In this document: piece by piece, positions 1-64,000 of the stretch | How the letters are laid out: the number at the start of each line of letters is the position of its first letter | Numbering within the stretch: position 1 is the first letter of the stretch | DNA from: Planctomycetota bacterium | Lineage (GTDB): Bacteria > Planctomycetota > UBA8108 > SXIK01 | Reading direction: 5' to 3' | NCBI GenBank assembly: GCA_965223845.1 | Contig: CBDCXR010000004.1 | Location: 2,880,001-2,944,000, forward strand | DNA length: 64,000 bases | Program-made: the position numbers and the translations under genes | Notes under the pieces: generated by a model | Told to the model about the DNA's origin: nothing | The model's input: the letters and a program-made list of their open reading frames with translations, nothing else | Database searches by the model: none

Positions 1-1844
1 CCGACGAGCTCGTCTCGAAGTCCGTCGGCGCGCGCGCCCTCGTCTTTGCGGCCGGCGCGATCATGAACATCCTCTCGGCTTTCGTGTTCTTCATCATCGC
101 GTTCACGATCGGGGTCTCGTTCGACGCCCCCGAAATGGGGACCGTCGTCCCAGGTACGCCCGTGTGGAAGGCAGGACTCCTCCCGGGCGACCGAGTCCTC
201 GAGATCGACGATACTCCGATCCTGAACAGCATGAGTCTTCGCGTCGAGACCGCGCTCGGCGATCACAGCAAGCCGCGGCGATTCCGCGTCGCCCGCGGTG
301 AAGAAGAGCTCGAGATCGACGTTCAGGCGGAGTGGAATCCGGACGTCGGCGTGTACATGATCGGCGCACTGCCCGCACTCTCCGAGGCGCTCGACTCGCC
401 ACCCGACGGCTCGATAGCGAAGACGCTCGGGATTCAAAAGGGCGACCGCTGGGTGGGTGTCGAGGTGGACGGTGTCGCCATCGAAGATCGGCCGATGACG
501 CTGACGCGCATCCTCGCGACCCGCCGCACCTTCGATCGGGCGAGCGACACGAAGCTCATCGTCGAACGCGGAGGCGAGCGCCTCGTCCTCGCGCTTCCGC
601 CGAGTGAACCGGCGACGGCGGGACCGTCGCCGCAGATCGGAGTCGGGATCGGCTCGGAGTGGCTCGGCGGCGAGGTCGCGGTCGCGTTTCGGAGCGACGC
701 GCCGGCGACGATCACCGACACGTTCGCCACCGGTGATATCGTGTGGCTGGTGGACGCGGATCGGCGCGAACCGCTGAGCTGGTCCGCCGTTCTCCGGCGC
801 TTGGCCGGCGGCGCCGCAACGTCGGAGCTCGAGATCCTCGGCGCGAGCGGCGAAGTCGAGCGCGCGTCGCTCGAGACCCGTCTCCTGCTAGACAGTCTCT
901 TTCGCGGTGACGTTCACTGGCGCTCATTCAGCGAGCTGCTCGGTCCGATCGCGGAAGCCGACGTGCTCTACGGTCTCGGTTTTCGCAGCGGAGACGCGGT
1001 CATCGCACTCGGCGAGCAGAATTGCTACGCGAAGGGCGATTTCGCGCGCCACCTCGAGGGGGCGGGCGACGGCGACCTTGAAGTGACGGTTCTTCGCGGT
1101 CGCGAGCGCGTCGCGCTCTCGCTCGCAAAGAGCGCTGCCGCCGGCGTCGCAACACGGCTCGAGCAAACGATGCCGCCCCTCTCCGTCGTCAGCCCGAAAA
1201 GCGGCGCGGAGGCCGCCGGGCTGCGGCCCGGCGACATCGTCCTCGCCGTCGGAGGGTCGGCAGTGAAGAGCTGGACCGAGCTGCTCGACAAGATTCAGTC
1301 GAGCGGCAACGAATCGACCCTCTCGGTCGAGTGGCTGGCGCGATCTACGGACGTCTTCGAGCGGCGCAGTGCGAATGTCGAGCTGCGGCGGCCGTCCGCG
1401 CCGGTCGGACTGGCGACGCGTGGGAAGCGCATCGAGGTCAAAGGTTCCATCCTCGAGGCGATCGAATTCGGCGGCCGTCAGACGATCACGATGTCGAAGA
1501 CCGTGTTCATGACGCTCCGAAGTCTCGTCCGACGCGACGTCTCGGCGAAGAACCTCGCCGGTCCGATCGGCATCACCCAGACGCTGAAGGATGTGTCCGA
1601 ACACCGTGACTTTGCGTTCTTCGTCTACTTCCTCGCGATCATCAGCGTGAATCTCGGCCTCTTTAATCTTCTCCCGATCCCCGTCCTCGACGGCGGCCAT
1701 CTTCTCTTTCTCCTCCTCGAGAAGATCAAGGGGCGCCCCGTCGACATCCGTTACCAAGAGTGGGCGACGAACGTCGCGCTGCTTCTCATCCTCGCGCTGG
1801 CGGTGTTCGTCACGTTCAACGACGTCGCGCGAAACTTTCGTTGA
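1..1844 (+). CDS. rseP: RIP metalloprotease RseP / site-2 protease (M50) with multiple PDZ domains, 5'-partial
   Basis: Frame is open from the window edge (..ARALVFAAGAIMN..). PDZ-like repeats (AGLLPGDRVLEID, AGLRPGDIVLAVGG), LAGPIGI and NLLPIPVLDGGH motifs, C-terminal TM helices. Confidence 0.9.
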   Translation, partial: DELVSKSVGARALVFAAGAIMNILSAFVFFIIAFTIGVSFDAPEMGTVVPGTPVWKAGLLPGDRVLEIDDTPILNSMSLRVETALGDHSKPRRFRVARGEEELEIDVQAEWNPDVGVYMIGALPALSEALDSPPDGSIAKTLGIQKGDRWVGVEVDGVAIEDRPMTLTRILATRRTFDRASDTKLIVERGGERLVLALPPSEPATAGPSPQIGVGIGSEWLGGEVAVAFRSDAPATITDTFATGDIVWLVDADRREPLSWSAVLRRLAGGAATSELEILGASGEVERASLETRLLLDSLFRGDVHWRSFSELLGPIAEADVLYGLGFRSGDAVIALGEQNCYAKGDFARHLEGAGDGDLEVTVLRGRERVALSLAKSAAAGVATRLEQTMPPLSVVSPKSGAEAAGLRPGDIVLAVGGSAVKSWTELLDKIQSSGNESTLSVEWLARSTDVFERRSANVELRRPSAPVGLATRGKRIEVKGSILEAIEFGGRQTITMSKTVFMTLRSLVRRDVSAKNLAGPIGITQTLKDVSEHRDFAFFVYFLAIISVNLGLFNLLPIPVLDGGHLLFLLLEKIKGRPVDIRYQEWATNVALLLILALAVFVTFNDVARNFR

Positions 1845-1883
1845 CGTACGAGATCGAAGAACGGTCCCGGGAGAGTCTCGCCG

Positions 1884-2588
1884 GTGCTCAGACATCTTCG
1901 CGAACTCCGCCGCACGGCCCGGATTACCGCGGGCACGGTCGCGGCGTGCCTCGCCGTCGCCTGCTCGCCGCCGTCGGGTGAGAGTCGCGGGAAGATCACG
2001 GTCGACCCCGAACGCGGGGAGCTTCGATTGCGGGCCACGTTTCACCGCGGCAACGCCGAACGCGGCACCTGGCACCTCCTCGTCCACGAAGCGGGCGACA
2101 TGGCGTCACTGGCGTACTTCACGACCGACGTCACCCCGAAGGCCTTCTACGACAAGCTCATCGCCATCGGCGCGCAACCCGAGGACACGGTGACTTGTGA
2201 TGACATGGGCGCGCCGGCGGCGTCGACTCGAGGTGCAGCGCTCAGCTTCTCTTTCGAGTGGGAAGGCGTCAGCGCACCGGTCGAGCTCGGCGCGCTTCTT
2301 CTCGAAGAGATTCCTCCCCGAAGCACGGAACGGAAACCGCGCGGACTCGAGATTCGCTTTGGCGGCAACCACGAGGGCGAGGACGCGGACGCGCCGCCAT
2401 CGCACGCGAGCGGCTGTCTTTCCTGCCTCTACACTTGTTGCGCCGGAGTGACGTCGAATCCGCACGCGAACCTCGCGCTTCTCAAAGCGGAGGACGGGTG
2501 GCACCGCTACCGGCTCAATCCGGCGGTCGACATCGCGGACCTGACGCGCGTAACGGTCATCGTACGGCGACTCGCGCGCGAGCAGTGA
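1884..2588 (+). CDS. Cys-rich lipoprotein, YdjY-domain-like
   Basis: Lipobox-like LAVAC. C-terminal GCLSCLYTCCAGVTSN resembles the YdjY-family CxxCxxxC motif. Start uncertain. Confidence 0.55.
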   Translation: MLRHLRELRRTARITAGTVAACLAVACSPPSGESRGKITVDPERGELRLRATFHRGNAERGTWHLLVHEAGDMASLAYFTTDVTPKAFYDKLIAIGAQPEDTVTCDDMGAPAASTRGAALSFSFEWEGVSAPVELGALLLEEIPPRSTERKPRGLEIRFGGNHEGEDADAPPSHASGCLSCLYTCCAGVTSNPHANLALLKAEDGWHRYRLNPAVDIADLTRVTVIVRRLAREQ

Positions 2589-2733
2589 CGGGCGAGCGCT
2601 CGGATCGCCCGCGGGAGAGGTTTACACGAATCGTTCGACGCGGCGCGTCGGCCGAGTTCGCGCTCCGGTCGCAGCACCTCGAACGCGCTCGGTCCGCGTT
2701 CCTTCCCGAGCCCCGAATCGGACCCGCCTCGCT

Positions 2734-4461
2734 TCACGGAGAATGCGCGACGAGCGAATGATATCGCCCGATGGCGAGTCGCGGGTGCGCTCGCCAGTCG
2801 CGCGTCCCGGGCCAGCGCACACGGACGTCGACCGTCTGGGTCCCCGCCGGAACTCCGTAGCGGACGCGCGGATCGTTTGACGCGAAGTAACTGCCGTCTC
2901 GCTGGACTTCGTGAATCCGCCGCCAATCCTCCGCGCGGAGCTCGACCAACGCGCCGTGCACGAGGCGTCCGCGAAGCGACAAGCCGATCCACGCGCGGCC
3001 ATCGCCGGCTCGGTTCTCGAGGAGCACGGCCGCCCCGCCGGCATGTGTGACGACGAGATCGCCGTCGCCGTCGTTGTCGTAGTCCGCCTCGGCGACGCAT
3101 CTCCCGGCGAGCGCGCGCCGAAACCAAGCACCGGACGTACTCGACACGTCGCGAAACCTACCGCGGCCGTCGTTCTCGAAGAGCAGATCGGGCTGCCGAT
3201 ACGTCACTCGCTCGCCGGGGTGGAACGCCTCGGCGTTGTCGAGGACGTGACCGTTCGCGACGTAGAGGTCGGGATCGCCATCGAGATCGTAGTCGAAGAA
3301 GCGCGCGCCGAACCCGAGCGGAAGGTAGCTGGCACGCGCGAGACCCGACTGCGCGGTGCCGTCGATGAAGAAATCACCCTGATTGAGGTAGAGCGTGTTC
3401 GTCTCTCGGCTGAAGTGCGTGAGGAAGTAGTCGAGTCGACCGTCGCTGTCGACGTCGGCGCGCGTGATTCCCATGCCCGCTTCCACTTCCCCGCCTTCGT
3501 TGAACGCGAAGCCGGTTTCGAGTGCGATGTCTTCGAAGCGAGCCGCGCCGAGGTTGCGCCAGAGCGTGTTTGCGACGGAATCGTTCGCGACGAGGATGTC
3601 CGGATCGCCGTCGCCGTCGAAGTCCGACGCGACGACACCGAGACCCTTCGCGGCAACTCGTCCCGAGACCGCACCGATCCCGCTCGCGCCGCTGACATCC
3701 CGGAAGCGGCCGCCGCCGAGATTGAGGTAGAGCCGATCGGCGACCCCGTCGAAACGCCGCGGATTGCAGTAGCTCGGAACCGCGCGCGTCGAACCGGGCG
3801 GCTTGGCCGGGCAGCCCGCGTGCTTCCGCGTGTCGTACGCGAGATAGCGCACGACATAAAGATCGAGATCGCCGTCCGCGTCGACATCGGTCCAGGTCGC
3901 GCTCGCAGACCACGACGGCGCCTCGTCGCGATCCGCGCTCAAGATCCCCGACTCCCGCGAAACGTCCACGAACCGGCCGCCATCGTTTCGGTAGAGTACG
4001 TCGGGGCCGTAGTTGGCGACAAAGAGATCCGGGGCGCCATCACCATCGAAGTCACCGACCGCGACGCCCATGCCGTATCCGCGGTCTCCGGCTCCGGCCG
4101 CGTCCGGTACGCGCTCGAAGCGACGGCCGCCGTCGTTTCGGTAGAGTACGTTCGGCGGATCTTCCTCCTGCGCGCGCTGCGTTCCGATGGCGTCGGGGTG
4201 GCCGTGCCCTTGGACGAGATAGAGATCGAGATCCCCGTCCCCGTCGTAGTCGATCCACGCGGCACCCGAGAGCATCGTCTCCGGGAGATATCGCTTCCCG
4301 GTCGCGCCGGTCATCGTGACGAACTCGATTCCAAGCTTCTTCGTCACGTCGACGAAAGCATCGTCTGCGTCCGCGCTCGTCGGTGCGGCGGAGATGAGCC
4401 CCGCGAAGACTACGGCGCGCGCGACCGCGGCGCAGCTCCGGACGGCGCCGGTCGCGCTCAC
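2734..4461 (-). CDS. CRTAC1-family FG-GAP/VCBS repeat protein with ASPIC-UnbV C-terminal domain
   Basis: Signal peptide, repeated D(Y/F)DxDGDxDL motifs, C-terminal GSYFASNDPRVRYG...VRWP. The GTG start overlaps the upstream stop (GTGA) and has a GAGGAGG RBS. Confidence 0.88.
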   Translation of the reverse strand: MSATGAVRSCAAVARAVVFAGLISAAPTSADADDAFVDVTKKLGIEFVTMTGATGKRYLPETMLSGAAWIDYDGDGDLDLYLVQGHGHPDAIGTQRAQEEDPPNVLYRNDGGRRFERVPDAAGAGDRGYGMGVAVGDFDGDGAPDLFVANYGPDVLYRNDGGRFVDVSRESGILSADRDEAPSWSASATWTDVDADGDLDLYVVRYLAYDTRKHAGCPAKPPGSTRAVPSYCNPRRFDGVADRLYLNLGGGRFRDVSGASGIGAVSGRVAAKGLGVVASDFDGDGDPDILVANDSVANTLWRNLGAARFEDIALETGFAFNEGGEVEAGMGITRADVDSDGRLDYFLTHFSRETNTLYLNQGDFFIDGTAQSGLARASYLPLGFGARFFDYDLDGDPDLYVANGHVLDNAEAFHPGERVTYRQPDLLFENDGRGRFRDVSSTSGAWFRRALAGRCVAEADYDNDGDGDLVVTHAGGAAVLLENRAGDGRAWIGLSLRGRLVHGALVELRAEDWRRIHEVQRDGSYFASNDPRVRYGVPAGTQTVDVRVRWPGTRDWRAHPRLAIGRYHSLVAHSP

Positions 4462-5168
4462 GCGTCCTCCTCGACTCGCTGCCACTCCCCGGCCAAAAGG
4501 AGCTCATGCGGACGGTACGCGGCTTTGTACGCCATCGACGAGCACTCGGCGACCCAGTAGCCGAGGTAGAAGTAGCGCATGCCACGCTCCTCGGCGACGC
4601 GAATCTCCGAGAGGATGTCGAACGTTCCGAGCGAGCGCGACGACAGCTCGGGATCGTGGAAGCCGTAAACCGAGCTCAACGACTCGCACCCTTCGTCCAC
4701 GTACGCGACCGCGACGAGTCGATCGGCAATCGAGTAGCGGAACTCGAGCGTCGGAACCGCATTCGCGAGGAACTGCCCGATGTACTCGAACGGGTCGCGC
4801 CGCGGCGCGGGCCAGTCGCGGCGCTCGTGGCGCGCGCGATGGAAGCGGTAGTAGAGGTCGAGTCGCTCCTCGTCGAGATCCGGCTCACCGATTTCGATCG
4901 ATACGTCCAGATTCCTCCGCAGAACGCGGCGCTGCGACTTCGACGGCCGAAACTCCGCGACGGGGACGCGGAGCGGGACACATTCGCGGCAGGCGGCGCA
5001 AACCGGTCGGAAATAGGAGTTCGCGAATCGCCGCACGCCGGCGGCGAGTTCGCGCTCGTGATCGGTGCTCGAAACTTCTGCGACCGAACGCACTTCGAGC
5101 TGCCAGGTGCGCCCGTCCAGATACGGACACGGCTCGGGGTCGGTGATGATTCGCGCTTCTTCCAGCAT
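4458..5168 (-). CDS. Arginyl-tRNA-protein transferase / Bpt-like aminoacyl transferase (ATE family)
   Basis: PCPYL, G(V)RR..YFRPVCAACRECVPLR, SKSQRRV, SLGTF, YLGYWV..C..MAYKA motifs. Confidence 0.9.
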   Translation of the reverse strand: MLEEARIITDPEPCPYLDGRTWQLEVRSVAEVSSTDHERELAAGVRRFANSYFRPVCAACRECVPLRVPVAEFRPSKSQRRVLRRNLDVSIEIGEPDLDEERLDLYYRFHRARHERRDWPAPRRDPFEYIGQFLANAVPTLEFRYSIADRLVAVAYVDEGCESLSSVYGFHDPELSSRSLGTFDILSEIRVAEERGMRYFYLGYWVAECSSMAYKAAYRPHELLLAGEWQRVEEDA

Positions 5169-5206
5169 GTTGGCCCGATTCCGTCCCCCGCGGTCTGCTC
5201 GCCGCG

Positions 5207-7477
5207 TCAGTCTGCTACGCACTCCTCGTAGATCGCGCGATACGCGGCGAGCGCGACGTCGTACGCTTTCTTCGCCGCCTCCTTCTCCGCGGGTCGGATC
5301 CGCCGGTGCTTGCTTTCCCAGCACCGGTCGACGCCTTTGAGGCACCACTCGGCGCTCCGCCGCGACGCGCGGATGGGCTTCCCACCCACGTGGACGAACA
5401 CTGGATTCGTGTGCGAGCTCGGCAGAATCCTCAGTGCGATCCAGCTCGAGTACTCGACCGGGATCTTCAGCTCGACGTCGTTCATCTTGCCGTCGGCGAC
5501 GATTTCCCGTCGTGCCACCGGATAGCCGTTCACGACGACCTCGAGCGGAACGATGCGGCTCTCGCCGATGCGCGCACGCTCGATGTGCCAGTAGGGCTTC
5601 TGCGCGTAGGATCGATCGCGGAGACCGGGATTCGCCTTCTCGTCGAGGAGCGCGGCGACCTTCGCCTTCACCGTCACCGTGCCCGCAGCGTCCAGGTGCA
5701 CTTCGCTTTTCTTTGTTCCGACCTCGAGGCCGTCCACGCTGAAATCGATGAGGTGGCTCATGCCATCGCCGACATACGAGCGCCCGTTCTTGATCTCTTC
5801 GCAGTAGCGATCGAAGTCGAGTGCGCCGTCCATCTTGCAGTAGATGCGCCCGAGGCCGACGCGATCACCGTAGATGCAGGGGAAATCGGTTTCTCCGCTG
5901 ATCCGGGCGCGGAAACCACAGTTCAGCGTGTGGTACCAAATGTTGAGCTCCCACACGTAGGGCGTGTCGACCGACGAGATAAAATCGACCGCTCCGTGAA
6001 CGACGTCGACGATGTACTCGTTCGCCCCGATGCCATCGTAGGGCGGGATCACGTAGTTCGGGAGTTCTGCCGTATCGACCGCGAGCCCCCATCCCGAATG
6101 AGAGAAGCCGACGACTCCCCCCTGCTTCTGCGCCCACTGGAGAATCGGGAGATCCCAGCTCGGCCACTGTTCGACGCGCTCGGTCCCCGGGTAGTCGTCC
6201 TCCTTCAGACGGAGCAGGCAGAGATGACCGGCGTGATCCGAGGGGAATCCCGAGACCTCGACGTCGTAGCGCATCTTGTAGTTCTCGGTGCTGAGCTCGT
6301 TCACTCGCCCTTCGAAGAACTGCTTCTGGAAGTACCAGCAAGGACCCCACGTGAGCACGCAACCGATGTTGAGATCCTCTCCGAGCTGGTGGCGGAACAT
6401 GTCGTTCGGATTCACTCCCGCGGTGGGGCTCTCGTAGTGTAAACAGCCGCCGCCGTGGACGTGGTGGTCGCCGCTGTACCACCCGAGCTTCTTCGCATGG
6501 ATCCAGCGCTCGAGCGGGAACGATTCGCGGTGTGATTTCACCCCTTCGGGGATCACGACCTGTTTCTTCTTCACGCGGTACTCGGGGCCACGCGTATACG
6601 TGATTTCGTACTCGCCGGACGGGACGTGGATCGACTCGCCCGTGGCCCGGTAGACCTGAGGGTGAAAAAAGAAATCGGGCGCGAGGCGCCGCGACGGCGT
6701 CGGGTAGATCCGCCCGCGTTCGTCGCGCACGATGAAGGACGCCATCACCGGCTGGCCGTCTGTATCGCGCACGTCGAGTACGAGCTCAACGGACGGGACA
6801 CAGCGAAAGAGAATGTTCGCCTCGTTGCGAAAACCGATGTCCTGCGTTCCCTGTCCGACGTTGAAGCTGATCTTCGCTTCGCGGCGACCCGCGTCGCGCG
6901 AGTAGATCTCGACGATCCGGTACTCGAGCTCGAGCCCCGAAAGCCGCCGCTCGAGCGGCTGGCCGTTGTACATCCGGATGTCCATCCAGCGATCGCCCAC
7001 ATCGGCCGGTCTGATCGTGACGGGCGGGTCCTTGCTTCCCGTCGAACGCTTGTAGACCGGCGCGGCATTCGGGCTCTCGACGGCGAGCTCCGCCGTGACC
7101 CCCGCCTCGTTGTGAACGCGAACGAGGAACACGCGCCACCCCTGCATGACGAGCTCGGCCCGCGCCGGTCCGGCCGCGACTTTCACGCGACTCTCGGGAT
7201 TGATGTGGACTGCGGTGAGGACTCGCGGAGCGAGCACGCGCTGGATCTCTCTCACCGCGCGCGATCCGTCCGCATCGTCGAGCGCGGCCTCGAGGGCGTC
7301 CTTCTGCACGCTCGAGAGCGGGCTGCCGACGTACGCGAGTGCCTCGGCAACTCTCTTCACCTGGGCCTTGAGCGGCTGCGCGTCGACGCCCGAGACTACC
7401 GCCAGCTCTTCCGCCGAAGTTCCGACGCTGACGAGCACGATCGCCGCGGCGACGAAGATCTCTCCGAACTTTCTCAT
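5207..7477 (-). CDS. Secreted CehA/McbA-family (PHP-like) metallohydrolase
   Basis: Signal peptide, RGPEY, GWYSGDHHVH, SGETDFPC and SHTNPVFV motifs. Confidence 0.8.
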   Translation of the reverse strand: MRKFGEIFVAAAIVLVSVGTSAEELAVVSGVDAQPLKAQVKRVAEALAYVGSPLSSVQKDALEAALDDADGSRAVREIQRVLAPRVLTAVHINPESRVKVAAGPARAELVMQGWRVFLVRVHNEAGVTAELAVESPNAAPVYKRSTGSKDPPVTIRPADVGDRWMDIRMYNGQPLERRLSGLELEYRIVEIYSRDAGRREAKISFNVGQGTQDIGFRNEANILFRCVPSVELVLDVRDTDGQPVMASFIVRDERGRIYPTPSRRLAPDFFFHPQVYRATGESIHVPSGEYEITYTRGPEYRVKKKQVVIPEGVKSHRESFPLERWIHAKKLGWYSGDHHVHGGGCLHYESPTAGVNPNDMFRHQLGEDLNIGCVLTWGPCWYFQKQFFEGRVNELSTENYKMRYDVEVSGFPSDHAGHLCLLRLKEDDYPGTERVEQWPSWDLPILQWAQKQGGVVGFSHSGWGLAVDTAELPNYVIPPYDGIGANEYIVDVVHGAVDFISSVDTPYVWELNIWYHTLNCGFRARISGETDFPCIYGDRVGLGRIYCKMDGALDFDRYCEEIKNGRSYVGDGMSHLIDFSVDGLEVGTKKSEVHLDAAGTVTVKAKVAALLDEKANPGLRDRSYAQKPYWHIERARIGESRIVPLEVVVNGYPVARREIVADGKMNDVELKIPVEYSSWIALRILPSSHTNPVFVHVGGKPIRASRRSAEWCLKGVDRCWESKHRRIRPAEKEAAKKAYDVALAAYRAIYEECVAD

Positions 7478-7611
7478 GATGCTCTCCCTACCCGAGCGTC
7501 TCCGGACGGCGTCGCAGTCCGGACCATCGTTCCCACGATCGGAACTCCGCCGGTGAACATTTCGCCGACGGATTCGCATCGTACCCGCAAAGCCCGCGCG
7601 CAGCGGATCGA

Positions 7612-9030
7612 TTACGCGATGATCTCCCGGATCACGCGGCCGTGCACGTCGGTCAGCCGGAAGTCACGGCCCTGGAACCGATACGTGAGACGCTCGTGAT
7701 CGACTCCGAGGAGATGCAGCATCGTCGCATGAAAGTCGTGCATGTGGACGATGTTCTCGACCGCGTTGTAGCCGTAGTCGTCCGTCGCGCCGTAACTCGT
7801 TCCGCCGCGGATCCCGCCGCCGGCCATCCACCACGAGAATCCGCGGATGTGATGGTCGCGACCGTTTCCCTGCGCCATCGGCGTCCGTCCGAACTCTCCG
7901 CCCCAGACGACGAGCGTGTCTTCGAGCATGCCGCGCTGCTTGAGATCCTTGACGAGCGCCGCCGCCGCGCGGTCGACGTAGCGCGCAGTCGTCCGCACGC
8001 CGCTTCCTACGCCGCCGTGGTGATCCCACCCGCGATGGTAGAGCTGGACGAATCGCACGCCGCGCTCCGCCATTCGCCGCGCGAGAAGGCAGTTCGATGC
8101 GAAGGTGCCGTCCGGGCGCTCGACACCGTAGAGATCGCGGACCGCTTGCGGTTCCGACGAGAAATCGACGAGCTCCGGCACACTCGACTGCATGCGAAAC
8201 GCCATCTCGTACTGACTGATGCGCGTCGCGATCTCGGGATCTGCGAGGCGCGCGTCGAGGCGACGATTGAGCGCGCTCACCGCGTCGACGACGACTCGCT
8301 GTCCCTCCCGAGAGACACCCGGCGGCCGACTCAGGTAGAGGACCGGGTCGCCCTTCGATTGGAACTGAACGCCCTGGAACCGGCTCGGGAGGAAACCCGC
8401 CTGCCACTGGCGCGAGGCGATCGGCTGATCCTGCGCGCCCCCCACCGACACGAGCACGACGAAACCCGGCAGATTGCGCGACTCGTTGCCGAGTCCATAC
8501 CAGAGCCACGAGCCCATGCTCGGGCGTCCGGAGATCGACGTTCCCGTGTTCATGAACGTGTGGGCCGGATCGTGATTGATCTGTTCCGTCCGCATCGATC
8601 GGAGGATGCAGATGTCGTCCGCGATCGAGCCGATCTGCGGAAACGCCTCCGAGATCTGCTGTCCCGAAGCGCCGAAGCGCTGGAACGGTATCTGCGGCCC
8701 GAGGCAGGTCAGTTTTCTTCCCTGGAGCTGCGCGATCGGCTGGCCTTCGGTGATCGACTTCGGCATCGGCTGACCGTTGGCCGCGGCCAGCTTCGGCTTG
8801 TAGTCGAGCGTTTCGAGGTGCGAGGCGCCGCCCGCCATGACGAGAAAGATCACGCGCTTCGCGCGCGGCCTGAAGTGACGCCCGACCGGGATCGGCTCTC
8901 CCGCGACGTCGCTCTGTAGGAGAGACGAGAGCGCGATCGTCCCCATCCCGGCCGCGGTCTGGCCGAGGAAGGTTCGGCGGGAAACTGCCGTGCGCAGCGG
9001 ATCGAGTTCGGGGGTCGACTGCAGATTCAT
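7612..9030 (-). CDS. DUF1501 domain protein (Tat-exported, sulfatase-like)
   Basis: SRRTFL Tat motif, AKRVIFLVMAGGASHLETLDYKP, GWDHH, WGGEFGRTP, GRDHH, RLTDVHG. Confidence 0.92.
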   Translation of the reverse strand: MNLQSTPELDPLRTAVSRRTFLGQTAAGMGTIALSSLLQSDVAGEPIPVGRHFRPRAKRVIFLVMAGGASHLETLDYKPKLAAANGQPMPKSITEGQPIAQLQGRKLTCLGPQIPFQRFGASGQQISEAFPQIGSIADDICILRSMRTEQINHDPAHTFMNTGTSISGRPSMGSWLWYGLGNESRNLPGFVVLVSVGGAQDQPIASRQWQAGFLPSRFQGVQFQSKGDPVLYLSRPPGVSREGQRVVVDAVSALNRRLDARLADPEIATRISQYEMAFRMQSSVPELVDFSSEPQAVRDLYGVERPDGTFASNCLLARRMAERGVRFVQLYHRGWDHHGGVGSGVRTTARYVDRAAAALVKDLKQRGMLEDTLVVWGGEFGRTPMAQGNGRDHHIRGFSWWMAGGGIRGGTSYGATDDYGYNAVENIVHMHDFHATMLHLLGVDHERLTYRFQGRDFRLTDVHGRVIREIIA

Positions 9031-9037
9031 CGCTCGT

Positions 9038-12034
9038 TTAGTTCCGCGTGATGGTCTCGTGGAGATTGAAGAGGACGCGCGCGACGGCCGTCCAGGCCGC
9101 GAGCTCGACCGATTCTTCGCCCTTGGCGCCGACGAGTCGCCCGGCCGCTTCGGCGTCCGCGGCGTATGCGCGCTGCTCACTCGCGTAAACGGTCTGGAGA
9201 ATCGCGAGCTCGTTCGCGTCCGGACGGCGTGATGTCGTCTCGACGAAGGCCCACTCGATACGCGCGTCGGTGGACGCTCCGCCTTCATCGAGAATGCGCC
9301 GAGCGAACGCGACCGCCGCTTCGACGTAGCTCGGGTCGTTGAGAAGGACGAGCGCCTGCTGCGGAATGTTCGAGCGCGGACGCTCGGCCGTGCACTCCTC
9401 ACGGTTCGGGGCGTCGAACGCCATGAGGCTCGGATGGAGAAACGAGCGCTGCCACCACGTGTAGAGCCCGCGGCGGTAGCGGCTCTCGCCGTCGTCGGCC
9501 TTCCACTGCCGCTTCGGGAAATTGAGGTGCGCCCAGTACCCGACGGGCTGGTGCGGCTTCACACTGCGTCCGCCGATTCGCCGCGCGAGGAGTCCGGAGT
9601 GTGCGAGCGCTGTGTCGCGCACGAACTCCGCGTCGATCCGCCAGCGCGACTGACGCGCGAGGAGCTGATTGTAGGGATCGCGCTCCGCCGCGGTCGCCGT
9701 CGCGATCGAACTCTGGCGGTACGTCGACGAAAGAAGCATGAGCCGGATCATGTGCTTCACGTTCCAGCCGCTCTCGACGAACTCGACCGCGAGCCAGTCG
9801 AGAAGCTCGGGATGTGTCGGCGGCAGTCCCATCGCGCCGAGATCGTCGAGGCGCGACGAAAGACCGGCGCCGAAGAAGAGCTTCCAGAGTCGATTGACGA
9901 AGACGCGCGCGGTGAGCGGATGGTCGCTCGCGACGAGCCAGCGCGCGAGATCGAGGCGTGTCGCGCGCCGATCTCCCGTGTCCAGCTGGCCGAGAAAGGC
10001 AGGAATCGCGGGCGCGACGACGTCGCCGGTCGTGTCCATCCAGTCTCCGCGGAAGAGCACGCGAACGATGCGCGGTTCGGCCGGGGCCGAAACGACGCAC
10101 CGCGCCATCGAACCTTCGAGCTTCTTCTTCTCCGCCTCGACGCTCGTGCGCTCCTTGCGCGCGTCCTCGAGGTGTGGAGCGATCGAACGGTAGTGCTTCG
10201 CAATCACCGCACGTTGTGCGTCGTTCCGCTCGTCCACCGCAACTTCGAGCGCCGCACGGACGTCGTCCGGAACACTCCCCCCACCTTCGACGACCCGAAA
10301 GTAGAAACCGTGCCCGCCGGAGCCGTTGTTCACCTTGACGAGTAGATCGTTCACTCCCTCCTTGAGCGGCGCGGCGACCTTGTCTTGGTCGGGAGCGACA
10401 CCCCGGAGGATCTCCTTCGAGAGAATCTCCGAGCCGTTCAGCCAGACGCGGATTCCGTCGTCGCTGCCGAACGACAAATCGACGCTCCGCGGGGCGTCCG
10501 ATTCGATCGTGCGATAGAGGTACGTCGCGGAGTTTTGCCCGCTCAGCTCGTGAGCTTTTCCGTCGACCCACTCCTCTCGCTTTCGCCAGCGGCGTGCGTC
10601 TCCCTCGCCAAAGCTCGCCCCGAGATCGACTCGGGCGCCGGGGCCTCCGGCGGCGCCGCTCTCTTCCGGCGGAAACGCCGTTCGAAACGCCGCCGAGGCG
10701 TTCTCGGCAGCGAACGGTCCGACGGAATGCCACACGCCGAGGCGCGGGGGCGGCTGTTCGGCGAGTACCTGCGATTCCCAGGCGCGCTGATCGCGTTCGA
10801 TCTCACGGCGGAGATCGTCCGGCGGATCGTCGATGCGACTTCGAAGCTCGTCGAGCTTCGCCGTGAGCCGAGCGAGCTGCACCTCGTCGTCGGGCGATGG
10901 AACCGGAATCCCGGCGTCGCGATCCATGATCGGCGCCTCGCGGATGTCCGCGAAGAAGGCGCCGAGCGAGTAGAAATCGCGCGCGGTGTACGGATCGAAC
11001 TTGTGGTCGTGGCACTCGGCGCAGCCGACGGTCGCGCCCATCCAGACGGCGGAGATGTTGCGCACGCGATCCGATTGGTTCTTCGCCTCGTACTCCTTCG
11101 GCTGCGCGCCGCCTTCCTCGGTCGTCTGATTGAGCTTGTTGTAACAGGACGCCACGCGCTGCCATACGGTGGGTTCAGGGAGCAGATCCCCCGCGAGCTG
11201 CTCGATCGTGAACTCGTCGAACGGCTGGTTCTCGTTGAAAGATCGAATGACGTAGTCGCGATACGGGGTCACGTTTCGCGGGTTGTCGCTGTGGTAGCCG
11301 CGCGTATCGGCGAACCGAACGAGGTCGAGCCAAAAGACGGCCATACGCTCGCCGTAGTGCGGCGAGGCGAGAAGGCGTTCGACGGCTTTTTCGTACGCGT
11401 CGGCGGAGGCGTCGAGCAAAAACGCATCGAGCTCCTCGCGCGTAGGCGGAAGCCCAGTGAGGTCGAAACTCAGACGCCGAAGGAGCGTACGCCGATCGGC
11501 GGCGGGCGATGGCGCGAGCTTCTCGCGCTCGAGTCGCGCGAGGATAAACCGATCGATCGCGTTCCGCGTCCACTCGGCTCGTTCGGGATCCGGGACCTTC
11601 GGCTGATCGGGGACGACGTACGCCCAGTGCTTCGCCCACTCCGCGCCCTCTTCGATCCAAGCCCGAAGAGTCCGGATCTGCGCTTCGCTGAGCGCGGGTG
11701 CGATGTCCGCGGGCGGCATTCGCTCGGACGGATCCGTCGAGCTCACGCGCGAGATGAGCGCGCTCGAGTCCGGATCACCCGCGACGAGCGCGCGGTGTCC
11801 GCTCTTCAGTGCCGCAAACGCCGCGGTCCGGTCGTCGAGCCGCAGTCCGGCCTCCCGCTTCCCCGCATCGGGTCCGTGGCAGCGGTAACAGTTCTCGGCG
11901 AGGATCGGACGAACGTCTCGATTGTAGTCGACTTTCTTCGCCGACTCGTCGCCGCACACGCCCGCGAGCGGGGCGAGCGCAGCGAGAACGAGCGGGCCGA
12001 TGCCGCGGACGAAGGGGCGGGAGCAGAAAACCAT
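9038..12034 (-). CDS. PSD1/DUF1549-DUF1553 protein with planctomycete cytochrome c domain and PA14-like insert
   Basis: YNRDVRPILAENCYRCHGPD, CAECHDHKFDP, HPLTARVFVNRLW, PTHPELLDWLA. Internal GSDDGIRVWLNG insert. Confidence 0.92.
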   Translation of the reverse strand: MVFCSRPFVRGIGPLVLAALAPLAGVCGDESAKKVDYNRDVRPILAENCYRCHGPDAGKREAGLRLDDRTAAFAALKSGHRALVAGDPDSSALISRVSSTDPSERMPPADIAPALSEAQIRTLRAWIEEGAEWAKHWAYVVPDQPKVPDPERAEWTRNAIDRFILARLEREKLAPSPAADRRTLLRRLSFDLTGLPPTREELDAFLLDASADAYEKAVERLLASPHYGERMAVFWLDLVRFADTRGYHSDNPRNVTPYRDYVIRSFNENQPFDEFTIEQLAGDLLPEPTVWQRVASCYNKLNQTTEEGGAQPKEYEAKNQSDRVRNISAVWMGATVGCAECHDHKFDPYTARDFYSLGAFFADIREAPIMDRDAGIPVPSPDDEVQLARLTAKLDELRSRIDDPPDDLRREIERDQRAWESQVLAEQPPPRLGVWHSVGPFAAENASAAFRTAFPPEESGAAGGPGARVDLGASFGEGDARRWRKREEWVDGKAHELSGQNSATYLYRTIESDAPRSVDLSFGSDDGIRVWLNGSEILSKEILRGVAPDQDKVAAPLKEGVNDLLVKVNNGSGGHGFYFRVVEGGGSVPDDVRAALEVAVDERNDAQRAVIAKHYRSIAPHLEDARKERTSVEAEKKKLEGSMARCVVSAPAEPRIVRVLFRGDWMDTTGDVVAPAIPAFLGQLDTGDRRATRLDLARWLVASDHPLTARVFVNRLWKLFFGAGLSSRLDDLGAMGLPPTHPELLDWLAVEFVESGWNVKHMIRLMLLSSTYRQSSIATATAAERDPYNQLLARQSRWRIDAEFVRDTALAHSGLLARRIGGRSVKPHQPVGYWAHLNFPKRQWKADDGESRYRRGLYTWWQRSFLHPSLMAFDAPNREECTAERPRSNIPQQALVLLNDPSYVEAAVAFARRILDEGGASTDARIEWAFVETTSRRPDANELAILQTVYASEQRAYAADAEAAGRLVGAKGEESVELAAWTAVARVLFNLHETITRN

Positions 12035-12548
12035 CGTGTCTCGATCTCGGGTCTTCGGGCGATTGCCAACGCTCGTGCTCGACCTCGAGCGAAAACCCCG
12101 TGCCGAGCGAGACGGTGATACGCCCCCGCTCGGCGAGAGCGTTGGGGGAAAGTCAGCGGGTCCATAATAGGGCGAAGACCGCGCGAGACGTCGAGCGAAA
12201 ACCGTGCCGGGCGCGGTAGACGAGTCGCTCGAGCGCCGGATCACGGCACGGTATCCGGGCCCACGATAGATCAGTCCACTGGCCCGTCGAGATCGGTGGC
12301 GATCATCCCGGACGAGAAGAAGATCGTCTCTTGCAGCGACGGAGTCGCGATCTGGGACGTCGAGCCGACTCGAGATCGTCACCCTCGCCTCTCCAGACGA
12401 GGGCCGATTCCTCTCGGTCGACTGGTCGCCGGACCGCCGGCGCGTAGTCGCGGGGCAAGCCGACGGATCCGTGCACGTCTGGACAGTGCGTCCGTCGCTG
12501 TCCGCCGCCCGGTGATCGAGATCCGCTCAGCCGCGATCGATTCGGCCG

Positions 12549-13274
12549 TCACTCGGCCCCGTCCGCCTCGCCCCGCTCGTCGCGGTCACTCACAACTTCG
12601 CCGTCGTGGAACCTCACGACGCGCTCGGTAATGTGCGCGATGCGATCCTCGTGCGTGACCATGACGATCGTTTTCCCCCGGTCGTGGAGGTTGCGGAGGA
12701 TCGCGAGGATCTCGTCCTCCGTCGACGAGTCGAGATTTCCCGTCGGCTCGTCCGCGAGGATGACGAGCGGATCGTTCGCAAGCGAGCGCGCGATCGCCAC
12801 GCGCTGTTGCTGACCACCGGAAAGCTGCGGCGGACGGTGCTCGTGACGGTCGGCGAGACCGACGAGCTCCGCGAGCTCCATCGCGCGCTCCCGGCTCTCC
12901 TTGGGGCTGAGGCCCCGGTAGAAGAGTGGCACCTCGATGTTCTCGAGAACGGAGAGCTGCGGAATCAGGTTGTAGGACTGAAAGATGAAACCGATCTTGG
13001 CGTTTCGGACGTCGGAGAGCGCGTCGTCGCTCAGCATCGAGACGTCGTCACCGCCGAGGTAGTACCGTCCCTCGGTCGGACGATCGAGACAGCCGAGGAG
13101 GTTGAGGAGCGTCGACTTCCCGGAGCCCGACGGCCCCATGATCGCGACGAGCTCGCCTTCTCCGATCGAAAGGTCGACCGAGCGAAGAGCCTGAACGACA
13201 CCGCTCTCGAGGACGTAGTCCTTTGAAAGATTCTCGATCTGAATGATGGGTTTCGTTGCGACGGCGTCGGTCAC
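12549..13274 (-). CDS. ABC transporter ATP-binding protein (LolD/MacB-like)
   Basis: GPSGSGKST, LSGGQQQRVAIAR, ILADEPTGNLD, VTH. Confidence 0.95.
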   Translation of the reverse strand: MTDAVATKPIIQIENLSKDYVLESGVVQALRSVDLSIGEGELVAIMGPSGSGKSTLLNLLGCLDRPTEGRYYLGGDDVSMLSDDALSDVRNAKIGFIFQSYNLIPQLSVLENIEVPLFYRGLSPKESRERAMELAELVGLADRHEHRPPQLSGGQQQRVAIARSLANDPLVILADEPTGNLDSSTEDEILAILRNLHDRGKTIVMVTHEDRIAHITERVVRFHDGEVVSDRDERGEADGAE

Positions 13275-13364
13275 CGCTGGTTCTCCTCAGGATTGTCGAG
13301 TCGTCAAGTGCGCGGCGAGATGAACCCCGCCGCGCCTCGATCGCTGTCCTCGAATTTCCGCGCG

Positions 13365-13569
13365 CTGGCCCGGGTTTCTCACCAGATTTGGTGAGCGAAG
13401 CGGCGAGCCGCCGTAGGTCGTGAACTGACAAGGAGGTGTCGCCATACTGACCGGAGGTGTGCTCTTTGCACGGTGAGGATCAGGGTGGCGGCGCATCCGA
13501 CGCTCAGTTCGCGCCAAGAAGACGGCGCGGTCGCTGGCGCAGTAGACTCTGGTGAGAAATCCGGACTAG
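13365..13569. repeat. ~200-nt self-complementary intergenic element (MITE-like or structured ncRNA)
   Basis: Terminal arms CCGGGTTTCTCACCAGA (13370-13386) and TCTGGTGAGAAATCCGG (13548-13564), plus nested internal stems. The end motif recurs at ~27683, ~28128 and ~53151. Confidence 0.65.
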
Positions 13570-14600
13570 GCGTCGTTTCCGTCCTCGCCCCCGTCAGCGT
13601 CTTCGGAGTCGTCGCCGAACGCACGGAGGAGATAGTGCCGGTACAGAATCCCGGCGGCCTCGTCCGCCGGATTGCTTGAAAGCTGAGAGAGCAGGATCCC
13701 GAGCCCCTCGTCGGCGCGATCCTTCGAGTGCAAATAGAAGTACGCCGCGACGAGCGGACGCGCACTCGCGTCGAGATCGGCGACTCGCTTCGCGTACGTA
13801 CCGTCGCCCGGAAAGTGCGAGCGAATGTCCCGCGGCAAGTACTCGGTGACGTCGTCGTAGCTCAGCGCTTCCTCGAGAAGAAGCTGCGCGTGCGCGGGTT
13901 TGTCGAGGGCGAAGAACACCTCGGCGAGTAGGAGGGGATAGAGCGGACTCCGGTCGCGCCGGAAGCGCTCGGCGAAGACGCGTCCGGCCGCGCGAAACTT
14001 CCCCGCCTTCATGAGGTCGAGACCCGGCTCGGCTCCGGTCTCGACGACGCGATTCTCGCGCGCCGCGCGCTTTGCGGCCGCGACGACCCCTTCGAAGGGA
14101 GGAAGGCGTACGTCGATGTAGGGATCCGAGTCGCCCGGTAGATCCGGGCCGAAGACGCCCCCGCGCCGGTAGACCTCGTACGTGTCGAGCCCGAGTGTGA
14201 GCGAGCCCTGCTCCGCGAGAGGATGGGGGTACTCGACGACGGTCGGCGGAATCCCCCACACCGGATGGAGTCCGTAGCCGTAACCGTAACCTCCGTAGTG
14301 CCAGGTCGGATACCTGACCGCACGTCGGACGAGCCCGCGCCGCGCGCGGAATCGGCCGGATCCCGTCGCCTCCGCGCTCCGCCCGATCGTCAGGCCACCT
14401 GGCCCGCGGACCACGCCGCGGCTCGGCGCGGCGGAAGGACTTGTGACGACGGGAGGGGTCGGCGTCGCTTTCGGCGCCGGCTTAGAAGGCGCGGCCTCTT
14501 GCGCCGAGAGCGGAGCGGACATCAGCACCCCGGCGATCACCGCCACGGACGCGATCGACGAGAAGGCGAAGACGTGAGGGCGGCCTTGGACCGTTCGCAT
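13566..14600 (-). CDS. Secreted hypothetical protein, Pro/Gly-rich N-terminus and TPR-like helical C-terminus
   Basis: GGAGG RBS, signal peptide ending LSA-Q, helical repeats in the C-terminal half. Confidence 0.65.
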   Translation of the reverse strand: MRTVQGRPHVFAFSSIASVAVIAGVLMSAPLSAQEAAPSKPAPKATPTPPVVTSPSAAPSRGVVRGPGGLTIGRSAEATGSGRFRARRGLVRRAVRYPTWHYGGYGYGYGLHPVWGIPPTVVEYPHPLAEQGSLTLGLDTYEVYRRGGVFGPDLPGDSDPYIDVRLPPFEGVVAAAKRAARENRVVETGAEPGLDLMKAGKFRAAGRVFAERFRRDRSPLYPLLLAEVFFALDKPAHAQLLLEEALSYDDVTEYLPRDIRSHFPGDGTYAKRVADLDASARPLVAAYFYLHSKDRADEGLGILLSQLSSNPADEAAGILYRHYLLRAFGDDSEDADGGEDGNDA

Positions 14601-14729
14601 GTGGAATCCTCCGTTGGAGTCCCGCAGTTCGCGCGGCGCGATCGCACGATCGTCGCGAAGCGAACCGAGACGACGAGCTACTCTGGGCTCTACTTCTCCT
14701 GCTCTCCCCCCCATTGTAAGGTGGGCGTC

Positions 14730-17700
14730 ATGGGGACTTCAAAGAAAGAGGCCCGTTCCTCGCGCGGACTTACGGCGATTTTGCTAGTCGCGATCGCGGC
14801 CGGGAGCGCGGCGATTCTGTGGTGGAATCGCCCGCCGACGGATTCCGCTCGTGACGTCGCCGCCCCCGGCCCAGTCGGCGAATCCGCCGCCGGCCGGCCG
14901 ATCGAAGCGCCCGAGTTCGAGAAGCTCCGCCGGCGCACGATTCCCGGTGCCGATCGTTTCGAAGTGGAGACTCTCGCCGCCGAACTGGCTCCGAAGATCC
15001 GCGCACTAGAGGCCGAGTGGCGGGATCTTCCCCGTGATCGTTCCAGCGACGACGCGTCAGACCTAGTGGCGCCGACGTTCCGGTGGACGGCGCAGCACGC
15101 GGACGCTCGCCCGGCGGCCAGCATGGCGGACGGACTTCGCGCGCTGCTCGGTCGAGGCGTGGAGTCGCTCGACCACGTCGCGCTCAAGATCGTCCGGGTC
15201 GAGCCCGTCACGGAAGGGGAACTCGCGACGGAGCTGCGCTTCGAGCTCGTGGTCCGTCCGAGCTCGGGCGCGCACGTGAGCTGGACGGGGCGGGCACGCG
15301 TCCTCTGGACGTCCGAACGCAAGATCCGCGGGTGGAAGACGCTGTCCGTCGACTCGGTCGAGACGACCGGCCCTTTTCTTCGCGATGTTTCCGCGGCCGT
15401 GCTCCACGCGAACGCCGTCTACCACCAAGTCCTCGCGCACGGGATCGACCATTTCCGGGACCGACTCGACGCCGCCACGGGGATCGACGTCTACGGACAC
15501 TACGGAATCGCGGTCGGCGACGCGAACTCGGACGGCCTCGACGATCTCTATCTGCCGATGCCGCCGACCGTACCGAATGTCCTTCTCCTCGGCCAAACCG
15601 ACGGAACGTTTCGCGACGCCAGCACGGAGAGCGGCGCGAACCTCCTCGACGGCACGACGCAGGCGCTATTTCTCGATCTCGACAACGACGGGGACGACGA
15701 CATCGTGGCCCTCCTCGACGCGGGCGCGTGCGTGCTCCGCGGCGATGGCCGCGGGCGATTTGCCGTCGTTCCCGACGCGATCAGCGCGGGGTCCGCGCGC
15801 GGCTCACCGATCACCGTCGCTGCCGCCGACTACGACGCCGACGGCATCCTCGATCTCTATGTCGGTTCCTACGTCTTCTGGCGCGACCTATCGGGCGCGG
15901 TCGGCTCGCGTCTCCCGACGCCCTACCACGACGCGCAGAACGGTGCCCCGAATCGACTCCTCCGCGGGCGAGGAGACGGAACGTTTGAAGATGCGACCGC
16001 AGTCGCGGGGCTCGGAACGGTACACCGATTCACGTTCGCGGCGAGCTGGGCGGATTACGACTCGGACGGCGATGCCGACCTCTACGTTGCGAACGACTTC
16101 GGCAGCAACCAGCTCTTTCGCAATCGCGGTGACGGCACGTTCGAGGACGTCGCTCGAGTCGCGGGAGTCGTCGACATCGGACCGGGGATGAGCGTCGAGT
16201 GGTTCGACTACGATCGCGACGGCGATTTCGACCTCTACGTCGGAAACATGTTTTCCGCTGCCGGGCAGCGCGTCACGAACGAGCGCACTTACAAAGCGGG
16301 ATCTCCGGATCTTCAGCACGCGTACCGGAGACACGCCCGGGGGAATTCGCTCTACCGGAATCGCGGCGACGGCACGTTCGAAGACGCGAGTGAGTTTGCG
16401 CGAGCGACGTTCGGCCGCTGGGCCTGGGCGAGCGGGAACGTCGATTTCGATCTCGACGGTCACGACGATCTCTACGTTCAAAACGGCTTCGTGAGCAACG
16501 CTCGCGGACGCGAGCTCTGAAGCTTCTTCTGGCGACAGGTCGTGTCGCAGTCCCCCACGGCCGCGGTCAAGATCCAGCGGTACGAAGACGGCTGGAACGC
16601 GATCCAGCGCATGATCCGCGAAGACGAGTCGTGGAGCGGATGGGAACGGAACTGCGTCCACCTCGCTCGCGGCGACGGGAAGTTCACGGACGCGTCGGCG
16701 GTGAGTGGAGCCGACTACGCGACGGACGGACGCGCGTTCGCCGTCCTCGATGTCGATCGCGACGGACGTCCCGACCTCGCGCTACGGAATCGGAACGCGC
16801 CGACGCTGCGGATCGTGCAGAACGTGTGGCCCAATCCCGGGAGGTGCGTGTGGCTCCACCTCGAAGGGAGCACCGGCAACCGGGGCGCGATCGGGGCAGT
16901 CGTCGAAGTTCGTGCGGGGAAGGACCGCAGAGTGATTCCCATGACCGCCGGCTCCCGATTTCTCTCGCAGTCGAGCCGATGGCTCCCGATCGGTCTCGGC
17001 GACGCGCCCGGAGAAGTCGCGATCGCCGTTCGTTGGCCGGGCGGACGAACGCAAGAGCTCGGCGAACTCCAGCCGGGACACCGGTACTGGATTCGTGAGG
17101 GGGAGAGGCCCCGCGGAGAAGAATTGTCCGCGCGGCGAGAGTACGCCTCGATCGAGCCGAGCGACGCGCCAAGGAAGACCGGAGTCGGCACGTGGCTCAT
17201 CGAGCGCATTCCCGCTCCCGACTTCGAGCTGAAGAGAGTCGGCAAGAGCGAAATGCTGAATCTTCGCGGTCTGCGCGGCGCTCCCGTGCTTCTTCATATC
17301 CTCTCGCCGACGTGTGCCGTGTGCGTCGCGGCAGCACCCGAGCACCGACGGATCGAGAAGATCGCGACGGACGCGGGAGCACAACTCGTCCACGCGATCG
17401 TCGCGCGCAACGATCAAGACGCCGAGGCAGAGCGAATCCGCTTCGTCGAAGGGGCAGGCTACGAGGCGCCGGCGGTCGCGGCGGACGACGCGTTCGTCGC
17501 GGCGTACAACGTGCTTCACCGCGAGATCTGGAATCGCCGTCACGACCTCGCCGTGCCGACGACGATTTGGATCGACCCGGGCGGCTACGTCGTCCGCGTC
17601 GATCGCGGTGCGCTCGATCCGGATGCCGCTCGAGCGATCCTCGCGCAGTTTCCGCGATCGCCGAAGGAGCTGAGGACGCTCGCGATCGGTGATGCGTCCG

Positions 17701-18584
17701 GACCACTCGTCTACCCGGAAGCGTTCAGACGAAATTTCGCGGCTCTGGGAAACGCTTACCGCGAGGCCGGCTTCCCCGAGCTCGCGCGGTCCGCGTTCGC
17801 AGAGGACGCCGCAAGATCACCGAAGAGTTCGAACGCCCGCTTCAACCTCGCGGTCGTCGCGGCCGAGAGGGGTGACACCGCCGCCGCGGAGCGCATCTAC
17901 CGGGAAGTGATCGAGTCCGGTGAGTACTCGGGCGATGCGAGGAACAATCTCGCCGTCCTCCTCGCACAGCGGGGAGAGACCGATGCCGCGCTCCGTCTAC
18001 TCGTCGATCTCGTTGCGGGGAATCCCGCGCACGGCGAGGCGCCGCTCAACCTGGCCGGCATCCATCTTCGTTCGGGACGCGCCGAAGAAGCAGTGAAGGT
18101 GCTCGAGTCTGCCGTCCGAACGGACCCCGAGTCGGCTCGCTTTCGTCGCCAGCTCGCCTACGCACGGTACTCGTTAGGCGATGTCCACGGCGCCGAACAG
18201 GATTACCGACGTGCGATCGAGCTCGATCCGCTCGCATCCGAGTCCTACCGCGATCTCACCGCGCTCATCTTCGCCCAGGGACGCGAGCGCGAAGCCGCGG
18301 AGCTCGCCCGTCGCGGGATCGCGGTCGCGGGCGAAACCGCAGCGCTCCGGAATGCACTCGCGCTCGCGGAGATCGCGATCGGCCGGACGGAGGACGGACT
18401 CAACGGACTCCGGCGCGCGATCGAGCTCGACCCAAAACTCGTCCCGGCCTACGTGAACCTGATCGCGCACCTCGACGACCTGGGTCGCGAGAGTGAAGCG
18501 ACGGAGAATCTCGAACGGCTGCGGACGATCTCGCCGGAGGCGGCGGCGAGGGTGAGGCGGCGGCTGCGTGAGAGTGGGAAGTGA
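14730..18584 (+). CDS. Putative selenoprotein: N-terminal TM anchor + FG-GAP repeats + ASPIC-UnbV + redoxin (CxxC) + TPR, with Sec at UGA 16518-16520
   Basis: ORFs 14223..16520 and 16542..18584 are in the same frame, separated by a single TGA (GREL-U-SFFWRQVVSQSP). FG-GAP repeats continue across the junction and a SECIS-like hairpin follows. Confidence 0.8.
16518..16550 (+). promoter_or_regulatory. Putative bacterial SECIS element
   Basis: TGA + 11 nt + GCGACA-GGTCG-TGTCGC, a 6-bp perfect stem extendable by CT/AG with a bulged G. The loop starts with G at +18. Confidence 0.72.
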
Positions 18585-18759
18585 GCACGAGCGGGCACAA
18601 GAGCTTGAGTCGCGCGATCCTCTGTGCCCAGCGGCCGCGGCTCTCGTTTCTCGCATTTATGCTCGTCCACGACAGTCGAGCGTCCTCTCTTCGTGTCGTC
18701 GTACGCGGTGACGAGTGCACCGTGGTCGCTGATGTCTGGAAGCGGAAGGACTCCAGGCC

Positions 18760-20226
18760 ATGAGCGACAAGCAAGAGCTCATTCTCCTCACTGGAGCAAC
18801 GGGCTACGTCGGCGGACGACTGCTCTCTCAGCTCGAGAGCGAGAAGCGCCGAGTGCGCTGCCTCGCACGCCGGCCGGAGTTCCTGCGTCCGCGTGTCGCC
18901 TCCTCGACAGAAGTGGTCCAGGGGGACGTCCTCGACAAGGAGAGCCTCGCGTCCGCGATGGAAGGGGTCGACTTCGCCTACTATCTTGTCCACTCGATGG
19001 GCTCCAAAGGAGAATTCGTCGAAGAGGACCGCAGGGCCGCGGCCGTCTTCGCCGAGGTCGCGCGCGCAGCGGGCGTGAGCCGTCTCATCTACTTGGGAGG
19101 CCTCGGCCACGAGAAGAATCTTTCGGATCACTTGGCAAGCCGGCAAGAGGTCGGCGATGTGTTGCGGGGATCCGGGATCCCGACGGTCGAGTTTCGGGCT
19201 TCCATCATCATCGGTTCCGGCAGCCTGTCGTTCGAGATGATCCGAGCGCTCGTTGAGAAGCTACCCGCGATGATCACGCCACGCTGGGTCCGCTCCCGCG
19301 CGCAACCCATCGGCATCGAGGACGTGATCGCTTATCTGGTGCGAGCGCTCGATTTGTCGTTCGAGGAAAGCCGCGTGTTCGAAATCGGCGGCGCAGATCA
19401 AGCCTCGTACGGAGACATCATGACGGAGTACGCGCGGCAACGCGGGCTCCGGCGCTGGATCATTCCGGTCCCGGTGCTCAGCGCCCGGCTGTCGAGTCTC
19501 TGGCTGGGGCTCGTCACTCCCCTCTACGCCCGAGTTGGCCGGAAGCTCATCGACAGTCTGCGTCACGACACGGTGGTTGAGGATCCATCCGCCAGCGAAG
19601 TTTTTGGGATCCGGCCGGCGGGATTGCAAGCGGCGATCGAGCGAGCCCTCAGAAACGAAGACCACGATTTCGCGCAAACACGGTGGTCCGACGCCCTGTC
19701 TTCAAAGGGTAAGGAGCAGCGCTGGGGTGGAGTAAAGTTCGGATCGCGGCTCGTCGACTCGCGAGTCGCAACCGCGGAGTGTCCCGTCGCCGCAGCCTTT
19801 CGTCCGGTTCAACGGATCGGCGGAAAGACCGGTTGGTACTACGGCGACTGGCTGTGGCGAATCCGCGGATTCCTCGACCTTCTCGTGGGCGGCCCCGGTC
19901 TCAGAAGGGGACGAAGACACCCGGAACAGCTCGCACCTGGCGACACCGTTGATTTCTGGCGGGTCGAGAGGTTCGAGCAGGACCGCTCGCTCCTACTCAG
20001 CGCGGAGATGAAGCTCCCCGGCCGAGCCTGGCTCCACTTTGAAGTCGAGCCATGCGCCAAGGGCTCACTGATTCGTCAGACCGCGATCTTCGATCCGGTC
20101 GGGCTGCCGGCGCTCGTCTATTGGTATGGCCTCTACCCGCTTCACCAACTCGTCTTCGCTGGCATGTTGCGTGGCATCGCAAAGGAGGCTCTTCGCGATC
20201 GGGAGAAGCAAGGGAAAACAGTCTAG
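18760..20226 (+). CDS. NAD(P)-binding SDR/epimerase with DUF2867 C-terminal domain (YbjT-like)
   Basis: TGATGYVGG, YYLVHSM, HLASRQEVG, DFWRVE, AEMKLPGRAWL. Confidence 0.9.
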   Translation: MSDKQELILLTGATGYVGGRLLSQLESEKRRVRCLARRPEFLRPRVASSTEVVQGDVLDKESLASAMEGVDFAYYLVHSMGSKGEFVEEDRRAAAVFAEVARAAGVSRLIYLGGLGHEKNLSDHLASRQEVGDVLRGSGIPTVEFRASIIIGSGSLSFEMIRALVEKLPAMITPRWVRSRAQPIGIEDVIAYLVRALDLSFEESRVFEIGGADQASYGDIMTEYARQRGLRRWIIPVPVLSARLSSLWLGLVTPLYARVGRKLIDSLRHDTVVEDPSASEVFGIRPAGLQAAIERALRNEDHDFAQTRWSDALSSKGKEQRWGGVKFGSRLVDSRVATAECPVAAAFRPVQRIGGKTGWYYGDWLWRIRGFLDLLVGGPGLRRGRRHPEQLAPGDTVDFWRVERFEQDRSLLLSAEMKLPGRAWLHFEVEPCAKGSLIRQTAIFDPVGLPALVYWYGLYPLHQLVFAGMLRGIAKEALRDREKQGKTV

Positions 20227-20328
20227 CGTTGAGCGAGACCGAAGTCGCCGGGAACGAGGGAAGAGACTACGCGGTGAGTACCGCCTCGGCCCACTGAACC
20301 CGAGAGCACTGGGGATGCGCGCAACTGG

Positions 20329-21033
20329 TTGAAACAGGGAGTATCATCGCTCGATGAGAGGCGTCTTTCGTTTACACCTGAAGCCACTCTCCGAATGGGA
20401 CGATACGGATTGGTGTTGGACTTGCCTGACCAGATCAAGGAGACACCCACAAACCCTCCCGACGAGGCGATAGAAACGAAGCCCGAGCTCTGGCTCGATT
20501 GCTATGGCGACGTTCTCTTTCGGGACGCCATGGTGCGTCTCGGCGACCGAGCAGCGGCATCCGACGCCGTGCAAGAGACGCTGCTCGCCGCGCTAAGGGC
20601 CGTGCGGGAGGGGAAGTTCGACGGACGGGTGGAGTTTCGGCACTGGCTGAGGACGATTCTCCGTAACAAGGCGGTCGATCATGTTCGACGCCGAGTCCGC
20701 GAGCGCCCGCTCGACACGTCGGATCCCGAGGGAATGGGCGATACGCTCCTCTACAAACTGACCGGTGTGCCGACTAGAAGCCCGGAGAACTGGGCTTTCG
20801 ATCTCGAGATGGCCTTCGAGCGCGAAGAGTTTTGGGCGGCGTTCGAGTCGTGCATGTCCGGCTTGAGCGACGTCCAGCGTTCGGTGTTTACGATGAAGGT
20901 GATCGACGGCGTGTCGACGGAAGAGGTCTGTAACATCCTGAACGTCAACGCGAACAACATGGGGGTCCTTCTCCATCGCGCGCGTCAGGCCCTCAAGCGT
21001 TGCCTGGAAGGCAAATGGTTCGTCGCTGACTGA
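20329..21033 (+). CDS. ECF sigma-70 factor
   Basis: DAVQETLLAA, WLRTILRNKAVD, EVCNILNV..NNMGVLLHRAR. The real start may lie further downstream. Confidence 0.88.
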   Translation: MKQGVSSLDERRLSFTPEATLRMGRYGLVLDLPDQIKETPTNPPDEAIETKPELWLDCYGDVLFRDAMVRLGDRAAASDAVQETLLAALRAVREGKFDGRVEFRHWLRTILRNKAVDHVRRRVRERPLDTSDPEGMGDTLLYKLTGVPTRSPENWAFDLEMAFEREEFWAAFESCMSGLSDVQRSVFTMKVIDGVSTEEVCNILNVNANNMGVLLHRARQALKRCLEGKWFVAD

Positions 21034-21339
21034 GTGATCTACGTGCTTACCTGCAAACAAGTTGCCAAGAGCCTCGCCGAACGCGACTACGCGGAGCTGC
21101 CGCGTCTGAAGCGAGCCTTCCTGAAGCTGCACGTCCTTCTCTGCTTCGTCTGCGGGCGGTACCACCGGCACGTCATGCGCTTTCAGGACGGTGTCCGCCG
21201 TTATCGCAGCGGCGAATCCGCGAGGACGGCCTCTGCCAAGACGGACTTCTGTCTTCTTAGCGAGGAGCGGGAGTCGATCCGACGCGCGCTGAAGTCGGAG
21301 TCCTCCGAGCTCGACGTCGATCAGGAACCTTCGTCCTGA
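21034..21339 (+). CDS. Putative zinc-binding anti-sigma factor (zf-HC2-like)
   Basis: LTCKQV...LKLHVLLCFVCGRY (HxxxCxxC), directly after the ECF gene. Confidence 0.75.
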   Translation: MIYVLTCKQVAKSLAERDYAELPRLKRAFLKLHVLLCFVCGRYHRHVMRFQDGVRRYRSGESARTASAKTDFCLLSEERESIRRALKSESSELDVDQEPSS

Positions 21340-21603
21340 GCGATTCCGGGTCTCTTCCTCGCCGCTCGATCCCGTAAGTTGCTCTGCTCGAGCTACTTGA
21401 CTCCGGCGAGGGGACTGTCTTTCGACCGTCGACCTCGCCACACGCAGGGATTCGCGAAGAACCCTGTAAGAATCTCCGGGTCATGGCGATTCCCTATCGA
21501 TGCATCAAAGCGTTCAAAACGTTCACGTGTCGACGTTGACGCGCGGCCCCCGCGGCCGGGCGTGGACGGCGGGAACCCTCAGAACTTTTGGGAGACGAAT
21601 CTC

Positions 21604-22557
21604 ATGCCCCGGAAACTCTTTGCCGCGTTGTCACTCACCACTCTTCTGGCCCTCACGACGAACACCGCCTCGGCGAAACACCCTGACATTGTCAGCACGG
21701 CGATCGACGCTGGCTCGTTCAAGACTTTGATCGCTGCGCTCGAAGCTACCGATCTCGTCGACGCCCTCAAGGGCAAGGGTCCGTTCACGGTATTTGCGCC
21801 GACGGACGAGGCCTTTGCGAAGCTGCCGAAAGGTACGGTGGAGAAACTTCTCCGAGCGGAGAACAAGGGCACGCTCGCCGCGATCCTCACTTACCACGTG
21901 GTTCCTGGACGCGTCACCGCGAAGCACGTGACCAAGCTCAAGAACGCCAAGACGCTCAACGGACAGCGCGTCGATATCGCTGTCAAGGGCGACAAGGTAC
22001 GGATCGATGGCGCCAAGGTCATCAAGGCCGACATCGAAACGTGTAACGGCGTCATCCACGTCATCGATCGAGTGATCATGCCGAGCACCTCGGACATTGT
22101 GGAGACCGCCGTAAAGGCCGGCAGTTTCAAGACTCTCGCGGCCGCCCTCAAAGCTGCTTCGCTGGTCGAGACACTGCAGGGGAAGGGGCCGTTCACGGTC
22201 TTCGCGCCGACCGACGAAGCCTTTGCGAAGCTGCCGAAGGGCACCGCCGAGACGCTCGTTAAGCCTGAGAACATCGGCGAGCTGAAGGCTATCTTGACGT
22301 ACCACGTTGTCCCGGGACGCATCTACAGCACGGACCTGGACGACGGCAGCAAGGCGAAGACCCTGCAGGGCGGCTCGCTTGCCGTCCGTGTCTGTTCGAA
22401 GAGCGGTGTCCAAATCAATGACTCGAAGGTCGTGAAGGCGGACATCGACGCGGCCAACGGCGTGATCCATGTGATCGACAACGTCCTCATGCCGCCGGCT
22501 GAGAGTACAGCCTCCTCAACCGAGTCCCAAGAACACCGGGACGAGGCTGCCCTCTAG
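21604..22557 (+). CDS. Secreted fasciclin (FAS1) protein, two domains
   Basis: Two copies of [17 protein letters not shown]...ILTYHVV...NGVIHVID, plus a signal peptide. Confidence 0.95.
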
Positions 22558-22582
22558 AACTGAACCGCCCCCGTTCACACCT

Positions 22583-22625
22583 TCCGATCCGTCCGGAGGT
22601 TGAGACTTCGCCTCCGGGCGGATTG
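22583..22625 (+). terminator. Stem-loop after the fasciclin gene
   Basis: CCGATCCGTCCGGAGG ... CCTCCGGGCGGATTGG inverted repeat with G-U pairs on the + strand. Confidence 0.5.
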
Positions 22626-22644
22626 GTCTTAGCGAGAAACGATC

Positions 22645-23301
22645 ATGTTCATGGGACCGTTCATCTTGCTGCTCTCATCGACCAACTTGAAAGCCTGTGA
22701 AGGAGACTACTTGGTCACGCTCTACGATTTCTCCACCCCCTCCACCGCGGGTCGTTGGCGCACCATCAACGACAACGTCATGGGCGGAGTGTCACGCGGG
22801 AAGTTCCGTCTCTCCCTCGAGCGCAAGAGACTGCAATTCTTCGGAGAGCTCTCGCTTGAGAATCGCGGCGGCTTCGCCTCTGTCCGAAGCCGAGGGAAGA
22901 CGCACGATCTGTCGGAGTTCGAGGGAATCGCGCTCCGCATACGGGGAGATGGGCGGCGCTATTCAGTGAACGTCCGGACAAACCACACGCCATACGGCGG
23001 CTCCTATCGTGCTGGCCTTCAGACACGAAAGGGCGAGTGGATCACCGTTCGCGTGCCCTTCGCGTCGTTAGAACCGACTTTCCGCGGACGGCCTCTACCA
23101 GACGCGCCACCCCTCAATCGCCGTCAGATCCAATCCGTCGGTGTCACGCTGGCCGACAAGCGCGCAGGCCCGTTCAACTTAGAAATCGACTGGGTCAAGG
23201 CGTACAAAGCTCCGGCACCAAGGCCCCCGGAGACGGCGGACGAAACCGCCCATCCCGAAACCGCGAAGAGGGACGTCGCGGGAGAGACGGCGGATCCTTA
23301 A
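22645..23301 (+). CDS. CIA30-family protein
   Basis: WRTINDNVMGGVSRG, LSLENRGGFASVRS, GDGRRY. Confidence 0.9.
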   Translation: MFMGPFILLLSSTNLKACEGDYLVTLYDFSTPSTAGRWRTINDNVMGGVSRGKFRLSLERKRLQFFGELSLENRGGFASVRSRGKTHDLSEFEGIALRIRGDGRRYSVNVRTNHTPYGGSYRAGLQTRKGEWITVRVPFASLEPTFRGRPLPDAPPLNRRQIQSVGVTLADKRAGPFNLEIDWVKAYKAPAPRPPETADETAHPETAKRDVAGETADP

Positions 23302-23596
23302 TCCCTCAGTCTAGTCACCGATCGCCGAGCCCCCCGCCAGAGCAGTCTGCCTCCTGCGAATTCTCGATCTCCCAGCTACGATCATCGAGGCGCGGCGCCG
23401 TCCGTTCTCGCGGGGTGCCTCGATCGTAGAGGCGCCGGGAGGGAGGAGGCGGTGGGATTCGTCGCGATGGAGTCGGCAACAGCAATCTGAGAGAAGAAGC
23501 ACGCGGCACGCATCGACAGGCGGCCACGAAAACGCCTGAACGATAAGGAGAGCCCAGGTTCGCATATGCCGTCTTGAACTCGAGCTCGACGTTGGC

Positions 23597-24733
23597 CTAC
23601 TGACACCGCTCAAAGGTGTCGCAGTCCACCCCGTCCTCCGTAGGATCGAAGCCGCATTGCGTCATGCCAGGAAGCGGAACGACGCCGTTACCGAGGAACA
23701 GCACACCCAGCGTGTTGAGCGCATCGGAGATATCCACGGTGCCGTCGTCGTTCGAATCGCAGGCGTCGTCGCACGGAGCATCCTCTTGGCCGACGAAGAG
23801 AGACCTGAGAGTGAAGACCGCGTCGGAGATGTTGACCCTGCTATCTTCGTTGCAGTCACCGCGACGGAAATCAGCGCCGGGCAACGGCGCCCGGCTCGCA
23901 ACGCGAAATCCTGTGTAGTAGCCGAAGGCCGTCGGACGTCTGAACACGCTTTTGAAGAACCAGCTGCTTCCCCAGGCTCCTCCGAATGCGCCTCGAAACG
24001 GATGGACTTCGCCCACCGCTTCGGTCCACTCCCAGACGTTCCCTGTTTGGTCGAACGTCCCGTAGAAGCTCGTTGCATGGCGATACGCTCCGACCTCCGT
24101 AGTTCCGTCCAGGTCACTGTCTGCGGTATTGACGGTAGTCGCGTCTCCCGGAGGCGGACCGAATGTAGGAGTCGCATCGCTCTGGGTCGCATAGTTCCAG
24201 TAGCCGCCCGCTCCGTCTGCCAACGTCGGATCGTAGTAGGCCGCCTTCTTCCACTCGTCATAGCTGGGGAGAAAAAACGTCGCGTCTAGTGCGCGGGATT
24301 CACCCACGCCCGTTCCTATGGTGTAAGTGCCGCTTTCAGTTCCGCCTGTGCCCTGTCCGTTTTCCAGCCAGTTTACGAAACGCATGACGTCGAAGAAGCT
24401 GACGAACGTCACTGGATGTCTCTCGAATCCGGCTAAGGCAGAGTAGCGGAAGCTGCCGCTGGAACCGGTTCGCGTGATACGCATGCGCTCGTCGAATAGC
24501 TCGTGCGGGTCCTCCGAGGCAACGCTAGTCAAGAACTCCGCGTATTGCTCCGTCGTGACTTCGTGCTTGCTGATCCGATACTCGTAATCCACCGAGCCAC
24601 CGAGGCTGGTGCCAGCACGATCTCTCTCGGGCTCGTTTCCTGGATCACCGACCGTCGTCCAGTCGAACTCAACTTCGCCGACCGCAGAACTGCAACAGCA
24701 CATCAAGACAAGCAGGTTCAGTCGTGCGCGCAT
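23597..24733 (-). CDS. Secreted SUMF1/EgtB/PvdO-fold protein with C-terminal dockerin-like domain
   Basis: YRISKHEVT..QY, LPSYDEWKKAAY, GTFDQTGNVWEW, GFRVAS, then FRRGDCNEDSRVNISDA...CGFDPTED. Confidence 0.85.
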   Translation of the reverse strand: MRARLNLLVLMCCCSSAVGEVEFDWTTVGDPGNEPERDRAGTSLGGSVDYEYRISKHEVTTEQYAEFLTSVASEDPHELFDERMRITRTGSSGSFRYSALAGFERHPVTFVSFFDVMRFVNWLENGQGTGGTESGTYTIGTGVGESRALDATFFLPSYDEWKKAAYYDPTLADGAGGYWNYATQSDATPTFGPPPGDATTVNTADSDLDGTTEVGAYRHATSFYGTFDQTGNVWEWTEAVGEVHPFRGAFGGAWGSSWFFKSVFRRPTAFGYYTGFRVASRAPLPGADFRRGDCNEDSRVNISDAVFTLRSLFVGQEDAPCDDACDSNDDGTVDISDALNTLGVLFLGNGVVPLPGMTQCGFDPTEDGVDCDTFERCQ

Positions 24734-24994
24734 GATCGCTTCCTTTCGTTGCGGATACCGTCCCAAGTACCGCGCGGTCACTCTCGAGGCCGCCCTCGGG
24801 TGGGATGGGGAAATGTGTTCCGCTGTACCTTCTCATCCACCGTCAAGGTCCAATCCCAACATGCGAATCGAGAGGCGGTTTGCGATGCCGTTGTAATGTC
24901 TTCGCCAATCGAGCATGAGGATCGAAGTCTGCAGTGCCCGTTCGGCGAGGATCGGGATTCTTTTGAAATCTGATGTTGGGAATGGGGATCATCG

Positions 24995-25480
24995 GTGGAT
25001 CCCTTCATCGCGCAGTTCGTCCGCGCCGAACGATCCATCCGAGCGTTGCTGTTGGCCGCTACGGGAGACGTAAGTCTCGCCGAAGATCTGCTGCAACGTT
25101 GCCTGCTCGCCTTGGGAGAAGTGGCCGCAGCAAGGCTGCCGAGCGTCCGTTTCGGGGCGGGCTTTGGGAGTTGCGCGGATCGAGATCTTCCGCTGGCGTC
25201 GATCACCAACTCGACATCGGATGGTTTCGACGATCGAATCCTCGGACCACTTGTGGTGGCCGCAGACCGGGCAGCAGAAGAGGCCGACCGGAGTCTTGCG
25301 ATGCTGGCCGAGTGTCCTCGCTGTCGAATCTCTGCGGATTTCGATCGCGATTGAAGGAGAGAAATCACGCGCGAACTGGTGACTTCCAGCGAGAAGTTAC
25401 CGATCAACTGGTGAGAGAAAGTCACCAGTCGAACTCGCCGAGAGCTGCGGAGATAGAAGCTCAGAGTCTGCGGAGCTCGT
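24995..25480 (+). pseudogene. Frameshifted ECF sigma factor (planctomycete-type)
   Basis: Segments in different frames: FIAQFVRAERSIRALLLAATGDVSLAEDLLQ / GVARIEIFRWRRSPTRHRMV / FDDRIL..AADRAAEEADRSLAMLAEC. The end is approximate. Confidence 0.7.
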
Positions 25481-25595
25481 GACTTTGAATCTCACGCTGT
25501 TCTATCTCTGCGAATGAGAAGCCGATAGAACGGACGGGTGTTCTCGAAGAAGTCGAAGCGTTCAAATGCCTCGCCGGCGGCTCCGAGCGCGCGAA

Positions 25596-27512
25596 CTATA
25601 AATCCACCCCGACCGCGGAAAAATCCGTCGCCGTACCTTTGACGTAAATCCCGTAGTACCGGACTTCCTTCAGACCCGCGGGCAGCCGGACGTCGAAACT
25701 CTCGCCGCCGACAGTCGCCCGGCACTGGCGCTTCTCGAGGTCGAGCTCCACCGTGAGGTCGAATACCGGCGTCGGCTTCGCTCCTCTCCGTCCGCTCCGG
25801 CCGACGTTTCCCCAACCGCCCTCGAAGGCGACGTGCTCGCCCATTCCGATCGCCGTTCCGATTTTCAGCAAGTGCCGATTGGACGGCTCCGCACCGATCA
25901 CCAGTGCGGCGTTTCGCGTGCCGCTTGCGCGGGTCGAGCGGTAGCGCAGCTTGAACTTCGCCTTCCCTCTGATCGGCGAGTCGAGTTTCTCGAGGGCGAA
26001 CCCTTCGCCTTCCGCATCGAGACGGACGCCGAGCTCGCTCTGCGTAGCTCGAGCACCTTTGACGACGTCGAACTGCTTCGTCTGATCATCCCCATCCGGC
26101 AAAGGACCCGCGCTCTGTGTCCCGCGCCGCTGACGCCTCTGTCGCGGCGGCTCGTTCTTCCACCAGTCGGGACCCTCCGCCTTGACCGCCGCGTCGTGCG
26201 CGATCAGCCTCTTCTTCAGCTCTTCAAGCTTCTCCGGATACTTCTGGCTGAGATCCGTCGTCTCCTTCCAGTCGTCCTTCATGTTGAAGAGCTGGCAGCG
26301 GCTGATGTCCTCGTTGGCGACGATCTTCCAGTCGTCGATGCGGAGGGCAACTCGGCTGTCCGCCGAAGCGATGTGCGTCCTCCAGTAGAGAGGCTGTTCG
26401 CGACGGACGGGCTTTCCCTCGAGCGCGGGGAGCATGCTCGCTCCGTCGATCGTCCGATCTTTCGGAAGCGGAATCTCCGCGAGATGGCAGATCGTCGTGA
26501 AGATGTCGTGTCCGATGATCGGGACGTCACTCACCGAGCCGGGCTCGATTCCTCGCTTCTTGAAGTACGCGGGGAAGCGCACGATGCCGGGCACTCGAAT
26601 GCCGCCTTCATAGTCGTCGCGCTTCCGGCCGCGGAGCCCGCCGGTGGATCCTCTCGTCCGGCCCTTCGTCCCGCGACCCTCCGGCCCGTTGTCCGAAGTG
26701 TAGAAGACGCACGTATTCTCGGTGTGACCTAGCCTCTCGAGGGCGGCCATCAGCACACCGAAGGCGTGGTCGAGCTGCGTGATGTTGCCGTGATGCTGGC
26801 GCAGGCCCTCGTCCTCGAGGTGCGCGTACGGCTCCATGAAGCGCGGAGCGGACTCGATCGGCAGGTGCGGCTCGTGAGTCCACACGGTGATGAAGAACGG
26901 CTTCGCCGAGTCGCCGGCGGACTCGCGCTCGAGCCAACGGACCGCTTCGCTCACGGCGATGAGCGAAGACGGTCCCTCCATCCGCCCCACCGCCTTGCCG
27001 TTCCGGACGTAGTTGGTCGGGTTCAAGTGATGGGGCGCCGCGTTGTTCTGCGTCGCCAGCCAATGGTCGTATCCGTGATCACTCGGCTGCGGCTGCTCGG
27101 GGCTGTTGAAGTGGCCGTTCAGATGCCACTTGCCCGCGTGACAGGTGACGTAGCCCTTCTCCTTGAGCAACTCCGCGACGGTGATCTCGCTCGTTCGCAA
27201 ATGAACCTGATGTCCGGCGGGAATCCAGCGCCAGACACCGTTTCGGTACGGCGTGCGTCCGGTCAAGATCGCCGAGCGCGACGGAGAGCACACGCCGCAA
27301 GCCGAATAGCTCTGGGTGAATCGCACGCCCTGGGTGGCGAACTTGTCGATCGATGGAGACTTGATCTCCGGATGGCCGTAACAACCGAGGTCTCCCCAAC
27401 CTTGATCGTCCGTCAGAAAGACGACGAAATTGGGAAGCTCGGCGGAACGCGACTCGACGACGGTTGTCAGCAAGCCGATCGAGGCGAGGAACCACAGTGG
27501 AAGGTGCCGCAT
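25596..27512 (-). CDS. Secreted sulfatase (Cys-type, formylglycine-dependent) with C-terminal extension
   Basis: PNFVVFLTDDQGWGD, CSPSRSAILTGR, GKWHL, SDNG, EGGIRVP. Confidence 0.93.
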   Translation of the reverse strand: MRHLPLWFLASIGLLTTVVESRSAELPNFVVFLTDDQGWGDLGCYGHPEIKSPSIDKFATQGVRFTQSYSACGVCSPSRSAILTGRTPYRNGVWRWIPAGHQVHLRTSEITVAELLKEKGYVTCHAGKWHLNGHFNSPEQPQPSDHGYDHWLATQNNAAPHHLNPTNYVRNGKAVGRMEGPSSLIAVSEAVRWLERESAGDSAKPFFITVWTHEPHLPIESAPRFMEPYAHLEDEGLRQHHGNITQLDHAFGVLMAALERLGHTENTCVFYTSDNGPEGRGTKGRTRGSTGGLRGRKRDDYEGGIRVPGIVRFPAYFKKRGIEPGSVSDVPIIGHDIFTTICHLAEIPLPKDRTIDGASMLPALEGKPVRREQPLYWRTHIASADSRVALRIDDWKIVANEDISRCQLFNMKDDWKETTDLSQKYPEKLEELKKRLIAHDAAVKAEGPDWWKNEPPRQRRQRRGTQSAGPLPDGDDQTKQFDVVKGARATQSELGVRLDAEGEGFALEKLDSPIRGKAKFKLRYRSTRASGTRNAALVIGAEPSNRHLLKIGTAIGMGEHVAFEGGWGNVGRSGRRGAKPTPVFDLTVELDLEKRQCRATVGGESFDVRLPAGLKEVRYYGIYVKGTATDFSAVGVDL

Positions 27513-28294
27513 TTTGATTCCTCCGATTTCAGATGTAGAAGCGCCGCGTCACGGCTCGGGAGACGGAGACGAGGCGGGGGCGAATCTACCGGCTCCGCAG
27601 CGATTCTCCCACGAGACAATGAAGGTGATTACACTAGCGGTGAAGGTCACTCGCCGACACCTCCCAATCGAACTATGGCTGGTCTAACCCGGACTCTCAC
27701 GTGAAACTCTACAACGACTCTGATCGGTGGAGGTGAATGCTGAGTGTCGACGGAAGACGGGAAGAAGCGCATGGAAGGTGTGAACGTGGTCGCGGAAAGG
27801 GGGACGAGATGAGTGTACGGAGTCGCGGAACGACGCGGTATCGACTTCTCGAAGAAGTCGATACGGTTTTCGTCGGCACTAGCGTTGCCCGCGGTGAGAC
27901 AGCATCCGAATCTCCACCAACCGACCCTCGAATATAGACAGTCTCCACACCGAGTCCTGGTCGACCCGCCTTCAAGTGGCCAGAAGGTGCATGGGCGCAC
28001 GAGGTTCAGTTTGGTTGACCACGCGAGGACCTCCAGCAGGCGACCAGAACGCCTCAGCCAAATTCCGATCTGAGTACGAGATCCGGCTGAGATGATCGGC
28101 TGCCCCATGCACGGGAGTTTCTCATTGAAATCTGGTGAGAAGTCCCAAGAGGAGCGCAGCGGCGCAGCGGCGGCTGGATTCTTCTGAGGCTCAGGCTCGT
28201 GGTCGATCGAAGGGCTGCCTGGCTGGTCTCCTCGTTTACGCTGGAGCTCCTAAACCTTTTCGTTAAGGTGACTTGTGCGGTTGGATCGGCGCCC

Positions 28295-28323
28295 TTGACA
28301 ATAAAATTTGTCAATGCTACAGT
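28295..28323 (+). promoter_or_regulatory. Sigma-70 promoter overlapped by a palindromic operator
   Basis: TTGACA-17 nt-TACAGT with extended TG. Palindrome TTGACAA-taaaat-TTGTCAA at 28295-28314. ATG lies 6 nt after the -10 box. Confidence 0.75.
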
Positions 28324-28329
28324 TCCGTC

Positions 28330-28932
28330 ATGTTGGACGTAGATGTCATCGAAGAGCCCGGCGCCGCGACGATTGCCCTGGATCCCGTTCGGAGTCGGCT
28401 GCTCGCGGAGCTGGTGCAGCCGGCGTCGGCGGCGACCCTCGCTGGGCGCCTCGGATTGCCCCGGCAAAAGGTCAACTACCACCTGCGATCCCTCGAATCC
28501 CACGGCCTGGTTCGGGTCGCGGAGGAGCGTCGATGGGGCGGATTGACCGAGCGGCTCCTCGTCGCGACCGCGTCCTCCTATGTGGTTTCGCCCAAGGCGT
28601 TGGGTCCGGTCGGTGCAGACCCGCACCGGAGTGCCGATCGCCTTTCAGGCAGCTACCTCATTGCGCTCGCGGCTCGGATCATTCGCGAGTTGAGCGTACT
28701 CCTGAGGCGTTCGCGCGAGACGAACAAGGGGGTCGCGACCCTCTCCATCGATACCGAAGTCCGATTTCGCTCGGCGGCCGAACGCGCCGCGTTTACCGGT
28801 GAGCTCACCGGAGCCATCACATCTTTGGTTTCCAAGTATCACGATGCCGCAGCCGCTGGTGGCCGATCCCATCGCTTGGTGCTCGTCGCGCATCCCGTAC
28901 CCCACAAGCGCTCCACGAAGGAGGAGTCATGA
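28330..28932 (+). CDS. ArsR-like winged-HTH transcriptional regulator
   Basis: ALDPVRSRLLAEL..PASAATLAGRLGLPRQKVNYHLRSLESHGLV. Confidence 0.85.
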   Translation: MLDVDVIEEPGAATIALDPVRSRLLAELVQPASAATLAGRLGLPRQKVNYHLRSLESHGLVRVAEERRWGGLTERLLVATASSYVVSPKALGPVGADPHRSADRLSGSYLIALAARIIRELSVLLRRSRETNKGVATLSIDTEVRFRSAAERAAFTGELTGAITSLVSKYHDAAAAGGRSHRLVLVAHPVPHKRSTKEES

Positions 28933-29750
28933 GTGTTCAGAGTGACGAGTCCGGCAAGAGGTGGATTCAGGTCGAGGTCGAAGTTCCCGGTACACCCGAG
29001 GAGGTGTGGGAGGCGATCGCGACCGGCCCGGGTATGGAGCGCTGGTTCATGCCCGTTGGCGCTAACTACGAGGACACGGAGCAACGAGTCGGCGGGTCGA
29101 TTTACATGGGGAGCGGCGACCAGAAACAAAAGGTCGGAGAGTTCACTGAATGGGACCCACCGAATCGTTTTGTCGCGGAGGGGAAGAGCTGGGGACCCGA
29201 CGCTCCCCCGCTCGCCCATGAGTGGACCGTCGAAGCCCGAAGCGGGGGAACCTGCATAGTGCGGGTCGTCAACAGTTACTTCTCCGATGCCAGCGACTGG
29301 GACGACCAACTCACGGACATGAAGGGTGGCTGGACTCGGTTCTTCCGCATCCTGAAGCGCTACATGACCGAATTCCCCGGCCAGAGCTGCTCGGCCATCC
29401 ACCTGATGGGGCCGGCCTCCATTTCCCAGGCCGAGGTTTGGCAGGCGCTCGAGTCCGTCCTCGGCTTGGAGGGCGCCAAAGTTGGAGCCACATGGAGGTC
29501 GTCCGTCGCCGGAGCGTCAGAACTCTCCGGTACAGTCCATCAGCTCGAGCACGAAGCGACCTCGACCGCCCTCCTCAGTGTCGAAGGCCCTGTTTCGGGA
29601 ACGGCCTCTCCCCTCGCCTTCACGGTGGGCGGTCAGACCATGTTCGCGATCGGCATCTATCTCTACGGTGACTCCGCGGTCGACTTCGTCGCTCGGGAGG
29701 AACCCCATTGGCAAGCCTGGATGAAGGAGACCTTCTTTCCCGGTTCGTAG
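28929..29750 (+). CDS. SRPBCC/AHSA1-domain protein
   Basis: EVEVPGTPEEVWEAIATGPGMERWF, EWDPPNRF, GGWTRFF. ATGA overlap with the regulator gene. Confidence 0.85.
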   Translation: MSVQSDESGKRWIQVEVEVPGTPEEVWEAIATGPGMERWFMPVGANYEDTEQRVGGSIYMGSGDQKQKVGEFTEWDPPNRFVAEGKSWGPDAPPLAHEWTVEARSGGTCIVRVVNSYFSDASDWDDQLTDMKGGWTRFFRILKRYMTEFPGQSCSAIHLMGPASISQAEVWQALESVLGLEGAKVGATWRSSVAGASELSGTVHQLEHEATSTALLSVEGPVSGTASPLAFTVGGQTMFAIGIYLYGDSAVDFVAREEPHWQAWMKETFFPGS

Positions 29751-30046
29751 TTCGGCCAGGAACCCTTCACGAGGTGTCTAGGGATACCCGAAGTGGGCGG
29801 TCCGCGAGACTCACGCGGACTGGGATCGTTCGAGACGACGCCGATGGCAACGGCCAGTGCAGATCAATGATCCCGTGGTCGTTTTGGATCGCTCCGTCCT
29901 GGGCCGTCCATCGCGCTGCGACGCCTTGCTCAGGCCTTCAGGCCCGACGACTCGTGCAGCGAGTACTACGGAGGAGTTGCGTCGCCATTCTTTAGTTTCC
30001 GATTCGACAGTCCGAGGACGCGGACCGTGAACCAGGCGCGCAGAGT

Positions 30047-30511
30047 CTAACTCGCCTCCGCGGCCGCGCTCGCCTCGGCCGCGACCTTGATGCTCTCGAG
30101 ATCCTTCTCGACGGCTTTCGCGCACGAGTTCAGCATGAACTTCATCATGACACTGAACACCTTCGCCATGAACGTGAGTGGCGTCGCGCTGAAGTCCATC
30201 GAGATTTCGGAGCCACTCCCGAGTGCCTTTACGGTGACGGTTGTGTCGTAGCGGCAACCGCAACTATTAGCGATCGTCGAGTACGAGTGAGGACGATCGA
30301 ACTTCGTGATCTCCATCTCCTCGGTCGCCTCACGCTTGAAGAGCACTCGAGTTTCGCGAAATCGCGTACCGACGCCGACCGGGCCGTCGGTGACGATCTC
30401 GATCTTCGTAATCGCCTCGACGATATCGGGTAGGCGCTCGAGGTCCGAGGCGATATCGAACACGATCTCGACCGGTGCCTCGACGCGCTTCGCCACAGTA
30501 AATCCTGCCAT
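30047..30511 (-). CDS. SRPBCC-family protein (polyketide cyclase/START fold)
   Basis: VEAPVEIVFD, GPVGVGTRFRETR. Confidence 0.85.
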   Translation of the reverse strand: MAGFTVAKRVEAPVEIVFDIASDLERLPDIVEAITKIEIVTDGPVGVGTRFRETRVLFKREATEEMEITKFDRPHSYSTIANSCGCRYDTTVTVKALGSGSEISMDFSATPLTFMAKVFSVMMKFMLNSCAKAVEKDLESIKVAAEASAAAEAS

Positions 30512-30523
30512 CCGATTTCTCCG

Positions 30524-31135
30524 TCAATTGCGGCGCGTGAAAACGATCTCGACGACCTTCGTATTCTTCTCGCCGATAGGCAAGTCGTGGAGCTCCATGA
30601 CGAGCTTGTCCTTCGAGACGAAGCGCCAGACGGTCTTGACCATTTTGTCGTGCTCGCCGGTGAGGTACTCGTCGAGGGTGCCGTAGAGGAGGAGCGCCTT
30701 CCCACCGGGATCCATGTCGCCTTCCTGACGGACCATCGCCGTGTCCATCGAGCTCACGGCGGTCTGCACGTAGCTCATCTTGAAGTTGTCGTACCCGATG
30801 AGATAGAAGCCGTCGACGGTCTGCCCCATCATCCTGCCGTTCATCTTCGCCTGCAGCCAGCGCCCCTTCATGAGCCACGAGAACGACGCCTTGCCTTTCT
30901 CGGGCTTGGTGGCGTTTCCAGCCATGAAGATGCTCAGCTCGGTTTCCCATTCGCCGAGGAATCGCTCGAGTGCCTCGTGGTGCTTTCCGAGTTGGGTGAA
31001 GCGCTTCGCACGCTTCATCATTTCTTCCCAGGCAGCGTTTGGGGCGGCATCTTCCTCCTGCGTCGCAGAAGTGAATGACGGCGTCGAGGCGAGCGCGAGA
31101 AGCACACCCGCGGCGACGAGAAGGGTGGTTCGCAT
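30524..31135 (-). CDS. Secreted DUF1579-family protein
   Basis: Signal peptide, GKHHEALERFLGEW, GYDN..SY...VSSMDT. Confidence 0.8.
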   Translation of the reverse strand: MRTTLLVAAGVLLALASTPSFTSATQEEDAAPNAAWEEMMKRAKRFTQLGKHHEALERFLGEWETELSIFMAGNATKPEKGKASFSWLMKGRWLQAKMNGRMMGQTVDGFYLIGYDNFKMSYVQTAVSSMDTAMVRQEGDMDPGGKALLLYGTLDEYLTGEHDKMVKTVWRFVSKDKLVMELHDLPIGEKNTKVVEIVFTRRN

Positions 31136-31137
31136 AG

Positions 31138-32562
31138 CTAGTCTCCTTGTCGTTCGTTGGAATCGTCGCGATCGTCGACGCCCGCGCTTCGCTGAGCGAG
31201 CAAGCCGAGCACGAGGTAGCGTCGCTGGAGGCAGCCTTCGAGATCATCGATCGCGTCGGGGCCGATTTCGATTGGTGCCGCGAGCGGTTCGAGTGAAGCG
31301 GTCGGTGATGAGTTGCGTCGCGTGAGAGATCGTGTCTGCCGTTCCGGCCGGTCCACGTGTACGGCTGGGGATCCCGCGAAGCTCACACTCGATGAGCTTG
31401 GCGCGAGCGGTTCAGCCGAGAGCGCCCCGATCGGCGATCCATTCCGAACGGACGGTGCGGGTCGAACCGGACGAGAATCTAGCGGCAAACACGCGAAGAA
31501 CACGACGAGCAGAAACATCGCGGCGCTGACGCGACGCGACCGGGTTGCCCGGACGGCGGGACGATCGAGCCACCGAAGCCGCGTGAGGATCTGACTCGGG
31601 CGGCGGAGGACGCCGATCCCGATGTGCGCCTCGACCGCAGCGAATCTCGCGCCCGCGAGCTCGAGGAGGGTGCGACGGTACGCGGGTTGCTCGTCCCCGA
31701 GGAGTTGCGCCACGTCGTGATCACACGAAGCTTCGCGGAGTGTCTCGAGTCGGCGTCTCGCCACGTAGACGAGCGGGTGAAACCAGTAGACGACGTGAAG
31801 GGCGAGCGTCGCGAGCGCCCACCACGGGTCGCCACGCCTCAGATGCGTGAGCTCGTGAAGAAGGACATGCTCGAGCTGGTCCCGTCGCGAGAGCAAGTCG
31901 TGCGGGATGACGATTACTGGGTGAACGCAGCCGACGAGTCTCGCGCTGCTCATCTTCGCGTCGACGAGTACGCGCACTCGATGGCGCCTGAGACCAACTC
32001 GCAGCGCGCACTCGCGGCACAGCCGATCGAGCCATCTCGGCGCAGCGCGGGCTCGGTTTACAAGCATCGAGCGCGAGCTCCGGTACCGCCGGATCGCGAG
32101 GCTCGACACGAGCAGCACACCGGCGAACCAGATCGCGACGAGCGATGATCGCAGCGACCGCGGCACGGAAAAACCGGCGGCGGGACCGACGCTCGACGCG
32201 GCATTGAGCTCGCCGTCGACGAAGTCCCCCACGGACGATGCGATCGTCGGCGAGCTGGATGTGCCGGAAGTCGCTCCGTCCCCTAAGACGGGAACCACCT
32301 CCGGTGCGGACGGCTGAACGAACGAGACGTCCACGACTCTTCCGATGCTAAAGGGCGAACTCCAAGTCGGCGGGATCACCAGCTTGATGAAAACGAGGAG
32401 CCAAACCGCCGCAACGAACTGTGGACGTGCGCGCTGGCCGATGACGCGGTCGATCGCGGCGACGATGACAAGCACGACGACGAGTTGCATCGACATCGCC
32501 GCGCCCCACTCCCAGAGCGGTTGCCAGACGGCTTGAAGTTGGCCGACCAAGGACCCGATCAC
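31138..32562 (-). CDS. BlaR1/MecR1-type M56 metallopeptidase, no penicillin-binding sensor domain
   Basis: WLLVFIKLVIPP, HELTHLRRGD, WFHPLVY, REASCD. Confidence 0.9.
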   Translation of the reverse strand: MIGSLVGQLQAVWQPLWEWGAAMSMQLVVVLVIVAAIDRVIGQRARPQFVAAVWLLVFIKLVIPPTWSSPFSIGRVVDVSFVQPSAPEVVPVLGDGATSGTSSSPTIASSVGDFVDGELNAASSVGPAAGFSVPRSLRSSLVAIWFAGVLLVSSLAIRRYRSSRSMLVNRARAAPRWLDRLCRECALRVGLRRHRVRVLVDAKMSSARLVGCVHPVIVIPHDLLSRRDQLEHVLLHELTHLRRGDPWWALATLALHVVYWFHPLVYVARRRLETLREASCDHDVAQLLGDEQPAYRRTLLELAGARFAAVEAHIGIGVLRRPSQILTRLRWLDRPAVRATRSRRVSAAMFLLVVFFACLPLDSRPVRPAPSVRNGSPIGALSAEPLAPSSSSVSFAGSPAVHVDRPERQTRSLTRRNSSPTASLEPLAAPIEIGPDAIDDLEGCLQRRYLVLGLLAQRSAGVDDRDDSNERQGD

Positions 32563-32939
32563 CGCTTCTCCTTCTTCCCTGTTCGCTCAGCCAGTAGCGA
32601 CGCGAGCTCTTCGCGGTCGCGCTTCGAGAGCTTCTCGTCGGCGAGCATGTGCTGGAAAAGCGATCCGAACGTACCGTCAAAAGCCCTCTCGACGAGCGAA
32701 CGAAGCGCGGAGCCGCGTGCTTGGCTGCGGGACACGAGCGGCTCGAATAGGCTGACGTTGGCGCGCTTCCGAGTCGACAGGGCTCCTTTCTCGACGAGCC
32801 GACCGAGGATGGTCTTGACCGTCGTATACGCCCAATCGGTCTCGTCACCGACGCGCTCGAGCACATCGCGAACGCTCGCCGGATGACTCGCCCAGACGGC
32901 GTTCATGACCGTCCACTCGGTGTCGCTGAGCTTCATCAC
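32559..32939 (-). CDS. BlaI/MecI/CopY-family repressor
   Basis: LSDTEWTVMNAVW, WAYTTVKTILGRLVEKG, FDG. Confidence 0.93.
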   Translation of the reverse strand: MMKLSDTEWTVMNAVWASHPASVRDVLERVGDETDWAYTTVKTILGRLVEKGALSTRKRANVSLFEPLVSRSQARGSALRSLVERAFDGTFGSLFQHMLADEKLSKRDREELASLLAERTGKKEKR

Positions 32940-32967
32940 GACTTTCAGCGGGAAACGGACACGCGGC

Positions 32968-33007
32968 TTCTGCTACACATGTAGCAGAAAATACCACAGT
33001 AGTAGCA
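32968..33007. promoter_or_regulatory. BlaI/CopY-type operator(s) in the blaI promoter
   Basis: Palindrome TTCTGCTACA-CA-TGTAGCAGAA at 32968-32989 (TACA-N2-TGTA core), a degenerate second box at 32992-33007, and TTGACT on the minus strand. Confidence 0.8.
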
Positions 33008-33336
33008 AGAGTCAAGCTGTGCTTCCGCACTCATCGGCCGTTCGCTCGAGCGGGATTCTGTCTGCCGGAGCCACGTGATTCAGTTCGCGGGAGTTCCACC
33101 ACTCGGGATCACGTGGATCCGACAACTCCGCCATGGCTCGATCCAATCGCGCTCGCCGCCGGTGACGCCCGAATCACGAGGGCGGAAAACCGATACCCAT
33201 GCGTCGATTCCGCAGCCACATCGTGTCGTCCACCGAGGGCTTCGTTTCCCGTCTTCGGTTCACTTGGCAGGTCACGGGGCGCCTGCCATGATGGGAGCAA
33301 AATCGCGCGCCGCAGCACACTCCCGAACGAGGTTCG

Positions 33337-35148
33337 ATGAAAGAGCGTTTCGTCTCGATCGCCGTGATGCCGTTCCGGAATCTGTCTGCTGATCCGGATA
33401 CGGAATTCTTCGCGAGTGGCTTCGTGGAAGACTTGATCGCGGAATTGACCCGATTTCGATCCCTGAGGGTCGTCGCGAGTCAGAGCACCGTCATGCTCAA
33501 CGCGGCGGGTCGCTCCGTCGATGAAGTCGCAGAGGAGTGGGATCTCCAGTACGTCCTCGAGGGAAGCATACGCCGCGGCGGATCTGCGCTTCGCGTGAGC
33601 GCTCAGCTCGTCCGCGTCGACGGCCGGCAGACGATCTGGGCCGAGCGCTTCGACGCCGCACTCGATCAGGTCTTCTCGATCCAAGACGAGATCGTGGCGA
33701 CCGTGGCCGGGAGTCTCGCCGTCAAGATCGACGACGCGGAGCACGCGAAGGCTCAAGGACGGTCGATCGAGCAGCTGCCCGCGTACGATTGCTGGCTTCG
33801 GGGAATGCACGTCCTCAAGCGCGGCACTCTCGAAGCCGACGCGGAGTCGCGGTCGTACTTCGAGCAGGCGCTCCAGATCGACTCGAGCTACGCGCGCGCT
33901 TACGCCGGGCTTTCGCTCTCCTATTTCAACGAATGGTCCTGCCAGGCCTGGCACCTGTGGGACGAGAGCGAGACGAACGCGTTCGACTGCGCCGCGAAAG
34001 CAGCCGACCTTGACGACTCCGACGCGATGGTGCATGCCGTGCTCGCGCGAGTCCATCGCTTCCGGCATCAACACGAGCAAGCCGACCGGCACGTCGCGCG
34101 CGCCATGGCTCTGAATCCGAACGACCCCCACGTACTGATTCAAGTTGCCATCGCGACACTGTTCGGCGGTGAACCCGAGGTGGGCTGCGAGCGAGCTCGA
34201 AAAGCCGTTCGATTGAATCCGCTCCACCCCGATTGGTACCTCGGAATCGTCGGTTGGAACCTCTTCGCGATGAAACGATACGAAGAGGCCCTTGAGCATC
34301 TCGCGAGAGCGGGCGAAACGATCGTCAATTTTGCGGCGTATCGAGCCGCCTGCGCTGCCCTCGCCGGAGACTTGCCGCGAGCGGCCGAGGAGTACCAGGT
34401 CTTTCTCGACGAATACCGAGACAAGATCACGTTCGGGCGCGACCCCGAACCGGGCGAGGCGCTTCGATGGGCCGTTCAGGTCGAGCCGTTTCGTCGCGCC
34501 CGAGATTCCAAGCACATGCCGAACGCGCTCCGGGATGCCGGCGTCGATGAAGTCGACGTCGAAGAGGCACTCAGATCGCGCGAACGCACCATGGTTCGTC
34601 CCGCCGCGATCGCTATGCCGCCCGGCAACCTGTTCCTCAAAGAAGGGAATGTGTGGTCGATCTCGTACGGCGGATCCGGAGCGCGACTCGTGGAGCTGAA
34701 GGGCTTCCACGATGTGGTGCGCCTGCTCGCGCAGCCGGGTGACGCGATCCACTGCCTCGAGTTGACCGGCGCGCCGCAGTCGAGCGACTCACCGCTCGAG
34801 ACGCTCGATGCGGAGGCCCGTCGAGAGTATCGCCGGCGCATCGAGGAGCTCGAGACCGAGCTCGAGCGAGCGGAATCCGATTACGACCCCGGACGATCCG
34901 ATCGGATCCGCAGCGAGCTCGAGACCGTGATCGGCGAGCTGGCCAAAGCCACCGGCCTGGGAGGGCGCTCTCGCCGGATCGGCGACACGGCCGAACGCGC
35001 GAGATCGGCGGTGACGTGGCGCATCCGAAGCGCGATCAAAAAAATCCACGCCGCTCACCCACGCCTCGGCCAGCACCTCTCTAACTCTATTCGTACGGGC
35101 AACTTCTGCGTGTACGCGCCCGAGGCGGCGACCGCCTGGGAGCTATGA
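33337..35148 (+). CDS. TolB-like (adenylate-cyclase-associated) + TPR protein with C-terminal HTH-like domain, probable regulator
   Basis: SIAVMPFRNLS.D, YVLEGSIRR, IWAERFD, TPRs, C-terminal ERARSAVTWRIRSAIKKI...IRTGNFCVY. Confidence 0.8.
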   Translation: MKERFVSIAVMPFRNLSADPDTEFFASGFVEDLIAELTRFRSLRVVASQSTVMLNAAGRSVDEVAEEWDLQYVLEGSIRRGGSALRVSAQLVRVDGRQTIWAERFDAALDQVFSIQDEIVATVAGSLAVKIDDAEHAKAQGRSIEQLPAYDCWLRGMHVLKRGTLEADAESRSYFEQALQIDSSYARAYAGLSLSYFNEWSCQAWHLWDESETNAFDCAAKAADLDDSDAMVHAVLARVHRFRHQHEQADRHVARAMALNPNDPHVLIQVAIATLFGGEPEVGCERARKAVRLNPLHPDWYLGIVGWNLFAMKRYEEALEHLARAGETIVNFAAYRAACAALAGDLPRAAEEYQVFLDEYRDKITFGRDPEPGEALRWAVQVEPFRRARDSKHMPNALRDAGVDEVDVEEALRSRERTMVRPAAIAMPPGNLFLKEGNVWSISYGGSGARLVELKGFHDVVRLLAQPGDAIHCLELTGAPQSSDSPLETLDAEARREYRRRIEELETELERAESDYDPGRSDRIRSELETVIGELAKATGLGGRSRRIGDTAERARSAVTWRIRSAIKKIHAAHPRLGQHLSNSIRTGNFCVYAPEAATAWEL

Positions 35149-35275
35149 ATCCGCTGCCGCCTCACATTGTGAGGCCGGCCCTCACGCCTTGAAGGGTGGA
35201 CGTGCGGTTCCCCCGGGAGTCCGAGGGAATCTCGACGCGGCCGAACCGAAGCCTCCTTGGCGAAAGGAATTCACC

Positions 35276-36373
35276 ATGCTTCCCAAAGCCCTCCGACTCC
35301 GGCTCTTCGACAGTCTCTCGGTGAAGACGATGCGGTACGTCACGGCGGTGTCCCGACGACACGCGACGGGACTCACGCGGCGAGTCTACGACATGATCGA
35401 CGAAGACTTCTTCGTCAACGGCTCGCTCACGAGTCGCTCGCGAGTGCCGAATCTGCTCGCCGCGATTTGGACCGGTGGTCGCGAGACCATGCTCGTCGAC
35501 GATCATCTCGATCGCACCACGAAGGAAGCGATCTGCGCCGTCCTCTCCGACCTGAACGACTGCCCCTACTGTGGCGATATGCTGGTCGGGCTCGTGCACG
35601 CGGGCGACAAACATGAAGCAGCGTCGGCGGTTTTGCAGCGCTCCCTCAAAGACATCGACGATCCGGTCCTTCGCGACCGTCTCGCGTGGGTCGAGGCGGT
35701 CGGAACGCCGGGGAACACCGACGTTCCCCCGTCTCCGTTTACGTTCGACGAGCTTCCGGAAGTCCTCGGGTCGCTGATGGGAATGGCCGACATCAATCGC
35801 TTCAGCCATGTGGTCATGGACGGCTCGCCCGTCACCACGCCGCGCGGCTTGAAGGGTGCGGCACTTCGGCTCTTCGGCGTCGAGCTGAAAGCCACGAAAG
35901 CGAGCTCCGCCGAGCCAGGCCTCGCTCTCGATCTGCTTCCACCGGCAGAGTTGCCGGAAGACCTCGCCTGGGCGGCGCCGAATCCGCGGATCGCCGACGC
36001 CATCGCGCGGTGGACGGCTTCCGTCGAGCGCGAAACGGACGGCGTCATCTCCCAAGCGGTGCGCGACCGCGTCGCGAAGAGCCTAAGCGGCTGGCGGAAC
36101 GAACAGATGCCGATCAGCCGCGCCTGGGTCGAAGACGAGGTGCGCGGACTCGAAGGAGAGGATCGAGCGATCGCGAGGCTGGCGATCGTGCTCGCGAAAG
36201 CTCCGTACCAGGTGTCGGACGACCTCATCGACGAGATCGTCGACGGGGACGAGGCGCGGTTCGTTCGGATCCTCGCGTGGGCCTCCTTCACGGCAGCGCG
36301 ACGCTTCGTCGCGATCGTCCACGAGACGGTCGAGCCGTCGGCAGTGAGCGAAGAGAAAGTTCACGCGGCTTGA
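35276..36373 (+). CDS. Carboxymuconolactone decarboxylase/AhpD-like protein
   Basis: KEAICAVLSDLNDCPYC motif, AAGGA RBS. Confidence 0.75.
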   Translation: MLPKALRLRLFDSLSVKTMRYVTAVSRRHATGLTRRVYDMIDEDFFVNGSLTSRSRVPNLLAAIWTGGRETMLVDDHLDRTTKEAICAVLSDLNDCPYCGDMLVGLVHAGDKHEAASAVLQRSLKDIDDPVLRDRLAWVEAVGTPGNTDVPPSPFTFDELPEVLGSLMGMADINRFSHVVMDGSPVTTPRGLKGAALRLFGVELKATKASSAEPGLALDLLPPAELPEDLAWAAPNPRIADAIARWTASVERETDGVISQAVRDRVAKSLSGWRNEQMPISRAWVEDEVRGLEGEDRAIARLAIVLAKAPYQVSDDLIDEIVDGDEARFVRILAWASFTAARRFVAIVHETVEPSAVSEEKVHAA

Positions 36374-36864
36374 ATCACGAGATCGCGATCTCGGCTTTGA
36401 TCTTCTGCGAAGACGATGACGCGAACGTCCGACCGAGTCCGAACGAAGTGCCGAAGGGGACCTGCGATCTCCTTCGGCACTTCCGCATGAGCACTTGGCC
36501 GCACCGCAATCGAAGCGTCTGGATCGCCCGAGTCGGACTGTCAACGTGCGTTGCCGCAGCGTCACAGCCTCTGGTACGATCCCCCCGGCGGTCGAGAATG
36601 ACTGCTGCGAGGGGAGTGCGCGGAGAATCGTTGAGCGGCGGGACAGCCAGGCTTGCGGCGCTCAGCTGGACTGGACCTCGATCGGGCCGACGGCGGGACA
36701 CCGAGAATTGCGTTCTCTGCGGATCGACGAGTTTCCGTGTGTCGAAAGGGGGTCGGACTCTCAACATCCTCGAGGCGGACTAAACCTCCTCGATTGCAAG
36801 TCGGGGAGAGTCGTGGCCCGCCATTGTACGAGCGATCTCAGGATCATACGTAAGCGCACGAGCC

Positions 36865-38778
36865 ATGGAAAAAAACCATCCACTCGAGCACCTCGGCACG
36901 GGACGGACTCCGATCGACGACCGGGAATCGCGGCTCTTTCGGTCGCTCGATATCCGCAACTCAGGGAGTGTCGTCATCGCCGACCTTCTCGAGTCGATCC
37001 GTCAGATCGGGTTGAGATCCGACGACGTCCGGCTGCGGCAAACCTACTCGGCGCTGTCTGAATTCAGTCTTCAGGATGAGATCCCGCTCCGGACGTTTTG
37101 CGACATCGCGGGTCCGAACATTCTCTTGGTGGAACAGGCGCTTCAGGGAAACGCGGCGATTCCCGACTTCGCAGACTTCTGCGCCGAGCTCGAACGCATC
37201 TTCGAAAAAACCAAGGTCATCCAAGCGGGAGACGTCGCGTCCTACATCCCCCAGTTGGCCAAGGTGTCGCCCGATCTCTACGGCGTCGGCCTCTGCACCA
37301 TCGACGGACAGCGCCACGTCCTCGGCGACGCCGACAAGGGTTTCTCGGTTCAATCGTGCTTCAAGCCGATCACCTACGGCATCGCGCTGGAAGAACACGG
37401 AGCCGACTACGTGCACCGGTACGTGGGAAGAGAACCGAGCGGGCTCAACTTCAACGAGTTGGCTCTCGGCGAAGACGGCGAACCTCACAATCCGATGATC
37501 AATGCTGGCGCCATCATGTGTTCGTCGATGGTGCGACCCGACCTGGATCTCGCCGAACGATTCGATTTTCTGCTCGATATCTGGGCACGGCTCTGCGGCA
37601 ACACGAGACCTCAATTCAACAACGCGGTTTACCAGTCGGAACGGAAGACGGCAGATCGGAACTACGCGCTCGGTTACTACATGCGCGAGCACAAGGCTTT
37701 CCCCGACGGCTCTGACATGCTCCAAACGCTGGAGTTTTATTTTCAGTCGTGCTCGATCGAGCTCGACGCCGATGCGATGGCCGTGCTGGCGGCGACCCTC
37801 GCGAACGGCGGCGTTTGTCCGATTACCGGCGAGCGCGTCTTACGCACCGATACGGTTCGGCATTGCCTCTCCCTGATGGTGTCGTGCGGGATGTACGACT
37901 TCTCCGGCGAGTTCGCGTTTTCCGTCGGCCTCCCGGCGAAAAGTGGAGTGGGGGGAGCCATGATCGTCGTCGTCCCCAATCTGATGGGACTCTGTCTGTG
38001 GTCGCCCCGACTCGACGAACGCGGAAACCCCGTGCGCGGCATCGAGTTCTGTAAGGAACTCGTCGCGAAATTCAATCTTCACAATTACGACAATCTGACC
38101 GGGGTCTCAGAGAAGGCGGATCCGAGAACCCGCCGTGCCGAGCGGAAGGCCAAGATCGGCGAGCTCATCTGGGCAGCGAGTAAGGGCGACCATGGAGCGA
38201 CGCATCGACTCATCGTGCGCGGGTTCGAGCAGAACGCGTCGGACTACGACCATCGCACGCCCCTCCACTTAGCGTCGGCTGAAGGTCGTGAGCAGGTGGT
38301 GCGATACCTGGTCGAGAACGGGGCCGAGATCAACCCGCTCGACCGATGGAACGCGACGCCTCTCGACGACGCGTGTCGATACGGACATCGAAACGTCATC
38401 GAATTCCTCCAAGCACATGGCGGCACCCGAGGCCAGCCGGCGAACGACCATGCGCGCGACACGGACGATTCAGTGGATCGCGAGAGGCTGCCCAGCGAAC
38501 GCGAATCGACTTTGGTCGTCGAGCTCATCTACGCCGCGAGTGAGGGCGATCTCGAAGCCGTGCGTCGACTCGTCGCGCGAGGGGCGCGGCTGGATCACGG
38601 AGACTATGACCTTCGGACTCCCCTCCACTTGGCTGCGGCCGAGGGGCACGAGCGCGTCGTCCAGTATCTGATCGACCAAGGAGTTCCGAAAGCGCCGCGG
38701 GACCGCTGGGGCGGTACACCGCTCGACGATGCGCGCCGTCATGGCCAGACCCGCGTGGTCCGGCTCCTGGAGAGATAG
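36865..38778 (+). CDS. glsA: Glutaminase with EF-hand-like N-terminus and C-terminal ankyrin repeats
   Basis: GDVASYIPQLA, QSCFKP (SxxK), GREPSG, NPMINAGAI, CGMYDFSG, PAKSGVGG, and two DYDxRTPLHLA..EG ankyrin blocks. Confidence 0.95.
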   Translation: MEKNHPLEHLGTGRTPIDDRESRLFRSLDIRNSGSVVIADLLESIRQIGLRSDDVRLRQTYSALSEFSLQDEIPLRTFCDIAGPNILLVEQALQGNAAIPDFADFCAELERIFEKTKVIQAGDVASYIPQLAKVSPDLYGVGLCTIDGQRHVLGDADKGFSVQSCFKPITYGIALEEHGADYVHRYVGREPSGLNFNELALGEDGEPHNPMINAGAIMCSSMVRPDLDLAERFDFLLDIWARLCGNTRPQFNNAVYQSERKTADRNYALGYYMREHKAFPDGSDMLQTLEFYFQSCSIELDADAMAVLAATLANGGVCPITGERVLRTDTVRHCLSLMVSCGMYDFSGEFAFSVGLPAKSGVGGAMIVVVPNLMGLCLWSPRLDERGNPVRGIEFCKELVAKFNLHNYDNLTGVSEKADPRTRRAERKAKIGELIWAASKGDHGATHRLIVRGFEQNASDYDHRTPLHLASAEGREQVVRYLVENGAEINPLDRWNATPLDDACRYGHRNVIEFLQAHGGTRGQPANDHARDTDDSVDRERLPSERESTLVVELIYAASEGDLEAVRRLVARGARLDHGDYDLRTPLHLAAAEGHERVVQYLIDQGVPKAPRDRWGGTPLDDARRHGQTRVVRLLER

Positions 38779-38950
38779 GGACCGCCGATTCCCGCGGAGC
38801 GCCGCCCCGTTCGAGAGAGAATCGTCGAGGAAGCTCTCGACGTCTCCAACTCGGTCCCCCGGCACGCCGTAGACCCGATCGACGAAGTGGTACTCACTTC
38901 TCGAGGAACTCGATGACGGTTTCGACGAATCCGTCAGGATCAGGAAGGGA

Positions 38951-38993
38951 GTTCCGCTCTCTAGGCACGATCGTCGCGAATAGAGAGCGGAAC
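38951..38993. terminator. Hairpin between convergent genes
   Basis: 13-bp perfect arms GTTCCGCTCTCTA / TAGAGAGCGGAAC. Confidence 0.55.
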
Positions 38994-39018
38994 GTCCGAA
39001 GAATTCTGTTCGATAGCG

Positions 39019-40461
39019 CTAACGGCAAATAGCCGAAGAGCTCTCGCATCCGAGGTCATCGTCGTCCGTGGGATCCGCCCCGCATTGCGTCCCCGTGGGC
39101 GCAGGTAGGTCCACGCTCCCGACGAACAGGTAGTTCAGCGCGAAAACGGCGTCCGCGAGATTCACTCCGCCACTGTCGTCGGCATCGGCCGCGTCCGCAC
39201 AGGCGAGCACGTACCCTCGACTGAAGAGATGGTTCAGAGTGAAGATGGCGTCCGCCAAATTCACGCCGCCGTCGGAGTTGGCGTCTCCACGAAGGAATTT
39301 TCGGAGTTGGATGTCTCCGATCTCGAACGCCGCGCCGACAAGCTCGAAGGCACCGGCTTCTTCGGGAACGACCAGGCCGGCCTCGCCGCTCACCGAGTTT
39401 CGTACACTCTCGCCGAAGCAGATCGCGTCATTCCCGCTGATGCCGCCGTCGGCGAAAACGATTTCGGTATTGCCGGCCAGCGCGCCCTCGCGCACGCGAA
39501 ACTCGAGCTGCACGACCGGAGGATCGTAGCGGGGAGGGAGAAAGTTCGCCGCGTCGTCGACCGAGGTGAATCGGCCGCAGCAAACGACGTAGCCTTCGTC
39601 GGTGCCATTGTTCCCCGGGGTCAGATTATCGTTGTTGACCTCGACGGCGAAATCGTCGATCGCCCGACCGTCCGGGCGCTCCCACAAAAGAGTTCCGCCC
39701 ACGGCCTCGAGCTGTTCCTCGTCGAAGTCGATCGAGACGGAGAAACCGGAGGTCGGCTGGTTGGAGCTCAAGATGAGCGGAATGATCAACCGGTCCCCCG
39801 CCGACGGAACCGCGCCGACGCCAGACAGCTCGAACGTCACGTCGTAGTCGGAGAGATTCGGAACGACCGGCGGGCCCGTCACGCTCCCCGTGAGGCGAAC
39901 GTTGAAGGAGAGATCACTACTCCGGAGGCTCTCGTTGAGAACCTGGGCCGCGATGACATTCGCCCCCGCGCGGAGCTCCGAAGTCGCCCCTCCTAGGTCG
40001 AACGACTGCGGCGTTCCCGCCTCGTGATTGCAGTTCGCAAGCGAGCGGTAGGAGAGGGGCCCCCGATGCATATCGACGTTCGCGACCGCCACGGGAGTGC
40101 CGTTGATGTAGGCCACGAAGCCATCGTCGAAGTCCGCGGTCAGAACGAGATTCTCGATGCTGCTCGGATCGTCGATGTTGAAGACTTTGCGAACGTAGAC
40201 CGAGCTGAAGTTTTCCCTCATGCCCTCGATCGTCGTGGCATCGTCGCCGTCACCGTACCCGATGCCCAGCCGTCCGGTGTTCCAGTCCGAGTCGTCGAAT
40301 CCGAGCCGAGTCCACTGAGTGGTTCCCGCCGACGGATCCCGAGTCCCCTCGAAGTAGCGCCATTCCTCGCCGAAGTCGAGCAACACCTCTTCGGCGCTAA
40401 CCCCCGAATGAATCGCCCACGTGAGACACAACGCCCCGACGAGAGACAGAGTTCGCGACAT
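39019..40461 (-). CDS. Secreted protein: jelly-roll sugar-binding-like domain + cohesin-like domain + dockerin-like tail
   Basis: Signal peptide, WRYF.G..W...FDDSDW..G..GIGYGD, DFDDGFVAYING, IPLILSS..TSGFSVSIDFD, FLRGDANSDGGVNLADA. Confidence 0.75.
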   Translation of the reverse strand: MSRTLSLVGALCLTWAIHSGVSAEEVLLDFGEEWRYFEGTRDPSAGTTQWTRLGFDDSDWNTGRLGIGYGDGDDATTIEGMRENFSSVYVRKVFNIDDPSSIENLVLTADFDDGFVAYINGTPVAVANVDMHRGPLSYRSLANCNHEAGTPQSFDLGGATSELRAGANVIAAQVLNESLRSSDLSFNVRLTGSVTGPPVVPNLSDYDVTFELSGVGAVPSAGDRLIIPLILSSNQPTSGFSVSIDFDEEQLEAVGGTLLWERPDGRAIDDFAVEVNNDNLTPGNNGTDEGYVVCCGRFTSVDDAANFLPPRYDPPVVQLEFRVREGALAGNTEIVFADGGISGNDAICFGESVRNSVSGEAGLVVPEEAGAFELVGAAFEIGDIQLRKFLRGDANSDGGVNLADAIFTLNHLFSRGYVLACADAADADDSGGVNLADAVFALNYLFVGSVDLPAPTGTQCGADPTDDDDLGCESSSAICR

Positions 40462-40509
40462 GGCATCCTCCCTTGGATGGAATCCCTAAAGTCGATTTCG
40501 CTGGCCGGG

Positions 40510-43500
40510 CTACTCGACCGGCCCGTCCGAGGCAGATCGCACTTCCAGCCCCGACACGATCGCGACGTCGCGATCGGGTACGAAGCGGATATCGAGCGAA
40601 CCGTCCTCCACTTGAACCAGAAACTCGCGCTGCCTCGGCACGCCGAAGCCGGCACTCTCCAGCTCGTAGTCGTCGATCGATCGCGCCCCCTCGATGAAAA
40701 CGTCGAATCGCCTCGGCTCCCGAGTTCCGAGCACGATCTCCGCGAAGTGAAGGGTCACTCGATAACGTCCTCCTTTCACCGGAATGCGGTAGCCGGAGAA
40801 ATGCGCGCCGCCCGCGAACTGTCGCACCGATCGATGGAGCGCGATTCGATCCGAATCGTCGCCGGCGAGTTGCGGGCGCGCATACGTCTTGCCGCCGTGA
40901 AAGAACTGGTCCGCGGCCCATTTCGTGCCGCTCGACTCCTCGAAAGCCGCACCACCCGAGTTCAGGCGGAATGGCACATCGACGTGCCTGCCGGACGAGG
41001 ATTCACCGTGACTCCGATCGGGAGCACGATCCCGTTCGAGTCCGAGACGTTCGACGAGGTAGGCCGGAGCGTCGGGAAGACGGAGCGCCTCGCGAAGGAC
41101 GTCCGACGCCTCGGCCTCGCGCCCCGACACGCGGAGCGCCTCGCCCAGGACGGAGAGAACACTCGGATCGGACCGCGCCGTGGCGTCGACCGCCGCCGCA
41201 GCACTCGCGAGCGCGCCGGAGACGTCGTTCGGGCTTCGTCCGAAGAGCCGGGACGCCGCGAGCATGGCGAGAGCCGCCGGCTCCGTCGAGCGTGGCGCGG
41301 CGCCGTCACCGCGGTGAGATCGCAAGCCCGCGCCCAGTCGGTCCCACTCCGCCTCGAATCGGCCGTCTCTGCCGAGACGATGCTGGAGCGAGGCGAGTCG
41401 CGGCAGCAGCCAGCCGCGCGCGCGATTCTCAAGGACCGCGTCGACCCCGGTGGAAAACGCCTCGGCATAGCGACCCAGTCGCTCGAGCGCCCAGACCAAG
41501 TCGGCGACGGCTCGGTCGTAACTCGGATCGAGCTCCACCGCGCGGCGAAGGGATCGCAGGCCGGCATCGCTCTCGCCGAGGCGAAGTTGAAGAAGGCCGA
41601 GCTCGCGATGGGCTCCGGCGTCCGTCGCATCGAGCTCGACCGCGGCGAGCAGCGAATTAGCTGCTTCGGCCGGGCTGCCGTTCGCCGCCAGCGCCTGAGC
41701 CAATACCCGGTACGTCGACGTCCGGGGATCCGATGCGACGGACTCGCGAGCAACCTCGATCGCTTGATCGAACTGCCCTCGAGCGAGAAGGAGCCGACTC
41801 AGCTCGTAGCGCAGACGAAGGGATCGATGACGAGGATTTCCGCCCGCGATCTTCGCCGCAGCGCGGTACGTGTCCACCGCTTCGCGGAATCTCCCCCGGC
41901 GCTTGAAATGCCGAGCCAGGTGGAAGATCCACCGCGGTTCTTCGGGGCTCACCGCGATCGCGCGCTCAAAGTAATCCTCCGCGCGCGTCCAATCACCCTC
42001 CATCTCGTAGGCTGCCCCTAAGAGGCAGAGGGTCGCATCTCGACCCGGATTGAGCTCGTCTGCACGGTGAATGATCGTGAGGGCGTCTCGAATGCCCCCC
42101 CCCGACTTCGCGACCTTGAGCAGCGCCGCGCCCAGAGAATGGTGCAGTCGCGCATTGTCGGGAAATCGTGCGATTCCTTCGCGCCCGACGCGCACGGCCT
42201 CGTCGTAACGTCCGAGGAGATAGTTAAAGCTGGTCCGCAGCGCGAAGCTGAGTGACGCGTCGGTGCTCTTTCCGATCCATCGGAGTCCCTCTTCGTACTC
42301 GCGGTGAAACTTGTAGAACCCCGTCACCCAAGTGACGATCTCGTTCCGGAACTTCGGTTGGTGCTCGAACGCCTCTCCGAAGGTCCGGGCCGTTTCTTTC
42401 GGCTCCCCCTTCTCGAAGTAAGCCATCCCGAGGAGCAGCCTCGGTTCGACCGCGTCGGGCCAAATCGTAGTCGCCGCGATGAGCATCTCGACGGCTTCGG
42501 AAAGGCGGTCCGATTTCAGCAGTGCCGAGGCACCGCCGAGATAAAACTCGATGTCCGCCCCGAGGAACGGCTCCCCTTCGCTCTTCGAAACGTCGATGAG
42601 GCGCTTGTACGCGCTCGCGGCAACCGGCCAGTCCGACGCGCGGCTCGCTTGATAGGCCTCGAGCCAGAGCTCGCCCCATGCCGAGGCAGTTTTGGCCAAA
42701 GACGCCCGGGAGCGACCGAGCTCGACGTCGCGCAGAATTCGTGCGGGGACGAGACCGGAATCGAGCCGGAGTGCCTCGTCGAGGTCCTCGAGGGCCGCAT
42801 CTCCCCGACCTAAAAGACGAAGCCCGCGCGCCCGATGGAGGAACGCCTCCGCCCGTCGCGGATCGACGGCGATCGCATCACCGAGGCGCTTCAGCGCATC
42901 TTCGAGGGGAAGCAATCCCTCGCTCGGGAGAAGCGCGCTGCGCCAAACCCGTTCGGCGGACTGCCGCGGCGACGAGTTCGTTTCACTGTGGGCTCGCACC
43001 GTCTCGCCCGTCCACGCGTCGAGCGCCATCGCTCCGAGATGGAGCTGCATGACGGCTTCCTCGACTTCACTTCGGTACCTCCGTGCGGTTTCGAGCTCGC
43101 GCGAACTGCGATAGTTCCAGACCAGCAGACTCGAAGTGACGGCCAAGAGGACGATCGATGCCGAAAGCACGAGCTGCCGCCGGTTCTGCCAGGCACGACG
43201 TAGAATCGACTCCCACGCCGGGGGCACTCTCGCCTCGATGGGGTCTCCTCGAGAGAACCGTCTCAAGTCTTGGCCTAGCGCCTCCGCCGTTCGGTAGCGG
43301 TCGCTCGCGCTCTTCGCCATGCACCGCAGGACGATGGTCTCGAGGTCTTTGGGGACTCGAGGACTGATCGAGCGAATTCGCCGCGCGTCACGAGTGATCA
43401 CTTGGCTGAGAGTGTCCGCGTGGTCCTTCCCGCGAAACGGTGGCTCGCCCGTGAACGTTTCGTACATGGTCGCGCCGAGAGAATAGATATCGGTGCGGTG

Positions 43501-44325
43501 GTCGATCGGAATCCTTCGGCGCCGCGCCTGCTCCGGGCTCATGTACTGGGGAGTCCCGACGAAGTCGCCCGACTGCGTGAGCGACTCTTGGCCTTCGAGC
43601 CGTGCGAGTCCGAAGTCGAGGATTCGCAAGCGTTGCTGCGCGTCGAGAATCAGGTTCGACGGCTTGATATCGCGGTGGATAACACCCTTTCCGTGCGCGT
43701 GCTGCAGGCCGTCGGCAACCTCCGCGAAGATTCGAGCCAGACTGCCGAAATAAGAGACGTCGTCCTTTCTCCCAAAGGTCGTGACGCTCTCCGGATCTGC
43801 CTCCCTCAATCGCTCGAGGACGCGCGCCAAGGTCTCGCCCTCGACGTATTCCATCGCGAAGTAGGGAGTGTGTTCCTTGAGACCGACGCCGTACACGGGG
43901 ACGACGTTCGGGTGACTCAGCTTTCCCGCAGTCCGCGCCTCGCGCATGAATCGGCTGAACGCTTTGTCGTCCGCGGCTACGCCGGCAGGGAGGACCTTGA
44001 GGGCGACGGCGCGATCCATCGAGTTTTCCCATGCCTCGTACACGACTCCCATACCGCCGCGACCGAGTGGGCGCTGAAGGACGTAGTCTCCGAGAGTGCC
44101 CAGCGAGCGATGCGGCGTACCGCCTCCCAGCGCGCCATCGAAAACTCGGAGTTGGTCGACGAGGTCATCGGCAAGATGCGGATAGTCGCGCCGTACGTCC
44201 TCCACGCGGATCGCTTCGCCTGCGGTGAGCCTCTCGACGTACTCGGCGAAAACCATCTCGAGCTCGGAAAGTCCGTCGCTCGATCCTCCCGAGATGCCGT
44301 CGAACGGATCGGAATCATCGAACAT
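40510..44325 (-). CDS. Hanks-type Ser/Thr kinase with TM, TPR repeats and C-terminal malectin domain
   Basis: LGRGGMGVVY, HRDIKPSN, DFGLAR, GTPQYMSPEQ, then TPRs, then YRVTLHFAEI...RRFDVFIEG...AIVSGLEV. Confidence 0.93.
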   Translation of the reverse strand: MFDDSDPFDGISGGSSDGLSELEMVFAEYVERLTAGEAIRVEDVRRDYPHLADDLVDQLRVFDGALGGGTPHRSLGTLGDYVLQRPLGRGGMGVVYEAWENSMDRAVALKVLPAGVAADDKAFSRFMREARTAGKLSHPNVVPVYGVGLKEHTPYFAMEYVEGETLARVLERLREADPESVTTFGRKDDVSYFGSLARIFAEVADGLQHAHGKGVIHRDIKPSNLILDAQQRLRILDFGLARLEGQESLTQSGDFVGTPQYMSPEQARRRRIPIDHRTDIYSLGATMYETFTGEPPFRGKDHADTLSQVITRDARRIRSISPRVPKDLETIVLRCMAKSASDRYRTAEALGQDLRRFSRGDPIEARVPPAWESILRRAWQNRRQLVLSASIVLLAVTSSLLVWNYRSSRELETARRYRSEVEEAVMQLHLGAMALDAWTGETVRAHSETNSSPRQSAERVWRSALLPSEGLLPLEDALKRLGDAIAVDPRRAEAFLHRARGLRLLGRGDAALEDLDEALRLDSGLVPARILRDVELGRSRASLAKTASAWGELWLEAYQASRASDWPVAASAYKRLIDVSKSEGEPFLGADIEFYLGGASALLKSDRLSEAVEMLIAATTIWPDAVEPRLLLGMAYFEKGEPKETARTFGEAFEHQPKFRNEIVTWVTGFYKFHREYEEGLRWIGKSTDASLSFALRTSFNYLLGRYDEAVRVGREGIARFPDNARLHHSLGAALLKVAKSGGGIRDALTIIHRADELNPGRDATLCLLGAAYEMEGDWTRAEDYFERAIAVSPEEPRWIFHLARHFKRRGRFREAVDTYRAAAKIAGGNPRHRSLRLRYELSRLLLARGQFDQAIEVARESVASDPRTSTYRVLAQALAANGSPAEAANSLLAAVELDATDAGAHRELGLLQLRLGESDAGLRSLRRAVELDPSYDRAVADLVWALERLGRYAEAFSTGVDAVLENRARGWLLPRLASLQHRLGRDGRFEAEWDRLGAGLRSHRGDGAAPRSTEPAALAMLAASRLFGRSPNDVSGALASAAAAVDATARSDPSVLSVLGEALRVSGREAEASDVLREALRLPDAPAYLVERLGLERDRAPDRSHGESSSGRHVDVPFRLNSGGAAFEESSGTKWAADQFFHGGKTYARPQLAGDDSDRIALHRSVRQFAGGAHFSGYRIPVKGGRYRVTLHFAEIVLGTREPRRFDVFIEGARSIDDYELESAGFGVPRQREFLVQVEDGSLDIRFVPDRDVAIVSGLEVRSASDGPVE

Positions 44326-44935
44326 CTTGTTTCTCCGCGCCTTCGAGCCTGCGATCGGGAAGAGTGAGACTCTCGGTATCTCCGAACGCGCTCTTCAGCT
44401 GCTTGAGCGCCCGGTAGAGGAGCTGCTTCACCGCGTCCGGTGAGCGCCCCATCCGCCGCGCGACCGCGCTAAAGGACAGGCCGTCTACGCGGGTGAGGAG
44501 AATGACTTGCCGGTGGTCGGGGTCGAGCCGAGCGAGGGATTCCTCCAGTCGATCGAAACGCTCGCCCCGCCTGAGCTCGCTGCTCGGCGAAACGAGTTCG
44601 TCGGGAACATCCTCCTCGAGTGGCGCCCGACGCTCGCGCGCCGCTCGTCGCGCCGACTCGAGAACGACGTTTTCGGCGATCTTGCCGACCCAGCGAAAGA
44701 GGGAGTCTTCCCCGCGCCACTCGAAGCGCTGAATCGACCGAAAGCTGCGAAGGAGCGTTTCCTGGTACACGTCGTCGAACTCGATTCCGAGGGCTAGATA
44801 CGCATTCACCCGCGAAGCCACGACACCTCGGAAACGGCTCGCCTCCGTCCGCACGAGAAGTTCGAACGACTCGCGGTTTCCCGACTGAGCGGACGTCACG
44901 AGCGTTCGGATGTCTTGGGGGGCTTCCATTTGCAT
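44315..44935 (-). CDS. ECF sigma factor coupled to the Ser/Thr kinase
   Basis: AQSGNRESFELL, DDVYQETLL, FEWRG...FRWV, MGRSPDAVKQLLYRALKQLK. Overlaps the kinase start. Confidence 0.9.
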   Translation of the reverse strand: MQMEAPQDIRTLVTSAQSGNRESFELLVRTEASRFRGVVASRVNAYLALGIEFDDVYQETLLRSFRSIQRFEWRGEDSLFRWVGKIAENVVLESARRAARERRAPLEEDVPDELVSPSSELRRGERFDRLEESLARLDPDHRQVILLTRVDGLSFSAVARRMGRSPDAVKQLLYRALKQLKSAFGDTESLTLPDRRLEGAEKQDVR

Positions 44936-44977
44936 CGCGCGTGGACTAGCTCGCCTCGAGATACGTCCGGTGAAGGT

Positions 44978-46387
44978 TCAGTTCGGCGCGGCTTCGAATC
45001 CGCCGCACGCCGGTTGGCTCTCGCACGAGAGCGAATCTCGCGTGGGATCGCGGCCACACGCCGCTGCACCCGGTGCAGGCACCACGCGGCCGTCGAGAAA
45101 GAGCCAGTTGAGGGCGAAGATCGGATCGGAGAGCGTCACTCGTCCGTCGTCGTCGACGTCCGCAGCGTCTCTGCAGCCCGGTTCGTCTCCGTCCAGAAAC
45201 AACCAATTGAGCGTGTACAACGAATCGGAAAGAACGACCTGTCCGTCGCCGTCGGAATCCCCGCGCCGGAAGAGCGGTGAAGCGTCCGGGCGCTCGGTGA
45301 GCTTGGCGAGGTACTGCTCGGAGCGCGGGCCGCTCGTCCCGAAGACGACGTAGTCGCCGGCAGAAGTGAGCGCGAGAGATGGACTGCGGTCGACCTTCTC
45401 CGTGCCGAACACTTTCTCCCAGACGAGCTCACCCGCGGGATCCGTTCGGACCATGTAGAACTCCGTCGTGTCGAGTTCGCGAAAAATCGTCCATCCGACC
45501 GCCACGACCCCGCCGTCGGGAGCCGGGACGACCGAGCAGCCGCGAGCAGTTCCTGCTCCGGCGAACAACTTCTCCCAGACGACGTCGCCCCACTCCGGGC
45601 CGGTCCGGAGAACGAACATCGCTTCCGAAGCCGCAAATCCGACGACGACGAATCCGCCGTCCGGCATCTCCCGCACCGCCTTGCCGACGAATGGACGCCC
45701 TCGAGGGAACGTGGTCTCGCGCAGGAGCTCCCCCTCGCCGCTGACGAGGACAAGGTAAACACTGTCCCCGCGAGTGCCCGCGAGAATCAGATTCCCGTCG
45801 CGCGTCTCCTGGACCGAATTGACGGTGGAGTCCTCGTCGCCATCGTAGACCTCCTCCCAATGAAGGTCGCCGTCGCCGTCTGTCTTGGCGAGATAAGCGC
45901 GCCGATCCCGCGGACCATCGATCGCCGTCCGCCCGGCGACGACGTAGCCGCCGTCCGAAGTTTCGACCACGTCGAAGCCGGCGGTTTCCGCCTCCCGTTC
46001 GCCGATCCACTCCCACAGGAGCTCGCCGTCGCCGTCCGTCTTGAAGAGCCGCACGGCCAGCAGATCGTCCGCGCGGGGGATCGAGCCGCCGACAATAAAG
46101 CCGCCATCCGCGGTCTCGCGGACTCCCGATCCGGGGTAGAGCGGACCGTCGTAAGTCTTGGCCCAGACAATGTTCCCTTCGGAGTCCGTCCGAATTAGCC
46201 GCTCGCCGACGGCGATGAAACCCCCGTTCGTCGTGGGCTGCACGGTACCGTCGCCGTGGGAGATCCCGGGGCCGAGCCAGCGCTCCCATTCGACCTCCGG
46301 CGGCTCGGCCCCTCGAGCGGGTCCGCCGACGGTGACGAACGAGAGAACAGAGATCAGCCCGATCGAGTACGACCCGTGGCGAAACAT
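44978..46387 (-). CDS. Secreted beta-propeller repeat protein with dockerin-like tail
   Basis: Repeats T.DGG(F/Y)(I/V)V.G...(L/K)TD.DG.L.WE, then FRRGDSDGDGQVVLSD...CGRDPTRD. Confidence 0.82.
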   Translation of the reverse strand: MFRHGSYSIGLISVLSFVTVGGPARGAEPPEVEWERWLGPGISHGDGTVQPTTNGGFIAVGERLIRTDSEGNIVWAKTYDGPLYPGSGVRETADGGFIVGGSIPRADDLLAVRLFKTDGDGELLWEWIGEREAETAGFDVVETSDGGYVVAGRTAIDGPRDRRAYLAKTDGDGDLHWEEVYDGDEDSTVNSVQETRDGNLILAGTRGDSVYLVLVSGEGELLRETTFPRGRPFVGKAVREMPDGGFVVVGFAASEAMFVLRTGPEWGDVVWEKLFAGAGTARGCSVVPAPDGGVVAVGWTIFRELDTTEFYMVRTDPAGELVWEKVFGTEKVDRSPSLALTSAGDYVVFGTSGPRSEQYLAKLTERPDASPLFRRGDSDGDGQVVLSDSLYTLNWLFLDGDEPGCRDAADVDDDGRVTLSDPIFALNWLFLDGRVVPAPGAAACGRDPTRDSLSCESQPACGGFEAAPN

Positions 46388-46596
46388 CGAGTGCCTCCCC
46401 CTCCCGGCGGCCGGAATCCCTTCGAACGTCGCGGAGCCGGGGAACCGGCTCGGCCGAAGACGCCGGAGCTCGCGAGAGCTCCGTCACGCATCATCGTCAT
46501 GACGACGGCGGCCCGCGGGGAACGAGAAATCTCTTCGCGAACTGCCCGAAGAGCGGGCGGCGCGCTCCGATTCGGCGGCCGGTCGAGTCACCCAAT

Positions 46597-46643
46597 AAAA
46601 AAACGTCCCGCGATCGGGCGATGGATCGCTCGATCGCGGGACG
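46597..46643 (-). terminator. Intrinsic terminator of the selenoprotein gene
   Basis: Minus strand CGTCCCGCGATCGAGCGAT-CC-ATCGCCCGATCGCGGGACG followed by a T7 run, ~40 nt after the TAG stop at 46683. Confidence 0.75.
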
Positions 46644-46682
46644 CAGCTCACCGGAGCCGGCGGCGTCGGATCGCCTCGGCGG

Positions 46683-48074
46683 CTACTCTTCGAGGAGCCG
46701 CTTCAGCTCGTTCTCGAGCTCTTCGAGCCCGACGCCGATCTTGTGGTACCGGACGTTTCCACTCTTATCGACGAGGAACGTGGTCGGATAGAACCGGACG
46801 CCGAACGCCGCGGCCTCGTCGGCGCCGCCCATGAGCACGGTTTGCTTGAGCTCCTTCTCCTTGACGAACTTCTCGACGACGGGTTTCGGATTCTCCCACG
46901 TGTGCACCGCGACGACTTCAACTCCCTTAGCCCGGTACTTTTCCCCAAGCTTGCTGAGGTGCGGAGCCTCCGCACGACAAGGTCCTCACCCGTAGCCCCA
47001 GAAGTTGAGGATGCTCACCTTGCCCTTTCGCTTGGCGGCGAAGTCGTAGTCGTGGCCCGCGAGGTCGGGAAGCTGGATCGCCGGAGCGGCGCGACCGAGG
47101 ACTTTCTTGAGCGCAGCCCCCTCGGCCGACGATTCGTAGAGTTGCGCGTAGGCGCGGACGCGACTCTCGAACGCCGCGGCGAGTGGTGCCACCGGCGTGT
47201 CCTCGGCCGACTTCGAGAACGTTTCGACGACCTTGGCGAGCTCGTCCGACGACGCGCTGCGGGTATCGAAGGAGGTTCCGATCGTCTCCGCCTTCGCGAG
47301 AAGCTCGGCCCACGCGGGAGCGGAATCCCCGGTGTAGGCGACCGAGCTCTTCGCGGCTAGCTTCAGCGTGCGATCGAGAACGACCGGATCGCCTCCGCCC
47401 GGCGAAAACTCGAAGCCGGCGTGATGCTCGATCGCGGCGATCACACCGTCCGTCCCGAGAACGTAACGCTCCGAGTATGCTCGGACGGTGGCTTCCTGAC
47501 CATTGAACGAGAAAACCGTATCCTTCCCGCCCGTAAGCTCGCGCGTGACAACGACCTGATCCCCGGACTTCTCGACCTTCGTCACGAGGTCGGCGGTCGC
47601 CCAGCCGACGTTCAAGACGTGGAGCGACTCGGTCGAGCGTGCGCTCGTCCCTTCGGCCGGAAGGGCCGCGAGCGGAAGCGCGAGCGGAAAAAACACGCCG
47701 AGCGTGTGGTTCTCGTCGCTCCCCGCGGTCTCGAAGTCGCGCGGCCCGTGGGGACGGAGCACGGTAGAGCCAGCCTTCCGGGACACCGTCCAATGTTCGA
47801 TCGCCCCCTGCCGGCCGTCCTCATCCTCGAGCACCCGCGCGGTGAGGAGCGGCGTCCGTTCGTTCGCAGAGCTCCCGGTGAGAAGCACCAGTGTCGCGTC
47901 GTACTCGACGTTGAGCTCGTTGTCGCCGTGTTTTTGCAGCAGGGTCGCCTTTCCGGCCAGGGTCGCGAGTCGGTCCGGCTTGAGCTCGAGCCCCGGCGCG
48001 GCACTCGTCGGCGAGGCGAGGAAGAGTGTGGCCACCACCGCGAGGGCGGCAGCGGCGGTCGACACCGGACGCAT
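46683..48074 (-). CDS. Putative selenoprotein: secreted TlpA/redoxin-family thioredoxin with UxxC active site (Sec at UGA 46988-46986)
   Basis: ...APAIQLPDLAG...KGKVSILNFWGYG-TGA-GPCRAEAPHL...YPTTFLVDKSGNVR. The downstream ORF 46683..46907 is in frame. Signal peptide from ATG 48074. Confidence 0.9.
46959..46988 (-). promoter_or_regulatory. Putative bacterial SECIS element
   Basis: TGA + 10 nt + GTGCGGA-GGC-TCCGCAC, a 7-bp perfect stem. Loop G at +18, the same spacing as the element at 16518. Confidence 0.8.
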
Positions 48075-48266
48075 AGCAGATTCTCCTTCTGGTAGAGTTC
48101 TCGGGGAAACGGGCTCGGCGGCGGCGAACGGCGCACCGACACACCAGCCCCGCAGTGTAACGGGAGAACGCGCGCGGCGGTAACTCGGTTCCCGCTCCGG
48201 CGCGGAAAACTGGTATCGTTCGGACGCGGACGACACGTTTGGATCCGTGCTGGCAAGGAGACCACA

Positions 48267-49043
48267 ATGAAGAGGGATGCGGCGGCCGAATTGGCCGGGA
48301 AGGTCGCACTCGTCACCGGCGGGAGCCGAGGGATCGGTCGAGCCATCGCTCAAGCCTTCCTCGAACGGGGTGCGAGCGTGGTCATCACGGGCCGTAAGCG
48401 CGAGTCGCTCGCCAGCGCTCAGGACGAGCTCCACGGGCTGGGTCTCCGGCAGATTCGGACGATCGAGGCGCACAGCGCCGACCCCGAGGCGATGGCGCGC
48501 GTCTTCGACGAAGCCGAGAGCGAGTTCGGAACGGTACAGGTCCTCGTGAACAACGCGGCGACGAATCCGGTGATGACTCCCCTCGCGGAAACCGACCTCA
48601 CGGTCGTCGACAAGATCCTCGCGACGAACGTGCGGGGATATCTGCTCGCGGCGCAGACCGCGGCCGGACGGCTGCGCGAGCACGGAAAGAGCGGGAGCAT
48701 CATCAACGTTTCGTCCGTGGCGTCCCGCCGGGGCTGGCCGGGTCTCGGCGCGTACAGCGTCAGCAAGGCGGCCGTCAACATGATGACGGAGGTCCTCGCG
48801 GCAGAGCTCGGTCCCGCCGGGATCCGCGTCAACGGGATCGCTCCCGGGCTCGTCAAGACGCGCTTCAGTCAGGCACTCTGGGGCGACGCGGCCGCAGCGG
48901 AAGGCGTGACGCAGCGACTCCCGCTCCGTCGACTGGGTGAGCCGACCGATATCGTCGGAGCTGCGGTCTTCCTCGCGTCGGACGCGTCCGCTTACATCAC
49001 CGGGCAGACTCTCGCCGTCGACGGCGGCATGCTCGTCGTGTGA
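48267..49043 (+). CDS. Short-chain dehydrogenase/reductase (DHRS4/FabG-like)
   Basis: TGGSRGIG, NNAATNP, YSVSK, IRVNGIAPG. Confidence 0.93.
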   Translation: MKRDAAAELAGKVALVTGGSRGIGRAIAQAFLERGASVVITGRKRESLASAQDELHGLGLRQIRTIEAHSADPEAMARVFDEAESEFGTVQVLVNNAATNPVMTPLAETDLTVVDKILATNVRGYLLAAQTAAGRLREHGKSGSIINVSSVASRRGWPGLGAYSVSKAAVNMMTEVLAAELGPAGIRVNGIAPGLVKTRFSQALWGDAAAAEGVTQRLPLRRLGEPTDIVGAAVFLASDASAYITGQTLAVDGGMLVV

Positions 49044-49075
49044 CGCCGCGCGCAACCCCGGCCGGCCGAGCGACG

Positions 49076-50143
49076 TCACCAGTCGGGGCGAGTCGTTTTC
49101 AGCTCGACCGCGAGCTCCGGACGAAGCGCGGCACCACCGCCGACGAACACCGCCGCGGCTCCCGCGGCGAAGAACGGTCCTGCGTCCTCGGCGCGGAGGA
49201 CGCCTCCGACCGCGAGCGTCTGAACGTTCAAGCCGAGGCGCCGCGAGCACTCCACCGCGCCGCGAACATTGTCGAGCGCTGGCTCGCCGACCCCGCACCC
49301 GATGATCCCCGCGCGTTCGTGCCCCGGAAACGCGGGTAGACCGTCGGCCGTGTGCACCCGGCGCGCGACTCCGTTCACGATGACGACTCCGTCCGCGGCG
49401 CCGTCCACCGCACGGTAGAAAGCTTCGAGGCGCTTCGGATCCGCGAAGTGACCCGCCTTGATGAGGAGAGGCGTCGACGGGAGCGCGTCGCGAAGCGCAA
49501 GCGTGAGCAGTCCGCTCGACTCAGCGCTTTGGTAGATGCTCCCCTCCGCCGAGCAGACATTCGGACAGGAGTAGTTCGCCTCGACGATGTCCGCCCCCGC
49601 CGCCGCGGCTCGTCGCGCACAGTCGACGTAGTCCGCGACGAGTGCATCGAATCCGCCGTCACCGGGGGTGCCGACGACGCTCACGATGAGGACTTGGCCC
49701 GCACCGAGAGCCGCCTTCGCTCGCCCGACGTCTCGCGCCCACTCTTCGGGTGGCATCGACGGCATCCCGAAGCACACCGACGACGTTGTCCGAAGCGGAT
49801 CGCGAGGCGCGCGAGCGCTCACGACGAGCGGGACGTCCGCATCCGCGGCTCCGAGCCCCTCGGGAGGGAGGTCGACGTATACCCAGTTCGGCAGCGGATA
49901 ACAGGGCCGAGCCGCGCTCCGCACCGATTTGTATGTGAGGAGGTCGAATCCCCAACGAGCGTAACGCTCCACCCAGCGCGAGTTGAGGAGGATGCCCGCG
50001 GCGATCCCGAATCGGGAGGCGACCGAGAACCCGAAAAAGTCCTTTCGCGGCGTCTCCGGGACAGAGGGCGCCTCATCGGGAAGCTGCGGTCCGTTCTTGT
50101 AGTTCCAGAGGTAGCTGCGATCTCGCCGGTAGGAATTGGGCAT
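49076..50143 (-). CDS. Dihydroorotate dehydrogenase-like FMN oxidoreductase
   Basis: FGIAAG, TYKSVRS, EANYSCPN, LAVGGV. Confidence 0.75.
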   Translation of the reverse strand: MPNSYRRDRSYLWNYKNGPQLPDEAPSVPETPRKDFFGFSVASRFGIAAGILLNSRWVERYARWGFDLLTYKSVRSAARPCYPLPNWVYVDLPPEGLGAADADVPLVVSARAPRDPLRTTSSVCFGMPSMPPEEWARDVGRAKAALGAGQVLIVSVVGTPGDGGFDALVADYVDCARRAAAAGADIVEANYSCPNVCSAEGSIYQSAESSGLLTLALRDALPSTPLLIKAGHFADPKRLEAFYRAVDGAADGVVIVNGVARRVHTADGLPAFPGHERAGIIGCGVGEPALDNVRGAVECSRRLGLNVQTLAVGGVLRAEDAGPFFAAGAAAVFVGGGAALRPELAVELKTTRPDW

Positions 50144-50266
50144 CGAGCTGGGAGCTACGCGGCGGGTTCGGGCGTTTCGGTACTCGCTCCCGTTCCCTCT
50201 CGAGTCCTCCCCCCGCAGGGTTCGGGGACAGGGAATGGGAACGGGAACAGGTACTGGTACGGGAAC

Positions 50267-50722
50267 CTACTTATGGGGCCGGTGACAGCCGCCACAGCTC
50301 TTGCGGACGACTCCGGCCTGCGCCTTCGCGGCCGATTTCTTCTTCGACTTGATCGCGGCCGCCAGCTTCGTGAGGTTTTCCGTGTACTTCTTACACTGAG
50401 CCTTCCACGAGGCGACTTCACCCTTCCGCGGCTTCGACTTCGTCATCTCTTTCGAGAGAAAGAGCATCACGTTCGCCTGCGCGAGCGCTCGCTCCCAGGC
50501 TTCGTCGTCGGGTTCCTCGAGGAGGGCCTGCGTCCCGGCGAAGAGACCCGCCTTCCCTTTATTGACGACGACCATGACATCGTGAGCGGTCAGAGTCGGC
50601 TCGGCGGCGGCCGCCGTTCCCCCGGCGGTACTCGTCCATGCGGATTCGACGAATACAGCGGCGAGGGCGATCACCGCTACGATCGGCGCGGCTGCGAACC
50701 AGCTCTTCGAACATCTGCTCAT
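50267..50722 (-). CDS. Class II cytochrome c (cytochrome c'-like)
   Basis: Signal peptide, helical body, C-terminal CGGCH heme motif. Confidence 0.8.
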   Translation of the reverse strand: MSRCSKSWFAAAPIVAVIALAAVFVESAWTSTAGGTAAAAEPTLTAHDVMVVVNKGKAGLFAGTQALLEEPDDEAWERALAQANVMLFLSKEMTKSKPRKGEVASWKAQCKKYTENLTKLAAAIKSKKKSAAKAQAGVVRKSCGGCHRPHK

Positions 50723-50887
50723 GAAGTCTCTCCCTAGCGTTTTCGCGTCCCTCGATGCATCGCCATCCGGCCGTTCCGACGCGGAACGGGCCGCGGTGGT
50801 TCTGTTTCGACCCAATCCGGCCCCACCCATCCTACACAAACTTCACGGTTCGCGTAGCGAACGGCGGGCGGAACCGGGTGCGAATCG

Positions 50888-52342
50888 TCATGATTCGCCG
50901 AGGCGCGCATCCGAGGGCGGTGTCCGAACGACCATGAGTCGCACTTCGGTCATGTCTTCCATCGCCCAGCGCACGCCCTCGCGACCGAGTCCGCTATCCT
51001 TCACCCCGCCGTAGGGCATCGCATCCGCGCGCCAGGAAGGAACGTCGCCGATGACGACTCCGCCGACGTCGAGTCGATCCCAAGCGCGGTGGGCGCGGTA
51101 CAGATCTCGCGTGAAGACTCCGGTCTGAAGTCCGAAGGTGCTGTCGTTCACCTCCGCGAGCGCGGCATCGAAGTCGCGGAACGAGGAGAGCACGGCGACC
51201 GGTCCGAACGCCTCGGCGGTACAGATTTTCTGATCGCGCGGCACGTTCTCGAGCAGCGTCGCCTCGAGCATGGCGCCCTCTCTCACACCACCGCAGAGTA
51301 CCGTTCCACCGGCGCCCTCGGCCGCGCGGATCCACTCCTCGAGGCGAGTCGCCTCGCGCTCCGAGATGAGAGGACCGATGAACGTTTCGGGGTCCTTCGG
51401 GTCGCCCATCCTGAGTTTCTTCGTGGCCGCGACGAGCCGGGCTCTCAGATCCCCGTAGATCCGTTCGTGCGCGAGGATGCGCTGAACGCCGATGCAGCTC
51501 TGTCCGGACTGGTAGAACGCGCCAAAGACGATCCGATCGACCGCGTCGCTGAGGTCGGTGTCCTCGTCGACGATGCAGGCCGCGTTTCCACCGAGCTCGA
51601 GGACGACTTTTTTTCGCCCGGCTTTCGCCTTCAATTCCCAGCCGACCGACGGTGACCCAGTGAAACTGAGGAGCTTGAGTCGCTCGTCCTCGGTGAAGAG
51701 ACGCGCTCCGCCTCGACGGCACGGAAGAATCGAGAACGCCCCTGGTGGGAGGTCCGTCTCGGCAAGGATCTCACCGATGATGAGCGCGCCGAGCGGAGTC
51801 GCGCTCGCCGGCTTGAGCACGAACGGGCAGCCGACCGCCAGAGCCGGCGCGATCTTGTGCGCGGCGAGATTGAGGGGGAAATTGAACGGGGAGATGAACG
51901 AACAGGGCCCCACCGGCACGCGCTTCCAGAGTCCGATGTACCCCTCCGTACGCGGAGTACGATCGAGGGGAAGCACCTCGCCCACAATCCGGACCGACTC
52001 TTCGGCGGCGATGCGAAAGGTATCGATCAGGCGGCCGACTTCTCCGCGGCTGTCCTTGATCGGCTTACCCGCCTCGATGCAGAGTGTGACCGCGAGCTCC
52101 TCGGAGCGCTCCTCGAAGCGGCGCACGCAGTGTTCGAGGGCCGACTGACGACGATGCGCCGGAAGGCGTGCCATCGGTTCGGACGCGTCGACCGCGAGTG
52201 CAATCGCCCGATCGATCGCGGCTTCGTCGGCGAGCGCGACGCGAGTCGCGAGACGCCCCGAGTACTTGTCGATCACCTCGAGGTCGCGATTCGGGGAGCA
52301 GGCCTCGCCTCCCAGGTAGTAGGGATAAGATTCGCGGAGCAT
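50888..52342 (-). CDS. Aldehyde dehydrogenase
   Basis: ISPFNFPLNL, SFTGS, LELGGN, GQSCI, EAFGP, PYGGVKDSGLGREG. Confidence 0.95.
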   Translation of the reverse strand: MLRESYPYYLGGEACSPNRDLEVIDKYSGRLATRVALADEAAIDRAIALAVDASEPMARLPAHRRQSALEHCVRRFEERSEELAVTLCIEAGKPIKDSRGEVGRLIDTFRIAAEESVRIVGEVLPLDRTPRTEGYIGLWKRVPVGPCSFISPFNFPLNLAAHKIAPALAVGCPFVLKPASATPLGALIIGEILAETDLPPGAFSILPCRRGGARLFTEDERLKLLSFTGSPSVGWELKAKAGRKKVVLELGGNAACIVDEDTDLSDAVDRIVFGAFYQSGQSCIGVQRILAHERIYGDLRARLVAATKKLRMGDPKDPETFIGPLISEREATRLEEWIRAAEGAGGTVLCGGVREGAMLEATLLENVPRDQKICTAEAFGPVAVLSSFRDFDAALAEVNDSTFGLQTGVFTRDLYRAHRAWDRLDVGGVVIGDVPSWRADAMPYGGVKDSGLGREGVRWAMEDMTEVRLMVVRTPPSDARLGES

Positions 52343-52365
52343 CAGTTTCTCCTGGCGAGCTCAGC

Positions 52366-53124
52366 TCAAAGCGTGACCGAAAAACGAGAGAGGCGCTGCT
52401 GCTTCCCGTAGTTGCCGGTGACGTCCACCATATCGCCGTGATGTCCCTTGCCGTACCGCCGGAGCCATTCCTGCGTGCGGTAGAAGTAGGCCTCGAACTC
52501 CGTCGGGCTCATTTCGCGCGCAGCGTAGTCTGCCCGCTGAACCGTGAAGATCCGACACAGCGGGTCCCCGGCCGAGATCCGGACGTGATCGCGACCGGCG
52601 TCGAGTTCGATCACGCAGTGCCAAGGATAGGACGCGGGATACCAGTCAGTATCGACGAGCGCGGAGATCACGCGGAACGGTCGCGAAAGATTGGGAATGT
52701 CCGCAAAGAAGAGAAGCTCGTTGTCGCCGGTCGCAAGAAAGAGATACGTCGAGATCTTGACCTGATTTCGGATCTCTTCGTAGACCTCGGGCGAAATCGC
52801 GTGCGGCAAGGTTTGGTCCTTGTCCCAGAACCAGGCGTTGCGCTGAACGAGCGGAGCTCCTTCGCCGTCGTCCGTCTCGGCCTCGGGCGCTGCGTACGCC
52901 CAATCGCTTTCGAGGTCGACTGGCGACTCGATGCGCCACCCCCCGTCGGAGCTCCGGTGGAAGTCCATGTCGAACGCCGCCGAGACGTCCCAGCCAAACG
53001 CGTTCGCCGCGCGCACGGGCGGACACTCCTCGGGCCAGCCGCGGCCGGGACCACGCTTCTCGTAGACCGCACGCGCCGGAGTCGGCGCGGGGACTTCGGC
53101 CGAAAATCGATAAAACCTGAGCAT
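52366..53124 (-). CDS. DUF6065-like hypothetical protein
   Basis: CPPVRAANAFGWD and ALVDTDWYP..W motifs resemble DUF6065. Confidence 0.55.
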   Translation of the reverse strand: MLRFYRFSAEVPAPTPARAVYEKRGPGRGWPEECPPVRAANAFGWDVSAAFDMDFHRSSDGGWRIESPVDLESDWAYAAPEAETDDGEGAPLVQRNAWFWDKDQTLPHAISPEVYEEIRNQVKISTYLFLATGDNELLFFADIPNLSRPFRVISALVDTDWYPASYPWHCVIELDAGRDHVRISAGDPLCRIFTVQRADYAAREMSPTEFEAYFYRTQEWLRRYGKGHHGDMVDVTGNYGKQQRLSRFSVTL

Positions 53125-53233
53125 GTCAACCGGGCTCCTCCCGGAGCGACTCTAACCCGGAGCTCTCACCAGATTCCACTCCGGCGGCCCACCCGCGCGC
53201 TCGCCTGAACGTCTCGCCGCACGCCGCCGGGAT

Positions 53234-54613
53234 TCATTCGACGCGCCACCACCCGACCTTCAGATACTGGCTCTCGGGGCAGTTCGCCATCACCGGATGA
53301 TCGGCGCCCGCACCGGAAGATCCGAGCGATTGCAGCCGTCGATTCTCCCGGTGCGCCGCTCCGATCACGAGCTGCTCGAAGCGATCGGCGTCGAGCGCTC
53401 CCGAGCAGGAACACGTGACGAAGAGACCGCCCGGCGCGGTGACCGAGAGGGCGAGCCGATTGAGATCACGGTAGCGCTTCGCCCCCTCCTCGATCTCGCT
53501 TCGTCCCGCGATGAACTTCGGCGGATCGACCACGACGGTCTCGAACGTCCGCCCGTTCCGCTGCATCTGACGGAGGTAAGAAAATGCGTCCGAGTGCACC
53601 CATTTCGCTCGCACCTGATTGAGATTCGCGTTGTGTCGCGCCTGGTCGATGGCGAGCTCGTCGAGATCGACTCCGACGACCTCGCGGGCGCCGCCATGCA
53701 CGAGGGCGGAGATAGCGAACCCACCGGTGTAGCAGCACACGTCGAGCACGCTCCGCCCGCGCGCGAGCTCGGCGAAGCGGCGCCGATTCTCGCGTTGATC
53801 GCAAAAGAACCCGGTCTTGTGACCGCGCTCGAAATCGACCGCGAAACGGACGCCGTGCTCGCGGATCCGGAGCGCACGAACCGTCGGCGCGACGGGCGCG
53901 GGATCGAATCCCTCGCGGGATCGTACCTTGGCGTCGACGTGGACGAAGTGACGCGTCGTGCCGAGCTTCGCGTGGAGAAACGGCATCCACTCCTCGACGC
54001 GCCGGTGGACACCGAGGCTGAAGACCTCGACGCTGAGGAGATCCGCGAATCGATCGACGACGAGCCCGCTGAGGCCGTCGCCTTCAGAATGGACGACGCG
54101 ATAGGCGTCGGTGACTTCATCGAGCTTGAGGAGGTCGCGACGGAGCGCAGCGGCTCTCGCAAGAACGTTGCGAAAAAACGCGGTGTCGACCGGGGACTCG
54201 CCGAGCGCGAGCATCCGCAGTCGAATCTCCGAACGCGGGTTGTAGAACGCCGAGCCGAACCGCTCACCCGAGCGCCCGTAGACGTTCACGATGTCCCCAG
54301 GGGCCGCTCCTGGAGACACGCGCCCCACCATTCGTCGATAGACGAACGGATGGTAGGTGTGAGCGCGCAGCTGGACCCAGGGCTCGATCCACTCCGGGCG
54401 CGGATCGGCCGGGGCCGGCGGTGAGGGCGCATCGGCGGTGCGCCGCGCCGCGCTGCGACGGATGCGCGGCTCGAACCGCGACTCACGGTCGATCGGACGA
54501 CGCGGACGGTCGCCGGGACGCGCGGCGTGCGGACGCGATCGGCGGTCCTCGGTTCGCGATCCGCCTCGCGCGGGTCGCCGTCTCTCGGGTTGGTGCTGCG
54601 GACTGTCCGTCAC
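53234..54613 (-). CDS. Class I SAM-dependent rRNA methyltransferase (RlmI-like, PUA domain)
   Basis: HPFVY, HSEGDGLSGLVVDRF, GHKTGFFCDQRENR, VDPPKF, TCSCS. Confidence 0.9.
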   Translation of the reverse strand: MTDSPQHQPERRRPARGGSRTEDRRSRPHAARPGDRPRRPIDRESRFEPRIRRSAARRTADAPSPPAPADPRPEWIEPWVQLRAHTYHPFVYRRMVGRVSPGAAPGDIVNVYGRSGERFGSAFYNPRSEIRLRMLALGESPVDTAFFRNVLARAAALRRDLLKLDEVTDAYRVVHSEGDGLSGLVVDRFADLLSVEVFSLGVHRRVEEWMPFLHAKLGTTRHFVHVDAKVRSREGFDPAPVAPTVRALRIREHGVRFAVDFERGHKTGFFCDQRENRRRFAELARGRSVLDVCCYTGGFAISALVHGGAREVVGVDLDELAIDQARHNANLNQVRAKWVHSDAFSYLRQMQRNGRTFETVVVDPPKFIAGRSEIEEGAKRYRDLNRLALSVTAPGGLFVTCSCSGALDADRFEQLVIGAAHRENRRLQSLGSSGAGADHPVMANCPESQYLKVGWWRVE

Positions 54614-54824
54614 CGCGGCCGTCTCTCTCGAACTCCCACCAAAAAAACAGGAGGCAGCACCGTCGACCCACGTTCCGACGTCGCGGTGCTACCTCCCGGG
54701 AGAATTCGCTTCTCCCTTCTCTCTTTCTATCAGAAGCCAACGTACCGCGTCTCGGCGATCCGCAAAAGAAGCGTTTTCCACGGTTTCTCGCTGCGATCTC
54801 CGCGCGGTGGCAAACATGAGGCGA

Positions 54825-55889
54825 TCAAGTCCGCGACGCCGTCTCGAAACTAAGGGCGTCCCGGAGAATCTCGAGCACCGACTCGACCCACACTTCCGAG
54901 CTGTTCAGCGAAGGCACGAGTCGCAGCTCCTCGCCGCCGGCCGCGAGAAAGTCCTCTCGCGCTCGCATCTCGAGCTCCTCGAGAGTCTCGAGGCAGTCGG
55001 CTGTGAACGCGGGCGAGAGCACCGCGACCTTCTTCACCCCTTCGCGCGGCATCGCAGTGATCCGCTCGTCGGTGTACGGCCGAATCCAAGGATCCCGTCC
55101 GAGTCGAGACTGAAACGCGACCTCCCAAGCATCATCCGCGAGTTCGAGCGCGGCGGCGAGCGCGCGCGACGTGGCAAAACACTGCGCGCGGTAACAGTTC
55201 CGATTCGCCTGAACGAGCGCCTCGCAGCAATCCGCCCGCTGGAGGCAGTGCCGGCCGCCCGTCGCGTCGCTCTTCGTGCAGTGACGTTCGGGAAGCCCGT
55301 GGTAGCTGAGGAGGATCCGATCGGGACGAGCCTCCTCGATCACGGGGCGAGCGATCGCTGCGAACGCGCGAATGAACGCGGGGTGATCGTAGTACGGCGG
55401 AACGACGCTGAGGGCCGGAACGTCCCACGCCGCGCGGGCTTGGTTCCAAAGGTGCTCGACCGCCGATCCCCAGGCCGAGGATGAGTTGTGCGGAAAGAGC
55501 GGAAACACCGCGATTCGGTCGATCCCCGCCTCGCGCAGGCGCGCGAGCGCCGACCCGATCGACGGGTTTTGGTAGCGCATCCCAAGCTCGACCGGAATGT
55601 CGGGACCGAGGCGCTCGCGAAGCTTCGCGCAGAGATCGAGGCCGTGAAAGAGGAGGGGAGAGCCGCGTTCGGTCCAGACCTTCGAGTACGCCTCCGCCGA
55701 CGCCCGCGGGCGGAAGGGAAGGATAAATAGGTTCAGGATGAGCGCGCGCTTGACCGCCCCGATGTCGAGCACGCGAGGGTCGGAGAGAAACTCGCGCAGG
55801 TAGCGCCGGACCTCGGGCACGCGCGGCGCGTCCGGGGTCCCGAGATTGATGACGAGGAGTCCCCAGCGATCGGTCGCCCGTCCGTCCAC
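54825..55889 (-). CDS. hemH: Ferrochelatase
   Basis: GLLVINLGTP, YLREFLSDPRV, LGMRY, SYHGLP, FQSRLG..PWI.PYT, FTADCLETLEEL. Start inferred (GTG). Confidence 0.93.
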   Translation of the reverse strand: MDGRATDRWGLLVINLGTPDAPRVPEVRRYLREFLSDPRVLDIGAVKRALILNLFILPFRPRASAEAYSKVWTERGSPLLFHGLDLCAKLRERLGPDIPVELGMRYQNPSIGSALARLREAGIDRIAVFPLFPHNSSSAWGSAVEHLWNQARAAWDVPALSVVPPYYDHPAFIRAFAAIARPVIEEARPDRILLSYHGLPERHCTKSDATGGRHCLQRADCCEALVQANRNCYRAQCFATSRALAAALELADDAWEVAFQSRLGRDPWIRPYTDERITAMPREGVKKVAVLSPAFTADCLETLEELEMRAREDFLAAGGEELRLVPSLNSSEVWVESVLEILRDALSFETASRT

Positions 55890-56121
55890 TCTGTCTTGCC
55901 GAAGCCTCTTCCTGCGACTCTCGCGACCGGGACCCGGTTCGTTCGACGCCGTCGGCCGGGTCGCCGCGGGCCGCGATCCTACCAGGATCGTTCCGGAAGG
56001 GGTAGCTCGCCCGGCGGACGAGGTCTCCCGTTCTCGAGTGAGCCGATTTCGGGTCGACCGCGCCGTAACAAATCGCGACGCTCGCTGGAGAAGTGCGCCG
56101 AACGGGGTAAGATCGGCGCGC

Positions 56122-57084
56122 ATGAAAACGGTGATCATCGGGGCTCGTCGGCGCCGGCAGGGTACCGGCCCGTTCGTCGCTCGGGCGTTCGCGGCCGCCG
56201 GAGCGGAGGTGACGGCGGTCGTCGGTTCGACTTCCGCCAACGCCAGGACGGCCGCGCAAGAGCTCGAGAAGGACGCGGGGATCCGCGCGCGCAGCTACGG
56301 CGATGTCGAGGCGGCGCTGGCCGCCGAGCGGCCGGACGCTGTCGCCGTTTGCTCGCCTCTCGAACTTCACGCCGCCCACCTCGAAAATGCCCTAACCCAC
56401 TCCTGTCACTGCCTTTGCGAAAAACCCCTCCAGTGGTTCGACGGAGGAGATCTTCTCTCGAGGACCCGCAGCGTGGTCTCGGGATTCAGGAGCGCGGGGC
56501 TCCACCTAGACGTCCTCACGCAGTGGCCGTATACTCTTCCCGCCTTCGACGAGCTCTATCCCGGCGCGAGGAGCGAAAAGCTCGCGAGCTTCGCGATGCA
56601 CCTCGGGCCGATCACGAGCGGAGCGGCGATGGTGATCGACGCTGCGCCCCACCCGCTCAGCCTTCTCTACGCCCTCGCGGGAGGCGGAACGATTGTGGAC
56701 ACCGACGCGAAATATTTGGATGAAGCAAAATCGGAATTGTGTTTAGATTTTCGCTACTCATACGCTGACGGCGAGGCGGATGTGCGACTCCGCTGCACGA
56801 CGACGGCCCAGCCGCCCCGACCTGCCTCGTACGCCATAAACGGCCGCCCGGTCGAGCGCCGCATCCGGCTCCCGGAGTACGCGATCGAGCTCGAGGCCGC
56901 CGGACGACGAGTCGACGTCAGTGACCCGCTTTTCGGTTTGGTCCGCGATTTCGTGAAGAATGTGGAGACGAGCGCCCCGGTCGACGAGGATCGGCTGGTC
57001 AGTGGCGTCGGGGGGCTCGGAGTTCTTTACGAGGCGGCCCGGAAGGCGGAATCACGGAGAATCGAAGCCGAAGAGAACAGGTAG
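56122..57084 (+). CDS. Gfo/Idh/MocA-family oxidoreductase
   Basis: Rossmann-like N-terminus, DAVAVCSP..LH, CEKPL. Confidence 0.8.
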   Translation: MKTVIIGARRRRQGTGPFVARAFAAAGAEVTAVVGSTSANARTAAQELEKDAGIRARSYGDVEAALAAERPDAVAVCSPLELHAAHLENALTHSCHCLCEKPLQWFDGGDLLSRTRSVVSGFRSAGLHLDVLTQWPYTLPAFDELYPGARSEKLASFAMHLGPITSGAAMVIDAAPHPLSLLYALAGGGTIVDTDAKYLDEAKSELCLDFRYSYADGEADVRLRCTTTAQPPRPASYAINGRPVERRIRLPEYAIELEAAGRRVDVSDPLFGLVRDFVKNVETSAPVDEDRLVSGVGGLGVLYEAARKAESRRIEAEENR

Positions 57085-57183
57085 CGTCGTTCCCTCTGGT
57101 GGACGGATCGCGGGACCTTCGAAGCACGAGGCCCCGCGGTGCGGGTTCGACCGCGGCGCGGCGATTGAGGACGTAGTTCATCC

Positions 57184-58572
57184 ATGAGCAAGATCATCCC
57201 GGTCAAGGTGCTCAACTCGGGCGGCGATCCCGGCGACGACCAGAGCCCCGACGCGGCGGCAAACGGCGCCGCCGACGGCCCCCAGCCCGTCTCACCGACG
57301 GGCGGAGAGCGGCACGTCGAGCTGTCGAGGATCCACGATTTCGCGAGCAAGCTCCTCCAGCCCGAGATCTTCCCGCGCGTGCGCGAGTACGTCCGCTGGC
57401 AGGCGCGTATGCGCGGTGCCGACCTCGGAGGCGACGCGACGATTCGCGACGAGAAGAGCGTCGCCCGCGTTCCGGAGTTCGCGCCGGTGTCGATCAACCT
57501 CGACATCACGACCGCGTGCAACTACGCGTGCGACCACTGCGTCGACATGGACATCCTCAACCAGCCCATCAAGTACGACCACCAGAAGCTGCTCGACAGC
57601 CTCGAGCTGATGGCGGGGAAAGGGCTGCGGTCGGTAATCGTCATCGGCGGCGGCGAGCCGACGGTCTACCCGAAGTTCGGCGAAACCATCCGGTTCATGA
57701 AGGCGCTCGGCCTACAGATCGCCGTCGTTTCCAACGGCTCCGGGATGAAGAAGATCGCGGAGGTCGCCGACTGCCTCGACGAAGCGGACTGGATCCGGCT
57801 CTCACTCGACAGCGCGAGCGACGACGTCTTCCAGCGAATGCACAAGCCGAAGCGTCCGATCTCGCTCGACGAAATCTGCGAAGGCGTCGCGGAGATCAAG
57901 CAGTCCCCGACGCGCTTCCAAATCGGCTTCTCGTTCATCATCACGTGGAAGGGCGCGTTCATCAACGATACGAACATCGTCGAGAACATCGGTGAGATCG
58001 TCGAAGGTGCCGAGCGCGCGCGTCGGTACAAGTTCGATTACATCTCCTACAAGCCCTTTCTCACGCGGGCGCCGAGCAACAACGCCGAAATCGTCGATCT
58101 CACCGAGGCGAAGCACACGAACTTCGACGCGATCGTCGCGCGCATTCGCGCGTCCGTCGACGAGGCGAAAAAACGCGAAACGGACGAGTTCAGCGTCTAC
58201 GAGGCGACGAACCTGAAAGTTCTCGAGAATCGAAGCTACCGGAATTACACGGAGCAGCCGCACAACTGCCACATGCAGTTCTTCCGCCAGGTGCTGAGCC
58301 CGCTCGGCATGTACAACTGCCCGGTCTACCGGAACCAAGGCCACGGCTTCCTCGGAACGAAGGAAGCCTACGCCGACCCACCGACTTTCGACGACACACG
58401 CGCGAAGACGGCGGGCCTCATCGGCTCGTTCGACGCGACGCACGAATGTAGCGAAGTGACGTGCCTCTACAATCACGTCAACTGGTGGTTGGAGGACCTC
58501 GTGCGGAACCCGGAAAAGCTCGACGGGATCGAGCCCTCACCCGTCGGCTCCCTCCCGGACTATTTCCTGTAG
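57184..58572 (+). CDS. Radical SAM protein with C-terminal Cys-containing (SPASM/twitch-like) region
   Basis: CNYACDHC, IGGGEPT, VSNG, RLSLDS, and C-terminal CH...YNCP...C...CLY. Confidence 0.88.
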   Translation: MSKIIPVKVLNSGGDPGDDQSPDAAANGAADGPQPVSPTGGERHVELSRIHDFASKLLQPEIFPRVREYVRWQARMRGADLGGDATIRDEKSVARVPEFAPVSINLDITTACNYACDHCVDMDILNQPIKYDHQKLLDSLELMAGKGLRSVIVIGGGEPTVYPKFGETIRFMKALGLQIAVVSNGSGMKKIAEVADCLDEADWIRLSLDSASDDVFQRMHKPKRPISLDEICEGVAEIKQSPTRFQIGFSFIITWKGAFINDTNIVENIGEIVEGAERARRYKFDYISYKPFLTRAPSNNAEIVDLTEAKHTNFDAIVARIRASVDEAKKRETDEFSVYEATNLKVLENRSYRNYTEQPHNCHMQFFRQVLSPLGMYNCPVYRNQGHGFLGTKEAYADPPTFDDTRAKTAGLIGSFDATHECSEVTCLYNHVNWWLEDLVRNPEKLDGIEPSPVGSLPDYFL

Positions 58573-58605
58573 GCGCTGGGTTTTCGCCGGCAGACGCGGG
58601 ACGCG

Positions 58606-59133
58606 CTACGAGAGCAGCGGCGAGTTCTGCAGCTCGCGGAGCATGTCGGTCGTCGAGTGGTCCTTCGGATCGCCCACGATGGCGACGCGCCCGCCGTAGC
58701 CTTCGACCACCACGCGCTCGGGAATCCTCTCGAGGGTGTAGTCCGTCCCCTTCGTGTGGACGTCCGGTCGGAGCACTCCGAGAATCTCCGCCGGAGTTCG
58801 CTCGTCGAGAGGCACCACGTAATCGACGCATTCGAGCGCGGCTAGGATCTCGTAGCGCTCGACGTCCGGATTCACGGGACGACGGTTCGGCTTGATCGCT
58901 CGCATAGACTCGTCGGTATTCACCGCGAGCACGAGGCGGTCGCCCAGCGCGCGCGCGGCCGTGAGGTAGCGGATGTGGCCGACGTGAAGGAGCTCGAAGC
59001 ATCCGTTCGCGAACACGATGACCTCATCTCGAGCGCGGTGCTCGTCGAGTCGGGCGGCGAGCGCGTGCCGGTCGAGGAAGATCTTCCCTCGCACCGCCGG
59101 CGCCACCGAAGAGAGAAACGTCTTCGGGTCCAT
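58606..59133 (-). CDS. RfaE/HldE-type adenylyl/cytidylyltransferase
   Basis: [33 protein letters not shown]. Confidence 0.9.
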
Positions 59134-59799
59134 CGTTCTCCGGGGTCCCTCCTGCTTCACTTCCGGTCAGTTCACCGCGGCTGAGCCGCCGCCCGGCACG
59201 GCCGGGGCGAGCGCATTATAGCTCGAGTCGAGCCGCGCATCAGCGCGGCCAAGGCGCGAGGAGGGGACGGCTTGGGCTGCGAATGGCCGGTGGTCTCGGG
59301 CAGGGCATCGCCCCCCGGATCGCCCGGCCGTTCGACCTCCCCCAGCGAAAACTCCCTCACAGACGTCACACCCGTTCAGAGAATGCGACGCGATCTCGGG
59401 CTTCAGGTCGCTCGCCCCCTCGGCGCGAGCGACGTCGAGTATAGGCGGCCGAGGGATGGACGGTCAAACGGAGCGGCCGGACGGGGCCTTTGCGCCTTCT
59501 ATCACAGCGCGAAAATCACGCGAAACAGAGAGACCGACTGCACCGAACGAGGTACCATGGATCCTGGCCCGAAGTGTGGATCGAGGGTGTTTTAAGGAGC
59601 GGGCGGCCACGCGCGGTCGTTCGATCGGGTCCCACGGTACGCTCGTACCGAGCCAAGGCGCTCGCGGCGAGCCGGGTAATGATCGTCGACTTTCGTGTAC
59701 TCGCACGCGCGACGCCCCTTTCTAGTTCGACCGATTCGTATCGGATCGAACGGGCGCGCGGGCGCGTCCATCGGACGGAGCGAGTCGCCTCGGACCGAC

Positions 59800-59859
59800 G
59801 ACGGCAGGAACGTCGACGGCGGGAATGTCGACGGCAAGGACTCAGACGGACGGAATTCG
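59800..59859 (+). repeat. Four imperfect 15-bp tandem repeats upstream of the CotH gene
   Basis: GACGGCAGGAACGTC / GACGGCGGGAATGTC / GACGGCAAGGACTCA / GACGGACGGAATTCG. Confidence 0.55.
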
Positions 59860-59873
59860 CCGGGAGGTTTAGT

Positions 59874-62800
59874 GTGTACGCCAACCGTTTCACTCTTCGT
59901 CTATTTGTACTGACGCTCGGCCTGCTCACCGCGGGCACGACGCGCGGCGCGGACTTCGCGATCACCGAGTTCATGGCGGTGAACCGCGACGTGCTCGAGG
60001 ACGAGGACGGGGACTACAGCGACTGGGTCGAAGTCTACAACACGACGGATTCCGTCAAGAGTCTCGCCGGCTGGCATCTGACCGACGATCCGATGCGCCT
60101 CGACAAGTGGGCGTTTCCCGAAGTCGAGCTTGGACCGGGCGAGTTTCTCCTCGTGTTCGCATCGAGCAAGAACCGCCAAGATCCTTCGACCGAGCTCCAC
60201 ACCAACTTCCGGCTCGAGAAAGACGGGGAGTTCCTCGCGCTCGTCGAGCCGGACGCGGCCACGGTCGCGTCGGAGTTCACCGAGTTCCCGAAGCAGGTCC
60301 CGTACGCGTCGTACGGGTTTTCGATGGGGACGACCACGAGCTTCTTCGGGCTCGGCACCGAAGCGGCCTACCACGTACCGACGTCGGATGTCCTCGGTGA
60401 TCAGTGGGTCGCCCCGGAGTTCGGCGACGGCGAGTGGCCGCGCGGACCGCTTCCCATCGGATACGACCGGAAGTCGCGGCCGAGCTTCACTCCGTTCATC
60501 GCGACCGACATCCAGGAGCTCATGGATCGCGTCAGTTCGTCGGCCTACGTGCGGATCGCGTTCGACCTCCCGGCCGACGCGAGCTTCGACTCGCTCCTCC
60601 TCACCGCACGATTCGAGGACGCGATGGCCGTCTATCTCAACGGCGAGGAAATCCTCCGAGAGAACACCGAAGAGGGTCCCCTCACCTGGGAGAGTCAGGC
60701 CGACCGATCGCGGACCGACGCCGTGGCCCTCACGCCCGTTCAGTACGACCTCGCCCCCCACGCGGCGAAGCTCGTCGCCGGAACGAACATCGTCGCGATC
60801 CACGGCATCAACCGCAGCGCGTCGAACAGCGATTTCTTTCTCGAACCTGCACTCGAGGGAATCACGTTCGAAGGCGTCGCCGAACGGGGTTCCTACTTCA
60901 CGTCGCCCAGTCCCGGCTGGTTGAACGGAACCGGCGTCGCGGCGATCGCTCCCGAGCCCACGTTTTCTCGGGCGAGCGGCGCGTTCGTCGGGAGCTTCGA
61001 GCTCGTCCTCGAAACGGACGCCGAGGGAGGCGAGATCCGTTACACGACCGACGGCAGCGATCCGATCGCGAACTCGACGCTCTACTCCGGGCCGATCACG
61101 ATCGAGGACGCGGGCGAAGTGAGGGCGCGGGTGTATCTCGCCGATCACCTCCCGAGCCCGATCGTCTCGAGCAGCTACCTCGAGCTCCACGAGGCCGTCG
61201 CCGAGAACTCGTCCAATCTGCCGATCTTGATCGTCGACACCTTCCGAGGCGGCATTCAGGACGGAGCGCTCACCCCGGGCCACGCCCTCATGATCGACCT
61301 CGACGCCGAATCGGGCCGCGCGAAGCTGACCGACGCCGCCTCGCTGAGCCATTTCATCGGCATCAAGAAACGAGGCTCGAGCTCGCTCGGATTCCCGAAG
61401 AACAACTACGCGATGGAGCTCTGGGACGAGAATCGCGAGGACACGGACGAGTCGGTCCTCGGCATGGCGCCCGAGTCGGACTGGATTCTCCACGGTCCCT
61501 ACAGCGACAAATCGCTGATGCGAAACCAGCTGACGTACGAGTGGAGCAACCAGATCGGCCAGTGGGCGGTGAAGACACGCTTCATCGAGCTCTACTTGAA
61601 CGTGAACGGCGGCGAGGTCGCGGCGAACGACTACCACGGCGTCTACGTGTTCATGGAGAAGATCAAACGCGGAGAGGATCGCCTCGACATCGCGTCGCAA
61701 GATGAACGCGCGAGCACGGAGCCGGAGATCACGGGCGGCTACATCTTCAAGAACGACCGACCGGACCCGGGCGATCAGGGATTCCGAACGAGTCGACTCA
61801 CTCTCCGCTGGGTCTACCCGAAGGAACGCGAGGTCACGGCGGCCCAGCGCGCGTACGTGAACTCGTACTTTCGCGACTTTGAAGCCGCGCTCTACGGACC
61901 GGACTTCGCCGACCCCGAAGTCGGCTACCGGAAGTACATCGACACGACTTCGTTCATCGACCAGCACCTCCTCGTCGAGCTCTGCAAGAACATCGACGGC
62001 TACCGCCTGAGTACCTTCATGTTCAAGGATCGCGAAGGAAAGCTGAAGATGGGGCCGGCGTGGGACTACAACCTGAGCCTCAGGAACGCGAACTACAACA
62101 ACGGCTCCACGCCGACGGGTTGGTACTGGAGCATCTACGAGAACAGCATTCAGGAGTATCCGTGGTACGCACGGCTCTTCGACGACCCGGCGTTCAGTCA
62201 AGAGTACGCCGCGCGCTGGCTCGAGCTCCGCGGCGAGCACTGGACGAACGACTACCTCATCGGCACGGTCGACCGAAACACCGAGCTGCTCCAGGAGTCG
62301 TCCGTGCGCAACTTTCAGCGCTGGCGCATCCTCGGAAGCTACGTCTGGCCGAATCCGAATCCGCTCGCGCGGACGTTCAATCAGGAAGTCGACCTGATGA
62401 AGGAGTGGTTGGTCGCGCGGCTCCGCTGGATGGACTCGCAGCTCGTCCCGCCGCCTCTTCTCAGTCACCCGGGCGGCGTCGTCGAGCCGGGTTTCGAGCT
62501 GACGATCACTTCGCCGGGTGGGGACATCTACTACACGCTCGACGGAACGGATCCGCGCGGCTCGAATCGCGAGCCGAGCGAGAGCGCGATCCTCTACACC
62601 GGCGCTCTCACGATCAACGAGAACACGGTCGTTCGCGCCCGCGTGAAGCTCGGCGATCTCTGGAGCGGCCGCATGGCCGAAGGTGGCTACTTGACGGAGT
62701 TCCCGACCGTCGTCGTCTCCGAGTTCATGTATCACCCGGCACCGCCGGACGAGGGGAGTCCGTATTCCAAGTCGGACTTCGAGTTCATCGAAGTTCAAAA

Positions 62801-63497
62801 CGTCGGCTCAGAGGCGATCTCGCTCGCAGGACTCAAGTTCGGCGTACGCCCGGTGACGTTCGAGTTCCCCGATGTCGAGCTCCCGGCCGGTGGGTTCGGA
62901 GTCATCGCCAGGAACCCCGACGCCTTTCGGTCGCGCTACGGTGACGGCGCGACGATTCTCGGCGAGTTCGAGCGCGGGTCGCTCAGCGACTCGGGCGAGC
63001 CCTTCGAGCTCGAGTTCACCGGCGTGTTCATCGCCGAGTTTACCTACGACGACGAATGGTATCCCGAGACGGATGGCGGCGGCTATTCGCTCTCGCTGAA
63101 GAATCCGCTGGCGGCGCTCGGCCAAGACCTGAACGACCGAGAGCTCTGGAAAGCGAGCTCGGTCGAGCACGGCACGCCGGGCCTCCCCGATAGCGGTGAA
63201 GAACCGGCGGGCCTTCAGCGACCCAACGACTTCAACCAGGATGGGAAGCTCAACGTCACGGACGCGATCTCGCTCCTCGGACGCCTCTTCGGCTCGAGCA
63301 CGGCGCCGCTCCCCTGCAGCGGCGCGTCGATCGATTCCGGAGGAAACCTCGCGGTCTTCGATGCGAACGGCGACGGCGGCGTGAACCTGAGCGACGCGGT
63401 GTACTCGCTCCAGTACATGTTCGGGCGCGGTGCGCCGCACGCACTCGGGCGCGATTGCGTTCGGGTTGGCGGCTGCCCGGACGTCTGCACGGAGTAA
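59874..63497 (+). CDS. Secreted CotH-kinase protein with lamin-tail domains, chitobiase/Fn3-like domains and dockerin-like tail
   Basis: GGGAGG RBS + GTG, signal peptide, ITEFMA.N...DWVE.YN, RYTTDGSDP, RGSSS..FPK, DKSLMRN, GPAWDYN, DFNQDGKLNVTDA...DANGDGGVNLSDA. Confidence 0.9.
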   Translation: MYANRFTLRLFVLTLGLLTAGTTRGADFAITEFMAVNRDVLEDEDGDYSDWVEVYNTTDSVKSLAGWHLTDDPMRLDKWAFPEVELGPGEFLLVFASSKNRQDPSTELHTNFRLEKDGEFLALVEPDAATVASEFTEFPKQVPYASYGFSMGTTTSFFGLGTEAAYHVPTSDVLGDQWVAPEFGDGEWPRGPLPIGYDRKSRPSFTPFIATDIQELMDRVSSSAYVRIAFDLPADASFDSLLLTARFEDAMAVYLNGEEILRENTEEGPLTWESQADRSRTDAVALTPVQYDLAPHAAKLVAGTNIVAIHGINRSASNSDFFLEPALEGITFEGVAERGSYFTSPSPGWLNGTGVAAIAPEPTFSRASGAFVGSFELVLETDAEGGEIRYTTDGSDPIANSTLYSGPITIEDAGEVRARVYLADHLPSPIVSSSYLELHEAVAENSSNLPILIVDTFRGGIQDGALTPGHALMIDLDAESGRAKLTDAASLSHFIGIKKRGSSSLGFPKNNYAMELWDENREDTDESVLGMAPESDWILHGPYSDKSLMRNQLTYEWSNQIGQWAVKTRFIELYLNVNGGEVAANDYHGVYVFMEKIKRGEDRLDIASQDERASTEPEITGGYIFKNDRPDPGDQGFRTSRLTLRWVYPKEREVTAAQRAYVNSYFRDFEAALYGPDFADPEVGYRKYIDTTSFIDQHLLVELCKNIDGYRLSTFMFKDREGKLKMGPAWDYNLSLRNANYNNGSTPTGWYWSIYENSIQEYPWYARLFDDPAFSQEYAARWLELRGEHWTNDYLIGTVDRNTELLQESSVRNFQRWRILGSYVWPNPNPLARTFNQEVDLMKEWLVARLRWMDSQLVPPPLLSHPGGVVEPGFELTITSPGGDIYYTLDGTDPRGSNREPSESAILYTGALTINENTVVRARVKLGDLWSGRMAEGGYLTEFPTVVVSEFMYHPAPPDEGSPYSKSDFEFIEVQNVGSEAISLAGLKFGVRPVTFEFPDVELPAGGFGVIARNPDAFRSRYGDGATILGEFERGSLSDSGEPFELEFTGVFIAEFTYDDEWYPETDGGGYSLSLKNPLAALGQDLNDRELWKASSVEHGTPGLPDSGEEPAGLQRPNDFNQDGKLNVTDAISLLGRLFGSSTAPLPCSGASIDSGGNLAVFDANGDGGVNLSDAVYSLQYMFGRGAPHALGRDCVRVGGCPDVCTE

Positions 63498-63643
63498 GCG
63501 GGGGTCGGACGGCGGCAGTACCGGTGGCGAACTCGACGGCGAATGCCGGGGTTCGCCGCCGGTATTCGTCGTTCGAGGGGGAGCCTCCAAGACTCGATCG
63601 GTCACGAGGCGAAGAGAAAAACGTGAGCCGGAGGGAAGGCACA

Positions 63644-64000
63644 TTGACGAGGACGGCGAACCGCGCGGCAGTTTGGGGGATGTTCGTCGCAGTCGGGCTC
63701 GCGACGATCTCGAGCGCGTCGGCGCAAATCATCGTCACCGAGCTGATGGCGTCGAATCTCACCGTTCACACGGATGAGGACGGCGACTACTCCGACTGGG
63801 CGGAGTTTTACAACCCGACCGCCGTCGACGTCGACCTGAGCGGTTGGTACCTGACCGACGACGCCCTCCACCTCGACAAGTGGCGGTTCCCCGATGGCGT
63901 GACCCTCCCCGCCGGCGAGTTCCTCCTCGTGTACGCGTCGGACAAGGACAAGCGCGATCCCGGAAGCCCGCTCCACACGAACTTTCAACTCGAGACGGAC
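63644..64000 (+). CDS. Secreted lamin-tail-domain protein, 3'-partial (paralogous to the N-terminus of the preceding gene)
   Basis: TTG start after GGAGGG, signal peptide, IVTELMASN...DEDGDYSDWAEFYN...LSGWYLTDD...LHTNFQL. Confidence 0.85.
   Translation, partial: MTRTANRAAVWGMFVAVGLATISSASAQIIVTELMASNLTVHTDEDGDYSDWAEFYNPTAVDVDLSGWYLTDDALHLDKWRFPDGVTLPAGEFLLVYASDKDKRDPGSPLHTNFQLETD

Follow-up and report, generated by a model that had tools for sequence, protein, structure and literature searches.

Two in-frame TGA codons within one Planctomycetota window (the whole stretch of DNA analysed here, 64,000 nucleotides) are each followed by a hairpin of the same geometry, and the locus raises the question of whether this reflects a SECIS rule peculiar to the lineage or the ordinary bacterial signal for selenocysteine (Sec) insertion. 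The sequence-only reading had placed A17-G18-G19, counted from the base after the UGA, in both hairpins, and these coordinates were confirmed on both strands (Table 1). In hairpin 1, with 16521 taken as +1, A17, G18 and G19 are positions 16537, 16538 and 16539; in hairpin 2 they are 46969, 46968 and 46967. Within the window each of the two 17-nt hairpins has a single occurrence, as compared to 0 expected from 100 shuffles. From conservation, covariation and the genome-wide comparison, both elements are very probably canonical bacterial SECIS hairpins, and their shared A17-G18-G19 would represent the shortest spacing of the general model, with no rule of the lineage behind it.

Table 1. Features of the two candidate selenoprotein genes, in positions of the window
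Feature	Position	Strand	Basis or remark
Gene 1, 1284-aa membrane-anchored protein	14730..18584 (stop codon included)	+	ORF and translation with TGA=U
Predicted Sec codon (UGA) of gene 1, residue 597, motif DL-U-SFFWRQVV	16518..16520	+	conserved TGA column
Putative SECIS hairpin 1: 6-bp stem 16532-16537 with 16543-16548, loop GGUCG 16538-16542	16532..16548	+	loop start +18
Gene 2, 463-aa exported protein	46683..48074	-	ORF and translation with TGA=U
Predicted Sec codon (UGA) of gene 2, residue 363, first Cys position of CxxC, active site U-G-P-C	46986..46988	-	TGA column conserved
Putative SECIS hairpin 2: 7-bp stem 46975-46969 with 46965-46959, loop GGC 46968-46966	46959..46975	-	loop start +18

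The genome encodes the complete machinery for Sec, selA (536 bits), selB (352.7 bits; cut-off 242), selC and selD (308 bits). ARAGORN detected the tRNA-Sec, as did the Rfam model RF01852, which scored 68.1 bits (gathering score 47), and no other tRNA of the genome has the anticodon UCA. TGA is the stop codon of 821 of the 1306 long ORFs, and the genetic code is therefore not reassigned. SelB is 645 aa long and carries the SelB-wing_3 winged-helix domain (PF09107); its length and domain make-up are ordinary. The nearest relatives of this SelB are found in Planctomycetota MAGs. As expected from established knowledge of SelB, each hairpin, which lies within the coding region immediately 3' of the in-frame UGA, would present an apical loop (G, then G or U) to the C-terminal winged-helix domain of SelB, and SelB would deliver Sec-tRNA(Sec) for decoding of the UGA as selenocysteine. 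The results of the analysis are the conserved TGA, the covariation, a complete Sec machinery and the scatter of loop positions over the genome; SelB binding and Sec insertion are inferred.

The sequence-only reading had suggested that UGA-N16-AGG at a hairpin apex is the lineage's own SECIS rule; such a rule would be read by a specialised SelB and would identify selenoprotein genes. The pattern is indeed kept within both families, in six of the eight gene 1 paralogs and in 18 of 24 gene 2 orthologs (the other six have AGU at +17..19), and it is not equally frequent after genuine stops. It was found at 7 of 26 Sec-TGAs as compared to 1 of 816 TGA stops of long ORFs, an enrichment that may indicate a mild preference for minimal spacing between UGA and loop, although six of the seven are gene 1 paralogs sharing the peptide WRQVV and are not independent. 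Among the further controls, none of the 485 TAA/TAG stops was followed by the pattern, and of 20,000 out-of-frame TGAs eight were. Outside the gene 1 family, however, just one of the 18 selenoprotein genes carries the pattern, which is absent from FdhA (loop at +19, CCG at +17..19), GPx (+26), the ArsC family, above the NCBIfam cut-off (+24), a UshA-like protein (+26) and four thioredoxin-fold selenoproteins (loops at +22 to +32). Well-supported selenoprotein genes of this genome that lack the pattern are an outcome which the sequence-only reading had itself named as refuting its rule. The loop is also displaced in the other two gene 1 paralogs (+19 and +22) and in one relative's copy of gene 1 (about +21). 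Over the 26 genes the loop starts at +17 (one gene), +18 (seven), +19 (three), +21 (two), +22 (three), +23 (one), +24 (three), +25 (one), +26 (two), +27 (one), +30 (one) and +32 (one). The pattern had also been put forward as a possible search tool for new Sec families, but a genome-wide scan returned 78 matches among 161,710 TGAs, seven of them known sites, and no new selenoprotein gene. The only further match that passed the coding filter, C4:5733982 on the minus strand, was rejected because it had no family match and resembled a shadow frame. With the ordinary SelB also against it, a SECIS rule of the lineage's own is very unlikely.

The A17-G18-G19 geometry lies within the published general model. 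As excerpted from PMC13188914, the bacterial SECIS model (bSECISearch) describes a spacing of 16-37 nt from UGA to apical loop, a loop of 3-9 nt, an upper stem of 4-16 bp, a G at the first or second loop position, usually with G or U after it, and a free energy of -7.5 kcal/mol or lower. Compared with these excerpted values, both elements, as in the consensus, are located within the ORF and begin right after the Sec-UGA on its 3' side, and have loops and stems of fitting size (5 nt and 6 bp in element 1, 3 nt and 7 bp in element 2). The spacing falls at the lower bound, 17 nt in both elements or 16 nt when the A-U pair that closes element 2 is assigned to the loop, and the bare hairpins reach -7.9 kcal/mol (element 1) and -9.9 kcal/mol (element 2), though this is no better than shuffled sequence. 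The loops GGUCG and GGC supply the required G, as does a G[G/U]-loop hairpin after 25 of the 26 Sec-TGAs of the genome set against 46 of 816 TGA stops, the first of these counts being inflated because the 26 genes were partly picked from hairpin-filtered lists. No lower stem is evident in either element, and on the excerpted points they show no qualitative difference from the consensus. Because both hairpins fit the known bacterial SECIS model, no new recognition rule emerges from them, nor a search pattern.

Could the hairpins instead have arisen as a side effect, because the peptides WRQVVS and CRAEAPH are conserved and codon usage is GC-rich, the RNA structure itself being unselected? Both stems lie inside conserved peptide motifs, and neither element was more stable than shuffled sequence in 53- and 101-nt contexts (z -0.38 to +0.16), z-scores that are uninformative in a genome of 65% GC. 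In these same two contexts the MFE fold of element 1 adopted other pairings and left the proposed stem unused. The covariation argues for selection on the structure. Across 27 sequences, all 156 cells of hairpin 1 were paired, and pair 18-28 took five pair types and was never unpaired (AU 17, GC 3, GU 3, CG 2, UG 1), the third base of an Arg codon covarying with the first base of a Ser/Pro codon. Across 24 sequences, all 140 cells of hairpin 2 were paired, with AU 13, GC 6 and GU 1 at pair 16-28 and GC 8, CG 7 and AU 5 at pair 17-27, where the third base of a Pro codon covaries with the second base of an Ala/Arg/Lys codon; the loop was GGC in 18 orthologs and GUC in six. The covariation scores were 0.200 for element 1 and 0.329 for element 2, as compared to 0.094 and 0.107 in shuffles, none of the 500 shuffles being as high; slid registers paired 9-68% of cells against 100% in the proposed stems. 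The sequences from relatives used here and for conservation are not independent of each other, and two displaced hairpins (L033, L107) were omitted from alignment A2. Both structures are thus conserved among orthologs with compensatory changes, both synonymous and across codons. The stem of hairpin 1 also occurs in 7 of 25 Cys forms of the gene 1 family, and part of its conservation could be coding constraint on WRQVV/WRRVV, but it is present in 27 of 27 Sec forms and absent from 18 of the 25 Cys forms with the same peptide, and displaced G-U-loop hairpins appear where the peptide differs. A by-product origin is accordingly highly improbable, and the earlier view of both hairpins as functional-looking SECIS elements is borne out by TGA conservation and covariation. 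An Rfam scan around element 1 gave no match at E up to 10, and the scan around element 2 gave only a chance SAM-IV match (E 4.9). To our knowledge, Rfam has no general bacterial SECIS model, so that this blank is not informative on the SECIS reading.

Gene 1 contains FG-GAP repeats followed by a UnbV_ASPIC domain, the layout of CRTAC1-like proteins, then a redoxin-like domain with CxxC and TPR repeats. FG-GAP_3 (6.5e-41, 139 bits) and UnbV_ASPIC (1.5e-10, 41 bits) were both above the Pfam cut-off, TPR was also matched, and AhpC-TSA and Redoxin fell slightly under the cut-off. The sole solved relative is human CRTAC1 (9etn), which matches through the repeats only. The Sec column of gene 1 holds TGA in eight paralogs of the same genome and in all 21 strong loci of relatives, and each of the best 77 rows of homologs has exactly one TGA. 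Cys forms number 25, in 25 named genomes, though Asn dominates the Sec column across 120 full-length homologs (Asn 101, Ala 8, Ser 7, Gly 3, Cys 1). Asn opposite Sec is atypical for selenoproteins.

The product of gene 2 has an N-terminal domain of about 320 aa, uncharacterised and without a Pfam match, and a C-terminal ResA/TlpA-like redoxin domain (Redoxin 8.3e-21, 74.8 bits against a cut-off of 26.6; AhpC-TSA 2.3e-20). The NCBIfam equivalogs were all below cut-off, including the ResA subfamily (1.3e-23), and we claim no specific equivalog. TGA occupies the Sec column in 25 of 25 loci from this genome and its relatives, and paralogs in the same genome have Cys there. By its domains, motif and signal peptide, gene 2 is predicted to encode a ResA/TlpA-like thiol:disulfide oxidoreductase of the periplasm in which U-x-x-C replaces C-x-x-C. 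It resembles known ResA/TlpA-like thioredoxin-fold selenoproteins in the Redoxin/AhpC-TSA fold, the Sec at the first position of CxxC and the export signal. It differs from NCBIfam NF041054 ('ResA-like WAxxUGC motif-containing protein') in its motif W-G-Y-G-U-G-P-C, and scored 30 bits against a cut-off of 300. 'Thiol-disulfide isomerase-like thioredoxin' selenoprotein candidates have been reported from planctomycetes (PMC4807772, Table S9). A word-based homolog search with gene 2 recovered its own N-terminal fragment only.

Gene callers do split both genes, the public protein collection contains gene 2 only as a 362-aa N-terminal piece and most gene 1 homologs have Asn at the column, as would fit true stops in split genes, pseudogenes or sequences with errors. 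Such a reading is nevertheless extremely unlikely, since dozens of genomes and eight paralogs (31-67% identity) share a single TGA at one column, their open frames span about 1000-1700 aa, Pfam domains run across the TGA of gene 2 and the Sec machinery is complete.

For the genome as a whole, the earlier expectation of a selenoprotein-rich genome was supported, with at least 20 firm and 26 probable selenoprotein genes, six of the 26 resting on motif or paralogy only. Export or anchor signals were found in 23 of the 26, in keeping with the extracytoplasmic selenoproteome that had been proposed, and, judged by eye and hydropathy, the gene 1 product has a hydrophobic anchor at its N terminus and that of gene 2 carries a signal peptide. 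Filtering for coding potential by codon usage left a noisy set of 680 candidates; the dicodon model used in its place left 578, most high-scoring ones being rejected as adjacent genes in one frame (L23/L2, RmlA/RmlC). The TGA at window 21031, considered as a possible third Sec gene of this stretch, was dismissed on the same ground, as a sigma/anti-sigma pair. Genes 1 and 2 had been called unrelated; they do lie on opposite strands 30.5 kb apart here, but in related genomes they are neighbours about 4 kb apart on the same strand, separated by a divergent SDR gene, which accounts for their presence in one window.

According to the excerpted parts of PMC12013277 and PMC13326102, selenoprotein-rich bacteria include Syntrophobacter fumaroxidans (39 genes), Desulfosediminicola flagellatus (at least 46) and the Olavius Delta 1 symbiont (63). 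As described there, they share with the present genome many thioredoxin-fold selenoproteins and FdhA, whereas the set described here is smaller (20-26 genes), belongs to Planctomycetota, is mainly exported or anchored and includes one expanded family of eight copies, that of gene 1. The set is unusually large, and its mostly extracytoplasmic character is likewise unusual. Because gene callers split all these genes at the TGA, about 20-26 proteins here and many in relatives are mis-annotated as fragment pairs.

The FG-GAP/UnbV_ASPIC selenoprotein family was listed earlier solely as candidates, in a 2016 supplement (PMC4807772, Table S9). These P1/P2 ASPIC/UnbV and FG-GAP candidates, which we liken to gene 1 by description only, have the same domain description, a gene call split at the TGA and a planctomycete host; a SECIS was predicted in three of four by bSECISearch, and the nearest homolog has a non-Cys residue (G, as compared to N/A/S/G for gene 1). 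The present analysis adds eight paralogs per genome, Cys forms, covariation, the neighbourhood and the C-terminal redoxin and TPR domains. We tentatively propose, as a possibility on the doubtful side, that FG-GAP/UnbV_ASPIC proteins (eight copies here, multiple per genome across the order) form an exported or membrane-anchored selenoprotein family that is essentially uncharacterised. In it, Sec would have arisen where most homologs have Asn, Gly, Ala or Ser, so that a beta-propeller scaffold would have acquired a new selenol active site, as opposed to exchanging Cys for Sec. This site might act together with the CxxC redoxin domain of the same protein and with the Sec-TlpA-like reductase that was ancestrally its neighbour, within a redox network that would be selenium-based and largely periplasmic. 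Homology finders based on Sec/Cys pairs would tend to miss a Sec that aligns with non-Cys residues, and the family is a concrete target for selenoproteome curation. Further targets for such curation are a DUF3179 protein bearing U-x-x-C and three secreted paralogs that share a GC-x-U motif.

Both hairpins follow an in-frame TGA, one in gene 1 (an FG-GAP/UnbV_ASPIC protein) and one in gene 2 (a ResA/TlpA-like protein), and their description in the sequence-only reading was exact: counted from the first base after TGA, A17-G18-G19 occupies 16537-16539 in element 1 (numbering from 16521) and 46969-46967 in element 2. The gene 1 product carries an N-terminal anchor, FG-GAP repeats, UnbV_ASPIC, a weak redoxin-like domain with CxxC and TPR repeats. 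The gene 2 product has a Redoxin/AhpC-TSA domain (ResA/TlpA-like), in which U-G-P-C replaces the C-x-x-C of the family. Hairpin stability alone is no proof in GC-rich DNA, because the folding energies of both elements were not better than those of shuffled sequences (z -0.38 to +0.16) and, for element 1, pairings other than the proposed stem were preferred in the MFE fold.

Positions in the window of the two genes with in-frame TGA, their hairpins and the adjacent SDR gene
Feature	Position	Strand	Description
Gene 1	14730-18584	+	1284 aa with TGA read as U; U597
Gene 1 TGA	16518-16520	+	breaks one long frame
Element 1	16532-16537 paired with 16543-16548	+	6-bp stem closing at A17, loop GGUCG
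Gene 2	48074-46683	-	463 aa; U363
Gene 2 TGA	46988-46986	-	breaks the 463-aa frame
Element 2	46975-46969 paired with 46965-46959	-	7-bp stem, loop GGC
SDR gene	48267-49043	+	divergent from gene 2

The source genome, G000 (7.93 Mb, 65% GC, four contigs), in which the window spans C4:2880001-2944000, has a complete selenocysteine (Sec) machinery. The selB match was above cut-off (352.7 bits including the C-terminal piece), and the 645-aa SelB comprises EF-Tu domains, a SelB beta-barrel and a SelB-wing_3 winged helix; its nearest named homologs, at 57-62% identity, come from Planctomycetota MAGs. Matches to selA (536 bits) and selD (308 bits) were also found, and a tRNA-Sec with anticodon UCA was detected by ARAGORN and by Rfam RF01852 (68.1 bits vs a gathering score of 47). 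No other UGA-reading tRNA was found in G000. Since tRNA-Sec is the sole UGA reader and TGA is the stop in 821 of 1306 long training ORFs, the code is standard with site-specific recoding. The selD match (G000:C4:5317241-5318161, -, L010) lies within an 809-aa open frame, far beyond the 311 positions of the model, a length that points to a fusion or an extended protein. ARAGORN also called two 'tRNA-Pyl' with anticodon CUA (L173, G000:C4:1643846-1643919, -; L174, 6791124-6791203, +), neither with an Rfam tRNA match at E <=0.01; these are either false calls or unusual tRNAs that read amber. Contig C1 (15,005 bases) has 48% GC vs 63-68% in the other three contigs and is possibly a contaminant or a foreign element.

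An objection to Sec in gene 1 came from the U597 column, which held N in 101, A in 8, S in 7, G in 3 and C in 1 of 120 full-length database homologs. This Asn-dominated column at first argued against Sec, but it is outweighed by three results on TGA conservation. Exactly one TGA was present in each of the 77 best-scoring rows from relatives (E <=8e-22), the column was TGA in 21/21 strong relatives' loci (L013-L033), and all eight gene 1 paralogs in G000 carried TGA at the same column within the motif DL-U-S[FVD][FYW]WR; the eight weak loci (L034-L041) were other FG-GAP proteins in which the motif was not covered. A pattern scan with one genome per species found 25 loci of Bryobacterales, Terriglobia, Polarisedimenticolia and Phycisphaerales in which the column holds a genuine Cys codon, so Sec/Cys pairs exist for gene 1, with Asn still the commonest residue. 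For gene 2, 41 genomes (G000 and 40 relatives) were searched; the full-length matches showed 28-37% identity and one TGA apiece, and the column was TGA in 25/25 fetched loci, in the motifs UGPC, UGAC, UGIC and UGMC. The gene 2 paralogs in G000 have Cys at the Sec column.

The hairpins are also conserved as RNA structures. Twenty-seven gene 1 sequences were aligned without gaps (21 of the 22 loci L012-L033 and six further paralogs), leaving out L033 and paralog L107, which have another register with loops near +21 and +22. Every cell of the six pairs (156 in total) held a standard pair, compared with 9-68% of cells in slid registers, and third codon positions were near-invariant through the stem end and divergent beyond. 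The sole freely variable pair occurred as AU (17), GC (3), GU (3), CG (2) and UG (1). In 24 aligned gene 2 sequences, 140/140 cells were paired, and two pairs were compensatory (AU13, GC6, GU1 and GC8, CG7, AU5), coupling position 3 of a Pro codon with position 2 of an Ala/Arg/Lys codon. The covariation scores were 0.200 vs 0.094 in shuffles for element 1 and 0.329 vs 0.107 for element 2, with 0/500 shuffles as high in each case; the results are given as counts and not as P-values because the related sequences are not independent. At least five pairs in the Sec register were found in 27/27 Sec forms of gene 1 vs 7/25 Cys forms, which encode the same peptide. Judged by this sequence comparison, both hairpins are very probably real SECIS (Sec insertion) elements. 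Among the Cys forms (L147-L171), L147 from a Phycisphaerales MAG has a TGC codon followed by the identical hairpin of 17 nt; the hairpin in Cys forms, above all in L147, looks like a fossil SECIS left after a recent Sec-to-Cys change.

Long ORFs served to train a dicodon coding model, which, applied with at least 12 codons upstream and at least 15 downstream of the TGA, gave a two-sided coding signal at 578 of about 161,700 in-frame TGAs. Eighty loci were fetched (62 top-scoring, 16 picked by eye, some of them from a hairpin-filtered list, and two extra gene 1 paralogs), and 72 were scanned with Pfam, the eight gene 1 paralogs being left out. A domain ran across the TGA in 12 of the 72: Redoxin, AhpC-TSA (three loci), Thioredoxin_7 (two), GSHPx, OsmC, DUF3179, ArsC, Molybdopterin (FdhA) and the domain of the window's gene 2. 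The remaining scanned loci had no match or one-sided matches only, such as ribosomal L23|L2. In NCBIfam, an ArsC family (seleno)protein passed the cut-off and a UshA-like (seleno)protein match was added, three secreted paralogs shared GC-x-U-NNG with TGA in 3/3, and two more candidates had a motif and a hairpin as their only support. The proposal of a selenoprotein-rich genome therefore holds, with 20 firm (8 + 12) and 26 probable genes predicted from sequence.

The three GC-x-U paralogs, with minus-strand TGAs at G000:C4 4375872, 75444 and 336114 (L104, L092, L058), have the motif G-(H/D)-P-L-(G/D)-(C/D)-C-x-U, each with a G-loop hairpin between about +17 and +21; they matched no Pfam or NCBIfam model and may form an undescribed selenoprotein family. 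The DUF3179 protein (L048, G000:C4:6836567, -) has a signal peptide and W-U-H-L-C, with the Pfam domain across the TGA (3.6e-46); it had no match among the NCBIfam selenoprotein models. At G000:C4:5184660 (-), a candidate TGA comes right after a signal-peptide-like stretch (…LSGS-U-C) and before a long Gly-rich region, with a G-loop hairpin at +20. The TGA at window position 21031 (+; G000:C4:2901031) has coding signal on both sides and was rejected as a Sec site: it terminates an ECF sigma-factor gene, with Sigma70_r4_2 ending ahead of it and a putative anti-sigma gene next in the same frame.

The proposed lineage-specific rule, UGA-N16-AGG at a hairpin apex, fails in its strict form, since other selenoprotein genes of G000 lack the AGG. 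It was present at +17..19 in 7 of the 26 Sec genes, namely six gene 1 paralogs with WRQVV and gene 2, thus in 1/18 outside the gene 1 family, and was absent from the FdhA, GPx, ArsC-like and UshA-like genes. The best G-loop hairpins of the 26 genes started at +17 (one gene), +18 (seven), +19 (three), +21 (two), +22 (three), +23 (one), +24 (three), +25 (one), +26 (two), +27 (one), +30 (one) and +32 (one). The pattern was not equally frequent after true stops: AGG followed 8/816 TGA stops of long ORFs, 4/485 TAA/TAG stops and 103/20,000 out-of-frame TGAs, and AGG with a hairpin 1/816, 0/485 and 8/20,000, respectively. Genome-wide, AGG with a hairpin followed 78 of 161,710 TGAs, seven of them already known sites; the sole other match passing the coding filter had no Pfam match and the look of a shadow frame, and was rejected. 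In the E. coli fdhF SECIS, SelB contacts G-U in the loop. A looser test (stem of at least 5 bp, loop start at +16 to +34, G[G/U] in the first loop positions) recovered 25/26 Sec sites vs 46/816 stops. This is simply the bacterial SECIS model as given in PMC13188914, in which the loop has 3-9 nt, the stem 4-16 bp and the spacing 16-37 nt, MFE is <=-7.5 and G stands at loop position one or two, mostly as N1 G [G|U] N N2. Against that text, element 2 (A-GGC-U) is a literal match and both elements lie at minimum spacing. What was proposed as a rule is the usual consensus for bacteria, with the spacing at its minimum.

Export of most of the selenoproteome, also proposed, is borne out: N-terminal hydrophobic signals, lipoboxes or anchors were predicted in 23/26 products, by eye and hydropathy, the exceptions being FdhA, ArsC-like and OsmC-like. 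With 26 genes in 7.93 Mb, a 64-kb stretch would hold 0.21 on average; two Sec genes in one window are unlikely by chance and are likely explained by ancestry, as once-neighbouring genes. At least 10 related genomes, from two genera, carry the gene 2 ortholog on the strand of the gene 1 ortholog and about 4 kb downstream of it, with a divergent SDR gene between them; in L124, L127 and L129 the order is FG-GAP Sec gene (+), SDR oxidoreductase (-), TlpA-like Sec gene (+). Of this order, just gene 2 and the SDR gene, still divergent, are retained in the window, gene 1 having moved 30 kb off and been inverted in G000. This is a neighbourhood, not an operon, with few independent lineages behind it.

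Full-text literature searches that combined selenoprotein with FG-GAP, or selenocysteine with UnbV/ASPIC/CRTAC1, returned no paper on such a family, term searches of the main texts of the BSepDB and deep-Sep papers and of a 2026 review found no mention of it, and no model in NCBIfam release 20 names an FG-GAP/UnbV_ASPIC Sec family. Table S9 of PMC4807772 lists ASPIC/UnbV + FG-GAP planctomycete candidates, with Gly at the Sec position in the nearest homolog, and thiol-disulfide isomerase-like thioredoxins; the FG-GAP Sec family had thus already been seen, as candidates. Our analysis adds its expansion, Cys forms, hairpin covariation and neighbourhood.

Follow-up and report, generated by a model that had tools for sequence, protein, structure and literature searches.

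A candidate selenoprotein family combining a CRTAC1-like propeller with a CxxC redoxin domain in Planctomycetota and Acidobacteriota

Introduction

Insertion of selenocysteine (Sec) in bacteria is directed by a stem-loop just 3' of the UGA codon, which carries a conserved G (and U) in its apical loop, as in E. coli fdhF and as used in bSECISearch, and selenoproteome surveys have found few selenoproteins in most bacteria. Extracytoplasmic thioredoxins of the TlpA/ResA/Etrx type serve to recycle partner enzymes, with thioredoxin-MsrA-MsrB as an example of a fusion; in the motif of the thioredoxin fold, the first Cys is the attacking one. The ResA-like WAxxUGC selenoprotein (NCBIfam NF041054), a selenoprotein by its NCBIfam name, joins an extracytoplasmic-type redoxin to TPR-like helices, with Sec as part of its redox motif (UGC). 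CRTAC1 consists of an FG-GAP propeller followed by a UnbV_ASPIC domain, and we know of no selenocysteine, redoxin domain or TPR in it.

Here we analysed a gene in a 64,000-nucleotide stretch of a Planctomycetota genome (hereafter the window), for which an initial annotation had proposed that an in-frame TGA encodes Sec. With the Sec site of formate dehydrogenase alpha it shares the in-frame UGA, an 11-nt spacer, a GGUC-type loop and the dependence on selA, selB, selD and tRNA-Sec, but the protein family is unrelated, no metal cofactor motif adjoins the Sec, its place in homologs is taken by Asn, Ser, Ala, Glu or Asp and not by Cys, and the stem has just 6 bp. The propeller and the UnbV_ASPIC domain are those of CRTAC1 (9etn_A) at 18% identity, whereas the membrane anchor, the Sec at a helix start, the CxxC domain and the TPRs are additions. 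The order of redoxin and TPR-like helices is that of NF041054, but the motif here is CAVC and the Sec is ∼265 residues upstream in another domain; membership in NF041054 was ruled out at 30.7 bits against a cut-off of 300. Like the TlpA/ResA/Etrx-type thioredoxins, the protein has a CxxC, a presumed cis-Pro and a DsbD-type carrier encoded in the genome, and differs from them in its presumed client: a propeller-borne selenol would take the place of a methionine sulfoxide reductase or cytochrome maturation factor.

Results and Discussion

Architecture of the locus

The ORF ending at 16520 and the ORF at 16542..18584 lie in one frame and are parted only by the TGA at 16518-16520, with flanking peptides ..NARGREL-U-SFFWRQVVSQSP.., just as the initial annotation had described. 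The joined protein of 1284 aa (Table 1) carries in order a signal anchor, a CRTAC1-like FG-GAP propeller, a UnbV/ASPIC domain, a CxxC redoxin and TPRs. Position 14730 is also the start of the N-terminal piece in public gene calling (P0122, 596 aa), and the corresponding pieces of relatives are 571-630 aa long. Pfam searches gave E-values of 6.6e-41 for FG-GAP_3 and 1.5e-10 for UnbV_ASPIC, with scores over cut-off for PF13517 (139.2 bits), PF01839 (57.6 bits) and PF07593 (41.2 bits), so that an FG-GAP beta-propeller followed by a UnbV_ASPIC domain, the arrangement typical of CRTAC1/ASPIC-UnbV proteins, was recovered. Downstream of the TGA lie an FG-GAP repeat at residues 667-689, UnbV_ASPIC at 720-786 and then AhpC/Redoxin and TPRs; the propeller pattern continues past the UGA and, in the joined protein, the CAVC redoxin lies in the same chain, both of which had been claimed before. 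The N-termini of the paralogs appeared signal-like or lipobox-like by eye.

Table 1. Features of the read-through gene, in positions of the window
Feature	Position	Strand	Remarks
Whole read-through gene	14730..18584	+	1284 codons plus stop TGA 18582-18584; Sec = codon 597; translated with TGA=U
Hydrophobic signal anchor LTAILLVAIAAGSAAILWW, preceded by basic N-terminus	14769..14825	+	Read from sequence
CRTAC1-like FG-GAP beta-propeller and UnbV/ASPIC (residues 230-800), TGA inside	15417..17129	+	Pfam, AlphaFold2 model
In-frame UGA, proposed selenocysteine codon U597	16518..16520	+	Helix-starting residue in model
SECIS-like hairpin, stem GCGACA/UGUCGC (6 bp), loop GGUCG	16532..16548	+	Starts 11 nt past UGA
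Cys642 (motif ERNC)	16653..16655	+	In Sec forms only, though not in every one
Thioredoxin-fold (TlpA/ResA-like) redoxin domain, CAVC at 17313-17324	17211..17621	+	Pfam AhpC-TSA, Redoxin
C-terminal TPR repeats	17739..18539	+	Optional in family; paralogs L104 and L105 lack them

An AlphaFold2 model across the junction had a pLDDT of 93.4 and a pTM of 0.94, and its best solved fold was murine CRTAC1 (9etn_A, E 6.3e-26, TM 0.67-0.69). In this model the Sec is predicted to be the first residue of a helix (368-378, model numbering), immediately past a strand, and not in a loop of the propeller as had been supposed.

Conservation of the in-frame TGA

The TGA is kept at its column in paralogs and orthologs alike, the comparison that had been suggested for this site. 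Exactly one in-frame TGA was present in each of the 79 best-scoring matches (41 related genomes), and in this genome the 8 paralogs carry it at one and the same position of the alignment. The family was found in 43 of 301 sampled genomes of this phylum, where 65 of 73 matches carry the TGA, and in 62 of 301 sampled Acidobacteriota genomes, where 54 of 75 do. The 71 distinct TGA junctions aligned without gaps, and ∼560 aa around the TGA were free of further stops in all 51 TGA-form loci (55 loci examined). As 7 of the 8 paralogs terminate on TGA, this codon has not been generally reassigned. A contig from public runs, probably from the source sample, covers 16300-16544 with 0 differences from the locus; together with the recurrence of the TGA in the 79 matches, this indicates that the codon is not a sequencing slip. 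The public runs that contain the stretch are four DNA runs of one study, which may be the source sample, and no RNA run is listed among them.

A covarying hairpin downstream of the UGA

An 11-nt spacer (16521-16531) separates the TGA from the hairpin, which consists of GCGACA (16532-16537), the loop GGTCG (16538-16542) and TGTCGC (16543-16548), and the stem and loop proposed earlier were thus found in place. Across the family, pairing was seen in 96.4% of 420 alignment cells, a value reached by 0 of 500 shuffles (mean 86.0%), and dropped to 17-70% once the stem partner was slid. Double, compensatory changes occur in 4 of the 6 stem pairs, which bears out the covariation that had been looked for; pair 18-28, for example, is AU in 26, GU in 17, CG in 16, GC in 3, UA in 2 and UG in 2. 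RNAalifold predicted the identical helix. In the loop G22 is invariant and the next base, U23, is conserved at ≥90%, so that a 3' stem-loop with the conserved loop G and U of bacterial Sec sites is present. Moreover, the third base of an Arg codon tracks the residue encoded on the opposite side of the stem, and because this change is synonymous, selection on the protein cannot account for the pairing. All 6 pairs are intact in 67 of 71 TGA forms against 1 of 88 non-TGA homologs that share the SFFWRQVV peptide, and GTG is used for Val codon 8 by 55 of 58 TGA forms, compared with 39 of 76 non-TGA forms. The significance of the hairpin comes from comparison only, as the fold of the single sequence (71 nt, 16510-16580) was no better than chance (z = +1.24, with 180 of 200 shuffles equal or better) and is uninformative. 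A permissive search of 16300-16800 gave no Rfam match.

The same genome provides a control, since its formate-dehydrogenase-like gene (..NCSRA-U-HAPTV.., contig C4 of this genome, ∼4,984,549) also has an 11-nt spacer, followed by GGTCGCC GGTCT GGCGGCC.

Selenocysteine machinery

Matches over cut-off were obtained in this genome for selB, selA, selD and tRNA-Sec, the genes for which the initial annotation had advised a check. Among genomes with a TGA form, selA is present in 39 of 39 of this phylum and in 43 of 45 Acidobacteriota, and the two genomes with no selA match have selB and tRNA-Sec both over cut-off; hence Sec machinery occurs in 84 of 84 such genomes and selA itself in 82 of 84, compared with a selA background of 221 and 236 of 301 genomes (73-78%). 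Loss of the machinery as the cause of Sec loss was ruled out, as selA is still found where a genome has non-Sec forms only (3 of 5 and 13 of 17 genomes).

Homologs without TGA and the redoxin domain

In homologs without TGA, the Sec column holds Asn, Ser, Ala, Glu, Asp, Gly or Gln. Cys was counted there in 1 of 110 (P0020), 1 of 8 (L098, a distant match) and 0 of 80 non-TGA homologs, and P0020 is the earliest branch of a non-Sec clade; a Sec/Cys pair, as judged from these alignments, is present in the family but rare. The residues at this column do vary, an outcome that had been named as evidence against a selenoprotein, but they do not refute it, because the non-Sec forms are derived: they fall into two clades that branch from within the Sec forms, and the hairpin is gone from them. 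SFFWRQVV, the flanking peptide, is as well conserved in forms with no Sec as in those with it, and since the non-Sec forms tolerate N, S, A, G, E, Q or D, the Sec site is dispensable for the fold and for the core function of the family.

The AhpC/Redoxin match at residues 828-964 (24.0 and 23.6 bits, E 4e-5) is slightly below the Pfam cut-offs of 26 and 26.6, and the same domain of paralogs L101, L103 and L104 is over the cut-off. The only invariant redoxin columns in 38 Sec forms are C62, C65, P143 and G160; P143 is taken to be the cis-Pro of the thioredoxin fold, and a CxxC with a conserved Pro, as in TlpA/ResA-like redoxins, is thus found. Its PDB sequence matches are 4evm_A and 4hqs_A, named ‘Thioredoxin family protein’. 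Of the 45 Sec forms 44 have the CxxC, the sole exception being L053, against 0 of 83 non-Sec forms, which lends independent support to the suggestion that this domain could recycle the Sec. The CxxC is missing across two separate non-Sec clades, so that the tree offers no more than two independent losses behind the association. Of the 83 non-Sec forms, 45 have lost the first Cys alone, and this restriction to the attacking Cys suggests that the redox function was specifically lost. Cys642 was considered as a universal resolving partner and ruled out: its column holds Cys in only 24 of 37 Sec forms (0 of 47 non-Sec forms) and the residue is missing in basal Sec clades. The genome has a single DsbD_TM gene ∼64 kb away. 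No conserved gene neighbourhood was found around the 8 paralogs, whose neighbours vary and include sulfatases, kinases and lectin-like proteins.

Proposed mechanism and alternative explanations

The UGA is conserved, its hairpin covaries, TGA forms occur together with the Sec machinery, the model puts Sec at the start of a helix, and Sec and CxxC are kept or lost jointly; from this we infer that selenium is incorporated and that Sec and CxxC exchange electrons. We consider it likely that the two ORFs are one gene for an exported protein with Sec at the conserved UGA, which is re-reduced by the fused CxxC redoxin. Decoding of the UGA as Sec is very probable on the present comparisons, and for the relay between Sec and CxxC the balance tips slightly in favour. 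In this mechanism, SelA, SelB, SelD and tRNA-Sec would decode the UGA, guided by the small hairpin downstream, and the product of ∼140 kDa would be held outside the cytoplasm by its N-terminal anchor. Sec597, which the model places at the start of a helix within the CRTAC1-like calcium-type beta-propeller, would provide the selenol, and this selenol would be the reactive group of a redox enzyme or redox switch outside the cytoplasm. At each turnover it would be re-reduced by the fused CxxC domain, which is TlpA/ResA-like, with electrons that may come from a membrane carrier of the DsbD/CcdA type, while the propeller and the TPRs might bind a substrate or partner.

An alternative that we regard as rather unlikely is that Sec is inserted but does no work with the CxxC, acting instead as a soft-metal ligand, a structural cap or a selenium-dependent translational gate, and that Sec and CxxC were lost together through a shared need of a reducing extracytoplasmic pathway or through shared ancestry. 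The residues that replace Sec (N, D, E, S, A, G and Q) are typical of helix caps, and three of them (Asp, Glu and Asn) are typical of metal sites as well; moreover the SFFWRQVV flank is conserved to the same degree when Sec is absent, the coupling rests on just two joint losses, and the Sec form L053 manages with no CxxC. The sharpness of the association and the loss of the attacking Cys alone in over half of the non-Sec forms, which suggests redox loss, nevertheless argue for a partnership, and Sec would be a costly residue to keep as a mere cap when a genome has as many as 8 paralogs. It is far less probable that the UGA is read as another residue (Trp, Cys, Gly etc.) by a suppressor or Sec-like tRNA, with the hairpin only stimulating read-through. 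Cys is almost never seen at the column and the full SECIS of E. coli fdhF is much larger than this hairpin, as this reading would allow. However, all TGA-form genomes have the machinery, well above its background, the spacing and the GGUC loop equal those of the formate-dehydrogenase Sec site of this genome, and near-cognate read-through would give Trp, which never occurs at the column in the non-TGA homologs examined.

The least credible of these explanations is a true stop at the TGA, with two separate polypeptides made from a pseudogene or from a gene that is naturally split. Public gene callers do split the locus, as the initial annotation had anticipated, and 111 of the 120 best matches to the N-terminal piece end at this codon, after ..D-L; this gene also has a GTG 7 codons past the TGA. 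On the other hand, the seven codons from the TGA to the GTG show conservation of the encoded peptide together with synonymous changes (AGC/AGT, TTC/TTT), the GTG is not kept in divergent paralogs, and no start codon is conserved at one place past the TGA. As a separate protein the downstream piece would also lack a signal for export, yet the propeller that it completes is an exported one, and across two phyla a pseudogene would not keep a single TGA at a fixed position while staying free of other stops. Sec insertion with recycling by the fused redoxin is the explanation that we prefer.

Novelty, significance and detection of the family

Most likely, by these comparisons, the selenoprotein is genuine and the family apparently undescribed. 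None of the best 120 matches to the junction region is >52% identical, while TGA-form orthologs reach 59-64%; hence none of them looks like an annotated read-through form. Full-text searches found no mention of the family as a selenoprotein in print, although supplementary family lists could still name it; FG-GAP, ASPIC, VCBS and propeller are absent from the main texts of the selenoproteome papers searched, and the selenoprotein passages of PMC4807772 do not name the family. The family is widespread and absent from the selenoprotein lists that were searched, and the initial annotation had not recognised CRTAC1/ASPIC-UnbV proteins as a classical selenoprotein family. Chances seem about even for a wider proposal: that exported propeller enzymes of this type, present in two or more phyla and numbering as many as 8 per genome, make up a large selenoprotein family that has so far been overlooked, and that its Sec arose at a helix start and not from a former catalytic Cys, giving rise to a new kind of active site with recycling by the fused thioredoxin-like domain of the same chain.

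If this is true, the bacterial selenoproteomes of soil and water lineages are undercounted, and confirmation would add up to 8 selenoprotein genes in this genome alone. Selenium chemistry would then be placed outside the cytoplasm on a CRTAC1-like scaffold, for which the redox-dead relatives (Asn with SxxC) would be natural controls in finding its bacterial function, and the short coding-embedded hairpin, rich in covariation, would offer a compact model for SelB requirements in these phyla. A passage of the deep-Sep paper (PMC12013277) describes current methods as leaning on Sec/Cys pairs; because homologs here have Asn, Ser or Ala and not Cys, such searches would tend to miss the family. A first scan of this genome, for TGA in open frames followed by any hairpin, gave 85 candidates, mainly in antisense frames, and was too noisy; it was superseded by a genome-wide rule for open frames of TGA, 9-13 nt, a stem of ≥6 bp and a GGTC loop, which returned 13 matches, among them the formate-dehydrogenase-like gene and 6 of the 8 paralogs.

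Conservation of the in-frame TGA and the Sec machinery

Translation from the ATG at 14730, with TGA read as U, gives 1284 residues with U at position 597, in the context ..NARGREL-U-SFFWRQVVSQSP.., and everything that the initial annotation had described at this locus was found present: the in-frame TGA, the 11-nt spacer, the hairpin, the propeller continuing past the TGA, the redoxin domain and the TPRs.

Features of the studied gene (window positions or residues of the 1284-aa product) and of the positive control
Feature	Position	Strand	Remark
TGA	16518-16520	+	Splits one frame: an ORF ending there, then ORF 16542-18584
Hairpin	16532-16548	+	GCGACA-GGTCG-TGTCGC, 11 nt past TGA
N-terminus			Basic stretch, then LTAILLVAIAAGSAAILWW; read from sequence
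FG-GAP_3	Six stretches		Pfam
FG-GAP repeat 3′ of TGA	Residues 667-689		Pfam
UnbV_ASPIC	Residues 720-786		Pfam
AhpC/Redoxin	Residues 828-964		Pfam, slightly below curated cut-offs
TPRs	Start at residue ~1004		Pfam
Positive control L106	G000:C4:4982714-4986463, TGA near 4,984,549	-	Formate-dehydrogenase-like molybdopterin enzyme, one TGA, ..NCSRA-U-HAPTV..

We took 400 aa around the junction as a query for all six frames of the window's genome and 40 relatives; each of the 79 best matches carried exactly one in-frame TGA, and the first TGA-less match was at rank 80. The window's genome contains eight paralogs with TGA at one shared column (D-[LT]-U-S-x-x-W); seven of them end on TGA, which is therefore still a stop codon in this organism. 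A shorter query of 97 aa was run on a 301-genome sample of the same phylum and on a 301-genome sample centred on an Acidobacteriota genome, and matched 43 genomes of the former (TGA in 65 of 73 matches) and 62 of the latter (TGA in 54 of 75, or 53 of 73 without the unpublished genomes G379 and G482). The two samples have no genome in common, so the window's phylum is presumably not Acidobacteriota. Thus the search of the junction peptide in relatives' genomes that the initial annotation had proposed found TGA kept at one column, in the paralogs and in both phylum samples. The nearest named database relatives of the gene come from MAGs labelled Planctomycetota.

The Sec genes, which were also to be looked for, are all above cut-off in the window's genome (selB 320 bits, selA 536 bits, selD 308 bits, tRNA-Sec 68 bits). 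Among TGA-form genomes, selA was found in 39 of 39 in the phylum sample (background 221/301) and in 43 of 45 in the Acidobacteriota sample (background 236/301), counts for which we give no p-value because these related genomes are not independent; the two TGA-form genomes without a selA match, G411 and G560, have selB and tRNA-Sec above cut-off. The selD match (G000:C4:5317241-5318161) lies in an open frame of 809 aa against a 311-position model, which suggests a fusion protein. In G411 (Acidobacteriota), a selB-model match at C6:15269-16447 scores 193.7 bits, under the cut-off of 242.25, and contains one in-frame TGA.

Covariation of the hairpin downstream of TGA

Folded alone, the stretch is not more stable than its shuffles (z = +1.24), and therefore the single sequence proves nothing about a hairpin. 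We aligned 71 distinct TGA junctions, gap-free over 48 nt counted from the TGA, and columns 15-20 with 26-31 formed standard pairs in 96.4% of 420 cells, a value attained by none of 500 shuffles (mean 86.0%); sliding the 3′ partner by 1 to 3 columns lowered pairing to 17-70%, and RNAalifold predicted the identical helix unprompted. Four of the six pairs vary on both sides, so the covariation by which the hairpin was to be judged is present: pair 18-28 is AU 26, GU 17, CG 16, GC 3, UA 2 and UG 2 times, pair 20-26 is AU (59) or GC (9), and pair 16-30 is CG (62), UA (3) or AU (1). Column 18, the third and synonymous position of the Arg codon, tracks the base that opens codon 9 (Ser TCG, Pro CCG, Ala GCG, Thr ACG), a covariation for which protein-level selection hardly accounts. 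In the loop, G22 occurs in 100% and U23 in at least 90% of sequences, and the four off-register sequences, judged by eye, have comparable hairpins displaced by one to a few bases.

As a positive control we used L106, whose Sec context resembles the usual one of formate dehydrogenases; its TGA is followed by an 11-nt spacer and GGTCGCC-GGTCT-GGCGGCC, the same spacer length and GGTC-type loop as in the studied gene. A whole-genome scan (TGA, 9-13 nt, stem of at least 6 bp, GGTC loop, frame open for 50 codons on each side) returned 13 hits, including L106 and six of the eight paralogs. The scanned genome also has, near C4 4,736,323 (-), an in-frame TGA followed after 9 nt by an 8-bp GGTC-loop hairpin in a high-GC3 frame (..AAVSR-U-TVIVSVVVGV..), which could be chance or a further recoded gene. 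As a negative control, homologs without TGA that encode the same SFFWRQVV peptide were compared, and all six pairs were intact in 67 of 71 TGA forms vs 1 of 88 of these homologs. Non-TGA forms are freer at synonymous sites of this peptide: Val codon 8 is GTG in 55/58 TGA forms and 39/76 non-TGA forms, and Gln codon 6 is CAG in 47/47 and 66/78, respectively. The sole non-TGA sequence with all six pairs, L058:1579-1626 in G133 (GCGCGA-GGTGA-TCGCGC), is an Asp form and may be a recent conversion.

Homologs without TGA and the history of the site

The replacement for Sec in TGA-less homologs is, by their alignment, not Cys. Among the 120 best full-length database homologs (~50% identity), 110 align over the site, where 94 have Asn, 8 Ala, 6 Ser, 1 Cys and 1 Leu. 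Four of the eight non-TGA junctions of the phylum sample show Glu, two Asp, one Arg and one Cys. In 80 loci of named Acidobacteriota genomes, chiefly of Terriglobia, the counts are 41 Asn, 16 Ser, 11 Ala, 4 each of Gly and Glu, 3 Gln and 1 Asp. From 84 sequences, masked at the site, we built a quick maximum-likelihood tree (short search, SH-aLRT support only), rooted on eight more distant FG-GAP/ASPIC proteins with Asp at the aligned position, where the outgroup alignment is uncertain. Its three most basal branches are Sec forms, and non-Sec forms make up two nested clades: a Glu/Asp clade, sister of two Sec forms (support 99), and a large clade (support 99) with Cys on the first branch, Ala or Ser next and Asn in the crown. 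The simplest reading is that Sec would have been gained once at the base of the subfamily and lost later at least twice.

Structure around the proposed Sec site

AlphaFold2, given an alignment of 84 rows, modelled residues 230-800 with a mean pLDDT of 93.4 and a pTM of 0.94, with no dip across the junction. The initial annotation had placed Sec in a propeller loop; in the model, helix 368-378 begins with U597 (model residue 368), which follows strand 363-366. In thioredoxin-fold and peroxidase families the redox-active Cys or Sec often lies at a helix N-terminus following a strand. Helices are preferentially capped by Asn, Asp, Ser or Gly, which accounts for the residues replacing Sec in the derived clades. 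Among solved folds, murine CRTAC1 matches best (9etn_A, E 6.3e-26, TM 0.67-0.69, 18% identity); fungal lectins, integrin alpha chains and rhamnogalacturonan lyase YesW match far more weakly. Most non-Sec relatives carry an adjacent Cys pair at model columns 208-209 of the protein alignment (window residues 437-438, FAASW), with Cys in 35/47 and 43/47 non-Sec forms vs 0/37 and 2/37 Sec forms, and extra Cys also at columns 47, 82 and 150; these might be a substitute redox or disulfide feature. A plain CRTAC1-like relative lies ~10 kb upstream of the studied gene (2737-4485 (-), 583 aa, FG-GAP/UnbV_ASPIC without in-frame TGA, redoxin or TPR).

The CxxC of the redoxin domain is retained in Sec forms

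All eight paralogs have a CxxC past the ASPIC domain (CAVC, CAAC, CAHC, CSPC, CAPC, CPPC, CASC, CAAC), including the two that lack TPRs. Among 38 aligned Sec forms the only invariant columns of the domain are two Cys, one Gly and one Pro, the last taken to be the cis-Pro of the thioredoxin fold. Among solved proteins the domain is closest in sequence to 4evm_A and 4hqs_A, both entitled 'Thioredoxin family protein'. Of the 159 sequences that bear the junction, 128 reach at least 330 residues beyond the site; 44 of the 45 Sec forms among them have CxxC vs 0 of the 83 non-Sec forms, which keep the second Cys alone (45), the first alone (5) or neither (33). The motif is gone from both non-Sec clades. 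This co-retention, comprising two independent losses and one exception, is the main support for a putative functional link between Sec597 and CxxC, and favours the earlier idea that the redoxin serves Sec. The exception, L053 in G194 (L053:1579-1626, L053:2182-2703), has kept TGA with a hairpin one base off register and has lost the CxxC; it may be an intermediate towards Sec loss. Cys642 (ERNC) occurs in 24/37 Sec forms and 0/47 non-Sec forms and is missing in basal Sec clades. The genome has a single DsbD_TM gene, ~64 kb from the studied gene.

Proposed mechanism and alternatives

Applying the standard bacterial mechanism to the observed features, SelB would read the hairpin and deliver Sec-tRNA to UGA 597. 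Export of the anchored protein would follow; its selenol, where the helix begins, may react with a substrate or partner bound by the propeller and TPRs, and the CxxC domain could then reduce Sec597 with electrons from a DsbD-type carrier. In lineages abandoning this chemistry, a common capping residue would have taken the place of Sec, the hairpin would have decayed and the attacking Cys of the redoxin would have gone; since they keep the propeller, it must have a redox-independent role as well.

A genuine Sec597 might instead act as metal ligand, cap or selenium-dependent gate, which we regard as unlikely, though a serious contender; the capping residues of non-Sec forms speak for this reading, and the CxxC retention speaks against it. 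That UGA is recoded in some other way seems improbable. A true split gene or pseudogene we find scarcely credible. Public gene callers do stop at this TGA: 111 of the best 120 hits to the N-terminal piece end exactly at the ..D-L before the site, and the other nine continue across it, having Asn, Asp, Met, Ser or Gln there. Over ~560 aa around the site, 55 loci were examined, and all 51 with the TGA form have one TGA and no other stop. Contigs of short reads from four public runs, all belonging to one study, reproduced 16300-16544 with 0 differences. Depth in these contigs rises ~40-fold exactly over 16508-16555, where many of them break, and hence the TGA-plus-hairpin word is common to many genes in the sample; acting as a repeat across many genes or organisms, it may fragment assemblies.

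Annotation and gene neighbourhood

Where the hits to the N-terminal piece carry a name, it is 'VCBS repeat-containing protein', 'FG-GAP repeat domain-containing protein' or 'hypothetical protein'. None of the best 120 junction-region hits exceeds 52% identity, whereas TGA-form orthologs attain 59-64%, and thus none has the look of an annotated read-through form. The propeller part has no NCBIfam model, and the sole selenoprotein model touched, NF041054, scored 30.7 bits against a cut-off of 300. Searches of published full text and of the main text of selenoproteome papers gave no mention of the family. The decoding is canonical; we rate as new the protein family, its site's non-Cys history and the putative fused recycling domain.

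No partner gene is common to the surroundings of the eight paralogs. Around the studied gene, the window encodes a PSCyt1/PSCyt2/PSD1 (DUF1549/DUF1553) protein (9041-12382 (-)), a sulfatase (25599-27512 (-)) and a Ser/Thr kinase-TPR-malectin protein (40513-44325 (-)), and a second kinase-TPR-malectin gene adjoins the paralog L195.

Follow-up and report, generated by a model that had tools for sequence, protein, structure and literature searches.

A gene in the window analysed here (the whole stretch of DNA, 64,000 nucleotides long) very probably encodes a real selenoprotein, in which an in-frame UGA at codon 363 would be read as selenocysteine (Sec); on sequence comparison, a probability of roughly 0.85 can be given to this reading. 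The preliminary description of this DNA had proposed a TlpA-like selenoprotein of the UxxC kind, and the proposal is supported by the presence of Cys homologues, by the finding of TGA at the same codon in 13 of the 14 related loci, and by a reading frame that is kept downstream of it. Further backing comes from a covarying SECIS-type hairpin, which is missing from the one Cys-form locus (L014). The coordinates of the gene and of the features around it are collected in Table 1.

Table 1. Features of the candidate selenoprotein gene and its surroundings; positions are those of the window.
Feature	Position	Strand	Details and basis
Ribosome-binding site AAGGAG	48083..48088	(-)	8 nt 5' of ATG; read from sequence
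Whole gene	46683..48074	(-)	463 codons and TAG stop; codon 363 is UGA, proposed to be read as Sec
Start codon ATG	48074..48072	(-)	Read from sequence
Signal-peptide-like N-terminus, aa 1-25 (MRPVSTAAAALAVVATLFLASPTSA)	48000..48074	(-)	Inspection; no lipobox Cys
N-terminal domain, aa 26-325	47100..47999	(-)	AF2 fold; 26 relatives; no known sequence family
TlpA/ResA-like thioredoxin-fold domain, aa 326-463, with U363-G-P-C366	46686..47099	(-)	Pfam and PDB matches
UGA codon 363, proposed selenocysteine	46986..46988	(-)	TGA in 13/14 related loci
TGT, Cys366, putative resolving Cys of UxxC	46977..46979	(-)	Invariant Cys in 13/13 Sec-form sequences
SECIS-type hairpin, 7 bp stem, GGC loop	46959..46975	(-)	Pairing in 13 sequences; -11.0 kcal/mol
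Stop TAG	46685..46683	(-)	Frame end, read from sequence
Intrinsic terminator, long stem then T7	46597..46644	(-)	RNA folding
258-aa SDR oxidoreductase, divergent neighbour	48267..49043	(+)	adh_short_C2, 5.7e-64; context only

Gene layout and the thioredoxin-fold domain

The in-frame TGA of codon 363 stands in the context ...KVSILNFWGYG-TGA-GPCRAEAPHL..., and translation past it (46988..46986) revealed 100 further open codons (...FYPTTFLVDKSG...) up to the TAG at 46685..46683. The gene had earlier been placed at 46683..48074 and related to an ORF of 46986..49298; the gene coordinates stand, whereas the longer ORF is a mechanical frame only. Since the first 1.2 kb of that ORF overlaps the opposite-strand SDR gene, position 48074 can be taken as the real start. 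The N-terminus of the protein reads MRPVSTAAAALAVVATLFLASPTSA/APG..., and similar hydrophobic N-termini could be seen in the homologues. Judged by eye from this signal-like segment, the protein looks like one that is exported and directed to the periplasm. Folding of the region after the TAG revealed a terminator stem (46644..46597) with an energy of -35 kcal/mol and a z-score of -6.56, which was equalled by none of 200 shuffles and is followed by seven T residues. A loop of more than 8 nt caused a simple terminator scanner to miss this element, while folding reveals the stem.

When the TGA was read through, Pfam analysis revealed matches to Redoxin (PF08534; 8.3e-21, 74.8 bits against a cut-off of 26.6) and to AhpC-TSA (PF00578; 2.3e-20, 73.2 bits against a cut-off of 26), both of which span aa 327-452 and lie on both sides of codon 363. 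The domain belongs to the TlpA-like thioredoxin superfamily, its scores being above the curated Pfam cut-offs. The best solved relative of aa 326-463 was ResA (4nmu_A, 2.6e-20), in which the first Cys of the CxxC motif aligned with U363 and the segment PTSFLIDKDG with PTTFLVDKSG of the window protein. The preliminary description had claimed that the ORF stops on the first Cys of a TlpA motif, that the thioredoxin fold continues in frame to the TAG and is followed by a terminator, and that a perfect 7-bp hairpin follows the UGA. All three claims were confirmed, by the profile alignment that it had suggested with UGA translated as U (the Redoxin and AhpC-TSA matches cross the codon), by reading of the frame and folding of the terminator stem, and by the seven perfect pairs of the hairpin described below.

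Relatives, the codon at the active site and the downstream hairpin

A word-indexed protein search with the N-terminal domain (first 325 residues) returned only the window's own ORF and no relative. An exhaustive HMMER search with aa 1-325 returned 27 proteins, among them the window's own 362-aa ORF (P0002). Among the 26 relatives, 21 stop at ...FW[GA]xx, exactly one residue ahead of the position of the first Cys, two are full length with CPPC at the site (P0029, 460 aa; P0034, 476 aa), and three terminate elsewhere, representing apparent frameshifts or fragments. A genome scan was conducted using a 12-row family alignment, the patterns of which do not match the KVSILNFW segment of the window, and the window's own genome was not among the 30 loci returned. 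Fourteen of these loci encode the N-terminal domain, while the other 16 match the thioredoxin part only and were set aside.

Every named locus among the 14 was a Planctomycetota MAG, and the selenoprotein family, as far as its sequences have been sampled, appears to be restricted to this phylum. The codon at the aligned site was TGA in 13 of these loci and TGC in one (L014). In 11 of the 13, about 110 open codons follow the TGA before a stop is reached, and in L009 and L011 the frame runs off the contig end. A single MAG contains both a Sec form (L008) and the Cys form L014. The N-terminal domains of the divergent loci are only 20-32% identical to that of the window. The number of independent lineages is smaller than these raw counts, because the protein and locus sets overlap (L008, for example, is P0015) and L003, L004, L005, L007, L010, L012 and L013 form one closely related group in which several members are near-identical.

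Comparison of the active-site motif across the 13 aligned Sec-form sequences (the window and 12 loci) revealed U-G-P-C in 12 (11 loci and the window) and U-G-A-C in one, with Cys366 encoded by TGT in 11 and by TGC in two. The Cys-containing orthologs that the preliminary description had advised looking for are present in P0029, P0034 and L014, all three of which carry C-P-P-C. A maximum-likelihood tree of 32 N-terminal domains placed these three Cys forms in two places, which requires two changes, and P0029 was nested among the Sec forms with a support of 99/90.

Analysis of the genomic neighbourhood revealed an SDR gene in the same divergent position in all seven Sec-form loci scanned with Pfam (L001, L002, L003, L007, L008, L009 and L010), and four more loci, outside the Pfam scan, contain an ORF of SDR size and place. 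The neighbours of the Cys-form locus L014 differ from those of the Sec-form loci. A DHO_dh-like gene occurs nearby in the window, L003, L007, L008 and L010, and cytochrome c'-type genes lie downstream of the gene in L001 and L002 only. Taken as a group, the SDR, DHO_dh-like and cytochrome c'-type neighbours do not point to one substrate.

The hairpin downstream of the UGA (GUGCGGA-GGC-UCCGCAC, 46975..46959) begins 10 nt after the codon and consists of seven perfect pairs with a folding energy of -11.0 kcal/mol, and the distance from the UGA to the apical loop is 17 nt. Folding of the 23-nt hairpin gave a z-score of -2.75, with 5 of 200 shuffles folding equally well; larger contexts were not unusually stable (z -0.81 for 40 nt and 0.18 for 101 nt). 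The model of the bacterial SECIS, as outlined in the excerpted text of a 2026 review (PMC13188914), has an apical loop of 3-9 nt, an upper stem of 4-16 bp, at least one G in the first two loop positions, a UGA-to-loop spacing of 16-37 nt and a minimum free energy of -7.5 kcal/mol or lower. With its loop of 3 nt beginning with GG, its stem of 7 bp, its spacing and its folding energy, the hairpin falls within every one of these ranges. Rfam analysis of the whole window at gathering thresholds gave no match, and at E <= 10 around the site only two chance-level matches to unrelated families were returned.

Conservation of the hairpin was evaluated in an alignment of the window and 12 loci (13 sequences), from which L011 was left out, being cut short. 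All 91 cells of the seven pairs were standard pairs. Two pairs covary, one being AU in seven sequences, GC in five and CG in one, and the other AU in 12 and GC in one; one of the two varies solely in the window sequence, and the covariation comprises few events among related sequences. The observed pairing and covariation scores were reached in none of 500 shuffles, and as a control the hairpin partner was slid by 1-3 columns, upon which pairing fell to 33-55%. The same helix was obtained from the 13-sequence alignment using RNAalifold. The covariation ties position 2 of codon +5, which is non-synonymous, to the third position of Pro +8, which is synonymous, in the combinations AGG/CCC, AAG/CCT and GCG/CCG. 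In addition, all 13 sequences use CGT for Arg +4 and GCT for Ala +7, while other conserved four- and sixfold sites mostly use two to four codons. In the Cys-form locus L014, the peptide CRTEAPYL is kept with different codons and no hairpin is formed (-4.7 kcal/mol, z +2.2). The amino acids do not force the hairpin, since the same peptide is encoded without it in this locus, which is the single Cys-form DNA available for the contrast (n = 1).

Alternative readings of the UGA codon

All 1376 TGA triplets in the window were scanned, and 199 of them had open frames on both sides. When coding-type composition upstream and downstream of the TGA and a SECIS-type hairpin were also required, only two of the 199 were left, one being the TGA at 46988..46986. 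The other candidate, at 16518..16520, lies in an FG-GAP/ASPIC/Redoxin-like/TPR gene and has a 17-nt spacing and a GGUCG loop. No selA, selB, selD or tRNA-Sec gene was found within the 64-kb window, which contains no tRNA at all, and the tRNA scan of the 14 loci returned no tRNA-Sec. The gene content of the window is planctomycete-like, with PSCyt1/2, PSD1, DUF1501, sulfatase and FG-GAP/ASPIC genes. According to PMC4807772 and its Table S9, complete gene sets for Sec insertion occur in several Planctomycetes, and split selenoprotein candidates from Planctomycetes are reported there under the names 'thiol-disulfide isomerase-like thioredoxin' and 'ASPIC/FG-GAP'.

Gene callers treat the UGA as a true stop, the window's P0002 being annotated with 362 aa and 21 relatives ending at the same point, and in that case only the 362-residue N-terminal protein would be made, with the thioredoxin half surviving either as a remnant that is not translated or as a small gene of its own. 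Some competition between termination at UGA and Sec insertion is probable, above all at low selenium. A remnant would decay, yet 11 of 13 loci, belonging to divergent genomes, keep the approximately 110 codons after the TGA open and conserved. A true stop would also fall within the active site of the thioredoxin fold, so that the 36 residues ahead of the motif and the resolving Cys would end up on separate products, and the synonymous-site constraint and the covarying hairpin would have no role. Termination as the sole outcome is very unlikely on these grounds. If TGC or TGT had been turned into TGA in this genome only, through faulty sequencing or assembly or through recent decay into a pseudogene, a change of one base would have sufficed. 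However, 13 loci from independent assemblies have TGA at this position, and 21 ORFs in the database are cut there too, which leaves this explanation hardly credible.

Conservation of the downstream frame would by itself also follow if one of the standard residues (Trp, Cys, Gly or Arg) were inserted at the UGA, whether through a reassigned code or through a near-cognate or suppressor tRNA, and the Sec machinery was seen nowhere within the 64-kb window. A global reassignment of UGA can be excluded because TGA serves as an ordinary stop, both in genes of the window (among them those ending at 1842..1844, 21031..21033 and 44980..44978) and as the final stop of the family gene itself in L001, L005, L006 and L007. 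Against the insertion of any standard residue, the homologous residue is the catalytic Cys, forming the classic Sec/Cys pair, and the hairpin fits the SelB-dependent SECIS model in its spacing, loop size and loop G residues. The chance of such a reading is about as slight as that of a plain stop. Under the preferred reading of UGA363 as selenocysteine, UGA termination probably still gives some 362-aa product when selenium is short.

The N-terminal domain, the proposed activity and known redox proteins

The preliminary description had regarded the N-terminal part of about 300 aa as unrecognised and beta-rich, and both points hold. For aa 26-325, a Pfam search of 32 members gave no match even with the threshold relaxed to E <= 1, and no NCBIfam model matched. 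Searching PDB sequences with the family profile gave a match solely to the first 35 or so residues of the thioredoxin part and none to the N-terminal domain. Structure prediction, which had likewise been suggested, was conducted using AF2 with a 32-row alignment and gave a model with a pLDDT of 92.5 and a pTM of 0.90, whereas single-sequence prediction of the full protein was not usable (pLDDT 42). The model begins with five long strands, which are followed by two short helices, another seven strands and finally four helices; the approximately 12 long beta-strands form a barrel enclosing the two short helices. The N-terminal part can be called a new domain, predicted to adopt a barrel-plus-helices fold.

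Comparison of the N-terminal domain model with the PDB using Foldseek revealed large lipid transfer proteins (LLTP; the apoB-100 barrel, MTP, lipovitellin and vitellogenin) as the seven best matches, with E values of 2.4e-7 to 1.8e-4, a probability of 1.00, TMq of 0.38-0.46 and rmsd of 6.7-18.9 Å. LolA structures were weaker matches (E 2e-4 to 1e-3, TMq 0.15-0.20). A language-model search placed the Vitellogenin_N cluster first with a score of 0.83, which is at the level of a lead, and the match was not repeated with a second family member. The model may share with the N-terminal LLTP module its layout, in which some 12-13 strands form a barrel around short helices and further helices come next; the MTP barrel has 13 strands around a helix, according to the excerpted text of PMC6717300. 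Unlike the LLTP, neither the window protein nor any of the 32 members has a Vitellogenin_N (PF01347) hit at E <= 1, the four helices stand in place of a large solenoid, lipid-binding sheets are absent, and the TM-scores are below 0.5. The predicted resemblance to the LLTP module should be taken as a lead and does not establish membership. It is suggestive because MTP functions as a complex with PDI, a thioredoxin-fold protein with active sites directed towards the helical domain of MTP (same excerpt of PMC6717300). A true bacterial relative of the vitellogenin/MTP/apoB module, fused to its thioredoxin-fold partner in the manner of the MTP-PDI pair and forming a periplasmic selenium redox enzyme that handles lipids or lipoproteins, is an unlikely but far-reaching interpretation; if true, it would give a prokaryotic root to a barrel-helix module thought to be confined to animals.

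Fusions of a LolA-like domain (DUF2092) with a peroxiredoxin, such as P0005, which is named 'peroxiredoxin/outer membrane lipoprotein-sorting protein', also place a beta-rich, secreted, carrier-like domain ahead of a TlpA-like C-terminus, with the difference that P0005 has CxxC and the window protein UxxC. Homology of the N-terminal domain to LolA-like domains was not supported by a profile comparison with the DUF2092 protein of the P0005 type, which aligns in the thioredoxin part only.

In the proposed mechanism, SelB and tRNA-Sec would read UGA363 as Sec, steered by the hairpin 10 nt downstream acting as a bacterial SECIS. The product would be one periplasm-directed protein of 463 residues, a thiol:disulfide oxidoreductase of the TlpA/ResA type with Sec as its nucleophile (U363-G-P-C366). 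By analogy with the TlpA/ResA family, the nucleophilic attack of Sec363 may be directed at a disulfide of the substrate or at sulfur in another oxidised state, a selenenylsulfide may then form with Cys366 as the resolving residue, and a membrane electron or thiol shuttle may re-reduce the U363/C366 pair. The barrel-plus-helices domain would be a family-specific module whose most likely role is to bind a substrate or partner, and which may set substrate specificity, as the preliminary description had suggested.

Selenoproteins of the UxxC type with TlpA/Prx-like domains have long been known (Table 1 of PMC1794560; Table 1 of PMC13188914), so that the principle itself has precedents. The window protein has in common with them an AhpC-TSA/Redoxin domain, Sec in place of the first Cys, Cys homologues and a SECIS within the gene. 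It differs from them in that this domain forms the last third of a protein of 463 aa, behind an N-terminal domain of about 300 aa, and in that Sec forms dominate and all named members are from Planctomycetota. No NCBIfam selenoprotein model reaches its cut-off for the window protein. The WAxxUGC ResA-like selenoprotein (NF041054) similarly combines a ResA-like fold with a Sec in the region of the active site; however, the window protein scores 30.2 bits against a cut-off of 300 for that model, its motif is FWGxG-U-G-P-C and its architecture is different.

Among Cys-containing proteins, ResA, TlpA and CcmG (DsbE), with the solved structures 4nmu, 1st9, 1jfu and 1kng, are closest in sequence to aa 326-463. 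They share the landmarks FW..C..C...P.L and PT.F..D and the property of export, which for the window protein is suggested by the signal-like N-terminus; in contrast to them, Sec replaces Cys and an extra N-terminal domain is present instead of a membrane anchor. The window protein is not an orthologue of any of these proteins or of StoA, because its scores lie under the NCBIfam cut-offs (ResA, NF002854, 83.8 against 170; DsbE, 48.4 against 123; StoA, 46 against 210; TlpA, 42.7 against 230).

No description of the fused family was found in the partly available literature on selenoproteins, Planctomycetes, SECIS elements, TlpA and bacterial homologues of LLTP, although members may have been counted earlier under generic TlpA-like headings. 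As far as the search extended, the new elements would be the two-domain architecture, the uncharacterised N-terminal domain, the dominance of Sec over Cys, the restriction to Planctomycetota and the lack of a curated model. The finding leaves the knowledge of Sec decoding and of UxxC enzyme action unchanged. Its compact and clean SECIS (7 bp, GGC loop, fixed 17-nt spacing), together with compensatory variants and Cys-form controls, could be used for training selenoprotein finders. Because gene callers cut the window's gene and 21 of its 26 relatives, which are stored as 'proteins' of about 360 aa with no named domain, a secreted redox clade has been invisible in annotation, and recognition of the family would let annotation pipelines join both halves. 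The family would define a new domain of about 300 residues with a confidently predicted fold, and would add a selenoprotein family of new architecture to the Planctomycetota, a phylum in which the use of selenium has been little described.

Candidate second recoded UGA

A second candidate recoding site in the window was found at an in-frame TGA, which is the sole break between an FG-GAP ORF and an ORF carrying FG-GAP, UnbV_ASPIC, Redoxin-like (CAVC) and TPR regions in one frame (peptide context GREL-TGA-SFFWRQVV). The hairpin 3' of this codon has 17 nt between the UGA and the loop, equal to the distance in the hairpin of the Sec-TlpA gene, the candidate selenocysteine (Sec) gene for a TlpA-like protein. 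Split ASPIC/FG-GAP genes are included among the planctomycete selenoprotein candidates in Table S9 of PMC4807772.

Features of the window and of related loci
Feature	Location	Strand	Remarks
Second candidate recoded UGA gene (FG-GAP/ASPIC)	14223..18584	+	two same-frame ORFs, TGA between
In-frame TGA of this gene	16518..16520	+	codon between both ORFs
Hairpin 3' of this TGA	16532..16548	+	GCGACA-GGUCG-UGUCGC
469-aa protein gene	44978..46387	-	3' of Sec-TlpA terminator; signal peptide, repeats
SDR	48267..49043	+	divergent from Sec-TlpA gene; NCBIfam best match
DHO_dh-like gene neighbourhood ORF	49076..50143	-	adjacent in window
Small secreted cytochrome c'-type gene	L001 4336..4797	+	C-terminal CxxCH
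Small secreted cytochrome c'-type gene	L002 4288..4752	-	C-terminal CxxCH; Pfam Cytochrom_C_2

The corresponding gene of the related locus L005 carries a matching TGA (at 11..13), and the next 35 nt are identical at 33 positions, despite only 38% identity between the two proteins. Among 120 unsplit homologues, the residue aligned to the UGA was N in 75, S in 19, A in 15 and C in one (the database protein P0037, the closest match), while the other 10 comprised three unaligned, two E, two G, two M and one Q. Because N, S and A predominate, the alignment indicates that this position is not a conserved catalytic Cys.

Gene neighbourhood of the Sec-TlpA gene

In seven related loci (L003, L004, L005, L007, L010, L012 and L013), the end of the FG-GAP/ASPIC/TPR gene directly precedes the short-chain-type oxidoreductase (SDR) gene flanking the Sec-TlpA gene; this gene lies in the first ~2 kb of each locus, and the Pfam scan covered L003, L007 and L010. 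The two candidate selenoprotein genes therefore lie less than 3 kb apart in these loci; in the window, 28 kb separates them.

The top NCBIfam match of the window SDR was the glucose 1-dehydrogenase subfamily (272 bits). A divergent SDR was present in all seven Sec-form loci scanned (flanks within L001–L013), and a DHO_dh-like gene adjoined in the window and in L003, L007, L008 and L010. These genes form a conserved neighbourhood of Sec-TlpA. Neither was seen in the flanks of the Cys-form locus L014. The MAG JACQVW01 holds both L008 (Sec form, U-G-A-C) and L014 (Cys paralogue, C-P-P-C) on separate contigs with differing gene neighbourhoods.

Genes 3' of the Sec-TlpA gene

The 469-aa protein contains repeated DGG[FY] units and two D-rich C-terminal repeats (DSDGDG and DVDDDG), and had no matches in Pfam or NCBIfam. 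The cytochrome c'-type gene was seen immediately 3' of the Sec-TlpA gene in L001 and L002, and in neither the window nor the other loci. These two cytochrome c'-type genes weakly hint that Sec-TlpA may have a ResA/CcmG-like role.
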